Part shown: piece after piece, positions 1 to 60,327 of the stretch
Position numbering within the stretch: the first letter of the stretch is position 1
How the letters are laid out: every line of letters begins with the position of its first letter
Notes under the pieces: model-generated
What the model was told of the DNA's origin: nothing
Database searches by the model: none
The model's input: the letters and a program-made list of their open reading frames with translations, nothing else
Assembly (NCBI GenBank): GCA_043797985.1
Contig: JAZDPB010000174.1
Location: 1-60,327, forward strand
Source: Chloroflexota bacterium
GTDB taxonomy: Bacteria; Chloroflexota; Dehalococcoidia; Dehalococcoidales; UBA2162
Length of the DNA: 60,327 nucleotides
Reading direction: 5' to 3'
Made by a program: the position numbers and the translations under genes

Positions 1-825
<825 letters not shown>

Positions 826-891
826 ATTAAATTCTATTGCTTGAACCTTCCTCTCGCTATCCAATTGTTAAGGTGCTGAAAATGCATTACT

Positions 892-921
892 AAGATATCA
901 TAGACCAAGCCATATTGTCAA
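892..921 (-). promoter_or_regulatory. candidate sigma70-type promoter of the 16S gene
   Basis: Minus-sense TTGACA (916-921), 18-nt spacer, then TATCTT (892-897), about 70 nt upstream of the 16S 5' end. Confidence 0.3.
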
Positions 922-1041
922 GTGCTTCATATGTTTCCGTAGAAATCCGACAGTCTATCTTTTCCCCGAGTAAAGGTGGAGTTATGTTCAGTCTCATGTA
1001 GTGTCTATGGGTTCGTTTGCCAGATGGTTAAGGATTATTCC

Positions 1042-1335
1042 TTAACCATTCCAGAATGTTGCTCTAAAGTAGTCATTTACCCTGCGAATTAATACCGCGT
1101 CTTCCATCTTATCTCCGGCATACCAGGGACGTTTGCCCCTTTTCCGTTTAGCATGAGTAGTGTCAACAGCATCCTCATGGTTTTCTAACCACTCGCGTGC
1201 CGCCTCAGCAACAATATCACTCACTGCCATATGCCTTTTCGCTGCCTCAGCTTCTAGATGGAAATAGAGTTTTTCATCATGGAACACCACCGTCATTCCC
1301 TCAGGCATCGGATAATCCCCCTTTGACATATGCAA
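1042..1335 (-). CDS. hypothetical small protein, possibly ribbon-helix-helix (CopG-like)
   Basis: 97-aa ORF in the track. The segment MTVVFHDEKLYFHLEAEAAKRHMAVSDIVAEAAREWL has a beta-strand plus two-helix pattern typical of RHH proteins. The AGGGGG spacing favours the internal ATG at 1308 as the start. No partner toxin gene is seen. Confidence 0.4.
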   Translation of the reverse strand: MHMSKGDYPMPEGMTVVFHDEKLYFHLEAEAAKRHMAVSDIVAEAAREWLENHEDAVDTTHAKRKRGKRPWYAGDKMEDAVLIRRVNDYFRATFWNG

Positions 1336-1411
1336 TTACGCACGTATAAATACTATTATAAATACTATATAGGATACCTCTTCTGGCTGATAGATGGTGT
1401 TAACTCAGATA

Positions 1412-1485
1412 CGCGCCTAGAGGGATTCGAACCCACGACCCCCGGTTCCGAAGACCGATGCTCTTGTCCGCTGAGCTATAGGCGC
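1412..1485 (-). tRNA. tRNA-Arg (anticodon TCG)
   Basis: The reverse complement folds as a cloverleaf: acceptor GCGCCTA/TAGGCGC, D arm GCTC..GAGC, anticodon stem TCGGT/ACCGG with loop CTTCGGA, T loop TTCGAAT. There is one U-U mismatch in the T stem. CCA is not encoded. Confidence 0.88.
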
Positions 1486-1666
1486 ATGAAGTTAAATTAA
1501 GGGTTACTCATTTTACATAATTTCAAATTGCTACTAAATGATTCTACTGGTTTATTATACTTTGATATAAAGGCTTCGTCAAAGCGGTTGGCAGAGAAAA
1601 AAGTATTTACTAGAAACGTTCATTGATGTATTATTAAAATAATGGCATTCTTAAAGAATAGCCTGA

Positions 1667-2281
1667 ATGGAGGATAATGTGGTTAGCGAAATCAAGAATA
1701 AAAGAATAATGACAGCACCTCTTCCTACGATCCTTGATGATATTGAAGGTAGTATTAAGTTGTCCGATGAAGCAGCGAAAAACGCTAGAGAAGCTGCTGA
1801 GGAAGCCCGCCGGGCTGGTGAAAAGGCGGCGGCTGAGGCAGCTAGAGTTGCTGCCGCGGCAATTGATAAACTAAGGGAAGAGATTACTAGAAGTCTTGAA
1901 AAATTGGGCCAGGATGTTACGCGGGCTACGGCTGAGGTAGCTAGAGCTAATTCCGAGGCAATTGCCAAACTGAGCGAGGAGATTGGCAATGCTTTTGAGA
2001 AGGTTAGCCAGGATATCGCGCAGGTTAAGTTGGAAGAGAAGGAAGCACGCGAGGCTGGTGAAAAGGTAGCCGCCGAGGCAATTGACAAACTGAGCGAAGA
2101 GACTGCTAATACCTTCAAGAAGGTAACTGAAGATATTACAGAGCTTGGTAGAAGCATGATTGAAGGTGACGCTAGAGTTGAGCAGATAGCCAGGGATGGT
2201 GTAGCGTTGGCCCGATTGCTGAACTTAGCGGTTATGAATGCAGCTGCTGGTATAGAGAAAACACTTACAAAAGGGCCATAG
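1667..2281 (+). CDS. hypothetical Ala/Glu/Lys-rich coiled-coil protein with internal repeats
   Basis: 204-aa ORF. Near-identical 30-nt segments (gaggcaattgccaaactgagcgaggagatt at about 1956 and gaggcaattgacaaactgagcgaagagact at about 2076) give repeated AIxKLSEE modules. No family recognised; start codon uncertain. Confidence 0.5.
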   Translation: MEDNVVSEIKNKRIMTAPLPTILDDIEGSIKLSDEAAKNAREAAEEARRAGEKAAAEAARVAAAAIDKLREEITRSLEKLGQDVTRATAEVARANSEAIAKLSEEIGNAFEKVSQDIAQVKLEEKEAREAGEKVAAEAIDKLSEETANTFKKVTEDITELGRSMIEGDARVEQIARDGVALARLLNLAVMNAAAGIEKTLTKGP

Positions 2282-2558
2282 CTTACCGGCAGTGCTAAAC
2301 TTAGCTTTCCCCGAAAGAAATTAAGCGGAAGCCAGATTCTTGCGAGAGAACCTTAATTGTAGATACGAAAATACCTCTAACGGTTATGAAAGTAACGGCG
2401 AGGGATATTTTATCTACCTAATAGTGGGCTCTTCTTACGACACTGAGAGTATCGGCATAGAGATAATTTTGTCAGTGTGGTCACAATAACTTGCGTTTAC
2501 CTTGGTTCTGGCGTTTCTGATAAATATCTTTAGAGGCGCATCTTTTAGTTCTTCATTT

Positions 2559-2717
2559 GGTTCTGTTTGTATTTGGTTGATTCCGATGTTATCAGTAGAA
2601 ACCAAACAACTTTCTCAAAGATGTCATTCCAGCGCAGGCTGGAATCCAATGACGGGAAGAGGTAGACCTGGATTCTGGCTCCCGTATCAGGTACGGGACA
2701 AGTTTCGCCAGAATGGC
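2559..2717. repeat. interspersed repeat copy (GGTTCTGTTTGYATYTGGTTGATTCC module plus nested hairpins)
   Basis: 2559-2586 matches the reverse complement of about 11218-11245. It is followed by hairpins GTCATT-CCAGC..GCTGG-..AATGAC and ATTCTGGC-CCCGTA..TACGGG-..GCCAGAAT. The track ORF 2502..2738 is a translation of this repeat. Confidence 0.75.
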
Positions 2718-2804
2718 AACACCACCAAAACCGAATAGTACCCTTCGTGAATCGGATTAATCGTCACTGTCAGGAGTTGTCAAATTTTAATGCCTATTGA
2801 TTAA

Positions 2805-2845
2805 TCCGAAGACCGATGCTCTTGTCTGCTGAGTTATAGGCGCAT
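2805..2845 (-). pseudogene. truncated copy of the tRNA-Arg 5' half (positions 1 to end of anticodon loop)
   Basis: 39/41 identity to 1447-1487. Identity stops exactly at the 3' side of the anticodon loop (CTTCGGA). Both mismatches fall in the D arm. No 3' half follows. Confidence 0.85.
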
Positions 2846-2855
2846 TAAATTTCTT

Positions 2856-2933
2856 TGGGGTGAGTGGAGGGATTTGAACCCTCGATATCCAGGGCCACAA
2901 CCTGGCGCCTTAGTCCACTGGGCCACACTCACC
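2856..2933 (-). tRNA. tRNA-His (anticodon GTG)
   Basis: The reverse complement is GGTGAGTGTGGCCCAGTGGACTAAGGCGCCAGGTTGTGGCCCTGGATATCGAGGGTTCAAATCCCTCCACTCACCCCA. It has an encoded G-1 opposite C73, anticodon loop TTGTGGC, T loop TTCAAAT, and encoded CCA. Confidence 0.9.
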
Positions 2934-3062
2934 ATCAATTGGTGCCTTGGACTGTGGCAACGAATATTATAACGAAAGATATCCTTCGTTTCAATAAGCT
3001 TATACTAGTTCGTATGATAGTAACACGATTATCAATCAGTCTTTTAAGTCTGTTCGATATCC

Positions 3063-3240
3063 TTACCTCACCCCCTTAATCCCCCTCTCCTGAAAGGCGA
3101 GGGGGAAAATAGATAAAAAAGAAGGGGGCTCTAAGCCCCCTTCTTTTAAAATTACTTCCCCTTTCCCTGCCAGGGAAAGGGGATAGGGTCGACTATCTAG
3201 TCGGAAGACCATCGAGTGTCACCAATCTATCTTAGCTAGT
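3063..3240. repeat. array of GC-rich hairpin modules plus a 55-nt unit shared with 21418-21475
   Basis: Hairpins at 3081-3105 (CCCCCTCTCC..GGCGAGGGGG), 3121-3143 (GAAGGGGGCT..AGCCCCCTTC, flanked by A6 and T4) and 3157-3183 (TCCCCTTTCCCTG/CAGGGAAAGGGGA). 3183-3238 is the reverse complement of the unit at 21418-21475. Confidence 0.8.
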
Positions 3241-3367
3241 TCATAAGCTAATTATGTTTCCGGTGGGAGTCTGCATCTTGACAAGTAGCGAATGTAGCTA
3301 TATTCTCAAATTAGTAGAGGGGCTATCCTTTCACTCTTTACTTTGTTCTAAAAGGAGAATAATCAAA

Positions 3368-5152
3368 ATGAAATATATTAGGATGTTCCGCACTGTAGCT
3401 GTAGCGCTGGTCCTGGCTCTTTTAGTTGCTACCGCACCAGCGATGCCAGCGCTGGCTGAATCTGAAGTCTATGTTTCTCCGTCTAGCGGCCCGGTGGGAA
3501 CAGTGATAACAATTGCTGGCTCAGGCTTTACACGCAATGCGTCGGTTAGCATTTACTTCCCAGATAAAAATACACACAAACTATATGCCGAGACTGATAT
3601 CACGGGTTATTTCAGCGGCGCTAACTTTTCTATTGCTGCTTACCCTGTGGGAAGTCAAACGGTATATGTACGGGATATGTACTCGGGTAATTGGTCTTTG
3701 GCTACTTTCACGATAACTTCCAAGATTAGCCTTGACCGGTTGTCCGGTTATGTGGGTGATATTGTAAAAGTCAGCGGTAATGGTTTTGCCGATAGCGTAG
3801 GCGCGACCATCTATTTCGATGAGGTACGGATTGGAACCACCACGACGACTGGTGCTGGTACTCTTACTACTTCTACTGCCACTTTTACCGTTCCCGTCAC
3901 CTACCAGGGCAATCACACGATAAAAGTTATTGATGCTTCGGGCAATAGTGACACTACAGAATTCGTTGTCAACCCGTCGAGCAACATATCTCCAACTTCG
4001 GGGATAGTGGGCAGCATAGTATCTGTTAATGGTACCGCATTTACGGCAAATCACCTTATAGCTATTACTTTTGATGGTAAAGCGGTTACCACCACTCAGG
4101 CATCGGTCACGACTGATAGTAAGGGTAGCTTCCAGGTCGGTTTCAATGTGCCTGTCGGGGCCAATGGCGTCCACCGAGTGACAATTAGCGATGGCACCAA
4201 TGAGACTAGGAACAATTTCACTATTTTGGCTTCAGCAGACATCAAACCCATCTCTGGCTATGTTGGTAGTAAGATTATGGCTAGTGGCACTGGCTTTCTT
4301 GCCAATAAATTAGTGACTATCAACTTTGATAACGAGAAGGTCGCTACCGCATCTACTGATAGTCTTGGCAGCTTTGCCGCTACTTTTAGCGTACCGGTAG
4401 CCAATGCTGGCAAATACAAAGTAATGGCCAGCGATGGTACCAATATAGTTGAGGCCGAGTTTTCGATTACGACCACTGCCAGCATTATTCCGGTTACCAG
4501 TGTGGCTTCGCCCGGTTATGTCGGCACTGACATAACCGTCAATGGTGTTGGATTTATGGCTGGTAAAACAGCAACTGTTACCTACAGCGATAATCAAGTA
4601 GCGACACCTACTGTTAGCGCTGATGGAAGCTTCGCGGTCTCTTTTAAAGCTCCACCCAGCGCAGGCGGAGAACACCAGATAATTGCTACCGATGGCATAA
4701 GCACCAGGGAGTTTACTTTCATTATGGAATCAACTCCACCAGCGATACCAAGACCAGTGAAACCAGAAATGGATATCAAGGCTAAGTCAGAAACCTACTT
4801 TGACTGGGAGGATGTTACTGACCCGAGTGGTGTAACCTATGTCTTTCAGGTTGCCGATGATAAGGGCTTTTTGGGGGGCTCCATATTGCTTGAGAAAACG
4901 GGGCTTATTGCTTCAGAATATACCCTTACCAAGGAAGAAGAGCTAAAGCCGACAAGTAAAGAAGCGCCCTACTACTGGCATGTTAAGGTGTTAGATGGTG
5001 CTTCTAATAGCAGTGAATGGTCAGGTACCGGGTCATTCTATGTTGGTGGGTTCCTTCAGACCCAGGTGTTAATATATGTCCTGCTTGGAATCGGTGCCTT
5101 GCTCCTCGGCGTTTTAGGTTTCTGGATAGGCAAGAGAACCAGCCGTTCTTAA
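3368..5152 (+). CDS. cell-surface protein with tandem Ig-like (IPT/TIG-type) repeats and a C-terminal membrane anchor
   Basis: The ORF is 3254..5152, but MKYIRMFRTVAVALVLALLVATAPAMPALA at 3368 looks like a signal peptide with AAGGAG upstream. There are about five to six ~85-aa repeats of pattern SPxSGxVGSxIxVxGxGFxAN..ITFDG...TDSxGSF...VP. The C-terminal helix is VLIYVLLGIGALLLGVLGFWIGKR. Confidence 0.75.
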   Translation: MKYIRMFRTVAVALVLALLVATAPAMPALAESEVYVSPSSGPVGTVITIAGSGFTRNASVSIYFPDKNTHKLYAETDITGYFSGANFSIAAYPVGSQTVYVRDMYSGNWSLATFTITSKISLDRLSGYVGDIVKVSGNGFADSVGATIYFDEVRIGTTTTTGAGTLTTSTATFTVPVTYQGNHTIKVIDASGNSDTTEFVVNPSSNISPTSGIVGSIVSVNGTAFTANHLIAITFDGKAVTTTQASVTTDSKGSFQVGFNVPVGANGVHRVTISDGTNETRNNFTILASADIKPISGYVGSKIMASGTGFLANKLVTINFDNEKVATASTDSLGSFAATFSVPVANAGKYKVMASDGTNIVEAEFSITTTASIIPVTSVASPGYVGTDITVNGVGFMAGKTATVTYSDNQVATPTVSADGSFAVSFKAPPSAGGEHQIIATDGISTREFTFIMESTPPAIPRPVKPEMDIKAKSETYFDWEDVTDPSGVTYVFQVADDKGFLGGSILLEKTGLIASEYTLTKEEELKPTSKEAPYYWHVKVLDGASNSSEWSGTGSFYVGGFLQTQVLIYVLLGIGALLLGVLGFWIGKRTSRS

Positions 5153-5233
5153 CCATTAGCTATCTTATCTATGGCTCTATCTTTGGGAATTCGGTGTCAT
5201 AGACCGAAAAGAGGACATCACCGCCGAAACAGG

Positions 5234-5530
5234 CTATTGTTGTTCTCTGACCCGGCGTAACTCCATTGTTACTAAGTTTGTGTGGTCCATACACTCTACA
5301 GTCATCACATCTGGGTTTCCCCATGCAGCGGGAAACCCGCCGCCGAACTGAAGCATAGCAATGTAGGGGTAGATATCGTGATAGAAGAAGCCACATAGGT
5401 TAGCGGTGTCATGGCAGCTTATTTCAAAAGTGTCACCGGCCTCATGTCCCCATGAGCAATTGCCCTTAACCGATTTTACTGTCGCTACTACTTTGTTGTC
5501 GGGAGAGGTTGCCCTTCTTGGCTTTGTCAT
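5234..5530 (-). CDS. small Cys-rich protein, TIGR04076-like
   Basis: 98 aa with CSWGHEAGDTF...C...LCGFFYHDIYPYIAMLQFGGGFPW-type pattern that I associate with the TIGR04076 family. It lies directly downstream of the AOR gene. Confidence 0.55.
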   Translation of the reverse strand: MTKPRRATSPDNKVVATVKSVKGNCSWGHEAGDTFEISCHDTANLCGFFYHDIYPYIAMLQFGGGFPAAWGNPDVMTVECMDHTNLVTMELRRVREQQ

Positions 5531-5548
5531 AGCCTTGTCCTCCGTATA

Positions 5549-7408
5549 TCAATATTCAATGCCTAGCTCTTCTACTTTTTCTGGAGTAGGTACGCCAGTT
5601 TTTGCATCCCAGCCCATTAAAGTATAATAGTATCTTTTCGCTGCTTCCAGTTGTTTACTATCGTAATGCTTCGTAGAGAGGACGCCGTTCCTCTTCGGTT
5701 GGAAGAAACGATTTGGTAGCTTGTCGTCGGCAGCAGTAAATCCTTCCCGAATGTTGAATAACCTTGCCATGGTTAAAGTCCTCTCTGCCACCTTCAACAT
5801 TTCGACCGCGCTAGTATTCCACCCGGTAACAGCAGCTAAGATATTGGTAACCTGTTCAGCGTCATAAGGTGTAAACAAACAGAGACCGAGGTCGTCTTGA
5901 GCAATACGAAACAGGTGACTTGCTCGAAACAGGGCTACCTTCTTTGGCCCAAGTTCGTCAGCAGAGAGAGGTTCAAGTATCCCGAGAAGTTTTACGGTCT
6001 CTAATCCCCGTCCTGGTGTGGAGAACATAGTATCATGGAGGTTGGCACAGTGGTCAGCTCCATGAGGGTTAACTTCGTAGCCCAGACCTAGAGCTGCTTT
6101 GACTCGCGGGTCGTGCATTGCTATTTCCAGCCCCTTAACATGCATGGCAAATTCCTGCGCTTTGTTGCCAATTCTTTTAACTGCGCGAGCCGTTCCCTCA
6201 GCCAGCAGGTCGCCAATACCTTCACGTTTGGCAATCAGTTCAATCATTTTGAGCATTGCTTCGGCATTGCCGAATTTGAGTTCGATGCCATTGGTGTCTT
6301 CCATATTTAGCAGGCCGTTCTCAAAACACTCCATGGCAAAACCAATGACAACCCCTGTTGAAATACTATCCAGGGAATAGGCGTTACAAAGTTCATTTCC
6401 TTTGGCGATTGCCTTGAGGTCGCCTATGCCACAGTTAGAGCCTATCGCTGCTAATGTCTCATACTCCGGGCCACCATAGTCGGGGTCTACGGAGTAAGGT
6501 TCATCAACCCTCACCACTTTTTTACAGCGGATTGAGCAAGCATAACAGGCTTCCATCCTCACCCTTATCGTGTCTCTTACTGCCTCAGCACTTATTTTTG
6601 ATACCTCAGGAAATTCACCATCCAGGAAATTACGGACCGGTACATTTCCGGTAGACATAAAAGCTCCCATTCCGGCTCCGGTGCCCAGTTCGTTGAATGA
6701 AGCCCATAGCGGTCGGTTGGCTAATAGCCACTGTCTGAATCCCTTCAGACGCTCAGGGTCAGCTACCTTCGGTCGTTTATGACCCCTGACACCAATAGCT
6801 TTGAGGTTCTTTGAACCCATTACTGCCCCCATTCCTCCTCTACCAGCAGCATCCTTCAGGTCATTCATTACGCAGGCGAAACGCACCAGATTTTCTCCGG
6901 CTGGACCGATGGCGGCTACTCTGATGAGGTTGTCTTCTTGCTCAGTTCTGATGGCTTGCTCGGTCTCCTTGGTCGTTTTTCCCCACAGATGACTGGCATC
7001 CTTTATGTACACTTCCCCGTCGTGAATCCAGAGGTAGACCGGTTTTTTAGCCTTGCCCTCAACGATAATGGTATCGTAGCCGGCGTGCTTGAGCTCGGCG
7101 CCCCAGTATCCGCCGGACTCTGCCTTACCGTAGCCGCCGGTTAGAGGTGATTTAGCACCAACGCAGTGACGGCCACTTCCCGGCAGGGGAACGCCTGTTA
7201 CCGGTCCTAGGGCAAAGATTAGTTTGTTCTCCGGGCTTAAGGGGTCAATCCCTTGCCGTAGTTCTTTAAGCAGAAAGTATGAAATAAAACCAGCACCGCC
7301 CAGGTACTTCCGGCAGAATAATTCGTCAGTTGTCTCGACAGAGGTGCTGTTTTTAGAAAGATTCACTCTTAAGATTTTGCCATTGTAACCGCCTACCTTT
7401 TCGGCCAT
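5549..7408 (-). CDS. aor: aldehyde:ferredoxin oxidoreductase (tungstopterin family)
   Basis: 619 aa. The N-terminal AOR_N-like region (GKILRVNLS...), the Cys cluster EACYACSIRCKK and the overall length match the AOR family. GAGGAGG lies before the ATG. Confidence 0.88.
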   Translation of the reverse strand: MAEKVGGYNGKILRVNLSKNSTSVETTDELFCRKYLGGAGFISYFLLKELRQGIDPLSPENKLIFALGPVTGVPLPGSGRHCVGAKSPLTGGYGKAESGGYWGAELKHAGYDTIIVEGKAKKPVYLWIHDGEVYIKDASHLWGKTTKETEQAIRTEQEDNLIRVAAIGPAGENLVRFACVMNDLKDAAGRGGMGAVMGSKNLKAIGVRGHKRPKVADPERLKGFRQWLLANRPLWASFNELGTGAGMGAFMSTGNVPVRNFLDGEFPEVSKISAEAVRDTIRVRMEACYACSIRCKKVVRVDEPYSVDPDYGGPEYETLAAIGSNCGIGDLKAIAKGNELCNAYSLDSISTGVVIGFAMECFENGLLNMEDTNGIELKFGNAEAMLKMIELIAKREGIGDLLAEGTARAVKRIGNKAQEFAMHVKGLEIAMHDPRVKAALGLGYEVNPHGADHCANLHDTMFSTPGRGLETVKLLGILEPLSADELGPKKVALFRASHLFRIAQDDLGLCLFTPYDAEQVTNILAAVTGWNTSAVEMLKVAERTLTMARLFNIREGFTAADDKLPNRFFQPKRNGVLSTKHYDSKQLEAAKRYYYTLMGWDAKTGVPTPEKVEELGIEY

Positions 7409-7483
7409 TAGTTCCTCCTCTTACTGTTTTGTAATATTTACCAAAATATACTCTTATTAGATGATACCCTACTTTCAGGCATG

Positions 7484-7512
7484 AGCATAAGTTATTTACC
7501 CTGTCATGTCAA
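7484..7512 (-). promoter_or_regulatory. candidate promoter of aor
   Basis: Minus-sense TTGACA (7507-7512), 17-nt spacer, then TATGCT (7484-7489), about 75 nt upstream of the aor ATG. Confidence 0.35.
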
Positions 7513-7579
7513 TATCCCAAAGGTCGCATTTTAATTGTAAGCATTCTATTTTTTCGGATGATGGATTAGTTCTGAAGCA

Positions 7580-7935
7580 ACCCTATCCCCCGCCTGCCGA
7601 AGCCTCGTGCGGCCTGCTTGTGCTAAAGCTTCAGCGAAGGCAAGCGGGCAGGCCTTAATCCCCTTCTCCTTGTAGAGGTCTTGCCTCAAAAGTGGTTCGT
7701 TTATGTCATTGCGAACCCTCACGCTGCGCTCAGGGTAAACTCCGCGAAGAATTTATGATAAAACTCCTGAGAACGGATTCTTCGTCGTCTCGACTTTATC
7801 GGGACTCCTCAGAATGACTTTTGGAGCAATCCCCTCTTACTTACCTGATGTTCAGGGCGTCTAAGAGGGGCTTCGCCCCTCTTTTATTTCCTCCCCCTCT
7901 CCTAAAAGGAGAGGGGGTTAGGGGGTGAGGTCAAC
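7580..7935. repeat. composite intergenic repeat array including a ~150-bp MITE-like element (7680-7829)
   Basis: 7680-7694 CTTGCCTCAAAAGTG and 7816-7829 (reverse complement TTGCTCCAAAAGTC) form imperfect terminal inverted repeats. The right half of the interior is about 85 percent identical to 21241-21295. Further hairpins lie at 7861-7885 and 7893-7933 (CCCCCTCTCC..GGAGAGGGGG..GGGGGTGAGG). Confidence 0.75.
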
Positions 7936-8042
7936 CTTAAGTGAAGTGCCAACATAATTGAGCAAACCCTAAGCTGTGTTATTGACAATCTCGCCAATGA
8001 GAGATAAATTGAAATTCCGATACCTGATATAAGGAGGTAGAG

Positions 8043-9482
8043 ATGGAAAGATGGAAGGATAGGCGATGGGTCGATAAGATGCCCCTGCGATTGGACTTCG
8101 ATAACATGATGACTGATTATATTGGAAAAGACAGGGGCATCAGTCCGGAAGAAATTGATGGACTTATCCCCAGAGCTTTACAGATTGCCAGTAATATCGA
8201 ATCCAGGCGGAAAGCAGGTGAGCTAGGGTTTTACCAGCTTCCTTACGATTTAGAAGCGGCCGAAAAGGTATTACAAACGGTTGGCACTATTCAAGAAAAG
8301 TGTGACGACTTTATTGTTCTGGGTATCGGTGGCTCTGCACTGGGTGGAATTGCTCTTTGCCATTCCCTCTACCATCCTTTACATAATCATCTCACCAAGT
8401 CAGATAGAAACGGAAAGCCCCGGGTATTTTTTCTGGACAATATTGATCCGCTTACCTTTAAGAGTCTCCTCGACCTTGTTCATCCGGAAGGGACGGTATT
8501 CAATGTAATCACTAAATCGGGTATTACCACCGAGACCTTGAGCCAGTTTCTTATTGTTCGGCAGATGCTCATGGAGAGGATTGGGAAAGCATCGGTTAAG
8601 GAGCATTTTGTGGTTACCACCGACTCCAAGCAAGGGGACTTGAGGTCTCTGGCGGTAGAAGAAGGGTATCCACTACTCTCGATTCCAGAGAACGTGGGGG
8701 GGCGTTTTTCTGTATTCAGTCCGGTAGGATTATTGCCTGCTGCCATGTGCGGTATTGATATTTTGGAGCTTCTGGCCGGTGCTCGCTACATGGACGAGCG
8801 CTGTAAAACAAACCAGCTATGGCAAAATCCGGCTTACCTGAGTGGAGTCCTGCATTACCTGGCTGATGTGAGAAAGAGGCTCGATATTGCGGTTATGATG
8901 CCATATAGCGATGCCCTAATCCAGGTAGCCTACTGGTTTCGTCAGCTATGGGCAGAAAGTCTGGGGAAAACGCGAACCATGTCAGGGGAAGTGGTAAATG
9001 TGGGGCAAACCCCAGTTGTCGCTCTTGGAGTCACCGACCAGCATAGTCAGCTACAGTTATACGCCGAGGGACCATTTAATAAACTTATTACCTTTTTGCT
9101 GGTTGAAAATCTGGGGGTGGAGATGCCAATACCAGCGCTCGCAGGAAACAGAGGAGGTCTTTCCTATCTGGGAGGGCATAGCCTGGGAGAGCTTATGAAG
9201 TTTGAAGCACAGGCGACACAGTTTGCCCTTGCCCGGGGCGGGCGAAGCAACATGAGCATCACTATGCCAGAAATAAACCCGTTTACCATAGGTCAGCTCC
9301 TTTTTCTGCTGGAGGTGCAAACAGTTTTCACTAGTGGGCTTTATGATGTTAACGCCATGGACCAGCCAGGGGTTGAAGCCAGTAAGCAGTATGCCTATGG
9401 TATGATGGGCAGGAATGGGTTTGAGGATAAGGCGAGGGAAATCAAAGAGTGGCAGAATAGACAGAGAAGATACATCATCTAA
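8043..9482 (+). CDS. pgi: glucose-6-phosphate isomerase
   Basis: 479 aa with SIS/PGI motifs VLGIGGSALGG, GGRFSVFSPVGLLP and QHSQLQLY. AGGAGG lies 5 nt before the ATG. Confidence 0.85.
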   Translation: MERWKDRRWVDKMPLRLDFDNMMTDYIGKDRGISPEEIDGLIPRALQIASNIESRRKAGELGFYQLPYDLEAAEKVLQTVGTIQEKCDDFIVLGIGGSALGGIALCHSLYHPLHNHLTKSDRNGKPRVFFLDNIDPLTFKSLLDLVHPEGTVFNVITKSGITTETLSQFLIVRQMLMERIGKASVKEHFVVTTDSKQGDLRSLAVEEGYPLLSIPENVGGRFSVFSPVGLLPAAMCGIDILELLAGARYMDERCKTNQLWQNPAYLSGVLHYLADVRKRLDIAVMMPYSDALIQVAYWFRQLWAESLGKTRTMSGEVVNVGQTPVVALGVTDQHSQLQLYAEGPFNKLITFLLVENLGVEMPIPALAGNRGGLSYLGGHSLGELMKFEAQATQFALARGGRSNMSITMPEINPFTIGQLLFLLEVQTVFTSGLYDVNAMDQPGVEASKQYAYGMMGRNGFEDKAREIKEWQNRQRRYII

Positions 9483-9636
9483 GGAAAAACTTTGACAGAA
9501 GTATAGGAAACGAGATAAAATATAATAAATCAAGGTATGAGTAAAGCCAGCTCGATGAATAGGAATAACTATCGAATCATGTTCCTGCGCCAGAGATGCT
9601 GCTTTAGGAAAACCAGCAAGTACACGGAGGAAGGCA

Positions 9637-10908
9637 ATGGACAAGACGATAGCGATAATAATGGCTGGTGGGGTAGGGGAGAGACTGCAACCCTTGACCA
9701 GAGAGAGGTCAAAGGCGGCAGTTCCTTTTGGTGGTAAATTCCGGCTCATTGATTTCACACTTAGTAATTGCATCAACTCAGGATGTCGCCACATTTTCGT
9801 TCTCACACAATACCGGTCAAGCTCGCTGAATAGACATATCCAGGATGGCTGGGGTATCTCGCTCTCAGGTTTAGGAGACTTCATCTATTGTGAACCAGCC
9901 CAGCAGAAGCTTGGTGATGATTGGTATCGTGGTACTGCCGATGCGGTACGGCAAAACCTTGACTTGCTCCGGGGAAGAGATGTTGAACATCTCCTCGTCC
10001 TCTCTGGTGACCACATCTACAAGATGAACTACCTGAGTATGGCGGAATATCACAAGGTAAAGAAAGCTGGCCTGACACTCTCCGCTATCAGGGTAAAAAA
10101 AGAAGAGGCGGCGGGAAAGCTTGGAGTGCTTGAGGTGGACAAAGACTATAGACTGGTTGGTTTCGAAGAGAAGCCGGCGCAGCCAAAGACGATTCCAGAT
10201 GCTCCAGACTATGCCTTGGCGTCAATGGGCGTTTATATCTTCAGAGTTGATGTTGTGATGGAGGCTTTGCGAGGAGAGGAAGAAGACTTCGGTAGACATA
10301 TCATTCCCAAAATGATAGGCAAGGGTTTTGAAATCTTCGTTTACGACTATGAGAAAGAGAACAAGATAGAAGAATTCGTGGTCGAAGTGAGGGAGGGTAA
10401 AAGAAACAAAGTTCTGGTTGATAGAACTCGTGATTCTTCGTATTGGAAGGACGTTGGCACTATCGATTCCTACTATGAAGCGAGTATGGACCTGGTAGGC
10501 GTTGACCCTGTTTTTAATCTCTACGGAGAGAGGTGGCCCTTCAGGACTTACCAGAGACCGCTGCCTCCAAGCAAGTGTGTTCTCGGGGGGAGAACCCTGG
10601 AGTCTATCGTGTCTGATGGTTGTATCGTTAGCGGTGGGACGGTGTTTGGTTCTATATTGTCCCCGGGCGTAGTTGTAGAAAGAGATGCCACGATTGAGAG
10701 GTCAATCGTATTTGATGATGTTATCATCGAGCCTTATGCCAGGATAAGACAAGCCATCATTGACAAGGAAACTAGAATCCAGACTGGAGCATCCATCGGC
10801 TATGACCTGGAGGCGGATAAGAAGAGAGGCTGTACAGTATCAGAGACCGGCATTGTAGTCGTTCCTAGAGGAGCTGACATAGGACGCTCTGACGTTGCAC
10901 TATTTTGA
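9637..10908 (+). CDS. glgC: glucose-1-phosphate adenylyltransferase
   Basis: 423 aa. N-terminal MAGGVGERLQPLTRERSKAAVPFGG nucleotidyl-transferase motif and a C-terminal left-handed beta-helix region. Confidence 0.88.
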   Translation: MDKTIAIIMAGGVGERLQPLTRERSKAAVPFGGKFRLIDFTLSNCINSGCRHIFVLTQYRSSSLNRHIQDGWGISLSGLGDFIYCEPAQQKLGDDWYRGTADAVRQNLDLLRGRDVEHLLVLSGDHIYKMNYLSMAEYHKVKKAGLTLSAIRVKKEEAAGKLGVLEVDKDYRLVGFEEKPAQPKTIPDAPDYALASMGVYIFRVDVVMEALRGEEEDFGRHIIPKMIGKGFEIFVYDYEKENKIEEFVVEVREGKRNKVLVDRTRDSSYWKDVGTIDSYYEASMDLVGVDPVFNLYGERWPFRTYQRPLPPSKCVLGGRTLESIVSDGCIVSGGTVFGSILSPGVVVERDATIERSIVFDDVIIEPYARIRQAIIDKETRIQTGASIGYDLEADKKRGCTVSETGIVVVPRGADIGRSDVALF

Positions 10909-11049
10909 TTCAAGTAACATTTATTTGCATTGCGCAAACAGTGCTCCTTTCTATTTCAGATTCCAGTAGTTCTCTTTTCCCTTCAATAGTGAAGTCTGTG
11001 TATCTCTTCGTATGCGAAAAACTGATAAGTCACCATTGTTTGGGGAGAT

Positions 11050-11250
11050 CGTTCGGTCTTAGTTGGTGGTGTCATTGCGAGCCATTCGTTTAGCGTCATT
11101 CTGAGAGTAACGAAGAATCTCATAATGCTCAGTTCTGATCCACGCAGTAACATCAGTCATGCAGTAATGAGATTGCCACGTCGTTCGCCTCAGGCGGACT
11201 CCTCGCAATGACAGTGGAATCAACCAGATGCAAACAGAACCGACGCTTAC
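11050..11250. repeat. interspersed repeat (GTCATTGCGAG ... CTCGCAATGAC type), inverted relative to the 2559-2717 and 30055-30275 copies
   Basis: 11-bp terminal inverted repeats GTCATTGCGAG (11071-11081) and CTCGCAATGAC (11202-11212). The internal module GTCATTCTGAG..GAAGAATC and the flanking GGAATCAACCAGATGCAAACAGAACC recur elsewhere. The track ORF 11059..11262 shares GSVCIWLIP with ORF 2502..2738, a translation artefact of the repeat. Confidence 0.75.
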
Positions 11251-11360
11251 ACGGGCTATCATTTAACTCACAAATGAAGGTATAATAGATTGGTTGGTGC
11301 TCGGTTTATAGCTGGCGAGCACGTAGCTAAAATCTTACGGCATGAGGTTATGGGGGTTTT

Positions 11361-12284
11361 ATGAATGAGGAATTTGTTCGCCGGGTGCGAGCAGTGGTTG
11401 ATAATATTCGTCAGGTAGTGGTAGCGAGCCCGGATGTTATTAGAATGAGTCTGCTGGGATTGCTATGCCAGGGGCATGTTCTTCTGGATGATTTTCCGGG
11501 TGTAGGTAAAACATTACTGGCAAAGACACTGGCGCAGTCATTGCAGGCTAACTTCAAGCGTATCCAGTTCACTCCAGACCTGCTGCCGAGTGATATTACC
11601 GGCTCGTCGATATATGACCAGACTGCTGGAGACTTTAAGTTTGTGCCTGGCCCTATCTTTGCCAATATAGTGCTGGCAGATGAGATTAATCGCTCCAGTC
11701 CGCGAACACAGTCCGCTCTGCTTGAGGCAATGGGTGAGGGATACATTACCTTCGATGGAATTACTCGCCCTCTACCCAGGCCTTTCTTCGTCATTGCGAC
11801 ACGAAACCTCGCTGAGGCGCATGGTATCTTCCCTCTACCTCAAAGCCAGCTGGACAGATTTTTGCTCTCTTTCGGGATTGGCTATCCGAAGCAGGAGGAA
11901 GAGGTGGAAATACTGGAACGACATGAACATGGGGGACTGAGTATTAGCCCGGTTCTCACCGCCAGTGACATTTCTACCATGCAAGACCAGGTATACCAGG
12001 TTGAAGTTGCTCGGCCGGTAAAAGAATATATTGCTAATCTTGTAGCTGAGACGAGGGCAAGTGCCGAAATAGCTATAGGCGTAAGCCCTCGCGGTACTGT
12101 TTTTCTACAGAGGGCTGCCCAGGCCAGGGCAGCCATGGAAGGAAGAGATTTCGCTACACCCGACGATGTTAAGGTGATAGCGCCAGCGGTACTCCGCCAC
12201 CGTATTCAAACCCGTTCCTCAGAGCCTGATGCATCCGCGAAATGCATCGAAGCTATTCTGAGCACGGTCCCGGTACCTTTATAG
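11361..12284 (+). CDS. MoxR-family AAA+ ATPase
   Basis: 307 aa. Walker A FPGVGKT, Walker B VLADEINR, typical AAA_3 length. Confidence 0.88.
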   Translation: MNEEFVRRVRAVVDNIRQVVVASPDVIRMSLLGLLCQGHVLLDDFPGVGKTLLAKTLAQSLQANFKRIQFTPDLLPSDITGSSIYDQTAGDFKFVPGPIFANIVLADEINRSSPRTQSALLEAMGEGYITFDGITRPLPRPFFVIATRNLAEAHGIFPLPQSQLDRFLLSFGIGYPKQEEEVEILERHEHGGLSISPVLTASDISTMQDQVYQVEVARPVKEYIANLVAETRASAEIAIGVSPRGTVFLQRAAQARAAMEGRDFATPDDVKVIAPAVLRHRIQTRSSEPDASAKCIEAILSTVPVPL

Positions 12285-12295
12285 AGGTCGTTTGA

Positions 12296-12415
12296 CAACC
12301 TATCCCCTGTCCCCCTCCCTTGCCAAGGGAAGGGGTGTAAGTAAGAGAGGGGCTTCGCCCCTCTCTATAATATCTTTCCTCTCCCCTGAAGGGGAGAGGA
12401 ATAAAGGGTGAGGGA
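12296..12415. repeat. GC-rich hairpin module array
   Basis: Hairpins CCCCTCCCTTG/CAAGGGAAGGGG, AGAGAGGGGC-ttc-GCCCCTCTCT and CCTCTCCCC-tgaa-GGGGAGAGG. These are the same module types as at 3063-3240 and 46812-47168. Confidence 0.75.
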
Positions 12416-12446
12416 TTAGTGAAACAATTTCTTTATAAGATAACTT

Positions 12447-13664
12447 ATGACTAAAGCAGGCTTTGGTTTCATCGCCGCCGGTGGGTTCGTTTATTTACTG
12501 GCAATTCAAACTCAAATAGGCTGGCTCTACCTTTTTGATGGTATCATCTGGAGCCTGCTCGTGCTATCAGCCATCTTGCCCTGGCATAGCCTCAGGTCTC
12601 TACAAGTAGAGCGTCAGCTATTATTGCCGACCTCTACACTCAACCGGTGGCAATTAAGCGGTCCTCTGGAGGACGAGACGGTTGAGGTTAAACTCAAAGT
12701 GAGTAGCAATGGGCGTTTTGCCAGGTACTTCATTAAGGTATTGGAGGATTGTCCCTTTGCTGAACCAGAAAAGCGTCACCGGGCCTTTCTTCTCACCAGG
12801 CTTGCCCCGGGGTCGATGAGAGTCTTTTCCTATACCGCTACCTGTTACCGGCGAGGGTATTACGATTCATCGAGTGTTACCCTGCAATCAAGCGGGCCTC
12901 TGGGGCTGATAGTACGTCAGCGTACTTTTCAATTGTCTTTGAATCTGACAATTTACCCTGCCTATTACCGAATCGAAAGCTCTCCTATCGCCGATGCAGC
13001 GTGGGTAGATTGGGGTCATGCTGTCAAGTCGAGCGTGGCTGCTGAATTCTATGGTTCCAGGGAATATCGGCATGGCGACCCGCTAAAGTATATCCACTGG
13101 CGTAATACTGCTAAACTGGGGCATTTCATGCTCAAAGAGTTCGAGCAAGCCAGTCAGGGCTCGGTAGCTGTTGCCTTTGAAGCGAGACAGGATTTCGGGG
13201 AGGGGAAAGAGACGACCTTAGAATACAGCATCAAGGTCGCTGCCAGCCTGGCTAAGCTTTGTGCTGACTCCGGATACGGCATAGACATTATCGCCGGAAA
13301 GACGCCTTTGCGTAATGGTGGGTGGCGAGAGGCAATGGACTTCCTGGCGCACTTAGAAATAGACGGCAAGGTTAGTTTGGCTGAATCGATGGCAATACTT
13401 GAGCCGAACAAAATCGTCGTGGCGATAGTACCTTCAATAGAAACCAGGCTAATCCCTGTGCTATCGCAGTTGGCTGCCCGAGTGCTGGGACTGGTGATAG
13501 TGCTTCTGGAAGACTTCACTACGGAAGAAGCATCCGGCGAGTTTTTCTCTAAATTGAAGGGGAATAACATTTACATCCTTAGTTGCCCCCGGGGTAATTT
13601 GGAAGCAGCGATACAAAAGTTGGGCAGTTCTTTGTTTTTACCACAAATCACCAGTGTTGGTTGA
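12447..13664 (+). CDS. DUF58-domain protein (MoxR partner)
   Basis: 405 aa. Two N-terminal TM helices and the REYRHGDPLKYIHWRNTAK motif typical of DUF58. It follows a MoxR gene as in the common MoxR-DUF58-transglutaminase arrangement. Confidence 0.8.
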   Translation: MTKAGFGFIAAGGFVYLLAIQTQIGWLYLFDGIIWSLLVLSAILPWHSLRSLQVERQLLLPTSTLNRWQLSGPLEDETVEVKLKVSSNGRFARYFIKVLEDCPFAEPEKRHRAFLLTRLAPGSMRVFSYTATCYRRGYYDSSSVTLQSSGPLGLIVRQRTFQLSLNLTIYPAYYRIESSPIADAAWVDWGHAVKSSVAAEFYGSREYRHGDPLKYIHWRNTAKLGHFMLKEFEQASQGSVAVAFEARQDFGEGKETTLEYSIKVAASLAKLCADSGYGIDIIAGKTPLRNGGWREAMDFLAHLEIDGKVSLAESMAILEPNKIVVAIVPSIETRLIPVLSQLAARVLGLVIVLLEDFTTEEASGEFFSKLKGNNIYILSCPRGNLEAAIQKLGSSLFLPQITSVG

Positions 13665-13671
13665 TTGAAGA

Positions 13672-15735
13672 ATGCAGATTGCGAAATACTCGGCTAGTTC
13701 AAGATTTTTTGCCTTCCTTGCCGTTAGCTGCTCCATAGCGGCGGTGGCTTGGGCAAGTAGGGATATCTTGCTGCTGGCTATTGGTATACTAGGCCTGGCA
13801 GCAGGTCACTTCTATAGCTGGCGCCGGCATGACGGCTCGATTCGCCGCAGGTTGATTCTACTCCTTTTTATGGTCCTTACTGTCTTTCTTGGTGGAGATA
13901 TATTGCTTTCTGGACTGAGCGACAGGCTGCTACTATCTCGCTATCTCATCTACGGGTTGGTGTTAGGTAGTTTCGACCTTGTGAGAAAAAGAAACATAAT
14001 CGCCAGTTTGATTCTGGGAAGTCTGCTCCTGGTGCTTATCAGTGAAGTGGCACTCGATATTTGGTTTTTGGTCTTCCCGTTATTGTTTACGGTCCTGGCG
14101 CTGATAGCGGTTGCCATTGGCCGTATGGAAGCTGAGATAGACCAGGGTGTGTTAGTAGGAGAATTCAGGTGGCACACTGCCGGAAGGTTCTGGTTAGGCT
14201 TTGCCGCGAGCACCTTTTTGCTCGCCGCTGTCTTTTTTCTCTTTATGCCGAGACTTGTCAGCAGTAACATAGCTCAGGCAAACTGGCTTCCCAGCCGACT
14301 GGACCTCAGTCTTAGCGGGCTTACCACGCTTCCCAGTAAGCCTGGTGCCTCGGTATCACCGGGGATATTCCCATCCCGTGATGATGAATCAATCCTGGCT
14401 AACAGGGAATATGCCACGCTAGGTTACGTCGGTTCTTCAGCCGATAGAGTGGTAATGCAGGTACGCAGTCGGTTATCCAGCTACTGGCGCGGCGCAACAC
14501 TGGATGTATATGATGGACGGGGGTGGTTACCTTCCTCACTCCAGATTAGGCTACTTAACGAGAGCCGAGGGGAGTTCGTCTTACCCGATTCCAAATTGAA
14601 CTTAACAGGGCAAAGGGTCTATTGGCAAGCATATTACTTGTTGTCAGACCAGCCCAACGCCGTATTCACTGGCTATGACCCGGGGAGAATCTATCTGCCC
14701 CAAACGAGTCAGACATTCCTCGAGAAGGGTACTCTATATCGTGCTCTCTCCTCGGTGCCGTATCTCAAGCCTGAGTTGCTGCGGAGGGACAGCGTTGTCT
14801 CTGATGACATTTCCAATCTGACGCTTCCGTCCATCAGTGAACGAACTGCCGAACTAGCCGAGTCCATCGTGCAAGGTGCCTCCACCGATTACGAGAAAGC
14901 GGCGAGGCTGGAGCGCTTCCTGCTCACCAATTATCCCTATGTTCTGGATGTCGAGTCACTGCCGTCGGGGCGTGATGCCGTAGACTACTTTCTGTTTGAA
15001 CAACAGGCTGGTTATTGCTCTCATTTTGCTACTGCCATGGCAGTAATGACTCGGCACGTTGGTCTGCCAGCGCGTGTCGCAGTGGGATATTTGCCCGGCT
15101 TCATCGATCCGATGACTGGAGCGTATGCCGTGCGTACCGGGGATGCGCATGCCTGGGTAGAAATTCACTTTCAGCGAAATGGTTGGGTGGCTTTTGACCC
15201 GACGCCAAGCCCCAAAACTGCGATGGGTTTTGCCACCAGACGAAATTGGCTCTACTTTGGACTGGAAGATTTTACCGGAGTTACCTTTGCTAGTGTGCTG
15301 TCGCCATTAGTGGGCACGCTATCCCTTGGTTCTATCTCTGTACCTGTTTGGGCCTGGTTAATATTGCTCGGCGCGGGAATTACCGTTGTTATTCTGGTTT
15401 TACTTCTCAGTCGCCGTAAGGTAAAAATCAGAAAGGAAGTAAAAGGATATAGCATTCTGGACGGGGAGTCGAGAAGGTTGATGTTGAGCCTTTACCATAA
15501 AATGATAGCCTTGCTTGTTAAGAAAGGTTTGCCCTCTCGACAGCCATATCAAGCCCCCTATGAATACGCTACTCTCATAGGTGGTCAAATTCCAGACAGC
15601 CGGGAGATGGTAGAGTGGCTGAGTCAGGCTGCCAGCAGGGCTGCCTACGATTCCAGGCACTTTGACCAATCGGCCATCGTAGAAGCGAGACGCAAGCTGT
15701 CTATGTTGAGGCGGATACAAACCAATAGACAATGA
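13672..15735 (+). CDS. transglutaminase-domain membrane protein
   Basis: 687 aa. Multi-TM N-terminus and a Cys-His-Asp core (GYCSHFATAM ... DAHAWVE ... FDPT). Confidence 0.85.
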   Translation: MQIAKYSASSRFFAFLAVSCSIAAVAWASRDILLLAIGILGLAAGHFYSWRRHDGSIRRRLILLLFMVLTVFLGGDILLSGLSDRLLLSRYLIYGLVLGSFDLVRKRNIIASLILGSLLLVLISEVALDIWFLVFPLLFTVLALIAVAIGRMEAEIDQGVLVGEFRWHTAGRFWLGFAASTFLLAAVFFLFMPRLVSSNIAQANWLPSRLDLSLSGLTTLPSKPGASVSPGIFPSRDDESILANREYATLGYVGSSADRVVMQVRSRLSSYWRGATLDVYDGRGWLPSSLQIRLLNESRGEFVLPDSKLNLTGQRVYWQAYYLLSDQPNAVFTGYDPGRIYLPQTSQTFLEKGTLYRALSSVPYLKPELLRRDSVVSDDISNLTLPSISERTAELAESIVQGASTDYEKAARLERFLLTNYPYVLDVESLPSGRDAVDYFLFEQQAGYCSHFATAMAVMTRHVGLPARVAVGYLPGFIDPMTGAYAVRTGDAHAWVEIHFQRNGWVAFDPTPSPKTAMGFATRRNWLYFGLEDFTGVTFASVLSPLVGTLSLGSISVPVWAWLILLGAGITVVILVLLLSRRKVKIRKEVKGYSILDGESRRLMLSLYHKMIALLVKKGLPSRQPYQAPYEYATLIGGQIPDSREMVEWLSQAASRAAYDSRHFDQSAIVEARRKLSMLRRIQTNRQ

Positions 15736-15824
15736 CGGTGAATTTTGATGATAGTTGGTTTGGTGTCTATCAGGTAAGTATGCTATTATACGGGCAACTA
15801 AACGCTGGGTAAGGAGGAAGAAAA

Positions 15825-17306
15825 GTGGCAGCAAAATTTTCACTTCCTAAGAATTGGAACAAAGAAGCTGATGTCGTAGTTGTCGGCTATGGAGCTGCCG
15901 GGGCGACGGCAGCCATAACTGCTCATGATGCGGGAGCCAAGGTGCTAATCTTGGAAAAAGCACCTGAAGGTCAGGAGGGGGGAAATAGTCGCGTTTCAAG
16001 CCAGGCGTGGCTTGCGCCAGAGCCGGTCGCTCAATCCGTTGAATATCTCAATGCGCTCTGTGGCGCTTATACCGTTCCGCAAGAAATGGCCCGAGCCTGG
16101 GCAGAGGAGATGGCCAAGAACACGGACTGGGTCAAGAGCTTGGGTGGGCAGCCTTCAGGGGGAATCCCTACCACTAGAGGCGAATTCTCAGAGATGCCCG
16201 GAGTTGATTGCGTTCGCATCTATCATATTGAGGAGTCGGGTCATGAGCACCTTTGGAAGCTACTGAAAGCTTCAGTAGATAAGAGACGGATTGAAGTCTT
16301 CCATGCAACACAAGGGAAAGAGTTGATTCAAAATTATGCCACCAAAGAGGTAGTTGGAATCATAGCTGAACATGAAGGAAAGTTACTTAATATAAAAGCT
16401 AAGAGAGCAGTTGTCTTGACCTGCGGCGGGTTTGAGAATAACCAGGAGATGATTCGAAACTTCGTGCCAAACTTACCGTATTGTTACCCGTTGGGTACGC
16501 CATATAACACCGGTGATGGTATAAAGATGGCGATGATGGTGGGTGCTGACCTCTGGCATATGACCAATGCTGCTGGTCCTTTTTATCATCTAAAAGTCCC
16601 TGAGTTTCCTACCGTAATGGAGATAAGCACGATGATTCCCACTTTGGAATTCCCCGGGGGTATGATTGTCGTTGGTGCCGAAGGAAAGAGGTTTGTGGAT
16701 GAAAAATTCCGTAATGCCCATGGTAAGATAAAAGTCAATGGCCAATGGACACAATCTCCTACCCCCTGTCCGATGTTCATGATATTTGACCATACCCTGT
16801 TTTCAGCCGGTCCTCTTTACGATAATAATTTCTATCACGGATGGAATCAAATACTTAAGCTCTACCACTGGAGTAAGGATAATAGTGCTGAGTTAGCTAA
16901 AGGTTGGATTAAAAAGGCTGATACTATTGCTAAATTGGCCAGCATCATCGGGTTAGATGCGACAGTACTTGAAGATACTGTCAATCGATGGAATGGTTAT
17001 TGTGCTGCGGGAAAAGACCCGGAGTTTGGCAGGACCAGAATGCTAACGCCAATCAAAAATGTACCATTCTATGCTATTGAGGTGTCACCCACCCTTCTCA
17101 ATACCCAGGGCGGTCCCAAGCGTAATGCCAAGGCGCAAATAATCCGACCCGACGGAAGTCCGATTCTGAGGTTATACAGCGCCGGGGAGCTCGGCTCAAT
17201 CTATGGCTACCTGTATCAGGGCGCTGGGAATCTGGGGGACTGCATGGCTGTCGGTCGAATCGCTGGGCGTAATGCTGCTGGGCAGAAACCATGGAAAGAG
17301 GGATGA
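15825..17306 (+). CDS. FAD-dependent oxidoreductase (fumarate reductase / KstD-like flavoprotein family)
   Basis: 493 aa. Dinucleotide-binding motif DVVVVGYGAAGATAA and C-terminal LYSAGE...G motif of the FAD_binding_2 fold. Substrate unknown. Confidence 0.75.
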   Translation: MAAKFSLPKNWNKEADVVVVGYGAAGATAAITAHDAGAKVLILEKAPEGQEGGNSRVSSQAWLAPEPVAQSVEYLNALCGAYTVPQEMARAWAEEMAKNTDWVKSLGGQPSGGIPTTRGEFSEMPGVDCVRIYHIEESGHEHLWKLLKASVDKRRIEVFHATQGKELIQNYATKEVVGIIAEHEGKLLNIKAKRAVVLTCGGFENNQEMIRNFVPNLPYCYPLGTPYNTGDGIKMAMMVGADLWHMTNAAGPFYHLKVPEFPTVMEISTMIPTLEFPGGMIVVGAEGKRFVDEKFRNAHGKIKVNGQWTQSPTPCPMFMIFDHTLFSAGPLYDNNFYHGWNQILKLYHWSKDNSAELAKGWIKKADTIAKLASIIGLDATVLEDTVNRWNGYCAAGKDPEFGRTRMLTPIKNVPFYAIEVSPTLLNTQGGPKRNAKAQIIRPDGSPILRLYSAGELGSIYGYLYQGAGNLGDCMAVGRIAGRNAAGQKPWKEG

Positions 17307-17353
17307 TGGTGCCGTGGCGCAAGCTTTTTCACCGACTATAGACGCAGGAAAGT

Positions 17354-17956
17354 ATGTATAACTGGCCGCAAGCATTTATCTTGACCTTTGTGCCTCTGTT
17401 TATAGTTATTGATGCTTTTGGCAATTTGCCCTTTGTTATCTCACTGAGTGAAGGGATGTCTGGCCGGGAGCGTCTCAAGATGATTCATATTGCCACGGCA
17501 ACTGCTGCCATTGTCGGCCTTGTTTTTCTCTTCTTTGGACAATTCATTTTGAATGTGATGGATATACGCGTGGGCTCTTTTGCCGTTGCCGGTGGTATTA
17601 TTCTTTTGGTGCTCTCTATCAAGTATATGCTGACCGGCCACATGGTAGAGGTATTAAAGCGAGAGATGGTAGCTGTTGTTCCTATTGGTACGCCACTGAT
17701 AGTGGGTCCAGCGACAATAACCACATTGCTGCTACTTGCCACTCAATTCCCCTTGTATATGGTTCTGCTTTCTTTTATCTTGAATATATTAATAGCCTGG
17801 ATTTTCTTTCTGTTGAGCAGTCAGATTGCCAGGTTCATGGGGCAGGGTGGGCTCAGGGCGGTCTCGCAGGTATTTAATCTTTTGCTTGCCGCCATTGCCG
17901 TAAGTATGATTATACGTGGTCTGGACTTACTTGGCATACTGAAAATTGCTGCCTAG
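17354..17956 (+). CDS. MarC-family (UPF0056) integral membrane protein
   Basis: 200 aa, six predicted TM segments, N-terminal FxxLFxxxDPxGNxP-like motif (FIVIDAFGNLPF). Confidence 0.8.
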   Translation: MYNWPQAFILTFVPLFIVIDAFGNLPFVISLSEGMSGRERLKMIHIATATAAIVGLVFLFFGQFILNVMDIRVGSFAVAGGIILLVLSIKYMLTGHMVEVLKREMVAVVPIGTPLIVGPATITTLLLLATQFPLYMVLLSFILNILIAWIFFLLSSQIARFMGQGGLRAVSQVFNLLLAAIAVSMIIRGLDLLGILKIAA

Positions 17957-18158
17957 AGCTTTGGGTAAAACGAGGTAGGGTCAATACCTGAAGTGGGCGT
18001 ATTGAAAAGCTAATCCTGTTTGTTGAAAGACCATGACGCAATTGCCGTTAGCACGATGCCAAGGACAGCCACGAGCAACACATCTTCAAGAACGCTCGTT
18101 GTTTGCCCCAGGATAGTCACACCAATATTGTAGCTGCCCTGTCCTCCAACCAGATACC

Positions 18159-18395
18159 CTATGACAATAGTTTGTCCAATCTAGCCTGGTCAAAACCGAC
18201 GACAATCTCGTTATCAATAATAATCACCGGTACAGCCATTTGCCCGGACTTTTGTATCATCTCTTTGGCTTTTTCCTTATCTGCAGCCACATTGTGTTCA
18301 ATATAAGAAATCCCTTTTCGCGAAAGATACTCTTTCGCCCGATGACACCAGGGTCAGGTGTTAGTGGAATAGATAACCACTTTCTTGTCAGTCAT
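18159..18395 (-). CDS. glutaredoxin-like protein (YruB/NrdH type) with in-frame TGA at the first Cys of CxxC; candidate selenoprotein
   Basis: My own translation: ATG 18393-18395 with GGAGG 7 nt upstream, reading MTDKKVVIYSTNT[TGA 18354-18356]PWCHRAKEYLSRKGISYIEHNVAADKEKAKEMIQKSGQMAVPVIIIDNEIVVGFDQARLDKLLS, stop TAG 18159-18161. The fold motifs (VPVIIID, VVGFD) match small glutaredoxin-like proteins. It is absent from the track because both halves are under 60 aa. Confidence 0.65.
18320..18338 (-). promoter_or_regulatory. SECIS-like hairpin downstream of the in-frame UGA
   Basis: mRNA GCGAAAG-AGUAU-CUUUCGC (7-bp perfect stem, 5-nt loop containing GU) begins 15 nt after the UGA. This is within the distance range described for bacterial SECIS elements. 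Confidence 0.45.
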
Positions 18396-18449
18396 TCTTT
18401 TGCCTCCAAAATCGAATATTGTGATAGGCTCTCATATTCTTATAACTTA

Positions 18450-18478
18450 ATCTTATATCTGCCTATGGCAGTCGTCAA
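18450..18478 (-). promoter_or_regulatory. candidate promoter with spacer palindrome upstream of the glutaredoxin-like gene
   Basis: Minus-sense TTGACG (18473-18478), 17-nt spacer containing the palindrome CTGCC-ATA-GGCAG (18459-18471), then TAAGAT (18450-18455). Confidence 0.3.
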
Positions 18479-18740
18479 GTTTAGTATACCCTTCCCTGCA
18501 GTTATTTAGAATGAAACAAAAGTCGAATACAGCCAACTGCCTTTGGTTTAAAGATGCTCCAAGTTGTATTGGACTTGAGAAATACTAGTTGAGGGAAAGG
18601 CTACCATTTGGGATGAATGACAAGTAACTATCTCTTGACTAAGCGTGGTTATGCAGAGCAAACAAACTAATTCTGCATCCTGGCACCAACAGATCGAGAA
18701 TCACTTTATTGACCGAGTGGGGTTGAGGATGTGAGTCGCA

Positions 18741-18866
18741 TTAGCTGTTAACCGTAAAGTATGGATAACTTTCCACAATAGCCACGGTAGGGGTGATAAA
18801 GTCGTTTTCCATAAGGGCTTTGAGTACCTGACTGACTATTAAGATTGGTTCTATTATATTTCTCAT
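18741..18866 (-). CDS. hypothetical 41-aa protein
   Basis: ATG 18864-18866 preceded by GGAGGA-AAACAA. It reads MRNIIEPILIVSQVLKALMENDFITPTVAIVESYPYFTVNS. No family recognised; it could be the remnant of a larger gene. Confidence 0.3.
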   Translation of the reverse strand: MRNIIEPILIVSQVLKALMENDFITPTVAIVESYPYFTVNS

Positions 18867-19061
18867 TTGTTTTCCTCCTTTTACTTTTACTGTTAATTCT
18901 AGTCTATAACTCTGAAGTTAAGTGAAGATTAAGATTTGCTCTTAGGGGTTAAGATAAGGTTACAATATGATAACAAAAGGATTACAGTTTAGATGTAAGA
19001 AGGCATAGAAAGGAATCTTTGATGTAACTGATAGAGGCTACTTTGGCTGTTACGAAGCAGA

Positions 19062-19742
19062 CTACTCCGATTTCGCCAGGAAGTATCCAACGCCGGTTTT
19101 GGTAAGGATAAGCTTCGGTTGGCTAGGATTGGCCTCTATCTTTTCTCTCAAGCGTCGGATGTGAACTTTTAAGCTATCCGCTGCCCCTGAGTAGTCGGCG
19201 CCCCAAACTGCCTCGGCGAGGCTTGAGTGAGTGACCACATGGCCAGCATTTTTCATTAGGTGATTAAGGATATGACTTTCAGTGATGGTGAGTGCGATTT
19301 CTTTGCCACTATAATTGAGTTGCCCAGTTTTAGCATCAAGGCGCAACGGTCCATAAGTCACCAGTTCCTCTTCTACGGGGCTTTGCCGGCGAATTAGGGA
19401 CTTTACGCGTGCCAAGAGTTCTAACTGACGGAAGGGTTTAGTCATGTAATCGTCCGCTCCCCACTCCAGTCCCTTGACGATATCGGCTTCATCCGCTCTT
19501 ACTGTCAGAACAATGGTGGGTACTCGGGAAAAGAGGCGAATCTGGTGTAGCACCTCAAAACCGCTAATATCAGGCAATCCCAGGTCAAGGATGACAATAT
19601 CAGGGGCCTCGCTTTCAACTAATTCAACTCCCTTTTCGCCAAGTCGCGTAGAAACAACTGTAGCTTCAGGCCAGCGTATTTGAAAGGCGAGGGAAATAGC
19701 ATCTACAATTTCTCGGTCATCCTCGATAATAAGAACCTTCAT
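19062..19742 (-). CDS. OmpR-family response regulator (canonical receiver)
   Basis: 226 aa. Receiver with IIEDD, ILDLGLPD and TKPF motifs, plus a winged-helix Trans_reg_C domain (TKTGVGYFL). Confidence 0.9.
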   Translation of the reverse strand: MKVLIIEDDREIVDAISLAFQIRWPEATVVSTRLGEKGVELVESEAPDIVILDLGLPDISGFEVLHQIRLFSRVPTIVLTVRADEADIVKGLEWGADDYMTKPFRQLELLARVKSLIRRQSPVEEELVTYGPLRLDAKTGQLNYSGKEIALTITESHILNHLMKNAGHVVTHSSLAEAVWGADYSGAADSLKVHIRRLREKIEANPSQPKLILTKTGVGYFLAKSE

Positions 19743-20973
19743 CAGTTGTCTCCTGTTTCAAACCTTCATCCCTCTGACTATCAGTAGCTAAAGGTATAGA
19801 GAAGCTAAAGGTTGAGCCTTTTCCCATCTGGCTTTCCACCCATATTTTACCACCTTGAAGCTCCACCAGGTTTTTACATAATGCCAGCCCTAATCCTAGT
19901 CCACTGAGGTGCTCTCTATCTCTCATTTGCCGGTGGTAGGGCTGGAACAGCCGTTGCTGCTCGTCTTCAGGAATACCGGGGCCGGTATCATGAACTTCTA
20001 CAACTAAGGTAGCACCCTTTGTTTTTGCTTTCAGAGTGATGGTACCTCCCTCAGGGGTGAATTTTGAGGCGTTGATTAGTAGGTTGAGTATTACCTGGCG
20101 TAGGCGTTCTTCGTCAGCCCAGACCAAGGGTAGCGAAGGAGGTAAAGATAATATCAGGGATAGTCCGTCCCTTGAAATTAGTACTGCCATATTCTCGGCT
20201 GCACTGTGAAGTAATTTTAATGCGTCGACCAGCTTCGGATTTATTTGGAGCATACCAATCTCGACTCTTGCTAAGTCGAGAAGTTCATCAATCCTCTTAT
20301 TAAGATTAGAGGCGCCACTATGAATGTTTCTGGCGACGCTTAGCCAGGGTTCCTCACGAAGTTCAGTAGCAAGTAACTCGCTTGACGCAAGCACCGGTGT
20401 TAGTGGAGTTTTTAACTCATGCACCAATGCTCGTGTGAATTCTATTCTTCTTTGTGCTTCCGCTTCTAGCTCTTGGCGGAGCTTTCTTTCCTGTTCGTAA
20501 AGCTCCTGTAATTTCTCCTGTGCTCGCTCAAGTTCGGTGATATCCATGGAGTGTCCCAGAACGGCTCGTTTCCCCTGGTATTGTGTTGAGACAACCCCCT
20601 CTAATACCCATCTGGTCTGCCCGTCTTCGTTAATAACCCGATATTTATAGGGTGAAGAACGCTCTCCCTTTAACATTTTTATGGCGTTTTCTCTGACCAT
20701 GACTCTATCTTCGGGGAAAACGCGCTGTAGCGGGTCAGTACCTAAAAGCTTGCCTTCTCTACCACCAAGCATTCTGCGGAATTCGTCATTAACGAATTTA
20801 AACTTGCCGTCTTGACTTATGAAGAGGCCAATGGGTGAATTGATGCGGAAGATGTGAAGTAATTCTCCCTCGTGGCTCTGCTGGTTCTTCGATGCTTCTA
20901 GCTCGACAACTCGCTGGCGCAATTCGTTCAGTTCGTTTAAGAGTTGCTTTTTTGTCTTATGCTCTTCTTTCAT
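19717..20973 (-). CDS. cytoplasmic PAS-domain sensor histidine kinase
   Basis: 418 aa. N-terminal coiled coil, PAS region, H-box HELKTPLTP, N box NLLINASKF, G boxes DTGPGI and GLGLGLALCK. No TM segment. It overlaps the regulator gene by 26 nt. Confidence 0.88.
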   Translation of the reverse strand: MKEEHKTKKQLLNELNELRQRVVELEASKNQQSHEGELLHIFRINSPIGLFISQDGKFKFVNDEFRRMLGGREGKLLGTDPLQRVFPEDRVMVRENAIKMLKGERSSPYKYRVINEDGQTRWVLEGVVSTQYQGKRAVLGHSMDITELERAQEKLQELYEQERKLRQELEAEAQRRIEFTRALVHELKTPLTPVLASSELLATELREEPWLSVARNIHSGASNLNKRIDELLDLARVEIGMLQINPKLVDALKLLHSAAENMAVLISRDGLSLILSLPPSLPLVWADEERLRQVILNLLINASKFTPEGGTITLKAKTKGATLVVEVHDTGPGIPEDEQQRLFQPYHRQMRDREHLSGLGLGLALCKNLVELQGGKIWVESQMGKGSTFSFSIPLATDSQRDEGLKQETTDEGSYYRG

Positions 20974-21155
20974 ATTAGTTCATTGATTCAAAAGGCAGAA
21001 GTTGCGGACTTAATAGTATTCACTGAACACAGACTTATACCGAAGGTTGGTCTTGATTATGGTAAGTATTAATTCTACTCCAGTAGGCTAATGGCGTCAA
21101 ATGAAATCACCATTAGGATTATGTTTTGGTGCAACAAAAGATTCAAAAAACCAGG

Positions 21156-21316
21156 AACTGAACTGGCTTTGCCTCAAAAGTGCTATCCCTCATGTCACCC
21201 TGAGCGTAGCGAAGGGTCTCGGGGTAGGGCTTTGCCACCCCACTCCTAGATTCTTCGTCATCCCGATTGATCGGGATTCCTCAGAATGACATTTGAGGCA
21301 AGACCAACTGAACTGG
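21156..21316. mobile_element. MITE-like 136-bp element with imperfect terminal inverted repeats and flanking 11-bp direct repeats
   Basis: Left end CTTTGCCTCAAAAGTG (21167-21182). Right end reverse complement CTTGCCTCAAATGTC (to 21302). AACTGAACTGG occurs at 21156-21166 and again at 21306-21316. The interior is related to 7680-7829. No transposase is present. Confidence 0.6.
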
Positions 21317-21417
21317 ACAGGGGTATGTCCAGTCAAGAAGCAAGGACCGTAAGGCTATGTTCTTCTCTCTCGACCAGTCTAATGGGTGATGCGGGCGTAA
21401 GCTACTGAGCCAGTTCA

Positions 21418-21520
21418 GATAGATTGGTGACACTTGCTGGTCTTCCTACTAGATGGTTTGACCCTATCCCCTTTACCCCCCCCTCTCCTGAAAGGAGAGG
21501 GGGGGTAACGGGGGTGAGGC
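21418..21520. repeat. 55-nt repeat unit plus GC-rich hairpin
   Basis: 21418-21475 is about 85 percent identical to the reverse complement of 3183-3238. The hairpin CCCCCCCTCTCC-tgaaa-GGAGAGGGGGGG is followed by GGGGGTGAGG, as at 7893-7933. Confidence 0.75.
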
Positions 21521-21664
21521 AAAGACAGCGGACAGATTTAAGAGGTTGATTAATAATTGTGTCACTATTCATATGAACTAGTACATCTACTTGACAGCTC
21601 TTTGAATATCAGTTTATAATATTTTGGCTTTTAAAAATATTAATCATAGAGGGATGGTATTAAG

Positions 21665-21784
21665 ATGGCAAATCAGATAGGAAAGAGATATATCTGTACT
21701 AATTGCGGTGCTGAGTTCATTTGTACCAAAGGTGCGAATGGTACGATTCAGTGCTGCGGCAAACCAATGGAACTAAAGAAGTAA
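21665..21784 (+). CDS. desulforedoxin-like mini-protein (39 aa)
   Basis: My translation is MANQIGKRYICTNCGAEFICTKGANGTIQCCGKPMELKK. The Cys pattern CxxC-x15-CC and the length match desulforedoxin / Dx-domain proteins. GAGGGA lies upstream. It is too short for the ORF track. Confidence 0.6.
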   Translation: MANQIGKRYICTNCGAEFICTKGANGTIQCCGKPMELKK

Positions 21785-21812
21785 CAGAGCAGTTAAAGGA
21801 GGCAATTATTCA

Positions 21813-21956
21813 GTGGCAAGTCAGTTAGGTAAGAGATATCGCTGTAGCGTCTGCGGGACTGAAGTGTTGTGTGTTAAGGCGGGGACGGGTGTTGTTATAT
21901 GCTGCGGTAAGCAAATGGAAGTCAAGGAAACAAAACCGCTGGCGTCCTCGGATTAA
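21813..21956 (+). CDS. desulforedoxin-like mini-protein, paralogue (47 aa, GTG start)
   Basis: AGGAGG lies 10 nt before GTG 21813. It reads MASQLGKRYRCSVCGTEVLCVKAGTGVVICCGKQMEVKETKPLASSD, with the same CxxC-x15-CC pattern. The 100-aa antisense track ORF 21825..22127 is probably spurious. Confidence 0.55.
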   Translation: MASQLGKRYRCSVCGTEVLCVKAGTGVVICCGKQMEVKETKPLASSD

Positions 21957-22017
21957 ACTATAAATAATAAGGCTGTTATATTTAGCAGTGCTGTTGCTGC
22001 TAGTTAATATAAGTAAA

Positions 22018-22584
22018 CTATTTGTTCTGTACCAGAGAGAAGAATTCAGCTCTGGTCTTAGAGTTGGTACGGAATGCTCCTCTGACAGCAGAAGTAATGA
22101 TACTGCTCCCGGGTTTTTTGATACCACGCATCACCATGCACATATGCTCCGCTTGAATGATAACCGCTACACCGTGTGGCTTAATTCCGTCAGAAATAGC
22201 GTCTGCAATCTGAGAAGTCATTCTTTCTTGAAGCTGAGGGCGCCGGGCCACAATTTCTACCACCCTGGCGAGTTTGCTAGCACCGACGACACGTCCGTCA
22301 GTATTAGGAATATAACCTACATGGGTGACGCCGTAGAAGGGTAGAAGGTGATGCTCACACATAGAATAGAAAGGGATATCTCTGAGGATTACCATTTCCC
22401 GGTGTCCTTCTTGGAACCCTACCTTTAGCTCTTCCCTGGGGTCCACGTCCATCCCCATGAAAAGTTCAGCATACATCTCAGCTACACGTCTTGGTGTATC
22501 AATCAGACCCTCTCTTTTCGGGTCTTCCCCAATAGCCTTAATGATAGAAGTGACTGCTTTTCTAATTTCAGCTTCGTCAAACAC
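22018..22584 (-). CDS. folE: GTP cyclohydrolase I
   Basis: 188 aa with [10 protein letters not shown] and the HMCMVMRG motif. Confidence 0.92.
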
Positions 22585-22618
22585 TTGGCTCCTCCATAGT
22601 CATTCTTAACCTTTTTTA

Positions 22619-23674
22619 TTAAGCCCACCCCAGGGTTTGTTCCACAGTCGCCAAATCAGCCGGCAGGCCACGGATTGGCGGGGCATTTTTCAGGACGATA
22701 TCTATATCTTTAAGTCCGTTACCAGTTACTACGCAAACTACCTTCTTGGATGAGAAGTCCATACCTTGTTGAGAAAGTTTGATAAGTCCGGCAAAGGGAG
22801 CTGCCGAAGCTGGCTCCCCAAAGATACCTCCTTTGGTTGCCATTAACCGGTGAGCAGACATAATCTCTTCGTCAGTAACCATATTGATAATACCCCCGGA
22901 CTCATCACGAGCGGTAGTCGCTTTCTGCCAGCTAGCCGGATTACCTATCCGTATCGCTGAAGCGATGGTCTGTGGCTCTTCGATGATATGCCCTCGAACG
23001 ATAGGGGCTGCCCCCTCGGCTTGGAAGCCCATCATCTTGGGCTTATGGCTTGCCTTGCCTATCTGATGGTATTCTACAAATCCCTTCCAGTAGGCGGTAA
23101 TATTACCGGCATTACCTACCGGAATAAAAAGGTAATCGGGAGCATCACCTAGAGTATCGATAATTTCAAAGGCGGCTGTTTTTTGTCCCTCTATCCGATA
23201 GGGGTTCACCGAGTTTACCAGGGTAACGGCGTGTTTCTGAGTTAGACTTCGCACTATGTTTAGAGCCTGGTCAAAATTACCCTCGATGGCAACTATTTTA
23301 GCCCCATAGACAATAGCTTGGGCAAGCTTTCCCAGAGCGATGTTGCCTGCTGGCACAATAATAACAACCGTAAGTCCACAGTAAGCAGCGTAAGCGGCGG
23401 CTGAAGCACTAGTATTACCAGTCGAGGCGCAAATGACTGCCTTGCTCCCAGCTTCTAACGCCTTGGCTATAGCAACCACCATGCCCCTGTCTTTGAAGGA
23501 ACCTGTGGGATTGCACCCCTCCAGTTTGAAGTAGAGTTCACCACAACCGGTTTCCTTCTCCAACTGCCCGCACCTGACCAGGGGAGTATCTCCCTCACCT
23601 AATGTAAACAAAGGGGTCTTGGCTGTAATCGGAAGGAGGTCTTTATACCTAGCTAAAACTCCAGATTTCATCAT
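22619..23674 (-). CDS. thrC: threonine synthase
   Basis: 351 aa. PLP-lysine motif NPTGSFKDRG and glycine-rich loop GNAGN. Short ThrC type. Confidence 0.88.
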   Translation of the reverse strand: MMKSGVLARYKDLLPITAKTPLFTLGEGDTPLVRCGQLEKETGCGELYFKLEGCNPTGSFKDRGMVVAIAKALEAGSKAVICASTGNTSASAAAYAAYCGLTVVIIVPAGNIALGKLAQAIVYGAKIVAIEGNFDQALNIVRSLTQKHAVTLVNSVNPYRIEGQKTAAFEIIDTLGDAPDYLFIPVGNAGNITAYWKGFVEYHQIGKASHKPKMMGFQAEGAAPIVRGHIIEEPQTIASAIRIGNPASWQKATTARDESGGIINMVTDEEIMSAHRLMATKGGIFGEPASAAPFAGLIKLSQQGMDFSSKKVVCVVTGNGLKDIDIVLKNAPPIRGLPADLATVEQTLGWA

Positions 23675-23714
23675 CCCTCACTATAGCTGAAGTCATTTAT
23701 TAAGTAATGGCTTA

Positions 23715-24272
23715 TTAGCCGCTGGGCTTGACCAGTGGCATTTTTGCGGCGCACAAAGGGCAATTCTGTGGCGTGTAGGTTATGGCAACGGCACGGTGAC
23801 AGCTAAAAAATGGAACACCAAAGTCCACTGTTTTTTCAGAACGGTCGACTAATACACCTACACCTACTGTTATGCCGCCGCGGTCTTTTACCGCTGCTAT
23901 AACCTCGTTTATAGAGCCACCCGTGGTAAGGACATCATCGACAACTAGGACGCGCTCACCCAAATTAATGGTAAAGCCGCGTCTAAAAATTCTTCCTGTG
24001 CCTTCCTTTTCAGCGAATATGCCGCGTATTCCTAACTGTTTAGCCACTTCGAAAGCTAAGATAATGCCACCGGTAGTTGGTCCAGCTACGACTTGAATAT
24101 TCTGCTTACTGAAGTGACTACTAATCATGCGGCAGAGTTGCTCAGTATATTTAGGTGATTGTAGGACCTGGAACTTTTCCCAATAAACGGGAGAATGCAG
24201 CCCGGAAGTAAGTAGAAAATGTCCCTTAAGTATAGCCCCTGATTTTTCAAAGATTTCTTCTACGTTTTTCAT
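23715..24272 (-). CDS. pyrE: orotate phosphoribosyltransferase
   Basis: 185 aa. PRPP-binding motif VLVVDDVLTTGGS. Confidence 0.85.
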   Translation of the reverse strand: MKNVEEIFEKSGAILKGHFLLTSGLHSPVYWEKFQVLQSPKYTEQLCRMISSHFSKQNIQVVAGPTTGGIILAFEVAKQLGIRGIFAEKEGTGRIFRRGFTINLGERVLVVDDVLTTGGSINEVIAAVKDRGGITVGVGVLVDRSEKTVDFGVPFFSCHRAVAITYTPQNCPLCAAKMPLVKPSG

Positions 24273-24345
24273 TAGCTTTATCCCCCTTTTATTTTCCTTC
24301 CTTCCAAGGAAAGCGGCGATTGATTAGTACTTCTTCGGTCTATCC

Positions 24346-24936
24346 TTAATCGAACCTTAATATATGAACTTCATTAGAAGGTTTTATTTTAGCAGTCGTG
24401 CTGTTTACTTGCTCTTTTAAGGGGTAGTTAACGGTCAAACCAAATTTGCCTGGTGGCCAGTATGATAACCAGGTCTTGCCGATAATGTTTTCCCGTGGGA
24501 CTGTCCCCCAAAAGTGAGAATCATTGGCATTATTGCGGTTGTCACCAAGGACGAAGTATCCACCCTTTACGGTTTCAAGATTGAAGGTATAAGTGACCGG
24601 TTCTTTAATGTAAGGCTCGTTTAACTTTGAACCGTTAACATAAACCGCCCCGTTTCTTACCTCTACAGTATCACCGGGTAGAGCAATAATGCGCTTAATA
24701 AATGGGGTTTCGTCCAGGCTATAGGGGGCAGGTGGGTGAAATATGATTACATCACCCCTTTCTGGTTCATGAAATTTATAAACGACTTTGTTAACGATTA
24801 CCCTTTGTCCTTCCAGAAAGTTAGGTTCCATACAAGATTCGTATACTTTATAAGGTTGCACCGTGATTTGTAATCCGAAGTAGATTACCCCTGTCAGTAT
24901 GAGTGTTGTCAGAACATCGCGTAGAAAAGCTCTCAT
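24346..24936 (-). CDS. lepB: signal peptidase I
   Basis: 196 aa. N-terminal TM, catalytic Ser box (SCMEPN), Lys box (KRIIALPGD) and GDNRNNANDSH. Confidence 0.88.
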   Translation of the reverse strand: MRAFLRDVLTTLILTGVIYFGLQITVQPYKVYESCMEPNFLEGQRVIVNKVVYKFHEPERGDVIIFHPPAPYSLDETPFIKRIIALPGDTVEVRNGAVYVNGSKLNEPYIKEPVTYTFNLETVKGGYFVLGDNRNNANDSHFWGTVPRENIIGKTWLSYWPPGKFGLTVNYPLKEQVNSTTAKIKPSNEVHILRFD

Positions 24937-25043
24937 TTATTGGACTACTATTTTCAAGGCTAGCTCCAATTATAATCTATTTGTCGCTATCTTGCTAGTG
25001 ATGTGGGTAAGTGTTAGTGAACCTGCCGGTGAGATTATTTAGA

Positions 25044-25114
25044 ATCCCCATCCCCTTAATCTCCTTCCCCTAAGGGGAAGGAGATATATTTTTAAGAGAG
25101 GCGAAGCCTCTCTT
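25044..25114. repeat. GC-rich hairpin modules in the lepB/ribD divergent region
   Basis: Hairpins CTCCTTCCCC-taa-GGGGAAGGAG and AAGAGAGGC-gaa-GCCTCTCTT (25094-25114), the same types as at 12296-12415 and 47041-47062. Confidence 0.7.
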
Positions 25115-25181
25115 TGACTCTCCTTATTATTTTCGACTTAATTTGCACTTTTTTTAGAGGAGATGCTAGAATGGCAATGAT

Positions 25182-26273
25182 ATGGACTATATGAGGCAGG
25201 CGCTCTCGCTGGCTAGACTGGCCTTGGGGCAGGTTAGCCCTAATCCGGCGGTGGGGGCGCTGGTGATTAAAGACGGCGAAGTTGTCGGACAGGGTTATAC
25301 CCAACCGCCGGGTTCCTGGCACGCTGAAATAATGGCCCTAAAGCAGGCTGGTGAAAAAGCCCGTGGTGGTGTGATGTATGTTACTTTGGAACCATGCTGC
25401 CACTATGGTCGCACGCCACCATGTACTAAGGCAATTATTGCTGCCGGTATCTCCGAGGTTCATATGGCTGTGCTTGACCCAAATTCCCTAGTTTCAGGGA
25501 AGGGAAGAGACGAGCTACAGAGGGAAGGCATTAAGACATATTTGGGGGAGTACGAGGAGGAGGCTAAAGAGCTAAATGAGGCGTACCTCAAGTATATTAC
25601 GACCGGAATGCCTTTTGTTACAGCAAAATTTGCAGTAAGCTTGGACGGGAGAATTGCTACCAAAGAAGGTGATTCCCAATGGATTAGTGGCAATGAGGCA
25701 AGGAAATACGTTCATTGCTTACGATATATTGCTGATGCTATTATGGCTGGGGCGAATACGGTTATTGCTGATGACCCTCACCTCACCTGCAGGTGTGGTG
25801 GTAAAGGTGGAACAGTCAGGAAGCAGCTACTCCGTGTAATCGTTGATGGTAGAGGACGTATATCGCCAACATCCCGGGTGTTAAATGAACCGGGTAAAGT
25901 TCTCCTGGTGCTAAGCGAGTTTGCCAATCCCGAAAAGAAAGACAGTTTCGCTCAGGCTGGTGCTGAGTTGTTAGAGTTGCCCTCGGAAGAAGGGAAAGTA
26001 GATTTGAAAAGGTTGCTAAAGGTATTGGGTGAGCGTGAGATTACCAGTGTCTTGGTTGAGAGTGGAGGGATTCTTCTTGGTTCATTGTTCGATTCTAAGC
26101 TGGTGGATAAGGTGATTGCCTTCATCGCTCCGATTATCATTGGCGGGGAAGAAGCAAAGATGGCAGTTGCCGGTAGAGGGGTTGACCGGATGACCGACGC
26201 AATAAAGCTGGAGCGTGTCAAATTAGAGAAGTTTGGCGAAGATTTCATGATTAGCGGCTACGTTAAGGAGTGA
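25182..26273 (+). CDS. ribD: bifunctional riboflavin biosynthesis deaminase/reductase
   Basis: 363 aa. Deaminase zinc motifs HAEIMAL and PCCHYGRTPPC, plus a C-terminal RibD_C reductase domain. Confidence 0.92.
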   Translation: MDYMRQALSLARLALGQVSPNPAVGALVIKDGEVVGQGYTQPPGSWHAEIMALKQAGEKARGGVMYVTLEPCCHYGRTPPCTKAIIAAGISEVHMAVLDPNSLVSGKGRDELQREGIKTYLGEYEEEAKELNEAYLKYITTGMPFVTAKFAVSLDGRIATKEGDSQWISGNEARKYVHCLRYIADAIMAGANTVIADDPHLTCRCGGKGGTVRKQLLRVIVDGRGRISPTSRVLNEPGKVLLVLSEFANPEKKDSFAQAGAELLELPSEEGKVDLKRLLKVLGEREITSVLVESGGILLGSLFDSKLVDKVIAFIAPIIIGGEEAKMAVAGRGVDRMTDAIKLERVKLEKFGEDFMISGYVKE

Positions 26274-26905
26274 AGTTGTTTACTGGAATTGTAGAAGAGG
26301 TAGGGAAGGTAATTACAACCGGTAATGGGAATCTGGCTATAAGTGCGGCTAGCATTCTTCACGGCATGGAGGTGGGCGAAAGTATCGCGGTCAATGGAGT
26401 ATGCCTGACGGTAACCAGTTATAATGCCAGTTCCTTCACAGTTGACATAATGTCTGAAACGTTAAAGCGGTCTAATCTTGGTCTGTTAAGAGCCGGAGAA
26501 ACGGTTAATTTAGAGCGCCCCCTGGCTCTTGGTGGACGCTTGGGAGGGCATTTAGTCCAGGGTCATATCGATGCTACGGGAAGAGTGGCTTCGGTCAGAT
26601 GGGATGGTGAGGCAATGCTCATTGGATTTGAAGCTGCTCCCGAGGTCATGCGCTATGTCGTGGATAAGGGTTTTATTGCCGTCGATGGCATTAGTCTCAC
26701 TGTAGCGGTTAAGGATGCCAACTTATTTCAGGTGTCTGTTGTTGACTATACCCGTAGGCACACTACTCTGGGCGACAGACGGGTAGGCGACTTGGTTAAT
26801 CTTGAAGTGGATATTATTGCCAAGTATGTGGAGCAACTTGGCCAGGCTCACAGCAAGGGTATAACCGTTGATTTCTTACAGGAAAATGGCTTTTTAGTTA
26901 GGTAA
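26270..26905 (+). CDS. ribE: riboflavin synthase (alpha chain)
   Basis: 211 aa. The start KLFTGIVEEVG and two lumazine-binding repeats. The GTG start overlaps the ribD stop (GTGA). Confidence 0.9.
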   Translation: MKLFTGIVEEVGKVITTGNGNLAISAASILHGMEVGESIAVNGVCLTVTSYNASSFTVDIMSETLKRSNLGLLRAGETVNLERPLALGGRLGGHLVQGHIDATGRVASVRWDGEAMLIGFEAAPEVMRYVVDKGFIAVDGISLTVAVKDANLFQVSVVDYTRRHTTLGDRRVGDLVNLEVDIIAKYVEQLGQAHSKGITVDFLQENGFLVR

Positions 26906-26926
26906 TTTCTGATTCAGGGGAAAGGT

Positions 26927-28144
26927 ATGAGTTTATCAAGTATTACTGAGGCTATTGGGGATATAAAAGCAGGTAAGTTTGTCATCATAGTTGATGATGA
27001 GGGTAGAGAGAACGAGGGCGACCTAGCATTAGCGGCTGAGAAGGTTACTCCCGAAGCTATCAATTTCATGGCGTTGCATGCCAGGGGATTGATTTGTATG
27101 CCGGTTATCGCTAGTCGACTGGACGAATTGAGACTCCCTTTGATGGTCGGGGATAATACCTCAAAGTTTTCTACCGCTTTTACGGTGACTGTTGAAGCTA
27201 AACACAAGGTGAGCACAGGCATCTCCGCCGCAGATAGAGCGGAGACAATAAAGACGTTGATTGACCCGGCAACTAAGCCTGAAGATTTGGCTCGTCCGGG
27301 ACACATGTTTCCATTGCGGGCAAGGGATGGAGGTGTTTTGGCGCGGGCAGGGCATACCGAGTCCATAGTTGACTTAGCCAGGCTGTCTGGTCTTTATCCT
27401 GCAGGGGTTATCTGTGAGATAATGAATGAGGATGGGACGATGGCACGACTGCCCCAGCTCGAGGCAATGTCTAAGAAATTTGGAATTAAAATTATCAGTG
27501 TCTCCGACCTTATTGCTTATCGCCGCCGTCATGAGCGGCTGGTACATCGAGTAGCTGAGGCTAAGTTCCCATCAAGATATGGTGATTTCATTGCGATTGC
27601 TTATAAGAGTGATATTGACCCTGATGAACATCTAGCCCTGGTGAGGGGAAATGTATCTGGTGAAGAACCGGTGCTGGTCCGGGTTCACAGCGAGTGTCTT
27701 ACCGGCGATGTATTTGGCAGCCTTCGTTGTGATTGTGGTGAGCAGGTCGGTCTAGCTATGCAGGCTATTGCGGAGGAGGGACGAGGTGTTTTCCTGTATA
27801 TGAGACAAGAAGGACGAGGTATCGGCTTCCATAACAAAATTCGTGCGTATGCTCTTCAAGATAAAGGGCTGGATACTGTTGAAGCTAATCTGTCTTTGGG
27901 CTTTGCTCCGGACTTACGGGACTATGGTATTGGTGCACAGGTCCTGGCTGACCTGGGTTTGCACAAAATCCGCTTGCTTACTAACAACCCTAAAAAAGTG
28001 ATAGGTTTGGAGGGTTACGGCCTTGAAGTGGTGGAAACGGTACCAATAGTAGTTTCTCCGAACCCGCATAACCGTCATTATCTGGAGACAAAGCAGAAAA
28101 AGATGGGCCACATTTTGAAAATACCGCCTGTTGATGATAGATAG
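26927..28144 (+). CDS. ribBA: bifunctional 3,4-dihydroxy-2-butanone-4-phosphate synthase / GTP cyclohydrolase II
   Basis: 405 aa. [11 protein letters not shown] (DHBP synthase) and [19 protein letters not shown] (GCH II). Confidence 0.92.
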
Positions 28145-28166
28145 AATTAATAATAAGGAGGCACTA

Positions 28167-28631
28167 ATGGGTAAGCTTTTTGAAGGTGTGTTGCTGGGAA
28201 AGGGGCTAAAATTTAGTATGGTCGTCTCTCGGTTTAATGAGTTTATCACTAAGAAACTACTTGATGGGGCACAGGATGCTCTACTTCGCCACGGTGTTAG
28301 TGAAAATGATATAGATATAGTCTGGGTACCCGGCGCGTTTGAGATTCCATTAGTTGCCAAGAAGTTAGCTGAGAGCAAGAGGTATGATGCTGTTATCTGC
28401 CTTGGTGCTGTGATTCGTGGGGCAACGCCTCACTTTGAATATATTGCTGCTGAGGTAGCCAAAGGTATTGCTAAAGTAGGTTTAGATGCGGGGCTGCCAG
28501 TTAGCTTTGGCGTAATCACGGCTGATACATTGGAGCAAGCCATCGAGCGTGCCGGGACCAAAGATGGGAATAAAGGCTTTGATGCTGCGGTCAGTGCTAT
28601 AGAGATGGCTAATTTGCTCAGGAATCTCTAA
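28167..28631 (+). CDS. ribH: 6,7-dimethyl-8-ribityllumazine synthase
   Basis: The track ORF starts at 28131, but AGGAGG-cacta-ATG favours 28167 (MGKLFEG...). The motif [10 protein letters not shown] is present. Confidence 0.9.
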
Positions 28632-28765
28632 TTATTAGCCAAATCATTGCAAAGCATCCCTCTGTGGTAAAGCTCCAAGCTGCGCTAGTAGGAGATGGAT
28701 TTTACCAAAAACTCCACCTAGAGCTTTTTGGGTTCACTTTTAGAATGAGTTAAAGGCTACCGGTT

Positions 28766-29020
28766 TTAGTCGGTAACCTTGTAGACAGTGTCGCCTCTCC
28801 TTACTCTGTCGGGGAGTTTGATTCCAACAGCGTCTCCGGATTTAGCTTCATTGACATTAACATTATTAATCTGCATTGATTCAACCGTCAGCTCCATATC
28901 GGTGGTGTGACCCTTGATATGGATTTTATCGCCCAGTTTTAGAGTTGCTGTTAGTTGGATACCGGCTACCACCGGTCTGGCGAAGAAATCAGATACCGTT
29001 CCGATTTGTACCTCAGGCAT
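28766..29020 (-). CDS. small EF-Tu domain-2-like beta-barrel protein
   Basis: 84 aa. GDKIHIKG...VESMQINNVNVNEAKSGDAVGIKL resembles translation-factor domain II. Function unknown. Confidence 0.55.
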   Translation of the reverse strand: MPEVQIGTVSDFFARPVVAGIQLTATLKLGDKIHIKGHTTDMELTVESMQINNVNVNEAKSGDAVGIKLPDRVRRGDTVYKVTD

Positions 29021-29160
29021 TTGGATACCTCCTTTACTTTCATTTGCATGCTTCCCATCATCTAGATATGCTCCTCCAGCCCAACATAGATGTCGCCGAA
29101 AGAGCTAACCTATTGAAGGGAGCCATGTGGTTTAAATTATCGCCCAGAGTATTTGAAAGA

Positions 29161-29955
29161 CTATTTCCCTTTCCAAACAGGCGGTCTCTTCTCCACGAAG
29201 GCTTTAAACCCTTCCATCATGTCCCCACTATTTCTTACGCCGTTGATGACATGGTCTGCTAAAGATAAGGCATCGGTGCGGTTCATGTCCCTGCCTCTTA
29301 GTAGCAGTTCCTTAACTCCTCTCATCGCCGTGGGGCTGTTTTTGCATATCCTCTCCGCTAGCTCTGTTGCTGCAGGCATAAGCTGCTCTGGAGAAACTAC
29401 GCGGTTTATGAGTCCTATCTCGTAAGCTCTTTGGGCACTGATAAAATCAGTGGTAATGAGCATTTCGGAGGCGACCCCCCGGGGAATAAAGTGCGGGAGA
29501 ACGGCGGTAAAGGTTGCTGGCATGCCTATTCTCGGCTCAGGGATGCCAAATTGAGCGTTATTGGTGGCAATCCTGATATCGCTTTCCAGTGCCAGCCATA
29601 AGCCTCCACCAAGACAATATCCGTTGATGGCGGCGATAATGGGTTTCCAAACTTCATAACTTGTAGGAGCGGCACGGAAAGCAGGCGCTGTTTTCATCGA
29701 GGCACCCACCCTTGTCTGGTGGGTGCGTTCCCTCCTCTCAAGCGAGTCCACATCCGCTGCGATGTCGACCCCGGAGCAGAATGCTTTCCCTGCGCCAGTC
29801 AATACACCCACCCATACGTCATCATTGTCTCTAAAATCCATCCAGACATTCACTAATTCATCGACAAGAGCAGGGCTGAGGGCATTCAACTTCTCTGGTC
29901 GGTTCAAGGTAATGTAGGCTATTCTTCCCTTCTTCTCATAGTTCACCAGCGACAT
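29161..29955 (-). CDS. enoyl-CoA hydratase/isomerase (crotonase) family protein
   Basis: 264 aa. ITLNRPEKLNAL and the oxyanion-hole motif GAGKAFCSGVD. Substrate not assignable. Confidence 0.82.
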   Translation of the reverse strand: MSLVNYEKKGRIAYITLNRPEKLNALSPALVDELVNVWMDFRDNDDVWVGVLTGAGKAFCSGVDIAADVDSLERRERTHQTRVGASMKTAPAFRAAPTSYEVWKPIIAAINGYCLGGGLWLALESDIRIATNNAQFGIPEPRIGMPATFTAVLPHFIPRGVASEMLITTDFISAQRAYEIGLINRVVSPEQLMPAATELAERICKNSPTAMRGVKELLLRGRDMNRTDALSLADHVINGVRNSGDMMEGFKAFVEKRPPVWKGK

Positions 29956-30054
29956 AGACTACCTCCTACACATGTTAACGTTCTGCTACCTGTGAATTAG
30001 TATACGACACCTTGCTTGTCTAATCAAGGTTAGAAATTGTTCCCCTTTTACTCA

Positions 30055-30275
30055 ATCTTAGTCGTTGGTGTCATTGCGAGCGAGGGGAAGTAATCTTGTC
30101 CCTATCTTTTAGTTTGCTTCGTCACTTCGCTCCTCGCAACGTTATGTCTATTCTATCTCATCCCATCCTCCTTTATTCTCTTCTCTTGTTGTTTTACGTG
30201 TCATTGCGAGTCCGCCGAAGGCGGACGTGGCAATCCGGATGAGCGGGGATGAGTTTGAGAAGAACCGACTGTTTA
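30055..30275. repeat. interspersed repeat (two GTCATTGCGAG-type modules)
   Basis: CTTAGTCGTTGGTGTCATTGCGAG (30055-30079) matches 11058-11081. GTCATTGCGAGTCCGCCGAAGGCGGACGTGGCAATC (30199-30235) matches the reverse complement of 11170-11212. Confidence 0.75.
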
Positions 30276-30339
30276 GTAACCTTGGATTATCAGAGGAGCG
30301 GAATTATAACCTTTGACATAGTATAGCCTGTCGCATATA

Positions 30340-30597
30340 ATGGGTTCGATTGTAATTGTGGAGGATAAAGCCTTGGCTAAGGGAGATGCCGCGGGAGTAG
30401 GCGAAGAAGCACAGGATATTCAACGTCTTAGCAAGCGCCTTGATGTATTGGACGAACGGTTGGATAACATTGATTCGATGGTTACTGCGGTCGCTGAAAG
30501 AGTAATGAGCCAACTTGTTACTCTTGTCATAACCTGTCCTCACTGTGGTAAGGATGTTGAAGTTGCTATCATCGGCAATCAGAAGCCAAGGCGATAG
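30340..30597 (+). CDS. hypothetical 85-aa protein with coiled-coil segment and CPHCG motif
   Basis: Track ORF only. No clear Shine-Dalgarno sequence and no family recognised. Confidence 0.3.
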   Translation: MGSIVIVEDKALAKGDAAGVGEEAQDIQRLSKRLDVLDERLDNIDSMVTAVAERVMSQLVTLVITCPHCGKDVEVAIIGNQKPRR

Positions 30598-30813
30598 GAT
30601 AGAAGGAATTGAGGGAGGCACAAAGAATTGCTCCCAAACTGAGGACAGACATCCGAAAATACGAGACGGAGAGTAATACTAAATTTAAAGGTCCCTTTTG
30701 GCCTCACTTGAGATGTCTGTGTTGTCCATCCTCTTTTTTCGGTTGCTCCATTGCGAGGAAATCTCTAGACGCTGCCCGGAAGAAAACCTCGGCAAAGTGA
30801 GGTATTTGCTACC

Positions 30814-32016
30814 TTAACTCCTGACGGCGACTCTCTTTTGGTCCAGTTTGAACCTCACTCCCAGTCTTCTTATAGCCTGGTCCAAACCATCGACAGTAAG
30901 CGGAAACATGGGGAAGAGTTCTCCGATAGCTTGAACTGTGGGGTGAATCCAGAAACGTGGCTCTTCTGGATTTAACCAGACGGAATGAGTGAAACGCTTG
31001 GCGATGCGTTTGAGCCAGACGAGCCCTGGTGTATCGTTACGGTCGTAGTAATTGATTGCCCCGTACCTGTCCGTAAGCTCCCAGGGACCCATACTAGCAT
31101 CTCCAACCAGTATCAGCTTGTAGTCGGGCTCCAGAATAGTTAGGAGATGGTTAGTATCTATTGACTCCTGTCTCTCGATATCTCGATATAGGTTGTCGTA
31201 GATACAGTTGTGGAAATAGTAGTATTGGAAATCTTTAAAATGAGAGCTTGAGTTAGCTGCTGAAAATAGTTGACTGCACAAGAGAGCAAATGGTTCCATA
31301 GAACCACCGACATCCATTAACAGGAGCACTTTAACTGTATTCTTTCGGCTTCGCCGCCACATTAACTCAATCTCACCAAAGTTCTTGGCGGTAGCATCGA
31401 TGGTTTCTTCTAAATCTAACTCATCCTCAGGGCCGATTCGGTTGAGCTGCCGTAGTTTCTTCAGGGCTACTTTTATCTGGCGAACATCAAGTGTCAAATC
31501 ATTGCGGTAGTTTCGGAATCTTCTCTCCTGAGCGATTTGTACCGCATGCCTGCCCCTTGATTCGCCACCGATTCTAATGCCAGCGGGGTGATATCCAGAG
31601 TGCCCGAAAGGAGAGGTTCCTCCCCTACCGACCCAGTAATTACCACCATCATGTTGCCCGGTCTGCTCTTTCAGCCGCTTTTCCAGTTCCCTGAGCAACT
31701 CGTCGAGGTTCATGTTAGCAAGTAAAGCTTGCTGCTCTTCGGTAAGAGCCGGCCAGTCTGGGATGTCCTTAAGCCATTCCATTAGCTGGTCCGAAATTTC
31801 AGCCGGGATTTCTATTCCATTGAAATATTCCTGGAATGCCTCGTCATAATGGTCGAAGTAGGCTTCGCTTTTGACCAGCATCGCTCTTGCCAGAAAGTAG
31901 AATTCATCCAGATTTGTGATACAACCCTTAGCAAGAGCTTCCATAAGGGTCATCCACTCCGTAAGTGAGACTGGCACCTTTCTTTTTCTGAGAATATAGA
32001 AAAAGTCAGTGAACAT
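30814..32016 (-). CDS. VWA-domain protein of the CoxE-like type
   Basis: 400 aa. C-terminal VWA region with a MIDAS-like motif (LLMDVGGSM) and an N-terminal helical region typical of VWA_CoxE proteins. It lies 3 nt downstream of its AAA+ partner. Confidence 0.7.
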   Translation of the reverse strand: MFTDFFYILRKRKVPVSLTEWMTLMEALAKGCITNLDEFYFLARAMLVKSEAYFDHYDEAFQEYFNGIEIPAEISDQLMEWLKDIPDWPALTEEQQALLANMNLDELLRELEKRLKEQTGQHDGGNYWVGRGGTSPFGHSGYHPAGIRIGGESRGRHAVQIAQERRFRNYRNDLTLDVRQIKVALKKLRQLNRIGPEDELDLEETIDATAKNFGEIELMWRRSRKNTVKVLLLMDVGGSMEPFALLCSQLFSAANSSSHFKDFQYYYFHNCIYDNLYRDIERQESIDTNHLLTILEPDYKLILVGDASMGPWELTDRYGAINYYDRNDTPGLVWLKRIAKRFTHSVWLNPEEPRFWIHPTVQAIGELFPMFPLTVDGLDQAIRRLGVRFKLDQKRVAVRS

Positions 32017-32019
32017 TAT

Positions 32020-32874
32020 CTATCGCCGCCGATTGCCTATACCAATCTTGGTCATATAGTTATTGACGAAATAATCATAGTCCGTCTCTTTCTTTAGCAG
32101 GGTACCGGCAAAGGGAATCTCCTTGGAGATGTTCTCGTGAGGTATGCCGCCCGCAGCCAGAGCTTGAATCCAGTCTATAAGTTCACTGGTCGATGGTTTC
32201 TTCCTCAGCGTATCGATATTCCTGAGCGAGTAGAAAGTCTTCATGGCTTCACGCAGGAGGCTGGTCTGAATACTCGGGAAGTGTACCCGGACGATTTCCT
32301 CCATCAGATTCGGGTCGGGGAACTCGATATAGTGGAATATGCAACGCCGCAAGAAGGCGTCGGGGAGTTCTTTCTCAGCATTGCTGGTAATTACTGTTAT
32401 CGGCCGATGAATGGCAGTAATAGTCTCATTAGTCTCGGGAATGTAAAAACTCATTTCATCCAGTTCGTTTAAGAGGTCATTGGGGAACTCGATGTCTGCC
32501 TTATCTACTTCATCAATCAGAAGGACTACTTGCTCAGGAGAAGAGAATGCCTGTCCTAATTTGCCCAGTTTAATGTAGTGCTTAATGTCCGAAACGTCTC
32601 TATCATCGAACCGGCTGTCATTAAGTCTTTGCACGGTATCATAGACATATAGCCCCTCTTGGGCTTTGGTGGTTGATTTTATGTTCCAGGTAATCAATTT
32701 CTTCTCCAACCCACGAGCTATACTGTGTGCCAGTAGCGTTTTTCCTGTTCCTGGCTCTCCCCTGATTAATAGGGGTCTCCCCAAAGCGATAACTATATTG
32801 ACTGCGTTCCTCAAGGGTTCAGAAGTAACATACTCAGGTGAGCCTTTGAATTGGTCAAAACCATTGTCTTTCAC
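32020..32874 (-). CDS. MoxR/CoxD-like AAA+ ATPase
   Basis: 284 aa. Walker A GEPGTGKT, Walker B LLIDEVDKA, sensor RRC. Confidence 0.8.
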   Translation of the reverse strand: MKDNGFDQFKGSPEYVTSEPLRNAVNIVIALGRPLLIRGEPGTGKTLLAHSIARGLEKKLITWNIKSTTKAQEGLYVYDTVQRLNDSRFDDRDVSDIKHYIKLGKLGQAFSSPEQVVLLIDEVDKADIEFPNDLLNELDEMSFYIPETNETITAIHRPITVITSNAEKELPDAFLRRCIFHYIEFPDPNLMEEIVRVHFPSIQTSLLREAMKTFYSLRNIDTLRKKPSTSELIDWIQALAAGGIPHENISKEIPFAGTLLKKETDYDYFVNNYMTKIGIGNRRR

Positions 32875-33052
32875 TACTCAATTACCTCCTAAAGGTCGTC
32901 AAACAGAGAATTTTTATCTAGCGTGAAAGCCATCTATTAAAAGCATTTGATTTCTGCCACGCCAACAGTAAATTATACAGGAATTGGTGACTGGAATCAA
33001 ACAATAGCTTGTGAACCTGGTGAATTTCTTGTATTATGTTTAATGTTTACGG

Positions 33053-33129
33053 GGCGCATTCGTCTAGGGGTTTAGGACACCTCCCTCTCAAGGAGGAGAT
33101 CACCGGTTCGAATCCGGTATGCGCTACCA
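33053..33129 (+). tRNA. tRNA-Glu (anticodon CTC)
   Basis: GGCGCAT acceptor (G1-U72), anticodon stem CCTCC/GGAGG with loop CTCTCAA, T arm ACCGG-TTCGAAT-CCGGT, CCA encoded. Confidence 0.88.
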
Positions 33130-33203
33130 AAGAAAAAATACCCCCTGTTTCGAGAGCTAAATTTTCCTAAAAGGGGTTTGTTGTAGTAGGGAATGGAATA
33201 ACA

Positions 33204-34100
33204 ATGGCAGTTGTAGCAAGTGTCTGGAGGTTAGACTTAGTATTGCTCTCATGGCTGAGGAAGATAAAGGGAGCCATGAGGAATGCCCCGTGGTGGGCAG
33301 TGGTGATTTTGGTTACCTTTTTGATTATGGGAGCATTCGGCACCTATATTGCGCCGCAGGACCCCATCGAGGTTCACCTTAAAGACGCACTAACTCCTCC
33401 TTTCTTTCAGGAAGGTGGGAGCATGAAATACCCGCTGGGCACAGATGCCCTGGGGAGGGACATCCTGAGCCGGCTGATAGTCGGTACCAGTGTCTCACTA
33501 AGGGTAGGTTTCGGTGTGGTGTGTTTTACCCAGACTATCGCATGTCTGGTCGCTCTTGCCTCAGGCTATATGGGGGGACGGGTAGACATAGTTCTGATGA
33601 GAATCGTCGATACCTCTATGGCCCTCCCGTTTATTATGATTGCTCTTGTTCTGGCTTCTGTTCTCGGACCAAGCCTGATGAACATCATTATCATCTTTTC
33701 CGTACTGGGCTGGGATAATCCTTCCAGGATATTGCGCTCACAGGTATTAAGGTATGGAAAATCAGACTTTGTACGCCTGGCGATTGTTGCCGGTGCTAGC
33801 AAGGCAAGGATTATGTTCTTACACATTTTCCCCAACATTCTGAATACGCTGGTGATTCTGGCTACTCTCCAGATTGGCTCAGTCATTATTGCCGAATCCA
33901 CCCTGAGTTTCCTGGGGCTGGGTGTGCCACCACCCTCACCATCCTGGGGTTCAATGCTGGCTGACGGCAGGTCACACATCTTTCATGCCTGGTGGCTTTG
34001 TGTCTGGCCTGGGGTATGCATATCTATGGTGGTATTGAGCTGCAATTTCCTAGGAGATTGGCTGAGGGTTCGTTTGGACCCCAAGTTCAGACAGTTATAG
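33204..34100 (+). CDS. ABC transporter permease, DppC/OppC/NikC-like
   Basis: 298-aa ORF (likely start 33276, MRNAPWWAVV...). N-terminal YIAPQDP motif and a BPD_transp_1 core. No adjacent partner permease, ATPase or binding protein. Confidence 0.78.
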   Translation: MAVVASVWRLDLVLLSWLRKIKGAMRNAPWWAVVILVTFLIMGAFGTYIAPQDPIEVHLKDALTPPFFQEGGSMKYPLGTDALGRDILSRLIVGTSVSLRVGFGVVCFTQTIACLVALASGYMGGRVDIVLMRIVDTSMALPFIMIALVLASVLGPSLMNIIIIFSVLGWDNPSRILRSQVLRYGKSDFVRLAIVAGASKARIMFLHIFPNILNTLVILATLQIGSVIIAESTLSFLGLGVPPPSPSWGSMLADGRSHIFHAWWLCVWPGVCISMVVLSCNFLGDWLRVRLDPKFRQL

Positions 34101-34126
34101 GTTTGAAGAGGGGAATTGTTCCAAAG

Positions 34127-34744
34127 CTAGAACAACTTCGTGCTAATCTCTACCCCATCAAAACCAACATCAATGTACTCGCTTTTGTATCTACCTGAGT
34201 TTCTAACGTAGTCCAGGTAGTCGCGCATTTCATGGCCAAACACTTTAACGTTGTCGGCAAAAACTACACCACCTGTTTTTAACTTCTCTTCGGAAAGTCT
34301 GAGGTAGTCGAAATATTCTCCCTTAGAGGCATCAAGGAAAATCATGTCGAAGCTACCGTTTATGCTGGGTATCACCGTTATGGCGTTACCAGTATGTATT
34401 TCGACTTTGTCAGCAAGCCCGGCTTTCCGTATGTTCTCTTCTGCCAGCTTTGCTGAACTTGCGTTTATTTCGATGGTGACAATCCTCCCATCTTGAGGAA
34501 GGGTTTTTGCCATGAGAATTGCCGAATATCCAATTAGTGTCCCAACCTCTAAAACATTTTTCACATGGGACCTTTTGATAGTGTCGACAAGATACTTGCC
34601 CTTTTTCGGCCCGATGATGGGCAAGAACGCCTCTTTCGCAAGCGTTTCAATTTCTCTTAAAACAGCATCGCCTTCCATCGGTGGTTTGACCTTGTTAAAT
34701 TTATTGCCTATCGTATCCTGGACGATGATTTGTCCTTTTTTCAC
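34127..34744 (-). CDS. class I SAM-dependent O-methyltransferase (caffeoyl-CoA OMT-like)
   Basis: 205 aa. SAM motif VLEVGTLIGYS and acidic FLDASK motif. Confidence 0.78.
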   Translation of the reverse strand: MKKGQIIVQDTIGNKFNKVKPPMEGDAVLREIETLAKEAFLPIIGPKKGKYLVDTIKRSHVKNVLEVGTLIGYSAILMAKTLPQDGRIVTIEINASSAKLAEENIRKAGLADKVEIHTGNAITVIPSINGSFDMIFLDASKGEYFDYLRLSEEKLKTGGVVFADNVKVFGHEMRDYLDYVRNSGRYKSEYIDVGFDGVEISTKLF

Positions 34745-34881
34745 GCATATTATCCTACAAGAATGCGTATTAAGTAGTCATAACATCGGCATCAGAAAAG
34801 TTACAGAATTATAACATTTGAAGAAAGTTACAAAGATTCATTTGGAACAGGCTGTCTTGATAATTTGACTGATGAGAGGCG

Positions 34882-35388
34882 ATGTATTATTCTTTTAATG
34901 AAATTAGTTTTCAATTACAGGCATATATGAAACTTACAGAGAATAAGATAGCAGGAATTCTCAGGAAGCACGGAAATAAGCTGACCCCCCAACGGCACCT
35001 GATACTGAAAGTTATTGCCTCGAGCCATGACCACCTAACCCCGGAAGTTATATATGAGAAGTCGCGGTTAGCAGACCCTGGCATCGGACGGGTTACTGTT
35101 TACCGTACTCTTGAGCTACTGAGCAAACTTGACCTGGTGTGCAAAGTCCATACCGAGAATGGATGCCGCAGTTACATGATGAGAAGACCTACGGAACATC
35201 ACCATCATCTGGTTTGCTCCGGGTGTGGTAGGGTGGTAGATTTCACCAATTGTAGTCTGGTCGAGACGGAGAAAAAATTGTCTCAGGAAAGTGGATTCGA
35301 CATCAAAGGGCATCTGCTTGAATTCTACGGACTCTGTCATAATTGTGTCACCAACAGCTCGGATTCGTTTCGTTCTGGATTGTTATGA
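34882..35388 (+). CDS. Fur-family metalloregulator (Zur/Fur-like)
   Basis: 168-aa ORF (likely start 34927, MKLTENK...). Winged helix (LTPQRHLILKVI), HHHHLVCSGCG and CHNC metal sites. It precedes a metal ABC importer. Confidence 0.85.
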   Translation: MYYSFNEISFQLQAYMKLTENKIAGILRKHGNKLTPQRHLILKVIASSHDHLTPEVIYEKSRLADPGIGRVTVYRTLELLSKLDLVCKVHTENGCRSYMMRRPTEHHHHLVCSGCGRVVDFTNCSLVETEKKLSQESGFDIKGHLLEFYGLCHNCVTNSSDSFRSGLL

Positions 35389-35429
35389 CGAAGACGTATA
35401 TGCAATCCGTCCAGGTTGAGGAGAGGTAA

Positions 35430-36323
35430 ATGAAGGGAAAATACATAATACTTGCTGTGCTTGGTTTTTCCCTTATTCTGAGTGCATTATCCTGCCAGCC
35501 TGTAGCTACCGGGTCAAAGAAATCCATTGTCGTTACTTATTCCGTTCTCGGTTCTGTGGTGAGGGAATTGGTCGGGGATAAGGCAACCGTTATTGTCCCG
35601 ATGCCCAATGGACTTGACCCCCATGAATGGGAGCCATCGGCGAAGGATATTGAAGCGATAAACAAAGCAGACCTCGTCATCGAAAACGGGCTTGGGCTTG
35701 AAGGTGGCATGGAGAAGGCACTTGAGGCAGCAAAAAGCAAGGGAGTCAGGTTCTTTACGGCTTCAGATTATATTACGGTGCGACATGTGGGAACTGATGA
35801 GGGAATTCCCTCTGGTACCCTCGACCCACACCTGTGGCCCGACCCGCTTACTATGAAGAGTATCGTCAGTGCCCTTGTTCCAGCTCTGCTCAAAGAGCTA
35901 AATCTGGATGTTACTACGCAAGCGAGCGATTTGGAAAACCGGCTGGATAGCTTGAATATGGAGGTTGCCAATATTGTGGCAACCATACCTCAGCCAGACC
36001 GCAAGCTGGTCACCGGCCACGAGTCGCTGGGGTATTTTGCCCAGCGCTATGGCTTTAAGGTAGTTGGTGTCATTATTCCCAGCCTGTCTTCGCAGGCAGA
36101 GGTATCTGCGGCGGACCTGGCAGCCCTCAAGAAAGCAATCCTGGATAACCAGGTCAAGGTGATATTTACTGAGCTTGGCACATCGCCGGCGGTGGCTAAA
36201 ACTATCGGTGATGAGACCGGGGTTAAGGTAATTGAACTCAACACTCATACCCTACCCGGTGATGGCTCGTATTTTACATTTATGCGTGACCTCGCTGGTG
36301 CTATTACTAATGCATTGAAATAG
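35430..36323 (+). CDS. metal (Zn/Mn-type) ABC transporter substrate-binding lipoprotein, cluster A-I
   Basis: 297 aa. Signal peptide with LSALSC lipobox-like Cys, and metal ligand motifs DPHEWEPS and DPHLW. There is no His-rich loop, so metal specificity stays open. Confidence 0.82.
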   Translation: MKGKYIILAVLGFSLILSALSCQPVATGSKKSIVVTYSVLGSVVRELVGDKATVIVPMPNGLDPHEWEPSAKDIEAINKADLVIENGLGLEGGMEKALEAAKSKGVRFFTASDYITVRHVGTDEGIPSGTLDPHLWPDPLTMKSIVSALVPALLKELNLDVTTQASDLENRLDSLNMEVANIVATIPQPDRKLVTGHESLGYFAQRYGFKVVGVIIPSLSSQAEVSAADLAALKKAILDNQVKVIFTELGTSPAVAKTIGDETGVKVIELNTHTLPGDGSYFTFMRDLAGAITNALK

Positions 36324-36330
36324 GGGAATT

Positions 36331-37182
36331 ATGGACGTACTGGTAACTCCATTCTCAACCAACAGCTTCATGCTTCAAGCTCTGATTGCTGGTATTCTTG
36401 TCTCGATTGCTTGTGCCATTGCCGGTACCTTTATCATTCTACGTGGATTAGCTTTCATCGGCGATGCACTTGCTCATGGCGTATTGCCCGGCATTGCGGT
36501 AGCAATTCTCGTAGGTTTCCCGGGAATAATCGGGGCGGCAATCGGCGCTGCCTTCATGATTGGGGGCATCACCCTGATTACACGACGGTCAAGATTATCT
36601 TCTGATACTGCCATAGGATTGCTCTTCGTTGGGATGTTGTCTCTCGGTGTGGTTATCGTGTCGCGCTCCAGTTCTTTCAGCGGTGACCTCATCCGAATAT
36701 TGTTTGGTGAGATTCTGGGTATTAGCATCCAGTCCATATTGATTCAACTCGTAGCCACGATAGCGATTATTGCGATAGCGATTGTTTGTGCTCGTCCATT
36801 CCTGCTGCTGAGTTTTGACCCTGAGCAGGCAGAAGTCGCCGGTTTCCCCGTCCGTCTCTATCATAATGTCATGCTTTTTATGATTGCGATTACAGTTATT
36901 GTATCCTTTCAGACGGTGGGCACTTTGCTGGTCTTTGGTTTGCTTATCGCACCGGCCGGTGCTGGCGCACTCCTTGCCCGGCGCATTCAGGTAATGATGG
37001 CATGGGCAGTACTCTTCGGAGCGCTGTCAATGTATGGCGGTTTATTGATTAGTTATCACTTTGACTTGGCGGCGGGAGCAGCTATAATATTAGTAGCTAT
37101 AGTCATCTTTTTTGTCGTATTCATTTTGCAGAATTTACGGTATCGTCGAGTTACTCCTCTGCAGGAGATAAAACATGGATAG
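36331..37182 (+). CDS. metal ABC transporter permease (ABC-3 family)
   Basis: 283 aa, 8-9 TM segments, typical ZnuB/MntB-like sequence (GDALAHGVLPGIA). Confidence 0.85.
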   Translation: MDVLVTPFSTNSFMLQALIAGILVSIACAIAGTFIILRGLAFIGDALAHGVLPGIAVAILVGFPGIIGAAIGAAFMIGGITLITRRSRLSSDTAIGLLFVGMLSLGVVIVSRSSSFSGDLIRILFGEILGISIQSILIQLVATIAIIAIAIVCARPFLLLSFDPEQAEVAGFPVRLYHNVMLFMIAITVIVSFQTVGTLLVFGLLIAPAGAGALLARRIQVMMAWAVLFGALSMYGGLLISYHFDLAAGAAIILVAIVIFFVVFILQNLRYRRVTPLQEIKHG

Positions 37183-38035
37183 CCAAAAGAATGCCTTGTC
37201 AACGGGAAGTACCAATACCCTTGAATTGACCTCTAACGGTACTCCTTTTGTTGCCGCAGAAAATCTCAATATTGGTTATTCTAACGAAGTCATTGTCGAA
37301 GGTATTAATTTTGAGTTGGGTTCCGGAGAGGCGTTCGCTCTCATCGGTACGAATGGTTCTGGAAAGTCCACTCTCCTCAAGACAATTGTGGGGCTGCTTC
37401 CAACTATGGGGGGTCGGTTATCAGTATTTGGGACACCTCCAGGCAAGAATCACGAAAGAATAGCCTACCTTGGCCAGTTTCACCGCACAGGGTTTGTCTT
37501 GCCGCTTCGCACAATCGATGTCGTGCGCATGGGCCGGTTTCCACAATACGGCTTGTGGAAACGAATGGGCCGACAGGATGAAGAAATTGTCCTATCTGCT
37601 ATGAGAATGATGGGTATCGAAAAGCTAGCAAATGTTCCGCTACGCTCGTTATCGGGTGGGCAACAGCAGCGAACCTACCTTGCTCAGGTGCTGGCTCATC
37701 AGGCAAGCTTGCTTGTGCTTGACGAGCCAACTGCGGGGCTGGATGCTGGCGGACGTGAACTCTACTTGCACGCCCTCAATGATGAGCTGTACCGGGGAGC
37801 CTCGGTAATAATTGCCACTCATGACATTCATGAAGAAGCGGCTCTTTGCCGGCAGGTGATGCTCCTGGCTCGTAAGGTGGTCGCTCTCGGTGCACCACAG
37901 CAGGTCATCACGCCCGAGGCTTTGCTGGAGACCTTCGGCATTGTCGTCACCGGCGAGAAACACGTTCAAGTGCTTGAGTGTCAGCATAAAGATGAAGGCA
38001 GTCTGGAACTTGGACTTAATGTCCCGGGACGCTAG
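37175..38035 (+). CDS. metal ABC transporter ATP-binding protein
   Basis: 286 aa. Walker A GTNGSGKST, signature LSGGQQQR, Walker B LLVLDEPT. It overlaps the permease gene by 8 nt. Confidence 0.88.
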   Translation: MDSQKNALSTGSTNTLELTSNGTPFVAAENLNIGYSNEVIVEGINFELGSGEAFALIGTNGSGKSTLLKTIVGLLPTMGGRLSVFGTPPGKNHERIAYLGQFHRTGFVLPLRTIDVVRMGRFPQYGLWKRMGRQDEEIVLSAMRMMGIEKLANVPLRSLSGGQQQRTYLAQVLAHQASLLVLDEPTAGLDAGGRELYLHALNDELYRGASVIIATHDIHEEAALCRQVMLLARKVVALGAPQQVITPEALLETFGIVVTGEKHVQVLECQHKDEGSLELGLNVPGR

Positions 38036-38056
38036 AGACCTTGTTGGGGAGATACG

Positions 38057-38779
38057 ATGCGTATTCTGGTGCTATGCCAGGGGCATTACGGTGAGAGAAT
38101 AATCGAGCACATTAAGAAATCTGGACCAAAAGACTGGGTGCTTGAGGTTATCACTACGCCACGTGTTTTGCCTATGGTTATAGATGAGCCGGAAGAGTTT
38201 ATACCCTCCAATATACCTCAGGCTAATCTATTACTGGCAATGAGTGAATCGCCTGAGACGGCGCAGCTTGTGCCGGCGATAGCCAGGCTCTCAAAGGTTG
38301 AAGCGGTAATTATGCCGGTTGATAACTCGGCATGGCTGCCTCCCGGTCTGAAGAACCAGTTGCAGAGTGATATTGTTAAAACCGGCGTATCCGTTGTCTT
38401 TCCCAAGACCTTTTGTACACTCACCGAAGAGACTGCTAGCTATGGTGGCGATATCGAAAGATATGATAGCCGGTGTATCGCGCATTTTGCCAGATACTTT
38501 GGTAAGCCGAAGCTGAAGATTAAGGTTGATGCTCAGAGTGGCAGAATAGCAGATGTCAAGGTAGAGCGGAGTGCTCCCTGTGGTTCTACCCATTACGTTG
38601 CCGAAAAGTTAGCGGGTGTACCCATAAACGAAGCAATACCACAAGCAGGTTTGCACGCTCATCATTATCCCTGTCTTGCCTCAATGCAGATGGAGCCGAA
38701 TGGCGAAACGCTTATGCATATCTCGGGATATGTGGTGAATGACGAGGTCAAGCGAGAACTGGAGAACAGGTTGGCATGA
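38057..38779 (+). CDS. DUF166-family protein
   Basis: 240 aa. The overall pattern (MRILVLCQGHYGERI..., APCGSTHY, HAHHYPCLASM) matches what I recall of the archaeal/Dehalococcoidia DUF166 family. Last intact gene of the metal-uptake operon. Confidence 0.6.
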   Translation: MRILVLCQGHYGERIIEHIKKSGPKDWVLEVITTPRVLPMVIDEPEEFIPSNIPQANLLLAMSESPETAQLVPAIARLSKVEAVIMPVDNSAWLPPGLKNQLQSDIVKTGVSVVFPKTFCTLTEETASYGGDIERYDSRCIAHFARYFGKPKLKIKVDAQSGRIADVKVERSAPCGSTHYVAEKLAGVPINEAIPQAGLHAHHYPCLASMQMEPNGETLMHISGYVVNDEVKRELENRLA

Positions 38780-39413
38780 TTAAGTACTATCCGTATGGAG
38801 AGCGCCGAAATAGTCAGGGTACTTTAGGCACGGATAAGCTCTTTACCGGGCAGAGATTGGATGATACCGGGCTTTATTACTACGGCGCCAGATATTACGA
38901 CCCAACGATTGGGAGATTTATCAGTCCGGATACGATTGTACCACAATCTGCTAATCCGCAAGCGTTAAATCGGTATTCTTATGTTCTTAATAATCCACTT
39001 AGGTACACAGACCCAACTGGTTATGATGTGAACTGGTGGGTGGTCGGAGGTGGGGTAACTTTGTTAGTAGCAGGAGGGATACTGTGCTGGTACCTGGCAC
39101 CTGTTGCTTTTTTGCCGTTGCTGCTGAAGTGGCTGCTCTTAATGCGGCTGCTGCTACTGGAGTGGGATTTGGGGCTGCTTTGCTCTCGACCATAGAAGCC
39201 ACAGTTGTTAGCATTCCATTGGTTGTTGGGAGTGCTGCATTACCTATTGCCATAGGTTTCGGACTTGTGGTACATGGGGCAGTGGGCTCAAACGCACCAA
39301 AGACAACTTCACAGGAAACACCATCGAATCCCGATCCTGAACCGACAGACCCTGAGCCTCCGTTCGTGCCTGTCCCTTCTAATGAGTATGACTATGTTAA
39401 TTATTTCGACTAG
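38776..39413 (+). CDS. 5'-truncated RHS repeat-associated core tip with Gly/Ala-rich hydrophobic C-terminal domain; frameshifted at a T6 run
   Basis: ORF 38776..39195 reads YYPYGE...FTGQRLDDTGLYYYGARYYDPTIGRFISPDT...NRYSYVLNNPLRYTDPTGY, the RHS core end with a DPxGx cleavage motif. ORF 39036..39413 (-1 frame) continues the hydrophobic domain. One extra or missing T in TTTTTT (39108-39113) fuses them into about 212 aa. The ATG overlaps the DUF166 stop (ATGA). Confidence 0.7.
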
Positions 39414-39472
39414 GATCAAAGCTATATTGGGACTGAGCCATTCGAAAAATAACTGAACTAAGGAAGCATCAT

Positions 39473-40294
39473 ATGTGGACACCAACAAAACGCTATGCAA
39501 GGAACGGAACTATCGTTGTGACAATAGCAGTTTTACTCATAGTATTAGTCATAGGTGTGATATCACATGTGTCACTACGAGACCTACTAATAATGGCTCT
39601 AATGGTTATTGTAATTGATATCCTTATTGGGACTCTAGCAAGTTGGCTATTCCTGAGGATAATCTATCCTAAATTAGGATTTGTTGTTGAGAAGCCAATA
39701 ATAAGTAAAGCGTTCCGAGCAGACTTACTAAAGGAAGAAAAAATAGAATACGAGGTAAAAAGAGATGATGTGTTGGCCTTTCATCTCTTCAATTATGAAC
39801 ATTCGCCTATTTTAGGACGAGCAAGAAGACTCATGCGATTTATGCTACTACCCAGTATTATACTTATGCTTTTGAGTTCCATTGTAAGTGTCGCCATTTT
39901 CGGCAGGAATTATATATCTTTTGCTGTAGGTGTAGGTTTCTTTACAGTACTAATACTTATCTACTATATTTTTTCCCCTCCCCTGATTCGAAAGGGATTC
40001 ACCAAGATAGTAGAAAGAGACTATGGTCGGGGAAAGGACAAGCTCACTAGAAAGCACAAGCTTTCAATTTCTTCTGAAACTGTGACTGATATAACTGATA
40101 TGGGGGAGTCAACAACCCACTGGGATACTATAGAATGGATAGCATCTACAGACCAGCATCTATTCATGGCGGTGCGTGGCTCAGGGCCTCATATTGTGCC
40201 AAGGAGAGCGTTTACTAATGAAGAAGCGTTCAAGCAATTTGTTGATACAGTCAACACATATTATCAAGTGACGGAAGCTAGCAATCTTGGCTAA
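39473..40294 (+). CDS. YcxB-like membrane protein (candidate immunity protein)
   Basis: 273 aa. Two pairs of TM helices and a C-terminal segment HWDTIEWIASTDQHLFMAVRGSGPHIVPRRAFTNEEAFKQF resembling the YcxB-like domain. The region looks AT-richer than its neighbours by eye. Confidence 0.5.
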   Translation: MWTPTKRYARNGTIVVTIAVLLIVLVIGVISHVSLRDLLIMALMVIVIDILIGTLASWLFLRIIYPKLGFVVEKPIISKAFRADLLKEEKIEYEVKRDDVLAFHLFNYEHSPILGRARRLMRFMLLPSIILMLLSSIVSVAIFGRNYISFAVGVGFFTVLILIYYIFSPPLIRKGFTKIVERDYGRGKDKLTRKHKLSISSETVTDITDMGESTTHWDTIEWIASTDQHLFMAVRGSGPHIVPRRAFTNEEAFKQFVDTVNTYYQVTEASNLG

Positions 40295-40302
40295 TTGAAG
40301 CT

Positions 40303-40330
40303 AAAATGAGTGTAAATTAAATCTCATTTT
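40303..40330. terminator. AT-rich hairpin between convergent genes
   Basis: AAAATGAG-tgtaaattaaat-CTCATTTT, an 8-bp stem between the YcxB-like gene (+) and nadE (-). The stem is weak and the loop long. Confidence 0.3.
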
Positions 40331-40451
40331 GGAGGGCATTCATGCTTAAACCCAGATCACCCCAAACCTCATTCTTTATGAGTGGGACTTTTTCGACAGT
40401 CTAGTACGGGATAGCTACAAGAAGAGAGTAAAGTTGCGCGAAACAGCAGGC

Positions 40452-42434
40452 TTATTCGCGCAGCTTGACATACATCGTTTCCAGGTCTTCGAGCCAGAGT
40501 TTTGCCTCGGCATCTGAGGGCATTCTCCAGTCCCCGCGCGGAGACAGGCTTACTGTGCCAACCTTTGGTCCTTCGGGAAGGCATGTCCTCTTAAACTGAT
40601 TGGCGAAGAACCGCTCGATGAAACTCTTAAGCCATTTATGCAAGTCATTGAGTGTGTATCGATTTTCGAAGAGTCCCTGTTTGTTTACCTCGTTGGCTAA
40701 ATAAAGAATTTTGCCCGGTCGCATCCCAAAACGAATAAAAGGATAAAGGTAAAAGTCGGCAAGCTCAACCGGTCCGATGACCTCCTCGCTCTTTTGAATA
40801 ATCTTGCCCTTCTCCGGTCGCAACAATTCTGGAGAGATTGGTGTTTTTAGTATGCTATACAGCACCTTTTGCGCCGGGGAATCAGCCAGCTCTTCATCAG
40901 CGACCCACTGCACGAGATAACGGACGAGTGTCTTGGGAACAGAAACGTTGATATGATAATGTGAGACGTGGTCACCAGCAAATGTGCTCCATCCTAGCGC
41001 AACTTCAGTCAGGTCGCCTGTACCCAGGGCAATACCATTCAGTTCGTTGGCTTTGTTAAAGAAGAATTCGGTGCGGTATCGAGCCTGTACGTTCTCGAAG
41101 ACTACGTCTTCTTGTCCATTGTGCCCGAGGTCTCTCAGGTGTGATTTGCTGGTTCTATTGATGTTCACTTGCCCGAAACTCACTCCTAATGATTGGCACA
41201 GTTTCGTAGCGTTAGTCTTGGTTCTTCGAGTAGTACCAAAACCGGGAAGGGTATAAGCATGGACGTTACTTCGAGGTAAGCCGAGAAAATCCATCGTCTT
41301 TGCCGCAACGAGAAGTGCTAGTGTCGAGTCAAGTCCTCCAGAAATGCCCATCACCAGATGGCGCCTATTGGAGCCGGAGAGCTTCTTGGCGAGCGAGGCC
41401 ACCTGCATGGAAAAGATTTCCTTACATCTTTCTGTTCTTCTGGTTGGGTCCGCCGGAACAAAGGGGTGAGGGGCTATTGTTCGCCGTAGCTGGCTGGGTA
41501 TGAAATCTTTAACCTCCGTTTCAACGATTCTAAACTTTCTTAATTGTTTAGAATTATCAGGGAAACTGGTGGTCGCGCGACGGTCATGAGCCAGCCGGTC
41601 GAGGTCGATGTCAGAGATTATAAGCTGAGTGCCCGGCGATAGTCGGCTCGATTCCTGGAGTATGACCCCGTTTTCAGCGATGATGGTATGCCCGCCATAA
41701 ATGACGTCATTAGACGATTCCCCGATACCTGACGATACATAGCAATAGGATGCCAGGCATCGGCCGGACTCAGAAGATACCATTATTCGACGCCAGTCTG
41801 GCTTTCCAAGCACCTCGTTGCTTGCCGAAAGATTAAGCAGTATGGTTGCCCCAGCTATTGCCTGGTATTCATGAGGCGAGGGTGAAACCCATAAATCTTC
41901 ACAAATCTCTACCCCGATGATCGCTGAAGCCATCCCTCGCAATTCAAAGAGGATGTCTGTGCCAAAGGGAACTCGTTGTCCTGCTAGTTCGATAGTATCT
42001 GAACGAGCGTCTGTGCTGGGTGAGAACCATCGGTCTTCGTAGAACTCTTTGTATGAAGGCAAAAGAGTTTTGGGTATTACTCCGAGGATATGCCCGGAAT
42101 TCAATACTACAGCACAGTTAAAAATCTTCTGGTCAACCGATAGAGGCATCCCTACTATTACAACCATAGCGTTCTTGGCGCACTCGTTTAGAATTTCGCT
42201 TAGTCCCGTTTTCGCCTTCAGGAGTAATACCTGCTGTTGCACCAAATCGCCGATAGTGTAACCAGTTAGAGACATCTCAGGGAAAGTTACTACCTGTACT
42301 CCTTCATCCCTGGCTTTTCTTATGAGTTCGATAATGCTGGCAACATTGAAGTCAACATTGGCAACACGGAGCTCGGGGACTGCCCCGCCGATGCGCAGGA
42401 ATCCAAGGTCATTACTCAATTTAATATCACTCAT
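40452..42434 (-). CDS. nadE: glutamine-dependent NAD+ synthetase
   Basis: 660 aa. N-terminal CN-hydrolase (nitrilase-like) domain and a C-terminal NAD synthase domain with the P-loop ISGGLDS. Confidence 0.88.
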   Translation of the reverse strand: MSDIKLSNDLGFLRIGGAVPELRVANVDFNVASIIELIRKARDEGVQVVTFPEMSLTGYTIGDLVQQQVLLLKAKTGLSEILNECAKNAMVVIVGMPLSVDQKIFNCAVVLNSGHILGVIPKTLLPSYKEFYEDRWFSPSTDARSDTIELAGQRVPFGTDILFELRGMASAIIGVEICEDLWVSPSPHEYQAIAGATILLNLSASNEVLGKPDWRRIMVSSESGRCLASYCYVSSGIGESSNDVIYGGHTIIAENGVILQESSRLSPGTQLIISDIDLDRLAHDRRATTSFPDNSKQLRKFRIVETEVKDFIPSQLRRTIAPHPFVPADPTRRTERCKEIFSMQVASLAKKLSGSNRRHLVMGISGGLDSTLALLVAAKTMDFLGLPRSNVHAYTLPGFGTTRRTKTNATKLCQSLGVSFGQVNINRTSKSHLRDLGHNGQEDVVFENVQARYRTEFFFNKANELNGIALGTGDLTEVALGWSTFAGDHVSHYHINVSVPKTLVRYLVQWVADEELADSPAQKVLYSILKTPISPELLRPEKGKIIQKSEEVIGPVELADFYLYPFIRFGMRPGKILYLANEVNKQGLFENRYTLNDLHKWLKSFIERFFANQFKRTCLPEGPKVGTVSLSPRGDWRMPSDAEAKLWLEDLETMYVKLRE

Positions 42435-42497
42435 ATCTCAATCCTTTTCAGTTTGGCGCTTGCCTAGCCAATTAATTCTGCTTGAGGGAATATTTAG

Positions 42498-43493
42498 CTA
42501 GAGCTGCCAGAAACTGATTAGCCGCTCAAAATCAATCAGTCCGCTTTCGCCGATATTCACGACTTCAATTCCCGCCTCAACTGCTGCCGCCAGCGGGTTC
42601 AAACCGCCCATTAGCACCATGCCAACGCGATTTAGACCTACGGCAATTTGACAAACTGGTTCGCTGGTATTGCCCAGGACCAAAACGCCTTTAATGCCGG
42701 CTTCTTTGAGTAGAGCGATTCTCTCATCGGCAATGGCTCTCGATGCCGCCGGTATCTCGCGGAAATTAGCGAGTATTTTACCGTTACCGGTTTTCACTGC
42801 GTCGGTGACACTGGTCATCCTGGCGCGGATATACTGCTCAGAAGGGTCGAGGGATGTGCCTGAGTAATTGATTAAAGCTACGAACCGTCTTGGTTTAGAG
42901 TCTCTAAGCTCCAGCACTCCACCAAACTTGGATTCTATTGGAATGCCGGCTTTAAGAAGCACTCCGTTTATAGTCACGCTACAAACAGTAGCCAGGCCGA
43001 TTTTCCCGCTCGGTATCACCACCGAACCAAGTTTTTCACCTTCAGCGGCTGTAGCTACCAGTTCACTGACACAAAATCCCGCTTTGAATGTGCTCGCCAT
43101 CGCTGATAATACCCTTTTTAATTTATCAGCATCAATGAGCGAAGTATTTATTGGAAGCTGGCCAGTGCGTTTTTCCGGGTCAAAGGTGGTGTGGAACGCC
43201 AAAAGCTCAAGTTTCTCCTCTATGAAACCGACTTGCTCCGGTGCCAGAGCCATCTTGAGCTCCTCAAGACCTTGTGGGGTGAGCATCCTGCCGTCACGGC
43301 CCAGAGGCTGGGTATAGCCGCGCTCGTCAGTTATTCGCAGGTGGTATCTAACCGCGCGTTCACTTAAAAAAATCCCGTGTCGTTCAAGTTCACGAGCAAT
43401 AGCGATGGAGCCTAATGGCTCCGACGATTCGCTCAGGACTTTTAGAATGGATATCAGCTTCTGCTCAGTATTACGGCCTTCATTCGATATCAT
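42498..43493 (-). CDS. nrpR: NrpR-type nitrogen regulator (winged helix + NrpR/DUF128 domain), copy 1
   Basis: 331 aa. N-terminal wHTH (LISILKVLSESSEPLGSIAIARELERHGIFLSERAVRYHL) followed by one NrpR domain. A paralogue of the same length lies at 52116..53111. Confidence 0.72.
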   Translation of the reverse strand: MISNEGRNTEQKLISILKVLSESSEPLGSIAIARELERHGIFLSERAVRYHLRITDERGYTQPLGRDGRMLTPQGLEELKMALAPEQVGFIEEKLELLAFHTTFDPEKRTGQLPINTSLIDADKLKRVLSAMASTFKAGFCVSELVATAAEGEKLGSVVIPSGKIGLATVCSVTINGVLLKAGIPIESKFGGVLELRDSKPRRFVALINYSGTSLDPSEQYIRARMTSVTDAVKTGNGKILANFREIPAASRAIADERIALLKEAGIKGVLVLGNTSEPVCQIAVGLNRVGMVLMGGLNPLAAAVEAGIEVVNIGESGLIDFERLISFWQL

Positions 43494-43570
43494 ATCGACT
43501 CCTGAGGACTATTTTATACTAATCATACCATCTTTGCTCTAAGAAACTAAATAGTATGGTTAGTATGAGC

Positions 43571-46500
43571 TTATTTTATATCTGCATGATAGCTCTGGAG
43601 GGATTTGACTTCCGATTTGCCCTCGCGGTAAGCGGTTATGCCTTTGGCCGCAGCCGTGGCAGCAGCTAACGTCGTGATATAGGGTACCCGGTACTTTATC
43701 GCTGCCTTGCGGATATATGAGTCGTCATACCGGCTTTGTTTCCCTGTTGGTGTATTGATTACCAGTTGAATTTCCCTGTTCTTGATGGCGTCGGTGATAT
43801 TGGGGCGTCCTTCATGTTCTTTGAGAATGTGTTCCGAAGGGATGCCTTGGCTCAACAGAAAATCGTGCGTGCCTTCTGTAGCCTTTATCTTGAAACCGAG
43901 ATTAGCAAACTGTCTGGCTACTTCTTTTACCGCCGGACGGTCACGCTCCGAGACGGTGATAAGCACGGTGCCCTCGGTAGGCAGTATTGATACTGCCTCC
44001 TCTGCCTTCCAGAAAGCCATCCCGAAGGAGTTGGCGATGCCAAGCACTTCACCGGTGGATTGCATTTCTGGCCTGAGTACCGGGTCGACTTCGGGGAACA
44101 TATTGAAGGGGAAGACCGATTCCTTAACACCGAAGTGAGGTATGTGTCGTTTCTTCAGGTTGAGGTCCTTGATTTTTTTGCCCATCATGAGCTGGGTAGC
44201 CAGACGTGCCATCGGAATGCCGCAAACCTTAGAGACAAGTGGAACAGTGCGGGAGGCACGTGGATTGGCTTCCAGTACATAGACCACATCCTGGCAGATA
44301 GCGTATTGTATATTCATGACGCCGACCACTTTAAGCTCACTGGCAATACGCCGCGTGTATTCTTCTATGGTGTTAATGTGTTTCTGGGGTATGCTTACTG
44401 GTGGGATGACACAGGCGGCATCGCCAGAATGAACGCCGGCGTATTCGATGTGTTCCATGATGGCTGGAATGAAGACATCTTCACCGTCAGCAAGGGCATC
44501 GGCTTCGGTCTCGATGGCATTCTCCAGGTAGCGTTCAATAAGAATAGGCCGGTCTGGCGTTACCACGATGGCAGCGTTCACGTACCGTCTTAATTCCTCC
44601 TCGTCGTGGATTATCTCCATACCTCGCCCGCCGAGCACGTACGACGGACGAACAATAAGTGGATAGCCGATGCGCTTTGCCACGACCAGGGCTTCATCGA
44701 GACTGGTGGCGGTGCCTGATTCCGGCATCGGGATACCGTATTTTTTCATCATCTGATTGAATCGCCCGCGGTCGGAGGCAATGTCTATTGAATTTACCGA
44801 AGTGCCCAATATATTAACGCCAGCTTTTTCAAGCTCTGCGGCAATGTTAAGCGGTGTCTGCCCACCGAACTGGACAATGACACCAATAGGTTTCTCCTTT
44901 TCATGGATACTCAGCACATCTTCCACTGTCAGAGGCTCGAAGTACAGCTTATCTGACGTATCGTAGTCGGTGGATACTGTTTCGGGATTACAGTTAATCA
45001 TTATCGTTTCGTATCCCTCGTCCCGCAGGGCGAATGTGGCATGAACGCAACAATAATCGAACTCTATACCCTGGCCGATACGAATGGGTCCACTGCCGAT
45101 AACTATGGCTTTCTTCCTTTCAGTAGGCCGTGTCTCGTCTTCCTGCTCGTAGGTGCTATAGAAATATGGTGTACTGGCATCAAACTCAGCAGCACAGGTA
45201 TCGACAATTTTGTAAACAGGTTGAATATTCCAGCTACGGCGCAGTTCCCTTACCTGCCCGTGAAGCCTGCCTGTGAGTGCTCCTAGTTGCTCATCCGAGA
45301 AGCCGAGTCGCTTTGCCTGCCACAGGAGTTCGGGGGTCAGTGGTTGGGAGCGAAGTATCTGTTCCATATCTACGATGTTCCGCAGCTTGGTAGTAAACCA
45401 CAAATCAATCTTGGTTCGTTCGGCAATAGCTTCCGGAGTTATTCCTCTTCTCAAGGCAGCCATTATCGCCCACAGCCTCAGGTCATTGGGTTCCAGGGGA
45501 TACGAGTTTATGTCGGTTGCCAGCTTCCATTTCGGGTCTTCCCACAGGAGCGACCTCCGGCTGGACTCCAGCGAGCGCACTGCTTTCTGAAGCGCCGCCT
45601 CAAAACACCGTTCAATAGCCATTACTTCACCGGTGGCTTTCATCTGGGTGCCGATAGTGCGGTTGTTGGAGGCAAACTTCTCAAATGGCCAGTTAGGAAT
45701 CTTAACTACAAGGTAGTCCAGTGCTGGCTCGAAAGAAGCCATCGTTTTTCCAGTTACCTGATTTGGGATTTGGTCCAGCCTCTTGCCTACAGCTATTTTG
45801 GCTGCGACACGGGCGATAGGGTAGCCGGTAGCTTTACTGGCTAGGGCTGAGCTACGGCTAACACGAGGATTAACCTCAATCACATAGTATTGGTCACTAT
45901 TGGGGTCAAGGGCAAACTGGATATTACAGCCACCTTCGATGCCCAGTGCCCGGATAATCTTGAGACTGGCGGTTCTTAACATCTGATATTCTTTATTGTT
46001 TAGTGTCTGACTTGGAGCAACTACGATGCTGTCACCGGTATGCACTCCCATCGGGTCGAAGTTTTCCATGTTACAGACTGTAATGCAGTTATCGGCAGCA
46101 TCCCGCATTACTTCATACTCTATTTCCTTCCAGCCACCCACCCAGCATTCCAGCAGCACCAGGTGGATGGGGCTGATTGCTAGAGCATTAGCCGCCACCG
46201 CTTCCAGTTCCTCCCAGGTGTAAGCCACGCCCCCGCCAGTACCACCTAGGGTAAAAGAAGGGCGGATTATCAGCGGCAAGCCCATTTCTCTAGCGGCTTT
46301 TTTTGCCTCATCCAGCGTAGTAACACTGGTGCTCTCTATCACCGGTTCTCCAATGCTGAGCAGGAGCTTTTTGAATAGCTCTCGATTGGAAGCATTTCTT
46401 ATTGTCTCTATCGGTGTCCCGAGCGACCTTACGTTATATTTATCAAGTACTCCGGCTTCAGCTAGCTCGTGGGCGAGAGTAAGCCCGGTCTGACCACCAA

Positions 46501-46762
46501 GCGTGGGTAGTAATCCGTCCGGGCGTTCTTTCTCGATGATACGGGTGAGCATTTCTACTGTCAGCGGCTCAATGTAGACGATATCGGCAATACCCGGGTC
46601 GGTCATAATAGTGGCCGGGTTGGAGTTGACCAGTACCGAGGTTACTCCTTCTTCTCGCATCCCCCGGCATGCCTGCGTGCCGGCATAGTCAAACTCCGCC
46701 GCCTGCCCGATGACAATTGGACCCGAGCCGATAATTAAGACTTTAGTTGGCTTACTTACCAA
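43571..46762 (-). CDS. carB: carbamoyl-phosphate synthase large subunit
   Basis: 1063 aa. Duplicated ATP-grasp halves (IIGSGPIVIGQAAEFDYAG / VIGSGPIRIGQGIEFDYC) and a C-terminal MGS-like domain. Confidence 0.95.
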   Translation of the reverse strand: MVSKPTKVLIIGSGPIVIGQAAEFDYAGTQACRGMREEGVTSVLVNSNPATIMTDPGIADIVYIEPLTVEMLTRIIEKERPDGLLPTLGGQTGLTLAHELAEAGVLDKYNVRSLGTPIETIRNASNRELFKKLLLSIGEPVIESTSVTTLDEAKKAAREMGLPLIIRPSFTLGGTGGGVAYTWEELEAVAANALAISPIHLVLLECWVGGWKEIEYEVMRDAADNCITVCNMENFDPMGVHTGDSIVVAPSQTLNNKEYQMLRTASLKIIRALGIEGGCNIQFALDPNSDQYYVIEVNPRVSRSSALASKATGYPIARVAAKIAVGKRLDQIPNQVTGKTMASFEPALDYLVVKIPNWPFEKFASNNRTIGTQMKATGEVMAIERCFEAALQKAVRSLESSRRSLLWEDPKWKLATDINSYPLEPNDLRLWAIMAALRRGITPEAIAERTKIDLWFTTKLRNIVDMEQILRSQPLTPELLWQAKRLGFSDEQLGALTGRLHGQVRELRRSWNIQPVYKIVDTCAAEFDASTPYFYSTYEQEDETRPTERKKAIVIGSGPIRIGQGIEFDYCCVHATFALRDEGYETIMINCNPETVSTDYDTSDKLYFEPLTVEDVLSIHEKEKPIGVIVQFGGQTPLNIAAELEKAGVNILGTSVNSIDIASDRGRFNQMMKKYGIPMPESGTATSLDEALVVAKRIGYPLIVRPSYVLGGRGMEIIHDEEELRRYVNAAIVVTPDRPILIERYLENAIETEADALADGEDVFIPAIMEHIEYAGVHSGDAACVIPPVSIPQKHINTIEEYTRRIASELKVVGVMNIQYAICQDVVYVLEANPRASRTVPLVSKVCGIPMARLATQLMMGKKIKDLNLKKRHIPHFGVKESVFPFNMFPEVDPVLRPEMQSTGEVLGIANSFGMAFWKAEEAVSILPTEGTVLITVSERDRPAVKEVARQFANLGFKIKATEGTHDFLLSQGIPSEHILKEHEGRPNITDAIKNREIQLVINTPTGKQSRYDDSYIRKAAIKYRVPYITTLAAATAAAKGITAYREGKSEVKSLQSYHADIK

Positions 46763-46811
46763 TTGAACCTCATTCTTCCCTTTCCTATTCTCTTAGACAC
46801 TCTTTGCTTAA

Positions 46812-47168
46812 ATCCCTCTCACTTCTCCCTTTACGAAAGGGAGAAGACCTATATCTCCCCCTTTGGCAAAGAGCCTGCCGCCGTTCCTCCTGAACTATGG
46901 CAGGCGGGGGACTAAGGGGATTTCCATCTCTCTGTTTATTATTATTCCTTCCTCACTACGGGGAGGTTGATGAAAGAGGGGCTACCGCCCCTCTTAATTT
47001 TCTACCCTATTATACAAAAATATTCAAACTTGTGTGAGTCTAAGAGAGGCAAAGCCTCTCTTACCTTTGCTCCCCTTTCCCTTAACGAAGGGGATACAGG
47101 GGATAGGGTCACCACCTTCTCTCCTGCCCTCCGGATTGCTTCGTCGCTAACGCTCCTCGCAATGACAT
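46812..47168. repeat. ~350-bp array of hairpin repeat modules filling the carA-carB spacer
   Basis: At least seven modules, for example CTTCTCCC-tttacgaaa-GGGAGAAG, GCCTGCCGCC..GGCAGGCGGGGG, AGAGGGGC-tacc-GCCCCTCT, AAGAGAGGC-aaa-GCCTCTCTT, TCCCCTTTCCC..GGGGATAGGG, and CTCCTCGCAATGAC at the right edge. All types recur elsewhere in the window. Confidence 0.8.
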
Positions 47169-47177
47169 TGGGAATAT

Positions 47178-48290
47178 TCATTTCTTTGTTTCCCTTATCA
47201 TTTCCAGAAACCGGTCAAAGAGGTAGGTGTTGTCCCAGGGACCGGGAGACGCTTCGGAGTGATATTGGATAGCGAAGATGGGTAACTCTTTGTGTCTCAA
47301 GCCCTCCACTGTACCGTCGTTCAAGTTTACCTGGGTGACCTCCAAGCCATTCTTGAGAGTATCCGGGTCGACGGCGTAACCGTGGTTTTGAGCCGTGATA
47401 AATATTCTGCCGCTAGACAATTCACGGACGGGATGATTACCGCCGCGGTGACCAAATTTCAGCTTGAAGGTCTTAGCACCGAAGCTGCGGGCAATAAGCT
47501 GAATGCCCAGACAGATACCCATAATCGGCTTCTTACCGATGAGCTGCTTGACTGTGGCTACGATGTAATCCAGTAACGCCGGGTCGCCCGGTCCTGGAGA
47601 CAGGAGAATACCGTCTGGCTTTAAAGAGAGGATTTCTGCCGCAGACATTGTGCAGGGCACGGCGGTTACGCTACAGCCTAAGCGGTTCAGAATACGCAGA
47701 ATGTTATACTTCAAGCCGCAGTCAAGAATGACTACATGGTGTATCGGTGTTGAGACTTCTGGCTGCCACTTGTAGGGGGTTGGGGTGGTTACCTCTTTGA
47801 CAAAATCAATAGAGCCATAACTGGGCACCCGGCGTAATTCTTCCAGAGCCTGTTGCGGCGTCTTGCTGCTGGTTATCATGCCCATCATTACGCCGGATGA
47901 GCGAAGTCGGCGAGTTAACGCCCGGGTGTCTATGCTGTGAATCCCAGGGGTACCGCTTTCCGATAGATATTCGTTAATGGTCTTTTGGCTCATGTAGTGA
48001 CTGGGCTTGAGGCATTGCTCCCTGACAACAAACCCTCGAACCTGTATCTTTGCCGATTCGAAGTCCTGCTCATTAACGCCGTAATTACCGATAAGAGGAT
48101 ACGTGGGAACTAGAATCTGTCCAGCATATGAAGGGTCGGTCAGCATTTCCTGGTAACCAATCATGCTGGTGCAAAATACTACTTCACCAAATGTGTCAGT
48201 CTCACCGCCAAAAGTGTAGCCCTGATGGATGGAGCCGTCTTCTAAAGCTAAAAATGCCTGTTTGCTCACATTGTCCTTTGAAGCACGCAC
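47178..48290 (-). CDS. carA: carbamoyl-phosphate synthase small (glutaminase) subunit
   Basis: 370 aa. Class I amidotransferase nucleophile elbow GICLGIQL and the HRGGNHPV / QYHSEA motifs. Confidence 0.93.
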   Translation of the reverse strand: MRASKDNVSKQAFLALEDGSIHQGYTFGGETDTFGEVVFCTSMIGYQEMLTDPSYAGQILVPTYPLIGNYGVNEQDFESAKIQVRGFVVREQCLKPSHYMSQKTINEYLSESGTPGIHSIDTRALTRRLRSSGVMMGMITSSKTPQQALEELRRVPSYGSIDFVKEVTTPTPYKWQPEVSTPIHHVVILDCGLKYNILRILNRLGCSVTAVPCTMSAAEILSLKPDGILLSPGPGDPALLDYIVATVKQLIGKKPIMGICLGIQLIARSFGAKTFKLKFGHRGGNHPVRELSSGRIFITAQNHGYAVDPDTLKNGLEVTQVNLNDGTVEGLRHKELPIFAIQYHSEASPGPWDNTYLFDRFLEMIRETKK

Positions 48291-48337
48291 TCATTCCACT
48301 GTATTGGAACTGAGCGTGTCGGGTTACTCTATAAACT

Positions 48338-49681
48338 TTACAGTATTGGCAGATATTTTTCAAGTTCATAGTCGGTAACACGGACCCGATACTGGTCCCA
48401 CTCGATTCGCTTGTTCTCAATGAAAGCATTGAAGACATGGTCACCAAGGGCTTTTCGTACCAGTTCACTCTTTTCAGTGAGCTGAATCGCTTCCCAGAGA
48501 CTGGCCGGCAGGGTGCCTATACCCCGCTTCTTTCGTTCTTCCTCGGTCATTTTATAGACATTTTCTTCGACAGGGGCCGGAGGTTCGAGATGTCGCTCGA
48601 TTCCATCCAGTCCGGCAGCCAGCATCACGCTGAAGCAAAGATAAGGATTGCAGGCTGGGTCAGGCGAACGAAACTCGATTCGGGTGGCGTTTTCCTTGCC
48701 CGGCTTGTATTCTGGAACACGGATGAGGTCAGCCCGGTTCCGTCGTGCCCAGGAGAGATAGACTGGTGCTTCGTAGCCAGGGACCAAGCGTTTATAGGAA
48801 TTAATCCACTGGTTATTAATGGCGGTAATTTCAGGGGCATGCTCGAGCAGTCCGGCAATATAGCTCTTGGCTAGCTTAGAGAGGTAGTATTTATCGTTTT
48901 TATCGAAAAAGGCATTTCTTCCGTCTTTGAAGAGTGACTGGTGGACATGCATACCACTACCATTGACGCCGAAAACGGGCTTGGGCATAAAAGTGGCATA
49001 GACCCCCTGCCTTAGGGCGGTTTCCTTGACAACCAGCCGGTAGGTCATTACATTATCTGCCATTGTCAGAGCATCGGTGTACCTCATATCTATCTCGTGC
49101 TGGCTGGGAGCCACTTCGTGGTGAGAATATTCAACACCAATACCCATCTCTTCCAGAGTAAGTACTGTCTCTCGTCTTAAGTCAGTGGCCGCATCAAGTG
49201 GTATCATATCGAAATAGCCCCCCGCGTCGAGAGGCTCAGTCCCCTTGGAGTCTTTGAAATAGAAATACTCAAGCTCGGGTCCCACATAGTAGGTGTAACC
49301 CATATCCGCTGCCCGTTTCAGGTTTCGCTTTAAGACATACCTGGGGTCACCTTCGAAGGGCTCGCCGCCTGGTCTCAGAATGTCGCAGAACATCCGCGCT
49401 ACCGCCGCATGCTCTTTGGGTCGCCAGGGAAGAAGTTGAAAGGTGTCGGGGTCGGGGAGAGCCATCATATCACTCTCATCAATGCGGGCAAATCCTTCAA
49501 TCGAGGAACCATCGAATCCCATTCCCTCTTCCAGTGCGCCTTCCAGTTCCTCTATCGTGATGGCAAAGCTTTTAAGTATACCCAGAATGTCACTAAACCA
49601 CAATCGGATAAATTTAACGTCGTGCTCTTTAGACACTTTCAGCACATAATCCTTGCTTTCTTCGAAAGTCCGTTTTTGCAT
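48338..49681 (-). CDS. glnA: glutamine synthetase, type I (short, alpha-like form)
   Basis: 447 aa. FDGSSIEGF, GPELEYFYF, NGSGMHVHQSL and RIEFRSPD motifs. No adenylylation-loop Tyr context is obvious. Confidence 0.92.
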   Translation of the reverse strand: MQKRTFEESKDYVLKVSKEHDVKFIRLWFSDILGILKSFAITIEELEGALEEGMGFDGSSIEGFARIDESDMMALPDPDTFQLLPWRPKEHAAVARMFCDILRPGGEPFEGDPRYVLKRNLKRAADMGYTYYVGPELEYFYFKDSKGTEPLDAGGYFDMIPLDAATDLRRETVLTLEEMGIGVEYSHHEVAPSQHEIDMRYTDALTMADNVMTYRLVVKETALRQGVYATFMPKPVFGVNGSGMHVHQSLFKDGRNAFFDKNDKYYLSKLAKSYIAGLLEHAPEITAINNQWINSYKRLVPGYEAPVYLSWARRNRADLIRVPEYKPGKENATRIEFRSPDPACNPYLCFSVMLAAGLDGIERHLEPPAPVEENVYKMTEEERKKRGIGTLPASLWEAIQLTEKSELVRKALGDHVFNAFIENKRIEWDQYRVRVTDYELEKYLPIL

Positions 49682-49762
49682 TTTCCTCTCCTTATTAAAT
49701 AGTCTAAGATAACACTTCAGATTTTCATTTCTTCACAGTTTACACTGTTTTACCTCCATTTT

Positions 49763-50104
49763 TCAAATTGCATTATCGCCCTCCTCGCCAGTTATGACGC
49801 GAACAGCGTTTTCGACCGGAATAACAAAGAGCTTACCGTCGCCTATCTCTCCAGTTCGGGTAACGGTGGTAATTGCATTCAATATTTTAGGTGTATCCTC
49901 ATCTAAGACAACCACCTCGACCTTAATCTTAGGTAAAAAATCTACTTTATATTCTCCCACCCGCCATTGCAGGGTGAGTCCCCCCTGCCGTCCTCGTCCA
50001 CTAACTTTAGTGACCGTCATACCCAGATAGCCATTAGCCTCGAGTGCTTCTTTGACAGCATCCAGCTTCTCTTCACGGATAATAGCTTCTATTTTCTTCA
50101 TCAT
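49763..50104 (-). CDS. glnB: PII nitrogen regulatory protein
   Basis: 113 aa. MKKIEAIIR..., T-loop GRGRQGGLTLQWRVGEYKVDF (Trp where E. coli PII has Tyr51), C-terminal TGEIGDGKLFV. It overlaps the amt stop. Confidence 0.92.
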   Translation of the reverse strand: MMKKIEAIIREEKLDAVKEALEANGYLGMTVTKVSGRGRQGGLTLQWRVGEYKVDFLPKIKVEVVVLDEDTPKILNAITTVTRTGEIGDGKLFVIPVENAVRVITGEEGDNAI

Positions 50105-51330
50105 AGCATCCCTCCGTATGCCGTCTCACCGTGTTGCGAAATGTCCAATCCCACCGTTTCTTCTGTCGGGCTGACACGCAAGCCCATGGTGGCATCCACC
50201 AGCTTGCCCAGAATCCAGGTAATAGCGAAGGCATAAGCACCAACCGCAATGACACCGAGAAATTGCTTTAGGAGTGGCATTACGTTGCCCGAGAGCAAAC
50301 CGTCAGCCCCGGCGGAGTTGACAGCAATGCTGGCAAAAATACCTGTAGCCAGAGTGCCCCAGATACCGCCAATGCCATGGCAGGCGAAGACATCCAGAGA
50401 ATCATCTACGCCGCGCTTTATCTTGAAAAAGAACATGCCGTAGTAAGCGGCAATTGCCGCTACAGCACCTATCGGAATACCAGCCAGCGGAGGTACGAAA
50501 CCGGCAGCCGGAGTTATGGCAGCCAAACCGACCACGGCCCCGGTAATCGTACCTAGTATAGTGGGACGGCGGTGGAGCCAGCTAACTATCATCCAGGTGA
50601 AAGCCGCCGCTGCACCGGCGGTGTTGGTGGTAACAAAAGCACTGGCAGCTAGTCCATTGGAAGCCAGAGCGCTGCCGGCATTGAAGCCGAACCAGCCAAA
50701 CCAGAGCAGTCCAGCACCAAGCACCACCATAGGTATGTTGTTAGGCTCCATAGGTTCTTTGGGAAAACCCCGGCGTCTGCCCAGCAGTAGGGTCAAAGCT
50801 AGAGCCGAGACGCCAGCATTAATGTGGACAACGGTACCGCCAGCGAAGTCAAGAACACCAAGCTTCATGAGCCAGCCGCCACTGCCCCAAACCCAGTGGG
50901 CTACAGGGCAATAGACCAGGGTAAACCATAGAGCTGAAAAGATAAGAAGGGAGCCAAATTTTAAGCGCTCGACAACGGCACCGGTAATCAGGGCTACCGT
51001 GATAATGGCGAACATTGCTTGAAATATCATAAAAGCGAGGTGAGGTACGGTGCTGGCATAGAGTGGTGATGGTTCCTGTCCCACACCAGCTAAACCTACA
51101 AAATCTAGCCCGCCAATAAAACCACCGTCACTACTGAAGCTCAAGCTATATCCATACAGAATCCAGAGCAGACCAGCCAAACCAAGGGCGATAAAGCTCA
51201 TCATTATGGTGGAAAGGATGTTTTTCCTTCTCACCATGCCGCCGTAGAATAGGGCTACGCCCGGTGTCATTAACATGACCAGCGCCGCTGAAACCAAAAG
51301 CCAGGCAGTATCGGCAGGATTAATAACCAT
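50101..51330 (-). CDS. amt: ammonium transporter
   Basis: 409 aa, 11 TM. AGGTVVHINAG and FGWFGFNAGS motifs. Classic amt-PII pair. Confidence 0.93.
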   Translation of the reverse strand: MVINPADTAWLLVSAALVMLMTPGVALFYGGMVRRKNILSTIMMSFIALGLAGLLWILYGYSLSFSSDGGFIGGLDFVGLAGVGQEPSPLYASTVPHLAFMIFQAMFAIITVALITGAVVERLKFGSLLIFSALWFTLVYCPVAHWVWGSGGWLMKLGVLDFAGGTVVHINAGVSALALTLLLGRRRGFPKEPMEPNNIPMVVLGAGLLWFGWFGFNAGSALASNGLAASAFVTTNTAGAAAAFTWMIVSWLHRRPTILGTITGAVVGLAAITPAAGFVPPLAGIPIGAVAAIAAYYGMFFFKIKRGVDDSLDVFACHGIGGIWGTLATGIFASIAVNSAGADGLLSGNVMPLLKQFLGVIAVGAYAFAITWILGKLVDATMGLRVSPTEETVGLDISQHGETAYGGML

Positions 51331-51352
51331 CTTATACCTCCAAGCTTAGATG

Positions 51353-51389
51353 GTTTCAGTTTAGCGCTTAATTGTTTCCAAATTATTAC
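51353..51389 (-). promoter_or_regulatory. direct GAAAC repeats / GlnR-box-like motif upstream of amt
   Basis: Minus-sense GTAAT-AATTTG-GAAAC (51374-51389) and a second GAAAC 21 nt downstream (51353-51357), between the atypical regulator gene and amt. A related GTAAA-N6-TAAAC lies at 49738-49753 upstream of glnA. Purely a pattern match. Confidence 0.2.
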
Positions 51390-51407
51390 CGCCGTATTAA
51401 ATTTTTG

Positions 51408-52091
51408 TTACGCGATGTTGTCTTCTTTGAATTTATAACCTATATTTCTCACCGTCTCAATAAAGGAGTGGCTCGGGTCCTCAATCTTACTTCGGAGTCT
51501 TCTTATGTGAACATCCACCGTCCTATCCCCACCATAATAATCGTAGCCCCAGACCTTATCGAGTAGGGCATCGCGAGTGAATACGCGACCTTTATTACCG
51601 GCCAGAAACTTAAGCAACTGGTATTCCATGAAGGTCAGCATTATCACTCTGCCGCACAAGGTGACTTCACACTTAGCCTGGTTTATTAATAGGTCGCTAC
51701 ACGTAATTAGTGTGCCGTCATCTGTTCGCTTAGTATCCTGGAGCAGCCGTTTTATCCTTACACTTACTTCTCTCAGGTCGTAGGGTTGGACTACAAAATC
51801 ATCTATCATGTCCAGATAACTATCGTTGTTATCGAGTATCTCCCCAGTAATCAAAGCAATAACCGGCAATTGTCGTTCTTGTTTTATTCGCCGGAAGATT
51901 TCCGCAGTGCCAGAAGCAGAGCGGTTACTATCCATTTCGAAAATGATTAGTGCTGGAGACTGGCGGGCGACCTGCTCTATTACCCTTTCGCTAAGAGAAG
52001 CGGTCGAACAGGTGAAGCCCTTCTGGACAAGTCCCGCACGCAATTCTTCACGTGTCTTACTTTCCTGAGCTATTATCAACAAATCGAGCAA
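51408..52091 (-). CDS. orphan OmpR-family regulator with aspartate-less (atypical) receiver domain
   Basis: 227 aa. TTG start with GGGGGAG 7 nt upstream. The receiver reads LLIIAQES (no DD pair), ALIIFEMD (Glu at the expected phospho-Asp position by eye) and DDFVVQPY (Gln for the conserved Lys). The C-terminal Trans_reg_C domain is intact (VHIRRLRSKIE...VRNIGYKF). Confidence 0.75.
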   Translation of the reverse strand: MLDLLIIAQESKTREELRAGLVQKGFTCSTASLSERVIEQVARQSPALIIFEMDSNRSASGTAEIFRRIKQERQLPVIALITGEILDNNDSYLDMIDDFVVQPYDLREVSVRIKRLLQDTKRTDDGTLITCSDLLINQAKCEVTLCGRVIMLTFMEYQLLKFLAGNKGRVFTRDALLDKVWGYDYYGGDRTVDVHIRRLRSKIEDPSHSFIETVRNIGYKFKEDNIA

Positions 52092-52115
52092 GATTCTACT
52101 CCCCCTAATTGGTAA

Positions 52116-53111
52116 TCAACTCCAAGAGTGTCCCAATCTTTCAAAGTCGATGGTACCGCTCAAAGGGTGATTTATCACTTCTATCCCTGCTTCCGCAATA
52201 GCCGCCACCATATTCAAGCCATCGGCAAGTACCATGCCAACTCTGTTCGCTGCAACTGAAAGCTGACAGACGGTCTCGCCTATTCCTCCAAGAATAATCA
52301 ATCCCGTCATGCCTGCTACCTTTAACTCTTGGATAATTGCCTCTGCGTTTGTTCGACCGATGGCTGGTATTTCACAAAAGCTAGCCAATATATTACCATT
52401 ACCCTCTCTGGCCACATTACCGACTGAGGTCATTTTACTAGCGATGAATACCTTAGATGGGTCTAGTGAGCAACCGGCATATTCAATAAGGTCAACAAAG
52501 CGCAAAGCTTCATGGTTCCGAATCTGGATTATACCTCCGAATCTGGAATCCACTGGTATTCCGGCCCTTATCAAAGCCCCACAGGCTACGATGTGGGATA
52601 CTGTAGCTAAGCCGACCTTGCCTGTGGGCACAGTTACTTCCCCCAAATTTTCTCCTTCAAGAGCTACGGCTGTTAAGTCACTAATTCCAAGTGCAGAAAG
52701 GGAAATGCCTTTCACGGCTTCTATGGCTTGACTGAGTTTATCACTGGAGAACAATGACACATTGATGGGTACCTTTCCCATCCGTTTCTCAGGGTCGAAA
52801 GAGCTTTGGTAAGCTAGCGTTTCAATCTTGCTAGCCACCAAGCCTACCCGGTCGCTAACTAAGGCACTACCGAGTTCTTCGAGTCCGAATTTGGTAATCG
52901 ACCTGCCATCTCTCGTGCCAACAGTATGGGTAAGACCTCGTTCGTCCATGAACTTGAGGTGGTATCTCACTACTCTCTCACCTAAATCAATGCCTAGGTC
53001 ACAAAGTCGCCGAGCCAGAACTCTACCACCGAGAGGCCGTGGTGAATCGCTAAGTACCTTAAGAATCGCTATCGTCTTTCTCTCTATATCATTAGTTTGT
53101 TGACCTATCAT
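52116..53111 (-). CDS. nrpR: NrpR-type nitrogen regulator, copy 2
   Basis: 331 aa, collinear with copy 1 (roughly half the residues identical by eye, for example FDPEKR..PIN.SL, GLATV, AGIP..S.FGG, VGMVL, AGIEV). Confidence 0.72.
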   Translation of the reverse strand: MIGQQTNDIERKTIAILKVLSDSPRPLGGRVLARRLCDLGIDLGERVVRYHLKFMDERGLTHTVGTRDGRSITKFGLEELGSALVSDRVGLVASKIETLAYQSSFDPEKRMGKVPINVSLFSSDKLSQAIEAVKGISLSALGISDLTAVALEGENLGEVTVPTGKVGLATVSHIVACGALIRAGIPVDSRFGGIIQIRNHEALRFVDLIEYAGCSLDPSKVFIASKMTSVGNVAREGNGNILASFCEIPAIGRTNAEAIIQELKVAGMTGLIILGGIGETVCQLSVAANRVGMVLADGLNMVAAIAEAGIEVINHPLSGTIDFERLGHSWS

Positions 53112-53127
53112 ATGTTACCTCGTCACT

Positions 53128-53892
53128 TTAGTAGGCATAGAGCCTACCATAAGGTCGGAGCCAGCGAGGGAACAGTTTTACAAACTGGCGACTTAGTATC
53201 GCTTTGGCCTTATAGTCGAAGTACGCAGCGAATTTATTTACTAATTGCTCAAGAATCGAGTAGTCTTTCTCGTCCAGTTCAGCGACGCCGACTTCTTTAC
53301 CCAATTGATAGGTTTCTACGCTCCCTCTTAAGTAGATGACACCGCCGTGCATTCCGGTGCCGATAAATTTTGCTTTGTGATGTTCCCCTTCAGCGAGATT
53401 AAGCCCCAGTAGAACCAAGACACCACCGGCCATATACTCGCCGAGGAAGTCCTGGGCAGTGCCGCCGATAACCAGCATGGGTTTCTTATCCTGATACTCT
53501 TTCATGTGGATGCCGGCACGATACCCAACATCATCTCGAACGAAAATCTCGCCACCTCTAGCTGATAAGCCGATAATGTCTCCGGCATGGCCATGAACGA
53601 TTATTTCGCCGCTGTTCATGGTATTGCCGCAGCCGTCTTGAGCGTTGCCGTGGATAATAACCCGGGGTCCATCCATGAAGGCTCCTAGGTCATTACCGGG
53701 AGTGCCAAATATCTCAATATCTATTGGCTTGTTTAGGTCGGTACCAATGTATCTTTGCCCACAGACATTGTGGAGCTCGATTCTCTCGGTGCCATTTGAG
53801 ACTATCTCTCTAAGCTTGGCATTAAGCTCCCGGTAATAAACGCCAGCGGCGTCTATCTTTATCGTCGAGCATACTTCAGATTTCATCTTCAA
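53128..53892 (-). CDS. glutamate synthase GXGXG (GltB C-terminal) domain protein
   Basis: 254 aa. Repeated GxxGxxxG beta-helix motifs (HGNAQDGCGNTMNSGEIIVHGHAGD, GGTAQDFLGEYMAGG, GTGMHGG). The start overlaps the upstream gene stop (ATGA). Confidence 0.85.
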   Translation of the reverse strand: MKMKSEVCSTIKIDAAGVYYRELNAKLREIVSNGTERIELHNVCGQRYIGTDLNKPIDIEIFGTPGNDLGAFMDGPRVIIHGNAQDGCGNTMNSGEIIVHGHAGDIIGLSARGGEIFVRDDVGYRAGIHMKEYQDKKPMLVIGGTAQDFLGEYMAGGVLVLLGLNLAEGEHHKAKFIGTGMHGGVIYLRGSVETYQLGKEVGVAELDEKDYSILEQLVNKFAAYFDYKAKAILSRQFVKLFPRWLRPYGRLYAY

Positions 53893-55394
53893 CTCCCCGC
53901 TAATCTTACCCCTAAGGTTTCGAGTTCGGTATCGGTAAGTCCGATACCCCTTAAGTGTAGCCGATTGCCACGGAGGCTCTCGATAGCGTTGACGCCAAGC
54001 CCACCCAGTATATCTTTTATCTCACTGCTCCAGCCGCGGAGCAGGTTGGACAGTCGGCGGGCACCAATTTCGGGATTCACTCTCTTTGTCAGTCGGAGGT
54101 CGGTGGTGCATATACCCCAGGCACATTTTCCGGTATGGCATTGCTGACAGACGGTACAGCCCAGAGCTACCAGCGCCGCTGTTCCGATGTACACGGCATC
54201 GGCACCCAGAGCGATAGCCTTGGCCACATCACCGCTATTTCTGATACCACCAGAGACCACAATAGAAGCTTGGTTTCGTATCCCTTCCTGGCGTAAACGG
54301 CTATCCACCGTGGCCAGTGCCATCTCAATCGGAATGCCTACATTGTCACGGATAATCTTGGGGGCAGCGCCAGTGGCTCCCCTCAGACCATCAAGAACAA
54401 TGATGTCAGCTCCGGCACGCACCATACCACTGGCGATTGCCGCCGAGTTATGGACAGCGGCAATCTTGACCGATACTGGCTTGGTATAGTTAGTTGCCTC
54501 CTTCAGGGCATATATAAGCTGCGCCAGGTCTTCAATAGAGTAAATATCATGCTGCGGTGCGGGCGATAGGGCGTCCGTACCCTGCGGAATCATCCGCGTC
54601 AACGACACTTCAGCACTTACCTTTTCTCCTGGGAGGTGCCCACCAATGCCAGGCTTGGCTCCCTGGCCAATCTTAATCTCGATTACTTTGGCTACATCCA
54701 GGTATTCGGAATGAACACCGAAACGCCCAGAAGCTACCTGGACAATGGTATTCTCCCCATACTTGTATAGCTTATGGTGAAGCCCTCCTTCACCAGTGTT
54801 CCACAGAGTACCCATCTCGGTAGCCGCCATAGCAAGAGACTCATGAACATTAAGGCTTACCGCACCATATGACATGGCAGCAAACATCACCGGGACCTCC
54901 AGCTTTACCTGGGGAGCCAGTTCTGTCTTTATACTTAGGTGGTCTGAGTTGAGTTCTATTCGGTCAGGCTTTCGCCCAAGATAAGTGGTAAGCTCCATCG
55001 GTTCACGGAGTGGGTCGATGGATGGATTGGTTACCTGACTGGCGTTAAGCACCAGGTGGTCCCAGTAAATACGCTGGTTTCTATCGTCACCCATCCCGGT
55101 AAGGAGCACTCCGCCGGTCTCTGCCTGCTTAATGATGTCCTCGATTACATCCGGGCGCCAGTTGTAGTTCTCGCGATAGTCTAACGGGTTTCGACTGATA
55201 GTCAGCGCCCGGGTAGGGCAAAAGAGCACGCAGCGATGGCAGCCAACGCAGTTCTCCTCTCGGCTCTTTACTTCATTATCCTCAACATCATAGTAATGAG
55301 TATCGAAAGAGCACTGGTTGACACACACCTGACATTGGATACATCGCTCAGGGTCTCTTCTTATTAAGAATTTCGGTGCCAAATAGGTTTTCAC
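53889..55394 (-). CDS. glutamate synthase FMN-binding domain protein with N-terminal 2x[4Fe-4S] ferredoxin domain
   Basis: 501 aa. CIQCQVCVNQC and CVGCHRCVLFCP, then Glu_synthase core motifs (GEGG, GAKPGIGGHLPG, LDGLRGATGAAP, SGGIRNSGDVAKA). Confidence 0.88.
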   Translation of the reverse strand: MKTYLAPKFLIRRDPERCIQCQVCVNQCSFDTHYYDVEDNEVKSREENCVGCHRCVLFCPTRALTISRNPLDYRENYNWRPDVIEDIIKQAETGGVLLTGMGDDRNQRIYWDHLVLNASQVTNPSIDPLREPMELTTYLGRKPDRIELNSDHLSIKTELAPQVKLEVPVMFAAMSYGAVSLNVHESLAMAATEMGTLWNTGEGGLHHKLYKYGENTIVQVASGRFGVHSEYLDVAKVIEIKIGQGAKPGIGGHLPGEKVSAEVSLTRMIPQGTDALSPAPQHDIYSIEDLAQLIYALKEATNYTKPVSVKIAAVHNSAAIASGMVRAGADIIVLDGLRGATGAAPKIIRDNVGIPIEMALATVDSRLRQEGIRNQASIVVSGGIRNSGDVAKAIALGADAVYIGTAALVALGCTVCQQCHTGKCAWGICTTDLRLTKRVNPEIGARRLSNLLRGWSSEIKDILGGLGVNAIESLRGNRLHLRGIGLTDTELETLGVRLAGS

Positions 55395-55404
55395 TGTTCT
55401 CCCC

Positions 55405-56181
55405 TTAAATTCGTACTGGAACTTTCCGTTTTGCCAGGTATTCCTTTACTTCTGTAATAGAGTAAGTCCCGTAGTGGAAAATACTGGCAGCCAGGACTGC
55501 ATCCGCTTTGCCTGAAACCAGCGCCTGGTACAGGTCTTCCGGCTTGCCAGCACCACCACTGGCTACCACCGGCACAGTGACACTTTCTGAAATTGCTCTA
55601 AGCAGTTCCAGGTCGTATCCGGCTCGAGTTCCATCGGCGTCAATGCTATTCACCACAATTTCACCGGCACCCAGCATGACTGCTTTCTTCGCCCACTCAA
55701 CTGCGTCTAAGCCGGTAGCGCGTCCCCCACCTACCCCGGTGTAGGTAAAGATTTCCCACCGGGCAGGATTTGAGTTGACCACTCTCCTAGCGTCCATACC
55801 CAGCACGATACACTGGTTACCGAAGCGATGAGCACCTTCGGTTATCAGTTCTGGATTGAGTACTGCCGCCGTGTTGATGGAGACCTTATCGGCACCGGAT
55901 TCCAGCATCAACCGCATGTCTTCCACAGTGCGCAGTCCCCCACCGACAGTGAAGGGAATAAATATCTGGCTAGCGGTATGTTCCACTATCTTCAGCATAA
56001 TCGGGCGTTCGTCACTGGAAGCAGTGATGTCGTAGAATACCAGCTCATCGGCACCCTCTTTGTTATAGAAGGCAGCCAGTTCCACCGGGTCGCCGGCGTC
56101 ACGGTGGTCAAGGAACTTCACGCCCTTCACCACCCGGCCATCCTTCACATCGAGACAGGGAATAATTCTTTTCGTCAGCAT
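55405..56181 (-). CDS. hisF: imidazole glycerol phosphate synthase cyclase subunit
   Basis: 258 aa. Canonical [18 protein letters not shown] and ASGGAG motifs. Confidence 0.92.
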
Positions 56182-56182
56182 T

Positions 56183-57376
56183 TTACATCGCTTCCCCGGC
56201 GGTTATTGCTTCCTTATTAGTTATAGATTGCGCCTGGAATACCGTTTTTAATCTACCTATCACTGGTTCGCCACCTGCTGGAATCCACGTTCTGTCCAGT
56301 TCAGGACATATCAGGCGGATAGCAGACTCTTCGGACGAAAGATATATCATGTTACTCTTTTCTCCGACGGTCAGTGGTCGTAATCTGATACGGTCGGTCA
56401 GTCCAATCATTTCCCCGTGATGAGCAACTATTATCGTGAACGGTCCGTTCAAGAGTAAGCTACCATATACCTGACGTAGAGCTTGCATTAGCTTTTGCTC
56501 TTCTTGTGGCATGCGCTCAATGTCGTTCCAGAAAGGCGGTGCCAGTATTTTGGCCACTATGTCCAGTGGCAGGTTGTGCTTACGCATGAGCAAGTCGATA
56601 GCATAAGCTACTACCTCGGTGTCGGTTTGCATTGTGCAATGGTAGCCGAATTGTTCTAAGTAACGACGATTTATTCCGTAGGATGAAATCTCACCGTTGT
56701 GGACCACAGTCCAGTCCAGCATGCAGAACGGGTGAGCTCCACCCCACCACCCGGGTGTATTGGTGGGAAAACGCCCATGTGCCGTCCATAGGTAACCTTC
56801 GTACTCCTCCAAGCGGAAGTAATCAGCTACATCCTCGGGGTAGCCTACACCCTTGAACACTGCCATATTCTTACCGCTAGAAAAGACAAAGCTATCGCCC
56901 AACTGTGTATTTATCTCCATTACCTTGCTTACAACATAATCATCTTCGGATTGCTTCTTGAGTTGTTGCTGTTCTATCTCAAGAAAGTAGCGCCATACTG
57001 CCGGGGGATTTGTCACATTTGATGTCGGTCGGGTAGGTACTTCTTCCTGGTACATCAGGTGAAAATTTGCCCGTAGAAATGCTTCTGTTTCTTGCTGTCC
57101 ACTCTGGCTAAGATACATCAGGTGAAAGGCGTATAAGTCAGCATATTCGGGGTATAGGCCATAGATGGCAAATCCACCACCCAGCCCATTGCCACGGTCA
57201 TGCATATTAGCAATAGCCTTGATGACACCTTCTCCAGAAAACCTCTCGCCTGAGGTATCCATAGCTCCGAATATGGAGCAGGCGTCAATTACCTTGTCAT
57301 CTTGGTTCGGGTTATTTACTTGTCTCAGGTTTTTCACTATAGCTCCTCCTAAAATATGAGTGCTACTCGCCGACAA
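56183..57376 (-). CDS. class II (Ntn) glutamine amidotransferase domain protein (GltB N-terminal domain)
   Basis: 397-aa ORF. AGGAGG-agctata-GTG suggests the real start is at 57337. The catalytic Cys sits in [10 protein letters not shown], 19 residues after that start, so a propeptide is implied. [10 protein letters not shown] and HNGEISSY motifs fit GATase_2. Confidence 0.82.
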
Positions 57377-58710
57377 GCATCTCCTCGGGCACTTCTACGG
57401 AAGTTACCAGGGAAGTTGATTTTGATGTTGGTAATGCTAATTGCGGTCGCCAGATTTCTTCAGGGAGAGATGCCAGGCCAAAATTATCATCAACCAGAGA
57501 CTGCTTGAAGCTGTCGACATTTATTCTGTCTTTCATGAGATTGTAGATAATGCCTGACTTCTCGATATCGCCACTAAAGACCAAGCCTGTTATCAGTCCG
57601 TCTTTTAAGACCATCTTCTTATAGAGATGGTCGTGTTTGGTGGTGATTACCTCGAAACTATCATCAGGTGGGATTGCCATGCCAGCCGAGACAATATTCA
57701 TCCCGAAATATTTCATGGAGTTTATTGCCGTTCCCCCCCCGATATTCAGCTGGAATGCCGGACATATTTAAACCTGCAATCCTTCCTCCCATGTAGGCGT
57801 TAGGCCATACTGGAGCAAGCCGATTCTCTCCATAGACGAAATCGTAAGCCTCAGCGGCATCACCACAGGCATAAACATCATTTATAGATGTAGCCATATG
57901 ACGGTCGACCACTATGCCGCGGTTCGTCCTTATCTGGGTGTCAGCTACAAGCTCAGTGCGTGGCTTGACGCCGATAGCTACAACCACCATCTCGCATGGT
58001 ATCGGTTGTCCATTATCCAGGTTGACACCAGTGGCTTCACCAGGCAAATAGCTGCCAATTTTCACCACCGTACGTCCGGTTATTATCTCAACGCCAGCCT
58101 GTGTCAGAGCCTTCTCCTCCAAAGCTGATGCTTCTTCATCGAGAATAGTATTCAGAATCCGTTCCTTCATCTCAACGATGGTAACCTCAACTCCTCGCTT
58201 CACCAACGCTTCAGTAACACTTATACCGATGAGGCCACCACCAATGACAATAGCCCTGACCTTTCTTCCGTAGTGGTTCAGGAGTTCGTCGATTGTCTTG
58301 GCATCGTCAAGCTTAGTAAAAGTGAAAACTCCTTCTAGCCCGATACCCTCTATTTTGGGAACGATGGGTGAGCCGCCGGTGGCAAACAGTAATTTCTGCC
58401 AGGTTAGCGTTCGCCCGCTATTCAGATTAATGCTACGGTTATTGAAGTTAACCTGCGCTACCTCTTCATTTAGGAGGACACGGATGTTGTTCTTATCATA
58501 GAAATCAGGCAAACGGAATAGCATCCTCTCCAGTGGGCACTTATTAGCTAGATACTCAGAGATAAGCGGTCTTGAGTAGGCAGGGTAAGGCTCATCGGAA
58601 ATTATGGTGATGGTCCCTGCCTTGTCTGTCTCACGGATAGCTTCAGCAGCGCCAATACCTCCGGCGGAATTCCCGATAATCAAATACTTTGTTTTCTCTG
58701 TCTTTGCCAT
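57363..58710 (-). CDS. FAD/NAD(P)-dependent pyridine nucleotide-disulfide-type oxidoreductase (FNOR/NADH-oxidase-like), frameshifted at a G8 run
   Basis: ORFs 57664..58710 and 57363..57716 are two halves of one protein. Removing one C from CCCCCCCC (57733-57740) gives ...IPAEYRGGTAINSMKYFGMNIV.... The motifs are IIGNSAGGIGAAEA and IGGGLIGISVTEA. Confidence 0.8.
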
Positions 58711-58729
58711 TTATTCCTACCTAATCCGG

Positions 58730-59356
58730 CTATACCCTCTTTTTTCCTTTTCCCAGGGCAAGTTTGATGAAATTATCATAAAGCTTAAGTCCAAGCTCAC
58801 CGCTCTTTTCCGGGTGAAACTGGGTGGCTATCAGATTGCCCCGGGTGAGGACACTGCATATCGGGATACCATATTCGGTTTCGCCAGCGACCAGCGACCT
58901 ATCATTAGGTTCTACGTAATAGCTGTGCACGAAGTAGAAGTTAGCTTCATCCGGTATGCCATCGAAAATCGGGTGAGAAATCTTCTGCCTCACCTGGTTC
59001 CAACCCATGTGTGGGACCTTTAACCCGACAGGAAGCCTGCGTACCGTTCCATGTATAATGTCCAGGCATTCATGACCACCGTCTTCTTCGGTGGTGGTAA
59101 ATAAAATTTGAAGTCCGAGGCAAACACCAAGGAAAGGTTTACCTTCGGCAATAAATTGCCGAATCGGGTTGACCAGTCCCAGCGTCTCCAGGTTAGTCAT
59201 GGTGTCAGCCGCTGCTCCAACCCCAGGGAGGATGACCCCTTGGGCAGTAAACATTTCGTGGGGGCTATTGGTTATCTTCGCCTTGTAGCCCAGTTTGCTT
59301 ATGGCGTTTACCACGCTACGCAAATTGCCAGCACCATAATCGATTATAGCAATCAT
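58730..59356 (-). CDS. hisH: imidazole glycerol phosphate synthase glutaminase subunit
   Basis: 208 aa. MIAIIDYGAGNLRSV, nucleophile GVCLGLQ, and HSYY / QFHPEKS motifs. Confidence 0.92.
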   Translation of the reverse strand: MIAIIDYGAGNLRSVVNAISKLGYKAKITNSPHEMFTAQGVILPGVGAAADTMTNLETLGLVNPIRQFIAEGKPFLGVCLGLQILFTTTEEDGGHECLDIIHGTVRRLPVGLKVPHMGWNQVRQKISHPIFDGIPDEANFYFVHSYYVEPNDRSLVAGETEYGIPICSVLTRGNLIATQFHPEKSGELGLKLYDNFIKLALGKGKKRV

Positions 59357-59387
59357 CCTGCTTTTCCCTTTGCTTGCTTATTGAGGT

Positions 59388-59762
59388 TCAATTCTTAACA
59401 GTAACTTCTACTATGTTCTCCCGGGCGATAGCCCTTCCCTTACCATCGTTTTCTTCTTCGATAAAGACATGCATTAATCCCATTATTTCATATTGACCGT
59501 TTTCCAGATTGGTTGTGTCCCACCTGACGGAGAAAGATTTGTGTTCGTCCTGTGATTCTCCGATTTGAATCCAGGTATCAGTATTCTTTTTCCGGTAATA
59601 CCAGGGGTTGTTTATCCTGACAACACGCCCGGTGAGGCCCAACTCTTCTAGCTCCTTGTATAGTCTAGCTTGGTCGTATTCTTCACGCAATAGCACATTC
59701 CCTGAATAGGTTTTGATAACACCGGTAGGAACGAGATAGTGAGGTCCCCAATCGTATGACAT
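59388..59762 (-). CDS. hypothetical protein
   Basis: 124-aa track ORF in operon context. The C-terminal half (FSVRWDTTNLENGQYEIMGLMHVF...VEVTVKN) looks like a small beta-sandwich. No family recognised. Confidence 0.45.
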   Translation of the reverse strand: MSYDWGPHYLVPTGVIKTYSGNVLLREEYDQARLYKELEELGLTGRVVRINNPWYYRKKNTDTWIQIGESQDEHKSFSVRWDTTNLENGQYEIMGLMHVFIEEENDGKGRAIARENIVEVTVKN

Positions 59763-59784
59763 GATACGCCTCCTTTAAATATAT

Positions 59785-60237
59785 TTAATTAACCGTCCTC
59801 TTGCAACTCGATACATACCAGCGCTTCGTTAGGGCAATTGGCAACACATGCCGGGATATTTTCCCCTCACATAGGTCACATTTAAATGCCTTCTTTTGTT
59901 CTTTATCCTGCCTTATTGCACCTAGAGGGCAAACCAACAAACATGTCCAGCAACCAATACATCGTTTCTCATCTACCTTGACCAAGGAACTCATCGGGTC
60001 ACGAGTAAGCGCACCGGTAAGGCAAGCCTGAACACACGGGGCTTCATCGCACTGTTGGCAGCGCACTGAGAAGGATACTGAGCCTCTTTCTTCCACGCGG
60101 AGTCGGGGTAAGATAGGTGGTGACTCGTGCTTGAAAGCCTTAATCAGGTCTTTCGATTGTGCATGTTGGAACCGGCAATACACCTCACAGAGATGACAGC
60201 CCATGCAAATGTCTTCTTTAACATAAATCCTTTTCAT
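59785..60237 (-). CDS. CooF/HycB-like multi-[4Fe-4S] ferredoxin, apparent frameshift near the 3' end
   Basis: 150-aa ORF with CMGCHLCEVYC, CQQCDEAPCVQAC, CIGCWTCLLVCP and KCDLCEG. After the run at about 59857-59866, the -1 frame reads IPACVANCPNEALVCIELQEDG (stop 59789-59791). That completes the fourth cluster motif, so a 1-nt indel is likely. Confidence 0.8.
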   Translation of the reverse strand: MKRIYVKEDICMGCHLCEVYCRFQHAQSKDLIKAFKHESPPILPRLRVEERGSVSFSVRCQQCDEAPCVQACLTGALTRDPMSSLVKVDEKRCIGCWTCLLVCPLGAIRQDKEQKKAFKCDLCEGKISRHVLPIALTKRWYVSSCKRTVN

Positions 60238-60258
60238 CTTTTCGATTCCCTTTGGTGG

Positions 60259-60313
60259 ACGGCAACCGATTGCCGTATGCCATCATGCTAGCATATCCTT
60301 CTCGGTTTGTCAA
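60259..60313 (-). promoter_or_regulatory. candidate promoter plus perfect palindrome at the head of the minus-strand nitrogen block
   Basis: Minus-sense TTGACA (60308-60313), 17-nt spacer, TAGCAT (60285-60290), then ACGGCAA-TCGG-TTGCCGT (60259-60276), 22 nt before the ferredoxin ATG. Confidence 0.35.
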
Positions 60314-60327
60314 TACCCCCTATAAAA

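Follow-up and report, generated by a model that had tools for sequence, protein, structure and literature searches.

Glutaredoxin selenoproteins with a U-x-x-C redox motif have been known since 2005, when they were reported in a survey of the Sargasso Sea (PMC1088965), and glutaredoxin selenoproteins have also been described in Geobacter, Alkaliphilus and Moorella (PMC1794560); these descriptions of 2005-2006 include a SECIS located inside the gene. The Sec-containing glutaredoxin of Clostridium (Alkaliphilus) oremlandii is cited as experimentally characterised in a 2026 review (PMC13188914). A further group of small redoxins is represented by Cp9 from Clostridium pasteurianum. The system comprises Cp9 itself (a YruB-type redoxin), Cp34 (an NADH-dependent, thioredoxin reductase (TrxR)-like protein) and Cp20 (a peroxiredoxin), and the redoxin BC3987 is grouped with the Cp9 redoxins (PMC3720550). 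As regards selenocysteine (Sec) insertion, Dehalogenimonas possesses selC, selA, selB and a SelD that itself contains Sec (PMC4918011), and few known bacteria are as rich in selenoproteins as Dehalococcoidia MAGs (PMC13326102). We found no report of a glutaredoxin selenoprotein from Chloroflexota in the literature searched; a 57,630-entry database compiled from GTDB genomes (PMC13326102) may well include the subfamily considered here. The gene described below adds a member to the known U-x-x-C glutaredoxin selenoproteins and introduces no new mechanism.

The gene is located on a Chloroflexota MAG contig, complete at 60,327 nucleotides, the whole of which was analysed and is referred to as the window. 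An earlier note on this DNA had proposed a minus-strand ORF with a GGAGG ribosome-binding site, a 7-nt spacer, an ATG at 18395 and an in-frame TGA at 18356-18354, followed by a SECIS-like hairpin, and every element of the ORF is present at exactly these coordinates. The features of the glutaredoxin (Grx) gene are as follows.

18159..18395, minus strand: predicted coding sequence of a YruB/Cp9-type glutaredoxin-like selenoprotein of 78 residues, MTDKKVVIYSTNT-U-PWCHRAKEYL...LDKLLS

18354..18356, minus strand: in-frame UGA, the putative Sec codon, at position 1 of the U-P-W-C redox motif and aligned with the first Cys of T-C-P-W/Y-C

18320..18338, minus strand: candidate bacterial SECIS hairpin inside the coding sequence, GCGAAAGA-GUA-UCUUUCGC, with G-U at the start of the apical loop

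18403..18407, minus strand: Shine-Dalgarno sequence GGAGG, seen in the sequence, with a 7-nt spacer to the ATG at 18395-18393

18450..18478, minus strand: candidate sigma-70-like promoter TTGACG-17-TAAGAT, a consensus match at 9 of 12 positions approximately 55 nt 5' of the ATG

The putative Sec codon is codon 14 and would specify residue 14. In translation, the frame stays open beyond the TGA (18356-18354) through PWCHRAKEYLSRKGISYIEHNVAADKEKAKEMIQKSGQMAVPVIIIDNEIVVGFDQARLDKLLS up to a TAG at 18161-18159, and the C-terminus (...LDKLLS-TAG) is free of UGA. The promoter candidate is weak evidence, given that 6 such sites occur in the region when 2.7 are expected, and no intrinsic terminator was found 3' of the gene. 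The gene had been described as missed by the ORF track, and indeed the mechanical ORF list contains just a 43-aa fragment at the site. It also escaped the public annotation. The NCBI accessions of this region (locus tags V1932_) are, in order, MarC (MFH0769557.1), a hypothetical protein (MFH0769558.1) and a response regulator (MFH0769559.1), the hypothetical protein being a 41-aa ORF at 18741-18866. As this 41-aa ORF is the sole accession between MarC and the regulator, the Grx gene has no deposited NCBI protein, and we regard it as a genuine protein-coding gene absent from the public annotation of the MAG.

Family profiles were scored with U replaced by C. The protein matches Pfam Glutaredoxin PF00462 with E = 1e-20 (74.2 bits, gathering score 22.9) over residues 6-65, and exceeds the cut-off of TIGR02196 GlrX_YruB (101.4 vs 88.55 bits), with residues 5-77 aligned to profile positions 1-73 of 74. 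The bacterial Grx3 profile yielded 70 bits, under its cut-off of 90, and the UXX-star profile NF041212 was scarcely over its cut-off (68.6 vs 66). The NrdH profiles failed (TIGR02194, 51.5 vs 85.75; PRK10329, 27.1 vs 131). The earlier assignment as 'YruB/NrdH-type' therefore stands for YruB, where the cut-off is exceeded, and falls for NrdH, where it is not reached. A database search with the TGA read as Cys returned 617 homologues, the best 120 of which are 76-83% identical over the full length and carry T-C-P-W/Y-C at the position of T-TGA-P-W-C. Alignment to Cys-containing homologues thus bears out the proposal that the TGA falls exactly at the first Cys of CPxC. Among solved structures, small glutaredoxins (7c10, E = 3e-19) and BC3987, a redoxin that depends on TrxR, come nearest, with the C. 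oremlandii Grx structures more distant (4tr0, E = 4e-10; 4tr1, E = 1e-8). The Cp9-type signatures, following published motif definitions (PMC3720550), are all present in the form of V-V-I-Y-S, C/U-P-W-C, a cis-Pro and G-F.

A comparison with the described U-x-x-C glutaredoxin selenoproteins reveals a shared PF00462 fold, Sec in place of the first Cys of an N-terminal CxxC, a putative intragenic SECIS directly 3' of the UGA with a small, G-containing loop, and Cys homologues that form the majority. In contrast to these proteins, the window protein is of the YruB type as opposed to Grx3, lies nearer to 7c10 than to 4tr0/4tr1, and is found in a Dehalococcoidales-related Chloroflexota host. The TrxR-like operon partner observed in relatives suggests that it may also be independent of glutathione. 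The resemblance to Cp9 extends to length (approximately 75-80 residues), the [IV]-x-[ILV]-[YF]-[ST] motif, a C-P-[YW]-C-type site, the cis-Pro and G-F, and, at the level of the system, to a low-Mr TrxR-like gene that adjoins the redoxin gene in 13/39 relatives. However, Sec stands in place of Cys, the redoxin gene precedes the reductase gene, in contrast to the order cp34-cp9-cp20, and no peroxiredoxin is adjacent in any of the loci examined; the window gene lacks an adjoining TrxR-like gene.

Two further families of small redoxins invite comparison. Similar to NrdH-redoxin, the window protein is a small glutaredoxin-fold redoxin that would presumably be reduced by thioredoxin reductase, but its site is of the CPWC type and not C-[VMI]-Q-C, and neither nrdIEF nor any other ribonucleotide reductase gene was found near the Grx gene. 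UXX-star proteins (NF041212, NF041114) are likewise selenoproteins with a glutaredoxin-like fold, although their Sec is located three residues before the C-terminal stop, as opposed to residue 14.

To establish how the TGA position behaves among orthologues, GTDB species-representative genomes were searched with a query restricted, to avoid bias, to the 64 residues that follow the TGA, and the codon immediately preceding the match was then read in all 80 loci. It was found that 28 of the 39 closest loci (59-82% identity) have TGA at this column, the remaining 11 having TGT or TGC. The 28 loci derive from 27 species-level MAGs, all labelled Chloroflexota, Chloroflexia or Dehalococcoid-. A Cys codon occupies the column in all 41 more distant loci (Patescibacteria, Omnitrophota and DPANN archaea), bringing the TGT/TGC total to 52/80, and no stop was found at any other position in any of the 80 loci. 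The earlier note had set a conserved TGA/Cys column against stops scattered at random, and the 28 TGA and 11 TGT/TGC codons among the 39 closest loci decide firmly for the former.

The candidate hairpin begins 15 nt past the UGA, with a UGA-to-loop distance of 23 nt, which we take to be inside the spacing allowed by the published bSECIS model. RNAfold yields an 8-bp stem closed by a GUA loop; this is the same element as the 7 bp and AGUAU loop described previously, and the proposed hairpin is thereby confirmed. As a single sequence the hairpin is statistically unremarkable (fold z = -0.74). Rfam SECIS models, and indeed all other Rfam families, were without a match at E <= 10 over 18100-18500, and no SECIS family reached its gathering score within the window. 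Bacterial SECIS elements are diverse, and the missing match hence does not count against function. The 15-nt core GAARGAGTATCTTTC is unique in the window, and with 2 mismatches allowed at least one match is obtained in 20 of 100 shuffles. It is only by comparison with orthologues that the hairpin emerges as far beyond chance.

This comparison places a nearly invariant hairpin at an identical position in 29/29 TGA forms, spanning the six codons GCG AAA/AAG GAG TAT CTT TCG. The mean third-position entropy of these codons is 0.19 in TGA forms, compared with 1.34 +/- 0.20 (minimum 0.88) for other 6-codon windows of the gene and 1.45 for the same six codons in Cys forms of the clade. Similarly, pS is 0.13 in the hairpin codons and 0.72-0.81 elsewhere. 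Among the 29 TGA forms, 5 of the 8 pairs never vary, one varies solely from A-U to G-U (7 sequences), one displays a compensatory C-G to U-A change (L018 and L034), and the outermost pair does not form in 8 sequences. The element varies so little that covariation is sparse, amounting to one compensatory pair. The fraction of pairing cells is 96.6%, and drops to 32-63% when the 3' strand is slid. TGA forms have a mean of 7.7 of the 8 pairs formed and a mean local MFE of -9.1 kcal/mol, in contrast to 2-6 pairs (mean 4.0/8) and -2.8 kcal/mol for Cys forms. Recognisable relics of the hairpin persist in two Cys forms, L007 and L003. Across 1.2 Mb of loci, GAARGAGTATCTTTC occurs only behind these TGAs, apart from one copy that follows the TGA of a second paralogue with Sec (SPT-U-VYC) in L015, and has zero occurrences in Cys-form loci.

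Judged from these alignments, the hairpin is a selected element, maintained beyond coding needs only in conjunction with a UGA codon. Such tracking of the codon state is as predicted for a SECIS, and would be expected neither of a pseudogene nor of a sequencing error. When compared with the E. coli fdhF-type SECIS/SelB system, the window shares an intra-ORF hairpin soon after the UGA and a G-U in the apical loop, and SelA, SelB and SelD occur in relatives. The predicted element differs in stem sequence, in a loop of 3 (or 5) nt and in the lack of an evident bulged U.

We therefore consider it very probable that the gene encodes a functional, Sec-decoded glutaredoxin-fold redoxin of the YruB/Cp9 type with a U-P-W-C site. 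The reading originally put forward, a Sec-decoded redox protein and not a pseudogene, is supported by the TGA/Cys column, the hairpin constraint and the purifying selection described below.

Among the other explanations, the one that survives best, while still unlikely, holds that the gene is intact in a genome that has lost its Sec machinery, such that the TGA terminates translation after 13 residues. The chief doubt over the Sec reading lies here, as the window offers neither a tRNA-Sec nor homologues of E. coli SelA, SelB or SelD, and a window-wide screen detected no further TGA-interrupted or selenoprotein gene that was convincing. Furthermore, Sec/Cys switching is frequent in the clade, with Cys forms scattered and some retaining hairpin relics. 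By chance alone, however, a system of 3-4 genes would be expected to fall outside a 60-kb window; within it, the ORF, ribosome-binding site and hairpin are without defect, and the closest relatives do have Sec machinery. The latter was found within 10 kb of the Grx gene in 4/39 loci. L018, a TGA form, has SelB (TIGR00475, 389 bits vs 242), and L011, also a TGA form, has SelA (TIGR00474, 495 bits vs 268) together with a SelB N-terminus. In two Cys forms, L020 and L022, a selD-selA-selB cluster is present. Both of these SelD proteins are Sec-encoded in turn, with GAG-TGA-ASKI where E. coli has Cys17, and the apical loops of the Sec-SelD hairpins share no sequence with that of the Grx hairpin beyond G/U.

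A pseudogene, created by a nonsense mutation in an ordinary Cys-glutaredoxin gene, would fit the lack of an NCBI protein and the presence of another window gene that looks frameshifted, but is effectively refuted and must be rated highly improbable. The identical TGA codon recurs in 28 further loci whose proteins are 60-82% identical, and a dedicated hairpin accompanies the TGA and never Cys. Across the TGA-form orthologues, synonymous divergence is near saturation (pS 0.72-0.81), with a pN/pS of 0.31 before the TGA and of 0.27 after it. These values on the two sides argue that the whole frame is kept as one protein, and the orthologue alignment indicates that both sides are under purifying selection.

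A sequencing or assembly error that masks a true TGC or TGT codon has next to no probability. The sister genome GCA_041643395.1 is approximately 96% identical to the window over 19 kb, and relative to it the window assembly contains at least one frameshift (in one gene); base-level accuracy of the window is thus not guaranteed. Nevertheless, such an error must strike exactly the single base by which the window agrees with 28 orthologues, and the window has the full TGA-associated codon set GCG AAA GAG TAT CTT TCG, which is not conserved in Cys forms. Equally negligible is decoding of the UGA as something other than Sec, either by genome-wide reassignment to Gly or Trp, known to occur in some uncultured lineages, or by near-cognate read-through to Cys or Trp: TGA is an ordinary stop in 16/51 window genes, which rules out a reassigned code, and all Patescibacteria homologues have Cys codons at the column. 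SelB-dependent decoding is indicated by the hairpin, strictly conserved at SECIS spacing, and by the SelA, SelB or Sec-SelD that adjoin the gene in relatives.

The wider neighbourhood of the Grx gene contains the following genes with a regulatory or redox assignment.

19062-19742, minus strand: OmpR-type response regulator (Pfam, NCBI name), 666 nt from the Grx gene

19717-20973, minus strand: PAS sensor histidine kinase (Pfam, NCBI name), upstream of the Grx gene

21665-21784, plus strand: desulforedoxin-like ORF 1, 39 aa, CxxC...CC; Desulfoferrod_N 23.2 bits vs a cut-off of 23, named desulfoferrodoxin by NCBI

21813-21956, plus strand: desulforedoxin-like ORF 2, 47 aa, CxxC...CC; Desulfoferrod_N 31.0 bits vs a cut-off of 23

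Pfam thus corroborates both the PAS kinase/regulator pair that had been placed upstream of the gene, on the same strand, and the two desulforedoxin-like genes, which are real and in tandem (Desulfoferrod_N), 3.3 kb away and on the opposite strand. The Grx gene itself stands alone in the window, flanked by the convergent MarC gene and the 41-aa ORF. The MarC, FAD oxidoreductase, response regulator/histidine kinase, desulforedoxin (Dx) and FolE genes are not syntenic with the Grx gene in relatives, and the local context is consequently of little functional information. The redox-stress context suggested in the earlier note is plausible, and receives better support from the neighbours in relatives (TrxR-like, rubrerythrin, flavodiiron and ferritin-like) than from those in the window.

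In the same 13 of 39 relatives, which include Sec as well as Cys forms, the TrxR-like flavoprotein gene lies 20-245 nt downstream of the Grx gene on the same strand. It encodes approximately 304 aa with a CAIC/CAVC redox centre, and it matches AhpF (C-terminal half) and thioredoxin reductase best, in each case under the equivalog cut-off. Genes for rubrerythrin-family, flavodiiron and ferritin-like proteins are often found upstream, NifS-like genes are also among the recurrent neighbours, and a convergent Ca-type P-type ATPase gene is located downstream in 23/39 loci. A tblastn search of the window gave no match to the TrxR-like partner, and no recurrent peroxiredoxin-like neighbour was found within 4 kb in the 39 loci. 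We thus infer the redox partners in the following from the gene neighbourhood of relatives and from analogy.

By the established bacterial pathway, a ribosome arriving at the UGA (codon 14) would encounter the hairpin GCGAAAGA-GUA-UCUUUCGC 15 nt downstream, which is predicted to bind SelB carrying Sec-tRNA(Sec), and Sec would be inserted at the UGA instead of termination. By analogy and from the gene neighbourhood, the product would be a small dithiol-type (selenol/thiol) electron carrier that alternates between a reduced form and a selenenylsulfide. Recharging would most likely be performed by a low-Mr thioredoxin-reductase-like flavoprotein, and the electrons may then pass to peroxide- or oxygen-detoxifying or other disulfide targets of the anaerobic, Dehalococcoidales-related Chloroflexota host. 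The Cp9 signatures, the flavoprotein gene and the rubrerythrin, flavodiiron and ferritin-like neighbours point to this combination of a selenol/thiol carrier, a TrxR-like reductase and a role in peroxide/oxygen defence.

A broader reading, which we put forward tentatively and consider rather doubtful, is that the TGA forms constitute a distinct YruB/Cp9-type selenoredoxin clade across the Dehalococcoidales-related Chloroflexota (28 of the 39 closest loci), not singled out in the literature searched, coupled to TrxR and not to glutathione, with one ancient acquisition of Sec and repeated Sec-to-Cys reversions that left fossil hairpins (L007 and L003). The near-invariant SECIS common to all members would speak for the single acquisition. 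On this reading, the loose link to a selD-selA-selB cluster could, in addition to oxidative-stress defence, hint at a selenium-handling role. In a neighbour-joining tree the Cys forms are scattered among the Sec forms; the proteins are short, and the tree is too poorly resolved to count switches. A single clade that unites Sec forms with Cys forms, some of the latter still bearing hairpin relics, provides a convenient natural series for the study of Sec/Cys exchange. For the organisms, the very probable Sec-decoded redoxin would equip anaerobic Dehalococcoidales-like Chloroflexota with a further means against oxidative stress, a thiol-redox carrier that depends on Sec, and would imply that they depend on selenium.

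Standard gene callers systematically lose selenoproteins, and the other genomes with TGA-form loci probably miss the gene in their annotation too. With its TGA/Cys column, its synonymously constrained hairpin and the Cys forms as an internal control, the locus offers a clean worked example for annotation repair. Elsewhere in the window, an in-frame TGA at 18701-18703 (minus strand) picked up by the read-through scan was rejected, having no coherent ORF or homology. An AOR gene at 5549-7408 (minus strand) ends in a TGA, after which 104 codons stay open; this is not read-through, as the open codons belong to a TIGR04076-family gene of their own, which has a separate ATG. The window itself terminates in a partial 16S gene.

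Among the Cys-form orthologues of the glutaredoxin-like (Grx) gene, that of the relative L007 was found to retain an almost intact copy of the SECIS hairpin at about 9998-10045, while in L003 the hairpin is partly intact (6/8 pairs, also at about 9998-10045). These remnants suggest that L007 and L003 underwent recent Sec-to-Cys conversions. One single MAG (L015) contains two Sec-containing Grx paralogues, one with a T-U-P-W-C and the other with a T-U-V-Y-C motif, which are 45% identical and have in common a hairpin core, GAAAGA-GUA-UCUUUC, with identical spacing. Two further TGA-form Grx copies, L002 and L017, also belong to one MAG.

Sec-containing Grx paralogues of one MAG
L015 799-963, minus strand, Grx paralogue
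L015 9998-10189, plus strand, Grx paralogue

For 4/39 relatives, the Grx gene is located within 10 kb of selD-selA-selB or parts of this cluster, as opposed to a chance expectation of ~0.4 relatives by back-of-envelope estimate. In two of these, the Cys-form relatives L020 and L022, selD itself contains a Sec codon (GAG-TGA-ASKI). The proximity of sel and Grx genes may reflect mere clade synteny, involving Grx, a P-type ATPase and the sel cluster.

selD-selA-selB genes or cluster parts near Grx
L020 6085-9629, Cys-form relative
L022 3383-6003, Cys-form relative
L011 24-2074, TGA-form relative
L018 9780-11642, TGA-form relative

Between the response regulator and Grx genes of the window lies an ORF of 41 aa (18741-18866, minus strand), preceded by a strong ribosome-binding site, AAGGAGG. 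It is named a hypothetical protein by NCBI (MFH0769558.1, V1932_08390), has no Pfam match, and is a singleton when the protein collection is clustered at 90% identity. Elsewhere, a small TIGR04076-family gene (5252-5548, minus strand; 99 aa, scoring 52.9 bits where the cut-off is 33) is found in frame and directly 3' of the TGA stop that ends the gene for aldehyde:ferredoxin oxidoreductase (5549-7408). It resembles a read-through extension of the latter, but this reading was rejected; the TIGR04076-family gene has its own ATG.

Two NrpR-like paralogues of 331 aa each, both with WHD_RNase_R and NRD1_2 domains (42498-43493 and 52116-53111, minus strand), flank a nitrogen-assimilation cluster comprising glnA, P-II, amtB, glutamate synthase subunits, carAB and NAD synthase. 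A further gene is broken by a frameshift, leaving one ORF of 348 aa and another of 117 aa:
57363-58713, minus strand, Pyr_redox_2 / Rubredoxin_C gene (NADH oxidase / CoA-disulfide-reductase-like), frameshifted
In the sister genome GCA_041643395.1, which is 96% identical, the counterpart is intact and 448 aa long (L081 969-2315). The split copy is a true pseudogene or else the product of an indel error in the assembly.

Short repeats are scattered over intergenic DNA at 3075-3250, 7795-7917, 11189-11223 and 21267-21503. These include three copies of a palindromic hairpin, CCCCCTCTCC-TGAAAGG-AGAGGGGG, and a 58-nt segment at 3192-3249 that recurs in inverted orientation at 21400-21457. The repeats look REP- or MITE-like, and they account for odd spurious peptides within the non-coding gap of 850 nt (20974-21660). 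A 47-nt direct repeat, 91% identical, is present at 1447-1493 and 2805-2851, and corresponds to a second copy of the 5' half of tRNA-Arg (1411-1486, minus strand) adjoining tRNA-His (2856-2932, minus strand). The ~1.3 kb between the copies contains an internally repetitive ORF (repeats 1800-2136), and the region so bounded may represent a short insertion, or a duplication, next to a tRNA gene.

Follow-up and report, generated by a model that had tools for sequence, protein, structure and literature searches.

The 60-kb contig analysed here (the window, 60,327 nucleotides of a Chloroflexota metagenome-assembled genome) probably carries a stranded orphan rhs toxin/immunity module, remote from any full-length rhs gene, in which the toxin gene is decaying and the immunity gene is intact. 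According to this reading, a segment made up of the last ~83 rhs codons, a variable C-terminal (CT) toxin domain and the immunity gene behind it would have been inserted at the extreme 3' end of a DUF166 gene, which closes a Fur/ZnuABC operon at a convergent gene junction. The earlier note on this DNA had offered two descriptions of the locus. A stranded orphan toxin cassette agrees with the genuine RHS core, the missing shell, the CT relatives found in arrays, the conserved downstream partner and the broken frame. A stand-alone small membrane-active peptide does not agree with the interrupted frame or with the closest relative, locus L081, in which no start codon precedes the middle of the core.

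The tip ORF as it now reads (38776..39195, + strand) encodes 139 aa and runs from the RHS core through the first of the hydrophobic CT helices to a 28-aa out-of-frame Leu-rich tail. It is a 100% match to protein P0001, listed by NCBI under the name 'RHS repeat-associated core domain-containing protein, Chloroflexota bacterium'. The RHS repeat-associated core tip occupies aa 1-83 (38776..39024, + strand). The profile search proposed earlier returned the NCBIfam family TIGR03696 (Rhs_assc_core) over aa 4-82, with an E value of 1.2e-23 and a score of 83.3 bits (cut-off 32.5). As positions 1-75 of the 76 in the model are covered, the tip domain is complete and the missing part is everything upstream of it; the previous description of an ORF starting inside the core was right about the identity of the core and slightly imprecise about the word 'inside'.

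Residues R39, D52 and D79-P-T-G-Y83 of the window tip aligned with the GFRYY, SADP and TDPDG motifs of YenC2 and were invariant in the alignment of Chloroflexota RHS relatives (A2). In the window tip the first 'DPxG' motif has degenerated to SPDTIV, and it is likewise degenerate in all of the Chloroflexota relatives examined. In RhsA, the C-terminal autoprotease has its aspartate dyad at D1324 and D1346 and its cleavage position at W1350 (PMC8765631), and by transfer from this protein cleavage of the window tip is expected after Y83. Residues 3-82 of the window tip could be aligned with the ~80 residues that immediately precede the cleavage site in YenC2 and TccC3 (E 3e-11 to 1e-8), and the C-terminal plug of other solved RHS proteins also aligns with the window core up to the cleavage site. 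The window tip shares with TcC/YenC2 and the T6SS Rhs plug the conserved Arg and both Asp residues but, unlike them, has only the tip of the plug and no cocoon.

As queries for a shell, 120 RHS homologues were used together with six reading frames of RHS genes at related loci; five of these frames have lengths of 2045-2400 aa. The queries matched the contig only at 38758-39111, so that, as had been claimed, there are no YD-repeat shell genes in its 60 kb. No full-length rhs gene was found within the 38 kb upstream or the 21 kb downstream that the contig covers. An in-frame stop is located at 38740, 12 codons upstream of the tip ATG.

The DUF166 gene that carries the module at its 3' end (38057..38779, + strand; PF02593, E 1e-50) is the last gene of the host operon. 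It follows genes for a Fur-family regulator, ZnuA, an ABC-3 permease and an ABC ATPase (34882..38035, + strand), with spacings between the genes of -8 to 41 nt, which substantiates the proposed joining of the tip to a metal-uptake operon. The overlap of the tip ATG, at 38776, with the TGA of DUF166 was likewise found as described and reads GCATGATT; a GGAG is present 12 nt upstream of this ATG. No promoter-like site was detected on the + strand from 38104 to 39517, and the metal operon is the probable source of read-through transcription.

The left junction of the inserted module was mapped to 38762..38770 (+ strand). Sequence conserved among DUF166 proteins stops near 38761, while DNA homology to the three closest RHS tips starts from 38767-38770, and the last 4-5 codons of DUF166 with their stop are junction- or RHS-derived. 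At the junction, the RHS consensus 'VG(T/S)IKYYPYG' reads 'VGMIKYYPYG'. The relatives of DUF166 (72-75% identity) close a + strand run that is followed by convergent genes with no tip; as their neighbours are not znu genes, it is the left junction only that could be mapped.

The reading frame of the tip is broken in a T6 homopolymer (39108..39113, + strand), which has one T fewer than the frame of the homologues requires. The addition of one T to this run restores a 212-aa protein, and P0019, P0040 and the L081 tip align without a break across the frameshift point. The CT continues in the -1 frame at 39114..39413 (+ strand), which is open over 99 codons and ends in a stop, within a second-frame ORF of 125 aa at 39036..39413 (+ strand). 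Only 1.1% of shuffled sequences remain stop-free over these 99 codons, and as the post-shift frame is still open, the shift may also be a sequencing error or have arisen by mutation only very recently. The contig contains 18 T6 runs; the other 17, as well as all other long ORFs, look intact.

A deliberate switch in the T run, through either programmed -1 frameshifting or slipped-strand phase variation, is extremely improbable. The open downstream frame and a heptamer T TTT TTG in the zero frame exactly at the shift (39108-39114), where a -1 slip would give 212 aa, are what this explanation would predict. However, no stable RNA structure was found in the 100 nt downstream of the run (z = +0.52; 135 of 200 shuffles fold as well), the sole hairpin near it lies upstream and is not significant, and six T's are short for efficient phase variation. 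Moreover, the relatives are single continuous ORFs, L081/P0131 in DNA and P0019 and P0040 as called proteins. Programmed -1 frameshifting was rejected on the lack of downstream structure and on the absence of the two-frame layout from the relatives.

To place the stranded module among its relatives, 75 related loci, mostly from Chloroflexota, were surveyed, and classes were counted on the 58 tips for which 8 kb or more of sequence was available upstream. Thirteen of these tips belong to full-length rhs genes, 26 lie in orphan arrays and 19 are isolated (18 truly shell-less). The full-length rhs genes in the related loci are followed by arrays of such tips. The isolated tips of loci L001, L002 and L106, just past co-directional housekeeping genes, have intact ORFs that include a start codon. 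A general rule by which isolated tips are always attached to the 3' end of co-directional operons was rejected, since several of them follow divergent genes. No literature on orphan Rhs in Chloroflexi was found.

These intact isolated tips are also part of the case for a different explanation of the broken frame, namely that the T6 run is an assembly or consensus error and that an intact 212-aa protein, coupled to DUF166 translation under metal-limitation control, acts alone. Self-cleavage of the 83-aa core tip would then free the 129-aa membrane peptide within the producing cell. Such a system might serve in addiction, lysis or kin discrimination, for instance, with the product of the downstream gene, a YcxB-family protein, as its counterweight. 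The ATGA overlap with its upstream GGAG, the open post-shift frame and the retained catalytic R/D/D residues all fit this proposal, which we nevertheless regard as quite unlikely. The intact state of the other T6 runs and long ORFs of the contig speaks against an error, and the first start codon available to the L081 tip is GTG 2783, inside its core. As other isolated tips follow divergent genes, operon coupling is no rule. In addition, the protease site in solved RHS proteins lies within a plug of many repeats inside the cocoon (PMC8765631), and the AlphaFold model of the repaired tip alone, with one long helix at 87-143, shows no confident fold (pLDDT 47, pTM 0.19).

A related view of the tip as a working small gene was considered very improbable. 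Here, a switch or slippage in the T tract would restore the 212-aa frame, the core tip would serve as a self-cleaving pro-domain and the YcxB protein as antagonist; with Zur/Fur-controlled coupling to the metal operon, the released glycine-zipper membrane peptide would act in the producer. If it were true, the isolated Chloroflexota tips that bear start codons would represent a new class of toxin/antitoxin-like modules, derived from RHS but lacking a shell.

The stranded module that we favour instead can be compared with the orphan rhs-CT/rhsI modules of Enterobacteriaceae, such as STM0292 of Salmonella Typhimurium (Koskiniemi et al. 2014, PMC3967940). In both, part of the conserved core is followed by a toxin domain that varies and by a linked gene downstream, and both are devoid of the shell/export region; the same architecture is also present in the arrays of related Chloroflexota loci. 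In contrast to the enterobacterial modules, the window tip has no main rhs gene ahead of it in the 60-kb contig, it is frameshifted and its host is a Chloroflexota bacterium, in which no type VI secretion genes were noticed. The core homology extends over ~250 nt, compared with 522 bp in the Salmonella orphan. The enterobacterial orphans have no initiation signals, whereas the window ATG overlaps the upstream stop, which counts against a stranded module.

The variable CT domain in the toxin position comprises 129 aa once the frame is repaired (39025..39413, + strand). Three hydrophobic segments (aa 85-103, 104-122 and 132-154; Kyte-Doolittle) are followed by a Pro-rich, acidic tail, and the first 96 CT residues contain 21% A, 17% V and 14% G. 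Length, segments and composition are consistent with the earlier description of hydrophobic Gly/Ala-rich helices and an acidic Pro-rich tail, of ~125 aa after repair. The CT gave no family match in Pfam, NCBIfam, PDB or PADLOC, as expected from the claim that it belongs to no described toxin family; weak matches to TrbL, LAVTG and mycosin were dismissed as compositional.

When 1.84 billion representatives were searched with the CT by phmmer, P0040 was the one match, and a profile search added only P0131 and P0132. The family has five members found among billions of proteins, all of them short or partial. No full-length RHS protein bearing it was recovered in the exhaustive and profile searches, which counts against the stranded module. 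The closest relative, at 2663..3403 of L081 (= P0131), belongs to a metagenomic orphan array and is 49% identical to repaired aa 15-196. It has only the hydrophobic region and the linker in common with the window, yet it is accompanied by the same partner gene. Judged from these searches, the CT appears to be a very rare, undescribed toxin-position domain in an otherwise fairly ordinary relic, ordinary because stranded RHS pieces are common in Chloroflexota.

The gene downstream of the tip (39473..40294, + strand) encodes a YcxB-family membrane protein of 273 aa, is preceded by the ribosome-binding site AAGGAAG and is the candidate immunity gene. Its product matches PF14317 with an E value of 1.3e-6 and 28.4 bits (gathering score 23.3). 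Three hydrophobic stretches were recognised, the AlphaFold model (pLDDT 76) is helical through those regions, and four transmembrane helices are predicted. The modelled C-terminal domain contains six to seven strands and a helix, and Foldseek related the model to PH/PTB/talin-F3 folds. The predicted arrangement of helices, PH-like beta-sandwich and C-terminal helix is one that the protein would share with YcxB-like (PF14317) proteins.

The pairing of the tip with a YcxB gene is conserved. A YcxB homologue (46% identity) follows the closest CT relative in L081/L082, and the closest homologue (53% identity), in the RHS locus L109, is located two genes past an RHS gene with a length of 695 aa or more. 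On the other hand, the homologues in L078, L080 and L107 have no RHS gene nearby, and the genes that come after three CT relatives of one metagenome encode 82-91 aa and are not YcxB genes; both observations count against a stranded module. The linkage to RHS tips, observed in three of six independent contexts, is new but thin. The strong conservation of the C-terminal domain in the YcxB subfamily counts against the role of immunity partner, as immunity proteins are usually fast-evolving and such conservation is unusual for them. The literature search, judged by titles, found no paper on YcxB in toxin immunity. Taken with these opposing points, the gene neighbourhoods suggest that the YcxB-family gene is likely the immunity partner of the tip.

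The base composition of both genes is foreign to the contig. The tip has a GC3 of 0.394 and the YcxB gene one of 0.343, while the 43 other ORFs have a mean of 0.494 (sd 0.042) and a minimum of 0.401; as the two share a GC3 below that of all 43, they probably arrived together. A terminator-like hairpin with a T-rich tail (40368..40386, + strand; consensus match only) is the probable right end of the transcription unit. It sits between the YcxB gene and a convergent ORF of 660 aa, which we provisionally label NadE.

An alternative role of the CT is that of a membrane anchor or translocation segment rather than a toxin, with YcxB as an unrelated accessory neighbour. The functional unit would then be the domain formed by a ~30-aa C-terminal repeat ('TFSDGSxGYFTPEQ'), which is present in one or two copies in P0019, P0040, P0132 and P0007 and would have been lost from the window copy, where it is absent. 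About 16 of 122 Chloroflexota RHS CTs have a hydrophobic Gly/Ala helix at their start, before other domains, which would suit an anchor, as would the YcxB homologues without RHS neighbours. We consider this alternative unlikely, because the tip-YcxB pairing recurs at an independent locus with a homologous CT, where the partner gene is kept although the hydrophobic region and linker are all that is shared, because L109 provides a third RHS linkage and because tip and YcxB gene are both GC3 outliers.

For a toxin followed by a membrane immunity protein, the Rhs pore-forming toxin Tse5 of Pseudomonas aeruginosa and its partner Tsi5 offer a comparison (PMC9637101, PMC10684867). The CT of Tse5 has 149 aa and contains TM helices (PMC9637101, PMC10684867). 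In Tse5 and in the window, a small CT (149 and 129 aa, respectively) lies directly past the Rhs aspartyl-protease site, bears no enzymatic signature, has predicted TM or amphipathic helices and is paired with an integral-membrane protein. The differences are that Tse5 is a full-length PAAR-like T6SS effector whereas the window tip is without a shell, and that Tsi5 has 2 TM regions whereas the YcxB-family protein has four predicted TM helices and a PH-like domain. The Tse5 shell chain matches only the window core, and no sequence similarity of the CT to Tse5 or to any PDB chain was found, although the Tse5 CT may be incomplete in the PDB chains. Tse5/Tsi5 is best read as a functional analogue of the proposed window pair.

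In the stranded module as we propose it, the toxin domain would be a small bundle of hydrophobic Gly/Ala-rich helices, originally delivered from a full-length RHS cocoon. By analogy with Tse5, the delivered domain would enter the membrane of the target cell and dissipate its potential, and we infer a pore-forming or depolarising activity for the CT on this basis. The conserved pairing suggests that the polytopic YcxB-family protein would be the cognate immunity protein, working within the membrane. The toxin part would be disabled here, both by the lack of a shell/export region and by the one-base deletion that truncates the domain past its first helix, and the window locus is probably inactive as a toxin, with the tip as a decaying passenger. 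The intact immunity gene has its own ribosome-binding site, and read-through from the metal operon could supply its transcript. With the toxin disabled and this gene intact, the selected function would now probably be protection against neighbours that deploy the toxin.

If the locus is indeed a stranded module, it would extend the RHS toxins by an undescribed domain of the membrane type that is very rare (five known members), and would provide the first contextual clue to the function of this YcxB (PF14317) subfamily, as immunity to a membrane-acting toxin. Current concepts of polymorphic toxins are unchanged by it. Within Chloroflexota, about a third of the surveyed rhs tips with enough upstream sequence (18 of 58) are stranded far from an rhs gene. 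These stranded tips depart from the enterobacterial picture, in which orphans are stacked behind the main gene, and raise the question of how such modules move.

The tip ORF (38776..39195, + strand, 139 aa) is identical to P0001, a protein that carries the NCBI name 'RHS repeat-associated core domain-containing protein'. As the earlier note had described, the tip ATG and the TGA of the DUF166 gene (38057..38779, + strand) overlap at 38776/38779, and an in-frame stop lies 12 codons upstream of this ATG. The HMM search suggested in that note recovered the RHS core, with NCBIfam TIGR03696 (Rhs_assc_core) matching aa 4-82 (E 1.2e-23, model positions 1-75 of 76); the Pfam search of the tip protein returned no match. 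In alignments with solved RHS structures (YenC2, TccC3, Tse5 and others), aa 3-82 fell on the stretch of ~80 residues leading up to the cleavage site, and R39, D52 and D79 lined up with their YenC2 counterparts in the motifs GFRYY, SADP and TDPDG. In RhsA, an aspartate dyad is needed for C-terminal autocleavage and the cut falls four residues past the second Asp (PMC8765631). Judging by sequence, D52 and D79 correspond to this dyad, and cleavage of the tip would therefore be expected after Y83. The homologues P0019, P0040, P0007 and P0132 have an insertion of ~37 aa (…ILDGLQYVSFQLCINYLPF…) within the core, between the catalytic aspartates (alignment A1, columns ~114-150), which is absent from the window tip and most other tips.

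A YD-repeat shell had been reported as missing from the window, and this was borne out: searches with 120 RHS homologues, and with six RHS reading frames taken from related loci (2045-2400 aa long in five cases), matched the window only at 38758-39111. A survey with the 85-aa core as the query and one genome per species gave 75 loci, mostly Chloroflexota. Loci L066, L071 and L035 contain full-length rhs genes (1000-2100 aa of open frame before the core) followed by arrays of tips, and in L026 eleven core matches form an array, the fetched stretch containing no full-length gene. Among the 58 tips with at least 8 kb of upstream sequence, 13 belonged to a full-length rhs gene, 26 stood behind another core in an array and 19 were isolated, 18 of the latter without shell homology beyond ~1 kb upstream. 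The window tip is thus an extreme yet ordinary member of the Chloroflexota tip population. Isolated tips directly follow co-directional housekeeping genes in L001 (cupin gene), L002 (overlapping ribH) and L106 (lon); others come after divergent genes, so operon coupling was rejected as a rule. Small unknown genes follow each of the 18 isolated shell-less tips (L001, L002, L106 and 15 further loci), which lie far from a full-length rhs gene, and several of the isolated tips are located at convergent gene junctions, just past the housekeeping genes (cupin, ribH, lon).

The DUF166 relatives (72-75% identity) are of equal length (239-241 aa) and end a + strand run that is followed by convergent genes, with no tip there. 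The DUF166-conserved sequence stops near 38761 and DNA homology to the three closest tips starts at 38767-38770, so the last four or five DUF166 codons and the stop are junction-derived or RHS DNA. The RHS consensus VG(T/S)IKYYPYG reads VGMIKYYPYG in the window, which created the ATG. In NCBIfam, the DUF166 protein itself scored 78.7 bits with the model for the DUF166 (seleno)protein DfsP, short of its cut-off of 200. When L085-L088 were compared with window 35430-38779, tblastn found no match to the window's ZnuABC or Fur proteins in the fetched flanks of their DUF166 genes (72-75% identical); thus, the DUF166/metal-uptake linkage of the window is not conserved. On the other side of the module, a terminator-like hairpin (40368-40386) precedes a convergent 660-aa ORF, presumably NadE. 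The window, a complete 60,327-nt contig of a Chloroflexota MAG, opens with a 16S rRNA gene of which only the 5' half is present, the contig end truncating it (1-825, - strand; Rfam SSU_rRNA_bacteria, model positions 1-841), and also carries tRNA-Arg(TCG) (1411-1486, - strand), tRNA-His(GTG) (2856-2932, - strand) and tRNA-Glu(CTC) (33053-33129, + strand).

The hydrophobic domain is carried on in a second frame (39036..39413), with the switch located at the T6 run 39108-39113. With one T inserted there, the product is a 212-aa protein containing ...WYLAPVAFFAVAAEV..., and the C-terminal domain (CT) does continue once the frame is repaired. As three homologues (P0019, P0040 and the L081 tip) have an unbroken frame here, the one-T repair is correct. 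The shifted frame has no stop for 99 codons, matched by only 1.1% of shuffles, and therefore the lesion is recent, an error or tolerated. The remainder of the contig shows long intact ORFs and there are 18 T6 runs in total, which makes an error-prone assembly unlikely; a consensus error at this T6 site alone is possible. A programmed switch at the T run was also considered, since the heptamer T TTT TTG has the form of a slippery site. It is not supported: the 100 nt that follow show no better folding than shuffled sequence (z = +0.52), and just upstream, within the CT coding region, a 7-bp hairpin (GTGCCAG...) followed by CTGTTGCTTTTTT (39084-39113), ending exactly at the T run, looks like an intrinsic terminator, yet does not fold better than shuffles either (z = -0.70).

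After DPTGY, the CT (129 aa when repaired) consists of three Ala/Val/Gly-rich hydrophobic segments and a Pro/acidic tail ending in NEYDYVNYFD, in line with the composition first described. Searches of Pfam, NCBIfam, PADLOC and PDB gave no match, which places it outside the described families, as had been suspected. Among 1.84 billion representative proteins searched exhaustively with phmmer, P0040 was the one relative (E 1.2e-5), and a profile search added P0019, P0131 and P0132, giving a family of five members. At their C-termini, the relatives have one or two copies of a small repeat (TFSDGSxGYFTPEQ or a variant with Cys) that the window copy lacks. AlphaFold modelled the repaired protein poorly (pLDDT 47). 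A hydrophobic segment occurs somewhere in 49 of 122 Chloroflexota RHS CTs and, by a hand count from the listing, within the first 30 residues in ~16 of 122; hydrophobic Gly/Ala helices directly past the cleavage site are thus fairly common in these tips. Tyr/Asp-rich tails end unrelated Chloroflexota RHS CTs (NEYDYVNYFD, SSYDYYYD, YYGDYYSNYDDY...CYF; C-termini compared: window 39372-39410, P0088, P0051 and L109), and P0051 has a similar stretch, YEDDYYYE, just past the cleavage site; they may serve as a common element for packaging or recognition, or be a mere compositional habit.

The YcxB gene (39473..40294, + strand, 273 aa) follows the tip, has a good AAGGAAG ribosome-binding site and scores above the Pfam threshold for YcxB. 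Its protein model (pLDDT 76) is helical across the hydrophobic regions, interpreted as four transmembrane helices, and also contains a beta-sandwich that carries a terminal helix; this C-terminal domain matches PH/PTB/talin-F3 folds. Only ten homologues were found in the 5.8-billion-cluster database. In L081/L082, a YcxB homologue (46% identity) directly follows, within an orphan array, the tip with the closest CT relative (49% identity, repaired aa 15-196), which has no start codon ahead of mid-core. In L109, the closest YcxB homologue (53% identity) lies two genes past an RHS gene that encodes at least 695 aa and has another CT, and L078, L080 and L107 have no RHS gene near theirs. RHS linkage is thus present in three of the six independent contexts, with the specific pairing of CT and YcxB recurring once. 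GC3 is 0.394 for the tip and 0.343 for the YcxB gene, both below the minimum of the 43 other window ORFs (0.401; mean 0.494, sd 0.042), which argues that the two arrived together.

Every tip of the L081 array (1120-5830; near-identical in L082) starts at one core point, G-T/S-V-P-T-D-K-K-F-T-G-Q, and the YcxB TGA has a 4-nt overlap (4406-4409) with the TTG from which the tip behind it starts, as at the window DUF166/tip junction; L082 also has a CDI_toxin_EC869_like gene. The L078 homologue (3448-4263, 50% identity) lies between topA and a xerC/D-like recombinase gene in a housekeeping run dprA-topA-YcxB-xer, and may be an orphan immunity gene or hint at another role of the family. At L109 2-2617, the RHS protein has a CT that is rich in Gly and apparently in beta structure, and a 145-aa multi-pass membrane protein comes next; the two are a candidate further membrane-type toxin/immunity pair upstream of the closest YcxB homologue.

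The best-supported reading of the tip and the YcxB gene is a stranded orphan rhs-CT/immunity module. Of the two alternatives of the earlier note, the stranded toxin cassette is thus upheld, while the intact stand-alone peptide, for which the ATG coupled to the DUF166 stop would speak, is not supported, as the reading frame is broken and the closest relative (L081) lacks a start codon ahead of mid-core. The coupled ATG also counts against the stranded module, as do a CT found on no proven full-length RHS protein (all five members are short or partial), the pairing of three CT relatives with genes of 82-91 aa instead of YcxB, and YcxB homologues that also stand alone with a strongly conserved PH-like domain. 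A rival account makes the hydrophobic CT an anchor and not a toxin. The Rhs effector Tse5 has a 149-aa CT with transmembrane and amphipathic helices that enters membranes spontaneously, where it forms ion-selective pores, and depolarises cells; the integral-membrane protein Tsi5 neutralises Tse5 (PMC9637101, PMC10684867). The window CT likewise has predicted hydrophobic helices and a candidate membrane-protein partner, but no sequence homology to Tse5 was found among PDB chains; a toxic mechanism would be assigned by analogy. In the stranded module, the putative toxin part lacks a shell and is frameshifted, while the candidate immunity gene is intact and probably owes its transcription to read-through out of the Fur/ZnuABC/DUF166 operon. 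The orphan rhs-CT concept from Salmonella includes reactivation by recombination with the main rhs gene (PMC3967940), whereas the window tip keeps ~250 nt of core homology with no main rhs gene in reach, so reactivation seems unlikely and a role in immunity alone explains the locus more simply. Orphan RHS toxin/immunity modules are already known as a kind; what is new here is a CT outside the described families, together with a candidate immunity family not seen before.

Follow-up and report, generated by a model that had tools for sequence, protein, structure and literature searches.

The block described here, 20 kb of genes on one strand in an uncultured Dehalococcoidales (Chloroflexota) bacterium, brings together the uptake of ammonium, the synthesis of glutamine and of glutamate, and four enzyme systems that use glutamine, namely glutamate synthase (GOGAT), imidazole glycerol phosphate synthase, carbamoyl-phosphate synthase and NadE. 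Judged from the sequence, its control appears to combine an archaeal-type NrpR repressor with an actinobacterial-type GlnR-like activator. We consider it likely that the block is a genuine, modular and lineage-wide nitrogen-assimilation supercluster, with at least three transcription units and two-tier control. The window, i.e. the whole stretch of 60,327 nucleotides analyzed, is an entire contig; its end lies 90 nt ahead of the ferredoxin gene with which the block starts, and the lead promoter is still inside (Table 1).

Table 1. Genes, promoters and sequence elements of the block, in order of transcription.
Feature	Positions	Strand	Evidence or remark
Lead sigma-70-type promoter (TTGACA, 17 nt, TAGCAT, upstream TG)	60285..60313	-	Best promoter match of the 20-kb region
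Dyad ACGGCAATCGGTTGCCGT, probable NrpR operator	60259..60276		8 nt downstream of lead -10
Polyferredoxin, 2x4Fe-4S, CooF/HydN/PadI-like	59785..60237	-	Pfam Fer4_11 and related families
Conserved 124-aa protein of unknown function, beta-sandwich	59388..59762	-	Travels with nitrogen clusters
hisH, glutaminase subunit of imidazole glycerol phosphate synthase	58730..59356	-	TIGR01855, 219 bits (cut-off 105)
Second exact dyad CGGCAATTTATTGCCG	59146..59161		Inside hisH; one of the genome's two exact copies
FAD/NAD(P) oxidoreductase, Pyr_redox_2 and Rubredoxin_C, PadH/NirB-N-like	57363..58710	-	Pfam, NCBIfam
GOGAT glutamine amidotransferase (class II) subunit	56183..57376	-	GATase_2, E 9e-13
hisF, cyclase subunit of imidazole glycerol phosphate synthase	55405..56181	-	TIGR00735, 377 bits (cut-off 295)
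GOGAT FMN/synthase subunit	53889..55394	-	Glu_synthase, E 2e-140, and Fer4 families
GOGAT GXGXG subunit	53128..53892	-	PF01493, 113 bits
nrpRa	52116..53111	-	HTH_12 and PF01995, 233 bits
Orphan OmpR/PhoB-type regulator, degenerate receiver, GlnR-like	51408..52091	-	Trans_reg_C 96 bits; Response_reg below cut-off
GlnR-type boxes GTAAC-n6-TTAAT-n6-GTAAT-n6-GAAAC	51374..51411	-	Four direct repeats, exact 11-bp period
amt promoter -10, TAAACT	51358..51363	-	10 nt after last box
amt, ammonium transporter	50101..51330	-	TIGR00836, 475 bits (cut-off 343)
PII (GlnK-type)	49763..50104	-	PF00543, 102 bits (cut-off 25)
glnA, type I glutamine synthetase	48338..49681	-	TIGR00653, 559 bits (cut-off 429)
carA	47178..48290	-	TIGR01368, 480 bits (cut-off 307)
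Dispersed short-repeat insertion between carA and carB	46763..47177		415 nt
carB	43571..46762	-	CPSase_L domains (large chain), E 2.5e-116
nrpRb promoter, TTTAGT-like -35 and extended -10 TGGTATGAT	43522..43551	-	Conserved upstream block
nrpRb	42498..43493	-	HTH_12 and PF01995, 268 bits
nadE, glutamine-dependent NAD+ synthetase, nitrilase and synthetase domains	40452..42434	-	NF002730, 854 bits (cut-off 473)

Gene content of the block

The preliminary description had listed seventeen consecutive minus-strand genes, and these are borne out both as open reading frames and in their Pfam and NCBIfam identities, the NCBIfam scores being judged against the curated cut-off of each family (carB and PII through Pfam only). 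The gaps listed there, mostly short, likewise agree with those measured between the genes, and no convincing intrinsic terminators were seen between the 17 genes. The amt and PII genes overlap by 4 nt, and nadE sits 63 nt behind nrpRb and converges with a plus-strand gene at 39473-40294. The gene list needed correction in that the ferredoxin and FAD oxidoreductase genes are frameshifted at homopolymers and the carA-carB gap is repeat DNA. This insertion is a mosaic of 30-55-nt repeats, pieces of which turn up on about 35 of the genome's contigs, and carB might be uncoupled by the hairpins and the promoter-like site that it includes; in relatives G006 and G010 the same gap measures 16-22 nt.

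The ferredoxin, which gives partial NCBIfam matches to HydN, AegA and PadI, loses its final Cys motif through the frameshift at 59859-59866; the missing motif, IPACVANCPNEAL, is found in another frame and agrees with the G006 orthologue. A frameshift in a G8 run (57733-57740) breaks the FAD oxidoreductase into pieces at 57664-58710 and 57363-57716; in relatives the gene is unbroken (in G006 it is open over 457 aa from stop to stop, and in G025 it is one frame). Both frameshifts look like assembly errors; alternatively, these electron-input genes of GOGAT could be dead in this strain. The polyferredoxin is probably the subunit through which electrons enter the split GOGAT, and the FAD oxidoreductase is probably the reductase partner of GOGAT; the FMN subunit itself has an N-terminal 2x4Fe-4S domain with two 4Fe-4S motifs. 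The 124-aa protein has no match in Pfam or NCBIfam, and Foldseek against the PDB returned nothing at E <= 0.001 (AlphaFold pLDDT 81); 12 relatives have an orthologue (59-66% identity), in most cases directly before nadE.

In 10 loci from related species, hisH and hisF stand between the GOGAT genes in one and the same order, and a second HisF-type gene belongs to an nrpRc-hisF2-GltB-like (FMN protein) module conserved across the order. Such placement could mean that these proteins work with proteins of the glutamate-synthase type, perhaps forming an alternative glutaminase/ammonia-channel module, and that histidine synthesis is not their role, or not their only one. We find this very improbable, since HisH and both HisF proteins pass the NCBI equivalog cut-offs for imidazole glycerol phosphate synthase. 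Furthermore, no other hisH was found in the genome, and its hisA-hisI pair (contig C34) comes without another hisH or hisF, hence the cluster copies are needed for histidine synthesis.

Conservation among relatives

Comparison with 80 related loci, all from Dehalococcoidales or Dehalococcoidia MAGs, shows co-directional nitrogen genes upstream of nrpRb in 26 of the 34 loci of related species that had sufficient sequence; among those with an NrpRb identity of 65% or more, the count is 26 of 28. The proposed synteny is thus conserved in relatives as a neighbourhood, while its gene set is modular, not fixed, the combinations varying among loci. Few relatives approach the full gene set of the window, for example G006 (fer4-hisH-FADox-GATase2-hisF-FMN-GXGXG-glnR-like-amt-PII-glnA-carA-carB-nrpRb) and G010 (GATase2-hisF-FMN-GXGXG-amt-PII-glnA-nadE-carA-carB-nrpRb). 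carAB is present in 5/34 loci and nadE in 15/34, the latter from two non-orthologous subfamilies (PRK02628 in the window, PRK13981 in most relatives); carAB or either nadE has been drawn into the cluster repeatedly. We found no published description of such an arrangement.

This variable content, in small genomes of 1-3 Mb, would also be expected if clustering were a passive by-product of gene density and operon shuffling, with no nitrogen co-regulation and with motifs that serve other factors. Gathering is moreover incomplete: contrary to the initial claim that the block holds most glutamine-consuming enzymes, six other amidotransferases (PdxT, two TrpG/PabA, GuaA, PurF and GlmS) lie on other contigs. 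Passive clustering is nevertheless unlikely, because the reshuffling draws on the same functional pool with nrpRb kept at the end, the two unrelated nadE subfamilies were recruited independently, hisH and hisF have moved from a hisA-hisI context to the GOGAT operon, and both motif classes described below are many-fold enriched at exactly these promoters. The comparison supports the reading that selection maintains the neighbourhood.

Regulators of the 2-oxoglutarate-sensing type (NrpR, PII) are integral members of the block, as had been noted. The genome encodes three NrpR paralogues, the third on contig C51. Throughout the lineage nrpRb closes the nitrogen cluster (clade of 73 sequences, SH-aLRT 99; PDB match 3NEK, MJ0159, E 2e-22), and nrpRa, whose small clade comprises 4 loci of the same context, always lies between the GXGXG and GlnR-like genes. 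NrpR is found in 53/61 genomes of the order, including 20/20 high-quality ones, and in just 18/151 genomes of the phylum, 15 of these 18 in the window's own class (own genome included).

Promoters and candidate operators

The lead promoter matches at 10/12 positions, and the same TTGACA-17-TAnnAT arrangement precedes the orthologous ferredoxin gene in 10 relatives. All 11 lead promoters (10 relatives and the window) carry a dyad, always 3-10 nt after the -10, with consensus ACGGCAA-N4-TTGCCGT and invariant core GGnAA-N4-TTnCC; its exact form CGGCAA-N4-TTGCCG has just 2 copies in the 1.73-Mb genome. With up to 2 mismatches, the dyad recurs at 19/34 nrpRc promoters, against a background of 0.03 per 150 nt, and it is also found at the third nrpR of this genome, upstream of 4/21 GltB-like genes and at some hisH-led operons. 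The nrpR genes that carry it would be autoregulated. It is essentially absent upstream of nrpRb (1/73), the GlnR-like gene (0/22), glnA (2/38), carA (0/9) and nadE (1/31). Relatives in which nrpRb is the only nrpR (G001, G007, G013 and G016) retain the dyad at the GOGAT promoter. The lead-promoter dyad is probably an NrpR operator. The copy within hisH encodes IRQFIAE and is lost in 16/17 hisH orthologues; it is possibly an auxiliary operator or a coding by-product.

The GlnR-like regulator finds its best PDB matches all among actinobacterial GlnR (8HIG, 2e-31; 8HML; 8HIH), the nearest solved structures being GlnR of S. erythraea and M. tuberculosis, with 105 bits and 54% identity to the 8HML DNA-binding domain. 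Its receiver has Glu in place of the acceptor Asp and Gln in place of a conserved Lys, and the cluster contains no kinase gene. The equivalents of the base-contacting GlnR residues R186, V190, R193 and R194 are kept, in the helix RTVDVHIRRLR. As this helix is widespread in the OmpR/PhoB family, the shared contacts are no proof of GlnR-like specificity. The amt promoter has no -35 hexamer; instead it carries the GlnR-type boxes, and cTAAACT or TAGACT stands at equal distance from the boxes in relatives. The 3x11-bp pattern occurs at 3 positions genome-wide, 2 of which are this site. Boxes precede amt in 8/21 loci by a strict regular expression (background 0.002 per 150 nt), or by eye in about 11 of 15 orthologous regions besides the window, and are specific to the upstream regions of amt and glnA. 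In 14/15 loci the GlnR-like gene is the final gene of a dyad-controlled operon, followed by amt (11 loci) or glnA (3 loci), which suggests a cascade from NrpR through the GlnR-like regulator to amt-glnK.

A third architecture is found before nrpRb, where the block CTATTyAGCTTTT...GTGGTATAAT is kept in most of the 70 listed regions (by eye). For glnA, carA and nadE no operator was recognised; on the basis of short gaps and absent terminators, they may belong to a nitrogen-regulated transcript.

The same co-directionality, short gaps and lack of convincing terminators, together with the embedded nrpR genes, would agree with the initial proposal that all 20 kb form a common regulatory neighbourhood, or super-operon, under a single 2-oxoglutarate/glutamine-responsive regulator with operators shared among the gaps. 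We hold this to be improbable, because the search of the five gaps yielded no common motif, and their architectures differ and are separately conserved: the dyad occurs solely at the lead promoter, the direct-repeat boxes solely before amt, the nrpRb promoter is separate and operator-less, and the carA-carB gap is repeat DNA. The single unit with a shared operator is hence rejected in favour of several units with their own promoters.

Proposed regulation and comparison with known systems

The preferred model builds on gene identities, synteny and the conservation and position of the motifs; the pairing of regulators with sites, the response to 2-oxoglutarate and read-through between genes are what we infer from them. 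Unit 1 would run from 60313 down to about 51408, from the strong sigma-70 promoter whose start region the dyad covers, and comprise a glutamate synthase split into five parts (ferredoxin, FAD oxidoreductase, amidotransferase, FMN and GXGXG subunits), hisH, hisF, the 124-aa protein, nrpRa and, last, the GlnR-like gene. At low 2-oxoglutarate, NrpR dimers would occupy the dyad; under nitrogen limitation 2-oxoglutarate would rise and NrpR leave the dyad, switching on GOGAT and the GlnR-like activator. In unit 2, four GTAAC-like boxes one DNA turn apart would replace the -35 hexamer, and the GlnR-like protein, bound as a head-to-tail tetramer like GlnR at amtB, would recruit RNA polymerase to amt-glnK, with read-through into glnA, carA and carB probable because no terminator was seen. 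Unit 3 would consist of nrpRb and nadE, transcribed from their own conserved promoter.

Compared with known systems, the dyad core is related to, and not identical with, the methanococcal operator, which is reportedly GGAA-N6-TTCC (attributed to Lie and Leigh, 2003/2005); that exact pattern occurs once in the window, within carB, i.e. at chance level. Archaeal NrpR represses nif and glnA promoters in a 2-oxoglutarate-dependent manner, and the level of archaeal nrpR itself is not nitrogen-regulated (PMC9765008); the operator-less nrpRb promoter fits this constitutive expression. On the activator side, the layout of the amt boxes agrees with the a/b-sites gTnAc/GaAAC of actinobacterial GlnR (PMC10235972), and the GlnR transcription activation complex at amtB has the same layout, with its last box likewise positioned downstream of the -35.

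Gene content, conservation and plasticity of the block

The window is one entire contig (C173) of a MAG of 1.73 Mb that is 76% complete. The seventeen consecutive minus-strand genes of the preliminary description were borne out, every name being confirmed with Pfam and NCBIfam, and the intergenic gaps agree with those listed there. Positions of the block, its putative control elements and related loci on other contigs of the same genome are collected in the table.

Positions of the nitrogen-assimilation block, its candidate control elements and related loci
Feature	Position	Strand	Description
Block	60237-40452	-	Gene order: polyferredoxin, 124-aa protein without family, hisH, FAD/NAD(P) oxidoreductase, GOGAT amidotransferase, hisF, GOGAT FMN/Fe-S subunit, GOGAT GXGXG subunit, NrpR (nrpRa), OmpR-type regulator (receiver below Pfam cut-off), amt, PII, type I glnA, carA, carB, second NrpR (nrpRb), glutamine-dependent nadE
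Lead promoter	60313-60285	-	TTGACA-17-TAGCAT
Dyad	60259-60276		ACGGCAATCGGTTGCCGT, 8 nt after the -10; candidate NrpR operator
Ferredoxin frameshift	59859-59866		Homopolymer run
124-aa protein	59388-59762	-
Second exact dyad	59146-59161		Inside hisH
Oxidoreductase frameshift	57733-57740		G8 run
nrpRa	52116-53111	-
GlnR-like regulator	51408-52091	-	The OmpR-type gene between nrpRa and amt
amt promoter boxes	51411-51374	-	GTAAC-n6-TTAAT-n6-GTAAT-n6-GAAAC, 11-bp spacing
Region directly after PII	49682-49762		GGAGGT-n6-GTG-TAA
carA-carB gap	46763-47177		415 nt
Promoter-like sequence	47038-47009		CTCACA-18-TATAAT, inside the carA-carB gap
nrpRb upstream region	43494-43570		13-nt inverted repeat
nrpRb	42498-43493	-
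nrpRc region	C51:162-2738		Third NrpR paralogue
Near-duplicate of nrpRc region, at contig start	C181:3-2132
hisA	C34:2597-3304

Two genes at the head of the block are disrupted, namely the FAD oxidoreductase, which is split by a frameshift, and the ferredoxin, which loses its last cluster motif through another. Since in both cases the other frame matches the onward sequence of intact orthologues, homopolymer assembly errors are the likeliest cause; the two runs lie within 2.1 kb of each other. On a separate contig hisA is seemingly broken as well, with an ORF of only 164 aa and a tblastn match that runs to position 3304, which may be another assembly frameshift.

The split GOGAT is encoded in a single operon by a GATase_2 protein, a Glu_synthase subunit (E 2e-140) with Fer4 motifs, and a GXGXG subunit (113 bits). 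Three-protein glutamate synthases draw electrons from ferredoxin or NAD(P)H to move the amide of glutamine reductively onto 2-oxoglutarate, and this split form is poorly understood. The polyferredoxin and the FAD/NAD(P) oxidoreductase that lead the operon suggest themselves as the electron-donor module of GOGAT, a candidate electron-input module for this enzyme type. HisH (219 bits, cut-off 105) and HisF (377 bits, cut-off 295) score past the curated equivalog models, and this hisH is the sole copy in the 76%-complete assembly. A hisA-hisI pair lies on contig C34 without hisH or hisF, hence the copies in the block are those of the histidine pathway, moved to the GOGAT operon.

Concerning conservation, the loci of relatives were annotated by tblastn with the window proteins, and each of the 80 closest belongs to a MAG of uncultured Dehalococcoidales or Dehalococcoidia. 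One relative (G006) carries a near-identical array that lacks the 124-aa protein gene, nrpRa and nadE, a second (G010) has GOGAT(+hisF)-amt-PII-glnA-nadE-carA-carB-nrpRb, and the loci of others hold subsets of the block genes. Of the species-level loci, 34 reach at least 8 kb upstream of nrpRb, and 26 of these have co-directional nitrogen genes there (26/28 where NrpRb identity is at least 65%), glnA being the most frequent (21 loci), followed by amt/PII (16), nadE (15), hisH/F (14), the GlnR-like gene (12), GOGAT (11) and carAB (5). The block is thus conserved in relatives, as modules and not in a fixed form. As for nadE, the window carries the PRK02628 type and most relatives the PRK13981 type, and recruitment acts on function rather than on gene lineage.

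The preliminary description had further proposed that the genome gathers glutamine producers and most of its glutamine consumers in one regulatory neighbourhood, a reading that is supported in part. "Most" was an overstatement, given that PdxT, two TrpG/PabA proteins, GuaA, PurF and GlmS are encoded elsewhere and the block accounts for 4 of the at least ten amidotransferase systems in the genome. Relative to the literature found, what seems new is that hisHF, carAB and nadE have repeatedly been added to the GS/GOGAT/Amt core; no description was found of carbamoyl-phosphate synthase, NAD synthetase and imidazole glycerol phosphate synthase joined to an amt/PII/glnA core.

The 124-aa protein shows invariant WGPxY, NPWYxRKK and WDT..LENGxYE motifs, and its gene shifts position among nitrogen clusters: in the window it follows the ferredoxin, and in most relatives it precedes nadE. 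The structural model of the protein (pLDDT 81, a predicted beta-sandwich) gave generic Ig-like matches only, with TM <0.5 and none at E <= 0.001.

The carA-carB gap spans 16-22 nt in relatives and is here pieced together from repeats of 30-55 nt, copies of which turn up on about 35 contigs; they were detected by blastn-short against the genome, a search with 9-nt seeds having found none. This spacer is built of short GC-rich hairpin modules and contains a promoter-like sequence that could drive carB separately. Directly after PII there is a start-stop pair behind a ribosome-binding site, a position occupied in relatives by 6-aa mini-ORFs (MNIIRA in G010, MWAKCC in G025); it may be a leader or re-initiation element ahead of glnA.

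NrpR paralogues and the dyad at the lead promoter

The genome of the window encodes three NrpR paralogues. Both proteins of the block show a winged helix (HTH_12, 61-69 bits) followed by the regulatory domain (PF01995, 233-268 bits, full model), the third copy, nrpRc, reaches 283 bits for PF01995, and the PDB match is 3NEK, the MJ0159 domain structure (E 2e-22). Within the order the domain was found in 53 of 61 genomes, all 20 of high quality among them, and in only 18 of 151 sampled across the phylum, 15 of which (the window's own genome among them) belong to the same class. According to a quick tree, nrpRb is a derived clade (SH-aLRT 99), nrpRc is the widespread type, present also in small closed genomes of the order, and nrpRa is a small clade that always lies between the GXGXG subunit and the OmpR-type gene. 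On its own contig nrpRc is preceded by a TTGACA/TATAGT promoter with its own dyad, and is followed by a second HisF-type gene (TIGR00735, 338 bits) and by the gene of a GltB-like FMN protein, 530 aa long and rich in Cys; the three genes stay together as a module across the order, small closed genomes included.

A motif common to the intergenic gaps, as might be expected of shared operators, was looked for and not found; there are instead three separate architectures. The first is the dyad at the lead promoter, whose 12-base core occurs only twice in the genome. Dyads with the invariant core GGnAA-N4-TTnCC stand behind the -10 of each of the 11 orthologous lead promoters of GOGAT, of nrpRc in the window's genome and of 19 of 34 nrpRc promoters overall, and also lie ahead of some GltB-like or hisH-led operons. 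Against a background of 0.03 per 150 nt, they are essentially absent ahead of nrpRb, the OmpR-type gene, glnA (2/38 loci), carA and nadE. The dyad is kept at GOGAT in genomes that have nrpRb only, and at nrpRc in those that have nrpRc only. This co-occurrence points to NrpR as the protein that would bind the dyad, and the nrpRb and nrpRc clades probably read the same site.

The methanococcal NrpR operator, which we take to be GGAA-N6-TTCC, has the same 14-bp span and the same outer GG/CC, and some dyad variants (GGAAA...TTTCC) fit both forms. The archaeal form itself was rejected as an operator in the window, where its one match, against 1.27 expected, falls inside carB. A second exact dyad inside hisH was also considered as a further operator; it encodes the conserved peptide IRQ(L/F)IAE and is lost in 16 of 17 orthologues, and was therefore downgraded to possible.

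Other modes of control were searched for. Intrinsic terminators between genes are as numerous as expected from shuffled sequence, with none in the minus-strand intergenic gaps, and an Rfam scan of positions 40000-60327 at E <= 0.1 gave no match, hence no glutamine riboswitch or leader RNA.

The nrpRb gene has a conserved promoter of its own with an extended -10 and no dyad. In the window this promoter is bracketed by an inverted repeat, ATACTAACCATAC / GTATGATTAGTAT, whose right arm overlaps the -10 and which is absent from the closest relative. Upstream of nadE, GCGCCAAACTGAAA resembles the amt -10 region GCGCTAAACTGAAA, a likeness that was discarded as it is not kept in the two relatives sharing the nrpRb-nadE order. 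In the relatives at loci L114-L128, a conserved long palindrome, CTCGGTTGAC-n5-7-GTCAACTTGAG, followed by CTCTAAAAT, lies about 100 nt upstream of the hyp-nadE pair, and represents a distinct operator candidate within the sub-lineage that carries carAB.

A GlnR-like regulator and the boxes ahead of amt

The amt promoter shows no -35 hexamer; the four boxes are followed, after 10 nt, by TAAACT. Only three positions of the entire genome show three such boxes spaced by 11 bp, two of them being the amt site, and the array is kept ahead of amt, and in some relatives ahead of glnA. In the actinobacterial GlnR system the boxes comprise an a-site, gTnAc, and a b-site, GaAAC; on the amtB promoter there are four protomers, the b2 site lies downstream of the -35, and GlnR acts independently of Asp phosphorylation (PMC10235972). 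The arrangement in the window agrees with this description in every respect.

The OmpR-type regulator (Trans_reg_C, 96 bits) has only below-cut-off matches in NCBIfam (PhoB, MtrA, others), and its top three PDB matches are GlnR chains from Saccharopolyspora erythraea and Mycobacterium tuberculosis. The match to the GlnR DNA-binding domain is ungapped, with 54% identity and 105 bits, versus at most 81 for other chains consisting of the DNA-binding domain only. The receiver is degenerate, having lost the acidic pair, the Thr/Ser and the Lys; in this protein and the majority of its orthologues the acceptor Asp is replaced by Glu, four orthologues have Ala, Thr or Ser in its place, and one (L122) retains it. 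None of the 17 genes codes for a kinase.

Whether this protein is a GlnR orthologue or works like one are two different claims. The DNA-contacting residues that it has in common with GlnR sit in a helix general to the OmpR/PhoB family, and the likeness was judged from structure matches and boxes; hence, similar function is better supported than orthology.

Proposed wiring and relation to known systems

In 14 of 15 distinct loci a dyad-bearing operon (GOGAT, hisHF or nrpR) ends with the GlnR-like gene, the gap before this gene measuring 7-95 nt in 13 of those 14, and behind it come a box-bearing spacer and then amt (11 loci) or glnA (3 loci). This placement suggests a three-step cascade from NrpR to the GlnR-like activator to amt, for which binding partners, effector and transcript boundaries are inferred. 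NrpR, through 2-oxoglutarate sensing, would gate GOGAT and the activator, which in turn would switch on ammonium uptake through amt-glnK, with probable read-through into glnA and carAB and possibly further genes. Selection would repeatedly draw unrelated users of the glutamine amide (hisHF from the his operon, carAB, either nadE family) into the block, so that they are made only while the glutamine supply is being raised.

As a whole, the picture of the Dehalococcoidales glutamine economy as one plastic super-operon, governed in series by NrpR and an aspartate-less GlnR-type cascade and into which selection recruits amide users, is tentative, and we give it somewhat less than an even chance. 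Its parts all come from known families (NrpR, an OmpR/PhoB regulator closest to GlnR, split GOGAT, amtB-glnK), and the biology as such is not of a new kind. Dehalococcoidia comprise organohalide respirers used in bioremediation as well as abundant subsurface lineages, and to our knowledge nitrogen control in them is essentially uncharted, the NrpR type being known only from methanogens and the GlnR type only from actinobacteria. A search of the literature on these two regulators in Dehalococcoidia or Chloroflexi returned no relevant paper, although databases and subscription journals could hold some. If correct, no NrpR regulon and no GlnR-type circuit would have been described before outside the home group of each, and here the two would be wired in series. 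The data yield a concrete wiring diagram, made up of two short DNA elements plus four small regulators, that joins a methanogen type with an actinobacterial one. They also show that selection acts repeatedly on which users of the glutamine amide belong to the operon, a help in regulon prediction for uncultured bacteria.

Archaeal NrpR is a constitutively made repressor released by 2-oxoglutarate (PMC9765008). The window proteins are like those of methanogens (Methanococcus maripaludis NrpR, Methanosarcina mazei NrpRI, MJ0159) in their HTH_12 and PF01995 make-up, in a 14-bp dyad with outer GG...CC that overlaps a nitrogen-assimilation promoter, and in a terminal nrpR whose promoter lacks the operator, as expected of a constitutively made sensor. 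They differ in that the host is a bacterium with sigma-70 promoters, that the half-site is GGnAA whereas we take the archaeal one to be GGAA, that there are three paralogues, with the nrpRc class putatively autoregulated, and that the candidate targets are GOGAT, hisHF and the GlnR-like regulator rather than glnA or nif. The putative bacterial NrpR regulon and its operator appear to differ from anything we found described, as do the candidate GlnR-type boxes outside Actinobacteria.

With actinobacterial GlnR (PMC10235972; PDB 8HIH, 8HML) the window shares an orphan OmpR/PhoB regulator without a cognate kinase nearby, four GTAAC/GAAAC-type pentamers at 11-bp spacing, as in the GlnR boxes at amtB-glnK-glnD and glnA, and a last box downstream of the -35 position at the amt promoter. 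Here, however, the phylum is Chloroflexota, the conserved Asp is missing, whereas GlnR retains it, unused for phosphorylation, and the gene is embedded in an operon putatively under NrpR-type control.

Concerning the enzymes, the GOGAT cluster of Clostridium thermocellum (Clo1313_2031-2036) also has the split, archaeal/clostridial-type enzyme adjoining glnA (PMC9888227). Both have separate amidotransferase, FMN and GXGXG subunits and a ferredoxin-type subunit beside a type I glnA, but in the window hisH and hisF are interleaved, the FAD/NAD(P) oxidoreductase and polyferredoxin head the operon, and amt-glnK, carAB, nadE and three regulators are attached. Bacterial amtB-glnK operons and GS/GOGAT clusters likewise show the amt-PII coupling, here translational through a 4-nt overlap, and the neighbouring glnA, which is adjacent in the window; in contrast to them, the core is joined here by carbamoyl-phosphate synthase, NAD synthetase and imidazole glycerol phosphate synthase.

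Follow-up and report, generated by a model that had tools for sequence, protein, structure and literature searches.

A Dehalococcoidia nitrogen operon for a split glutamate synthase with a probable dedicated electron-input module

Introduction

What supplies electrons to a glutamate synthase (GOGAT) whose domains are divided among separate genes and that has no GltD encoded beside it? The question is raised by one end of the 60,327-nucleotide stretch of Chloroflexota DNA analysed here (the window), in which a first-pass annotation proposed that a flavoprotein and a ferredoxin act as an NAD(P)H-dependent substitute for GltD. We favor, as rather probable, the reading that positions 60313 to 53128 make up a single nitrogen-controlled operon for a five-subunit split glutamate synthase with a dedicated electron-input module. 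The electron-input reading is not new, since the five-gene set is already represented by the gogat cluster of C. thermocellum.

Results and Discussion

Organization of the operon

Reading along the minus strand, on which every gene lies, the order is four-cluster ferredoxin, a 124-residue open reading frame (orf124), hisH, flavoprotein, GOGAT amidotransferase, hisF, Fer4-FMN subunit, GXGXG subunit and NrpR (Table 1), with intergenic gaps of -14 to +31 nt. Pfam and NCBIfam matches bear out the earlier description of the three GltB domains as separate genes, and together with the gaps they agree with its tightly packed string holding a CooF/HydN-type ferredoxin and a Pyr_redox_2 flavoprotein; the positions that it gave for hisF, between the amidotransferase and FMN genes, and for hisH, further upstream, are likewise confirmed by the TIGR00735 and TIGR01855 matches. 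A search across the 60-kb window for a GltD-like gene, and for his genes besides hisH and hisF, found none, as had been noted. The amidotransferase, previously placed at 56183-57376, is indeed of class II, but its start is more likely the GTG at 57337 that follows an AGGAGG. Its catalytic Cys, in the motif DACSIFG, lies behind a leader of about 19 residues and is kept across phyla, with variable leaders before it. The FMN subunit is 82-91% identical across 80 Dehalococcoidia species.

Table 1. Features of the operon and its upstream region, in coordinates of the window.
Feature	Position	Strand	Basis and remarks
NrpR-family nitrogen repressor	52116..53111	-	NRD1_2 and HTH_12
GXGXG (beta-helix) subunit	53128..53892	-	PF01493, 113 bits
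FMN (synthase) subunit with N-terminal 2x[4Fe-4S] ferredoxin domain	53889..55394	-	PF01645, 468 bits; Fer4 families
hisF, imidazole glycerol phosphate synthase cyclase subunit	55405..56181	-	TIGR00735, 377 bits (cutoff 294.6)
GOGAT glutamine amidotransferase (class II, Ntn)	56183..57337	-	GATase_2; AGGAGG-N7-GTG start
AorC-type FAD/NAD(H) flavoprotein	57363..58710	-	Pyr_redox_2 and Rubredoxin_C; one gene split by an extra G
hisH, imidazole glycerol phosphate synthase glutaminase subunit	58730..59356	-	TIGR01855, 219.5 bits (cutoff 105)
Conserved 124-aa protein, between ferredoxin gene and hisH	59388..59762	-	matches no family
Four-[4Fe-4S] ferredoxin, AorA/WorS/HycB type	59785..60237	-	Fer4_11; frameshifted
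Palindromic operator	60260..60275	.	CGGCAA-N4-TTGCCG, core GGNAA-N4-TTNCC; 23 nt before ferredoxin ATG
Promoter-like site, upstream of ferredoxin gene	60285..60313	-	TTGACA-17-TAGCAT with TG extension

The promoter-like site has the top score in a scan of positions 47000-60327, and a TTGACA/-10 pair occupies the equivalent position in 39 of 54 Dehalococcoidia loci. In 41 of the 54, the operator motif precedes the ferredoxin start by 20-35 nt (background rate, 0.007 per 150 nt), and it also occurs upstream of nrpR-hisF2 units. It is a candidate NrpR site, with NrpR as the probable binder; a paralogue of the repressor lies at 42498-43493, the two copies being 51% identical.

Frameshifts in the ferredoxin and flavoprotein genes

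As assembled, the ferredoxin loses its frame after KCDLCEG, within a T4C4 tract at 59859-59866, and its fourth cluster motif, IPACVANCP, sits in a different frame; one additional base gives a protein of 149 residues with its stop codon at 59789-59791, and in relatives the C-terminus reads ...KCDLCQGEEIPVCVANCPNEAL. The flavoprotein is assembled as open reading frames of 348 (57664-58710) and 117 residues (57363-57716), broken in a coding-strand G8 (plus-strand C8) at 57733-57740; in 59 of 60 relatives it is a single frame of about 440-470 residues. The first-pass annotation had overlooked both frameshifts, as well as orf124.

Should both genes be true pseudogenes, the electron module would be inactivated in this strain and the GOGAT core would run on soluble ferredoxin. 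We regard this as improbable, although the frameshifts do stand in the assembled sequence, comparison with contigs of three metagenomes shows no other coding indel over about 20 kb, and the pair-less clusters of other lineages suggest that the core can stand alone. Each indel is a single-base length change in a homopolymer, neither gene carries additional mutations or stops, and 59 of 60 related species have an intact module. At the flavoprotein site, same-strain evidence comes from a 175-nt metagenome contig that differs from the window just here, with one base fewer at 57733 and thus a frame-restoring G7. The ferredoxin site is covered by metagenome contigs of two related strains, both with one more base in the tract, and short-read contig coverage falls to about zero exactly there, so that polishing would have failed at that site. 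Because the identical contig has one base fewer, the two related strains one more, and nearly all relatives are intact, both frameshifts are most likely homopolymer assembly errors or minority variants.

Relationship of the pair to AorC and AorA

In a PDB search, the closest solved structure to the flavoprotein is AorC (8c0z_E, E 2e-46; residues 9-407 aligned on 3-403), and the ferredoxin matches WorS best (9mqx_E, 3.5e-24); its other matches include AorA (8c0z_C, 7e-17), HycB3/4 and the WOR5 Fe-S subunit. None of the known bifurcating flavoproteins BfuB, NfnB/GltD, EtfAB and HdrA finds a likeness among the flavoprotein's PDB matches. The second GxGxxG is followed by a conserved acidic residue (VEM/VEL), as in NAD-using AorC, which suggests a preference for NADH by one Rossmann-fold rule and by analogy with AorC. 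In the aldehyde oxidoreductase (AOR) of A. aromaticum, 9.5 Å separate cluster FS4 of AorA from the AorC FAD, and through this chain the catalytic site is connected to NAD (PMC10413684).

From its context and homology, the pair is well supported as a putative electron-input module. The amidotransferase, Fer4-FMN and GXGXG subunits would form the catalytic core, and the AorC-type FAD flavoprotein and AorA/WorS-type four-[4Fe-4S] ferredoxin its dedicated electron input, filling the role of GltD in classical NADPH-GOGAT. Electrons would pass from NADH to FAD and the four [4Fe-4S] clusters of the ferredoxin, then by way of the two N-terminal clusters of the FMN subunit to the barrel cluster, FMN and 2-iminoglutarate, with ammonia supplied by the amidotransferase. 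We infer that the five proteins form one complex.

Distribution of the pair among split GOGAT clusters

The first-pass annotation had named co-occurrence of the pair with split GOGAT as a check, and the outcome is positive in both directions. Each of the 39 evaluable Dehalococcoidia loci has the pair within its split-GOGAT cluster, and the synteny ferredoxin-(orf124)-(hisH)-flavoprotein-GAT-(hisF)-FMN-GXGXG holds in every sufficiently flanked locus among the 80 Dehalococcoidia. In other phyla the pair is present within 32 of 52 evaluable GOGAT clusters, in at least four gene orders, with the ferredoxin first and the flavoprotein adjacent without exception; these loci are from Desulfovibrionaceae, Clostridia, the Desulfotomaculum group, Spirochaetota, Phycisphaerae, Actinomycetota, Acidobacteriota and Anaerolineae. 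Conversely, eight flavoprotein homologues sampled across the best 120 matches (39-54% identity to the query) all belong to GAT-FMN-ferredoxin-flavoprotein-GXGXG clusters beside glnA. To call split GOGAT typical of Archaea is too narrow, the five-gene form being widespread in anaerobic bacteria and treated as one cluster in C. thermocellum (PMC9888227, PMC3478167).

These distributions bear on whether the pair has anything to do with glutamate synthase, or is a hitch-hiker in a nitrogen operon as hisH and hisF are; it could, for example, shield Fe-S enzymes as an NADH oxidase, or serve a different enzyme as redox partner, such as the product of the AFOR-family gene at 5549-7408. The operon does tolerate unrelated passengers (hisH, hisF and orf124 here, purA in some Clostridia), an AOR-family gene is within the window, and homologous pairs serve AOR and PadH-type systems. 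We consider a hitch-hiker very improbable, however, given that the pair is embedded among GOGAT genes in many phyla, moving as a unit through varied orders, and that GOGAT linkage extends to every sampled homologue down to 39% identity. The AFOR gene stands alone, 50 kb off, and the flavoprotein reads YSRPLIS as in ferredoxin reductases, without the active-site Cys context of the Nox/CoADR type.

Some clusters do without the pair. In those of Desulfobacterales, GXGXG is fused to a GltD-like protein that occupies the pair's place, and in methanogens an FrhB-like fourth subunit does so (PMC3087415). A further 16 of the 52 other-phyla clusters lack both the pair and any visible substitute nearby (Heliobacterium, Nitratidesulfovibrio); because of these 16, the FMN subunit is presumably able to accept electrons from free ferredoxin through its Fer4 domain. 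The enzyme might then be ferredoxin-driven through this domain, and the pair something other than a plain NAD(P)H input. The pair could tie the NADH and ferredoxin pools to the enzyme as an additional way in or out (two-donor, confurcating or bifurcating), or it could act as a ferredoxin:NAD+ valve. WorS, the best PDB match of the ferredoxin, connects catalytic subunits with a bifurcating core, and AorA-type subunits have branched cluster paths (PMC10413684). In C. thermocellum extracts, neither NADH- nor NADPH-dependent GOGAT activity was measurable, and in the deletion strain product shifts, with a raised H2 yield, pointed to ferredoxin as the reductant (PMC9888227, PMC4676874). We nevertheless think this reading of the pair unlikely, as the likeness of the flavoprotein is to AorC, an FAD subunit that simply reduces NAD, and not to the bifurcating flavoproteins named above, and oxygen-labile clusters may explain the negative assays. 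Moreover, NADH reduction of 2-iminoglutarate is exergonic, and a second donor is thus unneeded. The electron-input role proposed for the pair in place of GltD is upheld by co-occurrence, by AorC/AorA homology and by the alternative modules at the same place, but NAD(P)H as the donor is not backed by the extract assays.

hisH, hisF and orf124

HisH has the catalytic motifs GVCLG and HPE. For hisF, identities as WbuZ and AglZ were rejected, both models scoring below their cutoffs. Copies of the orf124 product, 60-70% identical, are encoded in at least 21 Dehalococcoidia nitrogen clusters; its AlphaFold model (pLDDT 81) shows a beta-sandwich and a single helix, and a Foldseek search of the PDB with this model gave no match at E<=0.001.

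Within the cluster, hisH and hisF are confined to one Dehalococcoidia clade, in which they have been lost about 4-5 times while the remaining cluster was unchanged, and they are absent from all 52 clusters of other phyla. Because the arrangement is Dehalococcoidia-specific and repeatedly lost, we read the interleaving as co-regulation and not co-assembly: of the two suggestions made earlier, co-translational assembly of two ammonia-channelling complexes goes unsupported, and co-regulation with GOGAT is supported by the conserved promoter and operator. The two genes and orf124 would be lineage-specific passengers under the shared promoter and operator, outside the enzyme, a placement that would co-regulate a glutamine-consuming enzyme with glutamine/glutamate metabolism.

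Comparison with known systems

The closest counterpart is the gogat cluster of C. thermocellum, Clo1313_2032-2036 (= Cthe_0197-0201). It comprises the five genes also found here, lies beside glnA, is nitrogen-regulated and has been deleted as one unit (PMC9888227, PMC4676874, PMC3478167); its flavoprotein Cthe_0200 is induced along with GOGAT subunits Cthe_0197 and Cthe_0198 at the protein level (PMC3478167). There the order is GAT-FMN-ferredoxin-flavoprotein-GXGXG, recovered in Clostridial loci of our survey, whereas here it is ferredoxin-...-flavoprotein-GAT-...-FMN-GXGXG; hisH, hisF and orf124 are lacking, and an ANTAR regulator stands instead of NrpR and a GlnR-like regulator. Identity to Clostridial proteins, a set that does not include those of Clo1313, is about 37-45% for the flavoprotein and 40-52% for the ferredoxin.

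The pair itself is closest to that of the Aromatoleum aromaticum tungsten aldehyde oxidoreductase (PDB 8C0Z), in which AorC aligns with the whole length of the flavoprotein, the four Cys motifs of the ferredoxin recur in AorA, and AorC and AorA form a solved FAD-to-[4Fe-4S]4 wire from catalytic subunit to NAD. The catalytic partner there is a tungsten subunit in place of GOGAT, AorA has 192 residues against about 150, and electrons flow outward to NAD+ where we propose inward flow from NADH; for the operon described here, nothing points to filament formation.

Classical GltB/GltD NADPH-GOGAT shares the chemistry, the amidotransferase, FMN and GXGXG modules, and the supply of the FMN site by a separate Fe-S-cluster flavoprotein. 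In the window, however, each GltB domain has a gene of its own, a 2x[4Fe-4S] domain is added to the FMN subunit, no GltD (Fer4_20 plus a GltD-type FAD/NADPH domain) is encoded, and the putative input is shared between two proteins from other families. Pairs of CooF and FNOR near CO dehydrogenase genes, to which the first-pass annotation pointed, likewise consist of a CooF-type ferredoxin with four clusters and a flavoprotein of the Pyr_redox_2 family and are thought to link a metalloenzyme to NAD(P); the likeness is one of description, and their partner enzyme is other than GOGAT. Finally, the split GOGAT of methanogens also joins a split core to a lineage-specific electron-input subunit, in that case a putative FrhB-like, F420-binding fourth subunit proposed to make the enzyme F420-dependent (MTH193; PMC3087415), where the operon described here has an NAD-type flavoprotein and a four-cluster ferredoxin.

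Gene organization of the split glutamate synthase cluster

Nine close-set ORFs running leftward from 60237 to 53128 were located by ORF scan and identified by Pfam and NCBIfam matches (see table). Three of these – a stand-alone class-II (Ntn) glutamine amidotransferase (GAT), an FMN subunit that is a protein of its own with a PF01645 barrel and an N-terminal 2x[4Fe-4S] domain, and a GXGXG (beta-helix) subunit whose gene overlaps the FMN gene by 4 nt – are, as judged from their sequences, the core of a split ('archaeal-type') glutamate synthase (GOGAT), for which a glutamate-forming activity dependent on glutamine and 2-oxoglutarate is predicted. The Cys of 'DACSIFG' in GAT is kept across phyla and lies behind a leader of ~19 residues, so that processing has to be assumed. 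The gene string reported in the first-pass annotation is thus real, although two frameshifts and a 124-codon reading frame, orf124, had escaped notice.

Features of the window, with coordinates
Feature	Position	Strand	Match or remark
Promoter-like TTGACA-17-TAGCAT	60313-60285		
Palindrome CGGCAACCGATTGCCG, candidate operator	60260-60275		
CooF/HydN-type ferredoxin	59785-60237	-	Fer4_11
T4C4 stretch	59859-59866		ferredoxin frameshift
orf124, 124 aa, without family	59388-59762	-	no Pfam family
HisH	58730-59356	-	TIGR01855, 219.5 bits (cutoff 105.4)
Pyr_redox_2 flavoprotein, first ORF	57664-58710	-	Pfam/NCBIfam
Eight-G run (plus-strand C8)	57733-57740		flavoprotein frameshift
Rubredoxin_C-domain ORF, overlaps flavoprotein ORF	57363-57716	-	Pfam/NCBIfam
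GAT, class-II glutamine amidotransferase	56183-57376	-	PF00310
HisF	55405-56181	-	TIGR00735, 377 bits (cutoff 294.6)
Fer4 + Glu_synthase FMN subunit	53889-55394	-	PF01645, 468.5 bits; Fer4 families on residues 11-69
GXGXG subunit	53128-53892	-	PF01493, 113 bits
35-nt repeat GTCATTGCGAGGAGCGTTAGCGACGAAGCAATCCG (minus strand), carA-carB spacer	47133-47167		
AFOR-family tungsten aldehyde:ferredoxin oxidoreductase	5549-7408	-	solitary
5' half of bacterial 16S rRNA gene	1-825	-	Rfam, 801 bits

Neither a GltD-like gene nor any further his gene is present in the 60 kb of the window. A tblastn search with the GltD-like part of a Desulfobacterales fusion protein (locus L156) matched only Fer4 motifs in the window. 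Across 158 other loci, searched to 10 kb around the cluster, the sole genes of GltD type (Fer4_20 and a GltD-type FAD/NAD(P)H domain) were the fusions of L156 and L157. No riboswitch or leader was found in the cluster with Rfam. Downstream of the cluster the order is NrpR, an OmpR-type regulator, amt, glnK, glnA, carA, carB, a second NrpR and a glutamine-dependent NAD synthetase. The closest FMN subunits, 82-91% identical, come without exception from Dehalococcoidia, and the organism is a member of that class; the partial 16S rRNA gene would be useful for placing it.

The orf124 product is conserved and confined to nitrogen clusters of Dehalococcoidia, where its gene occupies this same position or follows glnA. 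Its invariant residues number 35, NPWY and NGQYE among them, and structure prediction gives a beta-sandwich (pLDDT 81) that matches no PDB entry significantly. The 35-nt stretch in the carA-carB spacer has a contig depth of thousands in each of the three groundwater metagenomes compared, where its flanks are unrelated, and is a ubiquitous short repeat.

Frameshifts in the ferredoxin and flavoprotein genes

Two genes of the string, those for the ferredoxin and the flavoprotein (hereafter the pair), are interrupted. The flavoprotein gene is cut in two by a frameshift in the eight-G run; with seven G its frame reads '...PAEYRGGTAINSMKYFGMNIVSAGM...', and 59 of 60 related loci have the flavoprotein uninterrupted in one frame, at about 440-470 aa. 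The ferredoxin departs from its frame past 'KCDLCEG', inside the T4C4 stretch, and the next frame runs on as 'NIPACVANCPNEALVCIELQEDG*', the absent fourth cluster motif; ferredoxins of related loci end '...KCDLCQGEEIPVCVANCPNEAL...'. A 175-nt contig from groundwater run X3 differs from the window solely in lacking one base at 57733. A 96.5% identical strain in run X1 lacks a base there too and has an additional one at the ferredoxin site; the extra base recurs in a 93% identical strain in run X9. No other coding indels relative to groundwater-metagenome contigs are seen over 40.3-57.4 kb. A real double inactivation of both genes in the window's strain is the less probable reading, and nine metagenome runs yielded no same-strain contig across the ferredoxin frameshift. 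We consider it quite likely that both shifts are minority variants or errors at homopolymers. Assembly error is the probable origin of the two broken ORFs, and a pseudogene annotation is unwarranted unless reads support it.

Linkage of the pair to glutamate synthase genes

Wherever the contig is long enough, the 80 loci from Dehalococcoidia species keep the order ferredoxin-(orf124)-(hisH)-flavoprotein-GAT-(hisF)-FMN-GXGXG, and the flavoprotein is present in all 39 evaluable loci. The FMN-subunit homologues listed comprise only relatives at least 86% identical and hence lack diversity; P0121, a 65%-identical representative of another phylum recovered in a 50%-representative search, led to 80 further loci from many phyla, 52 of them evaluable. 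In 32 of these 52 the pair is part of the GOGAT cluster, with the ferredoxin first and the two genes adjacent without exception. The surrounding order varies. Pseudo- and Halodesulfovibrio and Phycisphaerae have FMN-ferredoxin-flavoprotein-GAT-GXGXG; Clostridia, Actinomycetota and Acidobacteriota have GAT-FMN-ferredoxin-flavoprotein-GXGXG; the Desulfotomaculum group and Anaerolinea have ferredoxin-flavoprotein-GAT-FMN-GXGXG; and one Spirochaetota MAG has GAT-GXGXG-FMN-ferredoxin-flavoprotein. That the pair stays among the GOGAT genes despite this reshuffling is strong context evidence. The association was also sampled in reverse, with the flavoprotein of an acidobacterial cluster as query: eight homologues drawn from its best 120, from 54% down to 39% identity, all lie in GAT-FMN-ferredoxin-flavoprotein-GXGXG clusters next to glnA. 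GOGAT genes adjoin the pair in all loci, and the co-occurrence that the first-pass annotation had proposed to examine is found in both directions.

Several individual loci deserve mention. Two clusters (L051 and L098) retain the ferredoxin gene and lack that of the flavoprotein; L051, from a MAG labelled Thermodesulfovibrionales, falls with Dehalococcoidia on the FMN tree, so its bin label may be wrong. A Clostridia MAG (L125) has purA, the adenylosuccinate synthetase gene, between the FMN and ferredoxin genes, and the space between these two is equally large in L126, L127, L129 and L131, of the same group of Clostridia MAGs (L125-L131); purA is another passenger within the cluster. Two apparent fusions of the FMN subunit with ferredoxin or flavoprotein were dropped, P0124 and P0167, one being oddly translated and the other a frameshifted read-through; long FMN-subunit relatives (about 990-1040 aa) have additional Fer4 domains and no Pyr_redox_2 match. 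P0124, a relative of the FMN subunit, is strongly enriched in V, I, F, L and Y and depleted in A, P, T, S and H, resembling a systematic C-to-T-type mistranslation; DNA damage or conversion in a public assembly is its probable origin.

Clusters without the pair have varied neighbors. Two Desulfobacterales loci encode a GXGXG protein fused to a GltD-like module (Fer4_20 + Pyr_redox_2 + Fer4). In three Methanothrix loci (L137, L139 and L159) glnA-GAT-FMN-GXGXG is followed by genes for a 683-aa molybdopterin oxidoreductase and a 145-aa Fer4_11 protein, which may be another type of electron-input module for split GOGAT, and only the three core genes were seen in Heliobacterium, Nitratidesulfovibrio and Thermodesulfatator. 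The split GOGAT of Methanothermobacter has been proposed to depend on F420 and to include a fourth subunit that is FrhB-like (PMC3087415). Given this variety, the core looks like a reductase that lineages couple to modules of their own, or to free ferredoxin via the Fer4 domain of the FMN subunit. The Desulfobacterales fusion (L156:11657-13825, and L157) is a 722-aa protein with a ferredoxin tail, and its gene is followed by those for a 1264-aa GATase/SIS protein, hisH, hisF and nadE.

A predicted AorA/AorC-type electron module

The closest solved structure to the flavoprotein is 8C0Z chain E (E 2e-46), which matches end to end (residues 9-407 against 3-403 of 424). This chain is AorC, which contains FAD and binds NAD in the tungsten aldehyde oxidoreductase (AOR) of Aromatoleum aromaticum. 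PDB matches of the ferredoxin include WorS of Acetomicrobium WorABCSL (9MQX), HycB3/4, the WOR5 Fe-S subunit and AorA (8C0Z chain C), and when the frame switch is followed it has four Cys motifs with 16 liganding Cys. In AOR, four [4Fe-4S] clusters are held by AorA, FS4 lies 9.5 A from the AorC FAD, and the cluster chain is the electron route between the catalytic site and NAD (PMC10413684, PMC12318220). The flavoprotein reads 'YSRPLIS', like ferredoxin and rubredoxin reductases, lacks the Nox/CoADR redox cysteine, and keeps the acidic residue past the second GxGxxG (VEM), as in NAD-using AorC. Unlike in AOR, no tungsten AOR catalytic subunit is associated with the pair, the sole AFOR-family gene in the window being solitary and 50 kb away. 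On these homologies the pair is an AorA/AorC-type module, yet not an AOR.

From the homology to AorC and AorA, the four Cys motifs of the ferredoxin and the motifs of the flavoprotein, we infer a path in which electrons would pass from NADH to FAD, through four clusters to the two clusters of the FMN subunit, and by way of the barrel cluster to FMN. A role for the pair as the electron module of GOGAT is well supported by comparative genomics and by its likeness to a solved NAD-coupling wire.

Histidine genes within the cluster

HisH and HisF exceed the equivalog cutoffs and so score as true imidazole glycerol phosphate synthase subunits; the triad motifs (Cys-His-Glu) of HisH and the Asp residues of HisF in 'CLDV' and 'GMDA' are present on reading of the sequences. 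Both genes lie within the GOGAT cluster in about 30 of 39 evaluable Dehalococcoidia loci and in none of the 52 evaluable loci of other phyla. On the FMN-subunit tree hisF is absent from the outgroups and the earliest Dehalococcoidia branch and present in the main clade, with hisF-less loci nested at five places, and hisH and hisF are jointly present or absent in all Dehalococcoidia loci but L075. This pattern suggests one gain followed by several joint losses that left the GOGAT genes untouched, as expected for co-regulation of a glutamine-consuming enzyme and not for a shared assembly line. The evidence thus points to co-regulation of hisH and hisF with GOGAT rather than co-assembly; both had been suggested from the alternating gene order, and the second idea is not borne out. 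The presence of hisH and hisF in the operon reflects nitrogen-regulon organization and no new enzyme.

A second hisF paralogue, hisF2, scores 327-341 bits on TIGR00735, above the cutoff, and its product is 54-55% identical to the in-cluster HisF. It is found in L161-L169, L030:19408-21209 and L047:19588-21394, immediately after nrpR and with neither hisH nor hisA beside it, and is followed by a gene for a 520-530-aa protein without NCBIfam match, or by gdhA, and then carA. The MAGs W80 and SFP3_RM_33 have both hisF copies, and hisF2 may encode an ammonia-using or differently regulated cyclase.

A candidate operator upstream of the ferredoxin gene

The promoter-like sequence upstream of the ferredoxin gene is conserved in Dehalococcoidia loci, and past its -10 box, 23 nt before the ferredoxin ATG, lies the palindrome. 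Both elements point to the ferredoxin gene as the start of an operon that is probably under nitrogen control. In 41 of 54 Dehalococcoidia loci the core GGNAA-N4-TTNCC stands 20-35 nt ahead of the ferredoxin start; 1.14 Mb of such loci contains 55 copies, 40 of them before the ferredoxin gene, and copies are also found upstream of nrpR-hisF2 units and one orphan hisF2. No copy precedes amt, glnA, carA or either nrpR of the window. Two more window sites, in hisH and hisF, were discounted as chance, being unconserved in relatives and bringing the matches to three against 0.98 expected, a weak excess. The half-sites vary independently, which argues for a protein site and not a hairpin. The NrpR operator of Methanococcus is GGAA-N6-TTCC, which has an equal 14-nt span and the same GG...CC ends; that exact pattern gave a single chance-level match, in carB. 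Two NrpR genes are present in the window and a GlnR-like regulator is encoded nearby too. We regard the palindrome as a candidate bacterial NrpR operator, and its conservation provides a handle on NrpR-type regulation in bacteria.

Relationship to known systems

GOGAT is the chief route of nitrogen into biomass, and the redox balance of anaerobes is shaped by the reductant that it uses. Dehalococcoidia, Clostridia and sulfate reducers are among the anaerobes in which the five-subunit form is common; no measurement of its electron donor is known, the engineered model C. thermocellum included. T. maritima TM0394-0398 may be the same cluster; a literature search by locus tag on Thermotoga, Methanocaldococcus and Dehalococcoides GOGAT genes returned nothing useful.

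The 'gogat cluster' of C. thermocellum consists of the same five genes (Clo1313_2032-2036, Cthe_0197-0201; PMC9888227, PMC4676874, PMC3478167), which have been deleted as one unit (PMC9888227) and are co-expressed (PMC4676874), and whose proteins are co-induced, the flavoprotein Cthe_0200 among them (PMC3478167). GOGAT activity was never measured in this organism, NADH- and NADPH-dependent assays having failed, and H2 yields suggest ferredoxin as the reductant (PMC9888227, PMC4676874). These results weigh most heavily against plain NAD(P)H input and leave room for a ferredoxin-linked or two-donor reading. The proposal that the pair is the electron input has gene context and AorC/AorA homology in its favor, with the negative assays a genuine caveat. 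A two-donor GOGAT, in which the AorA/AorC-type module, possibly by flavin-based confurcation or bifurcation, would join both NADH and ferredoxin pools to glutamate synthesis over a seven-cluster wire, would account for the absent activity with NADH or NADPH alone in C. thermocellum extracts; we nonetheless think it improbable. For input through the pair, the homology yields a concrete and structurally testable prediction, that NADH enters at the FAD and a [4Fe-4S] chain leads to the FMN site. As in the C. thermocellum cluster, an adjacent four-cluster ferredoxin and Pyr_redox_2 flavoprotein are encoded inside the GOGAT cluster; the cluster type is already known, and that of the window is a lineage-specific member of this biochemically uncharacterized form of the enzyme.
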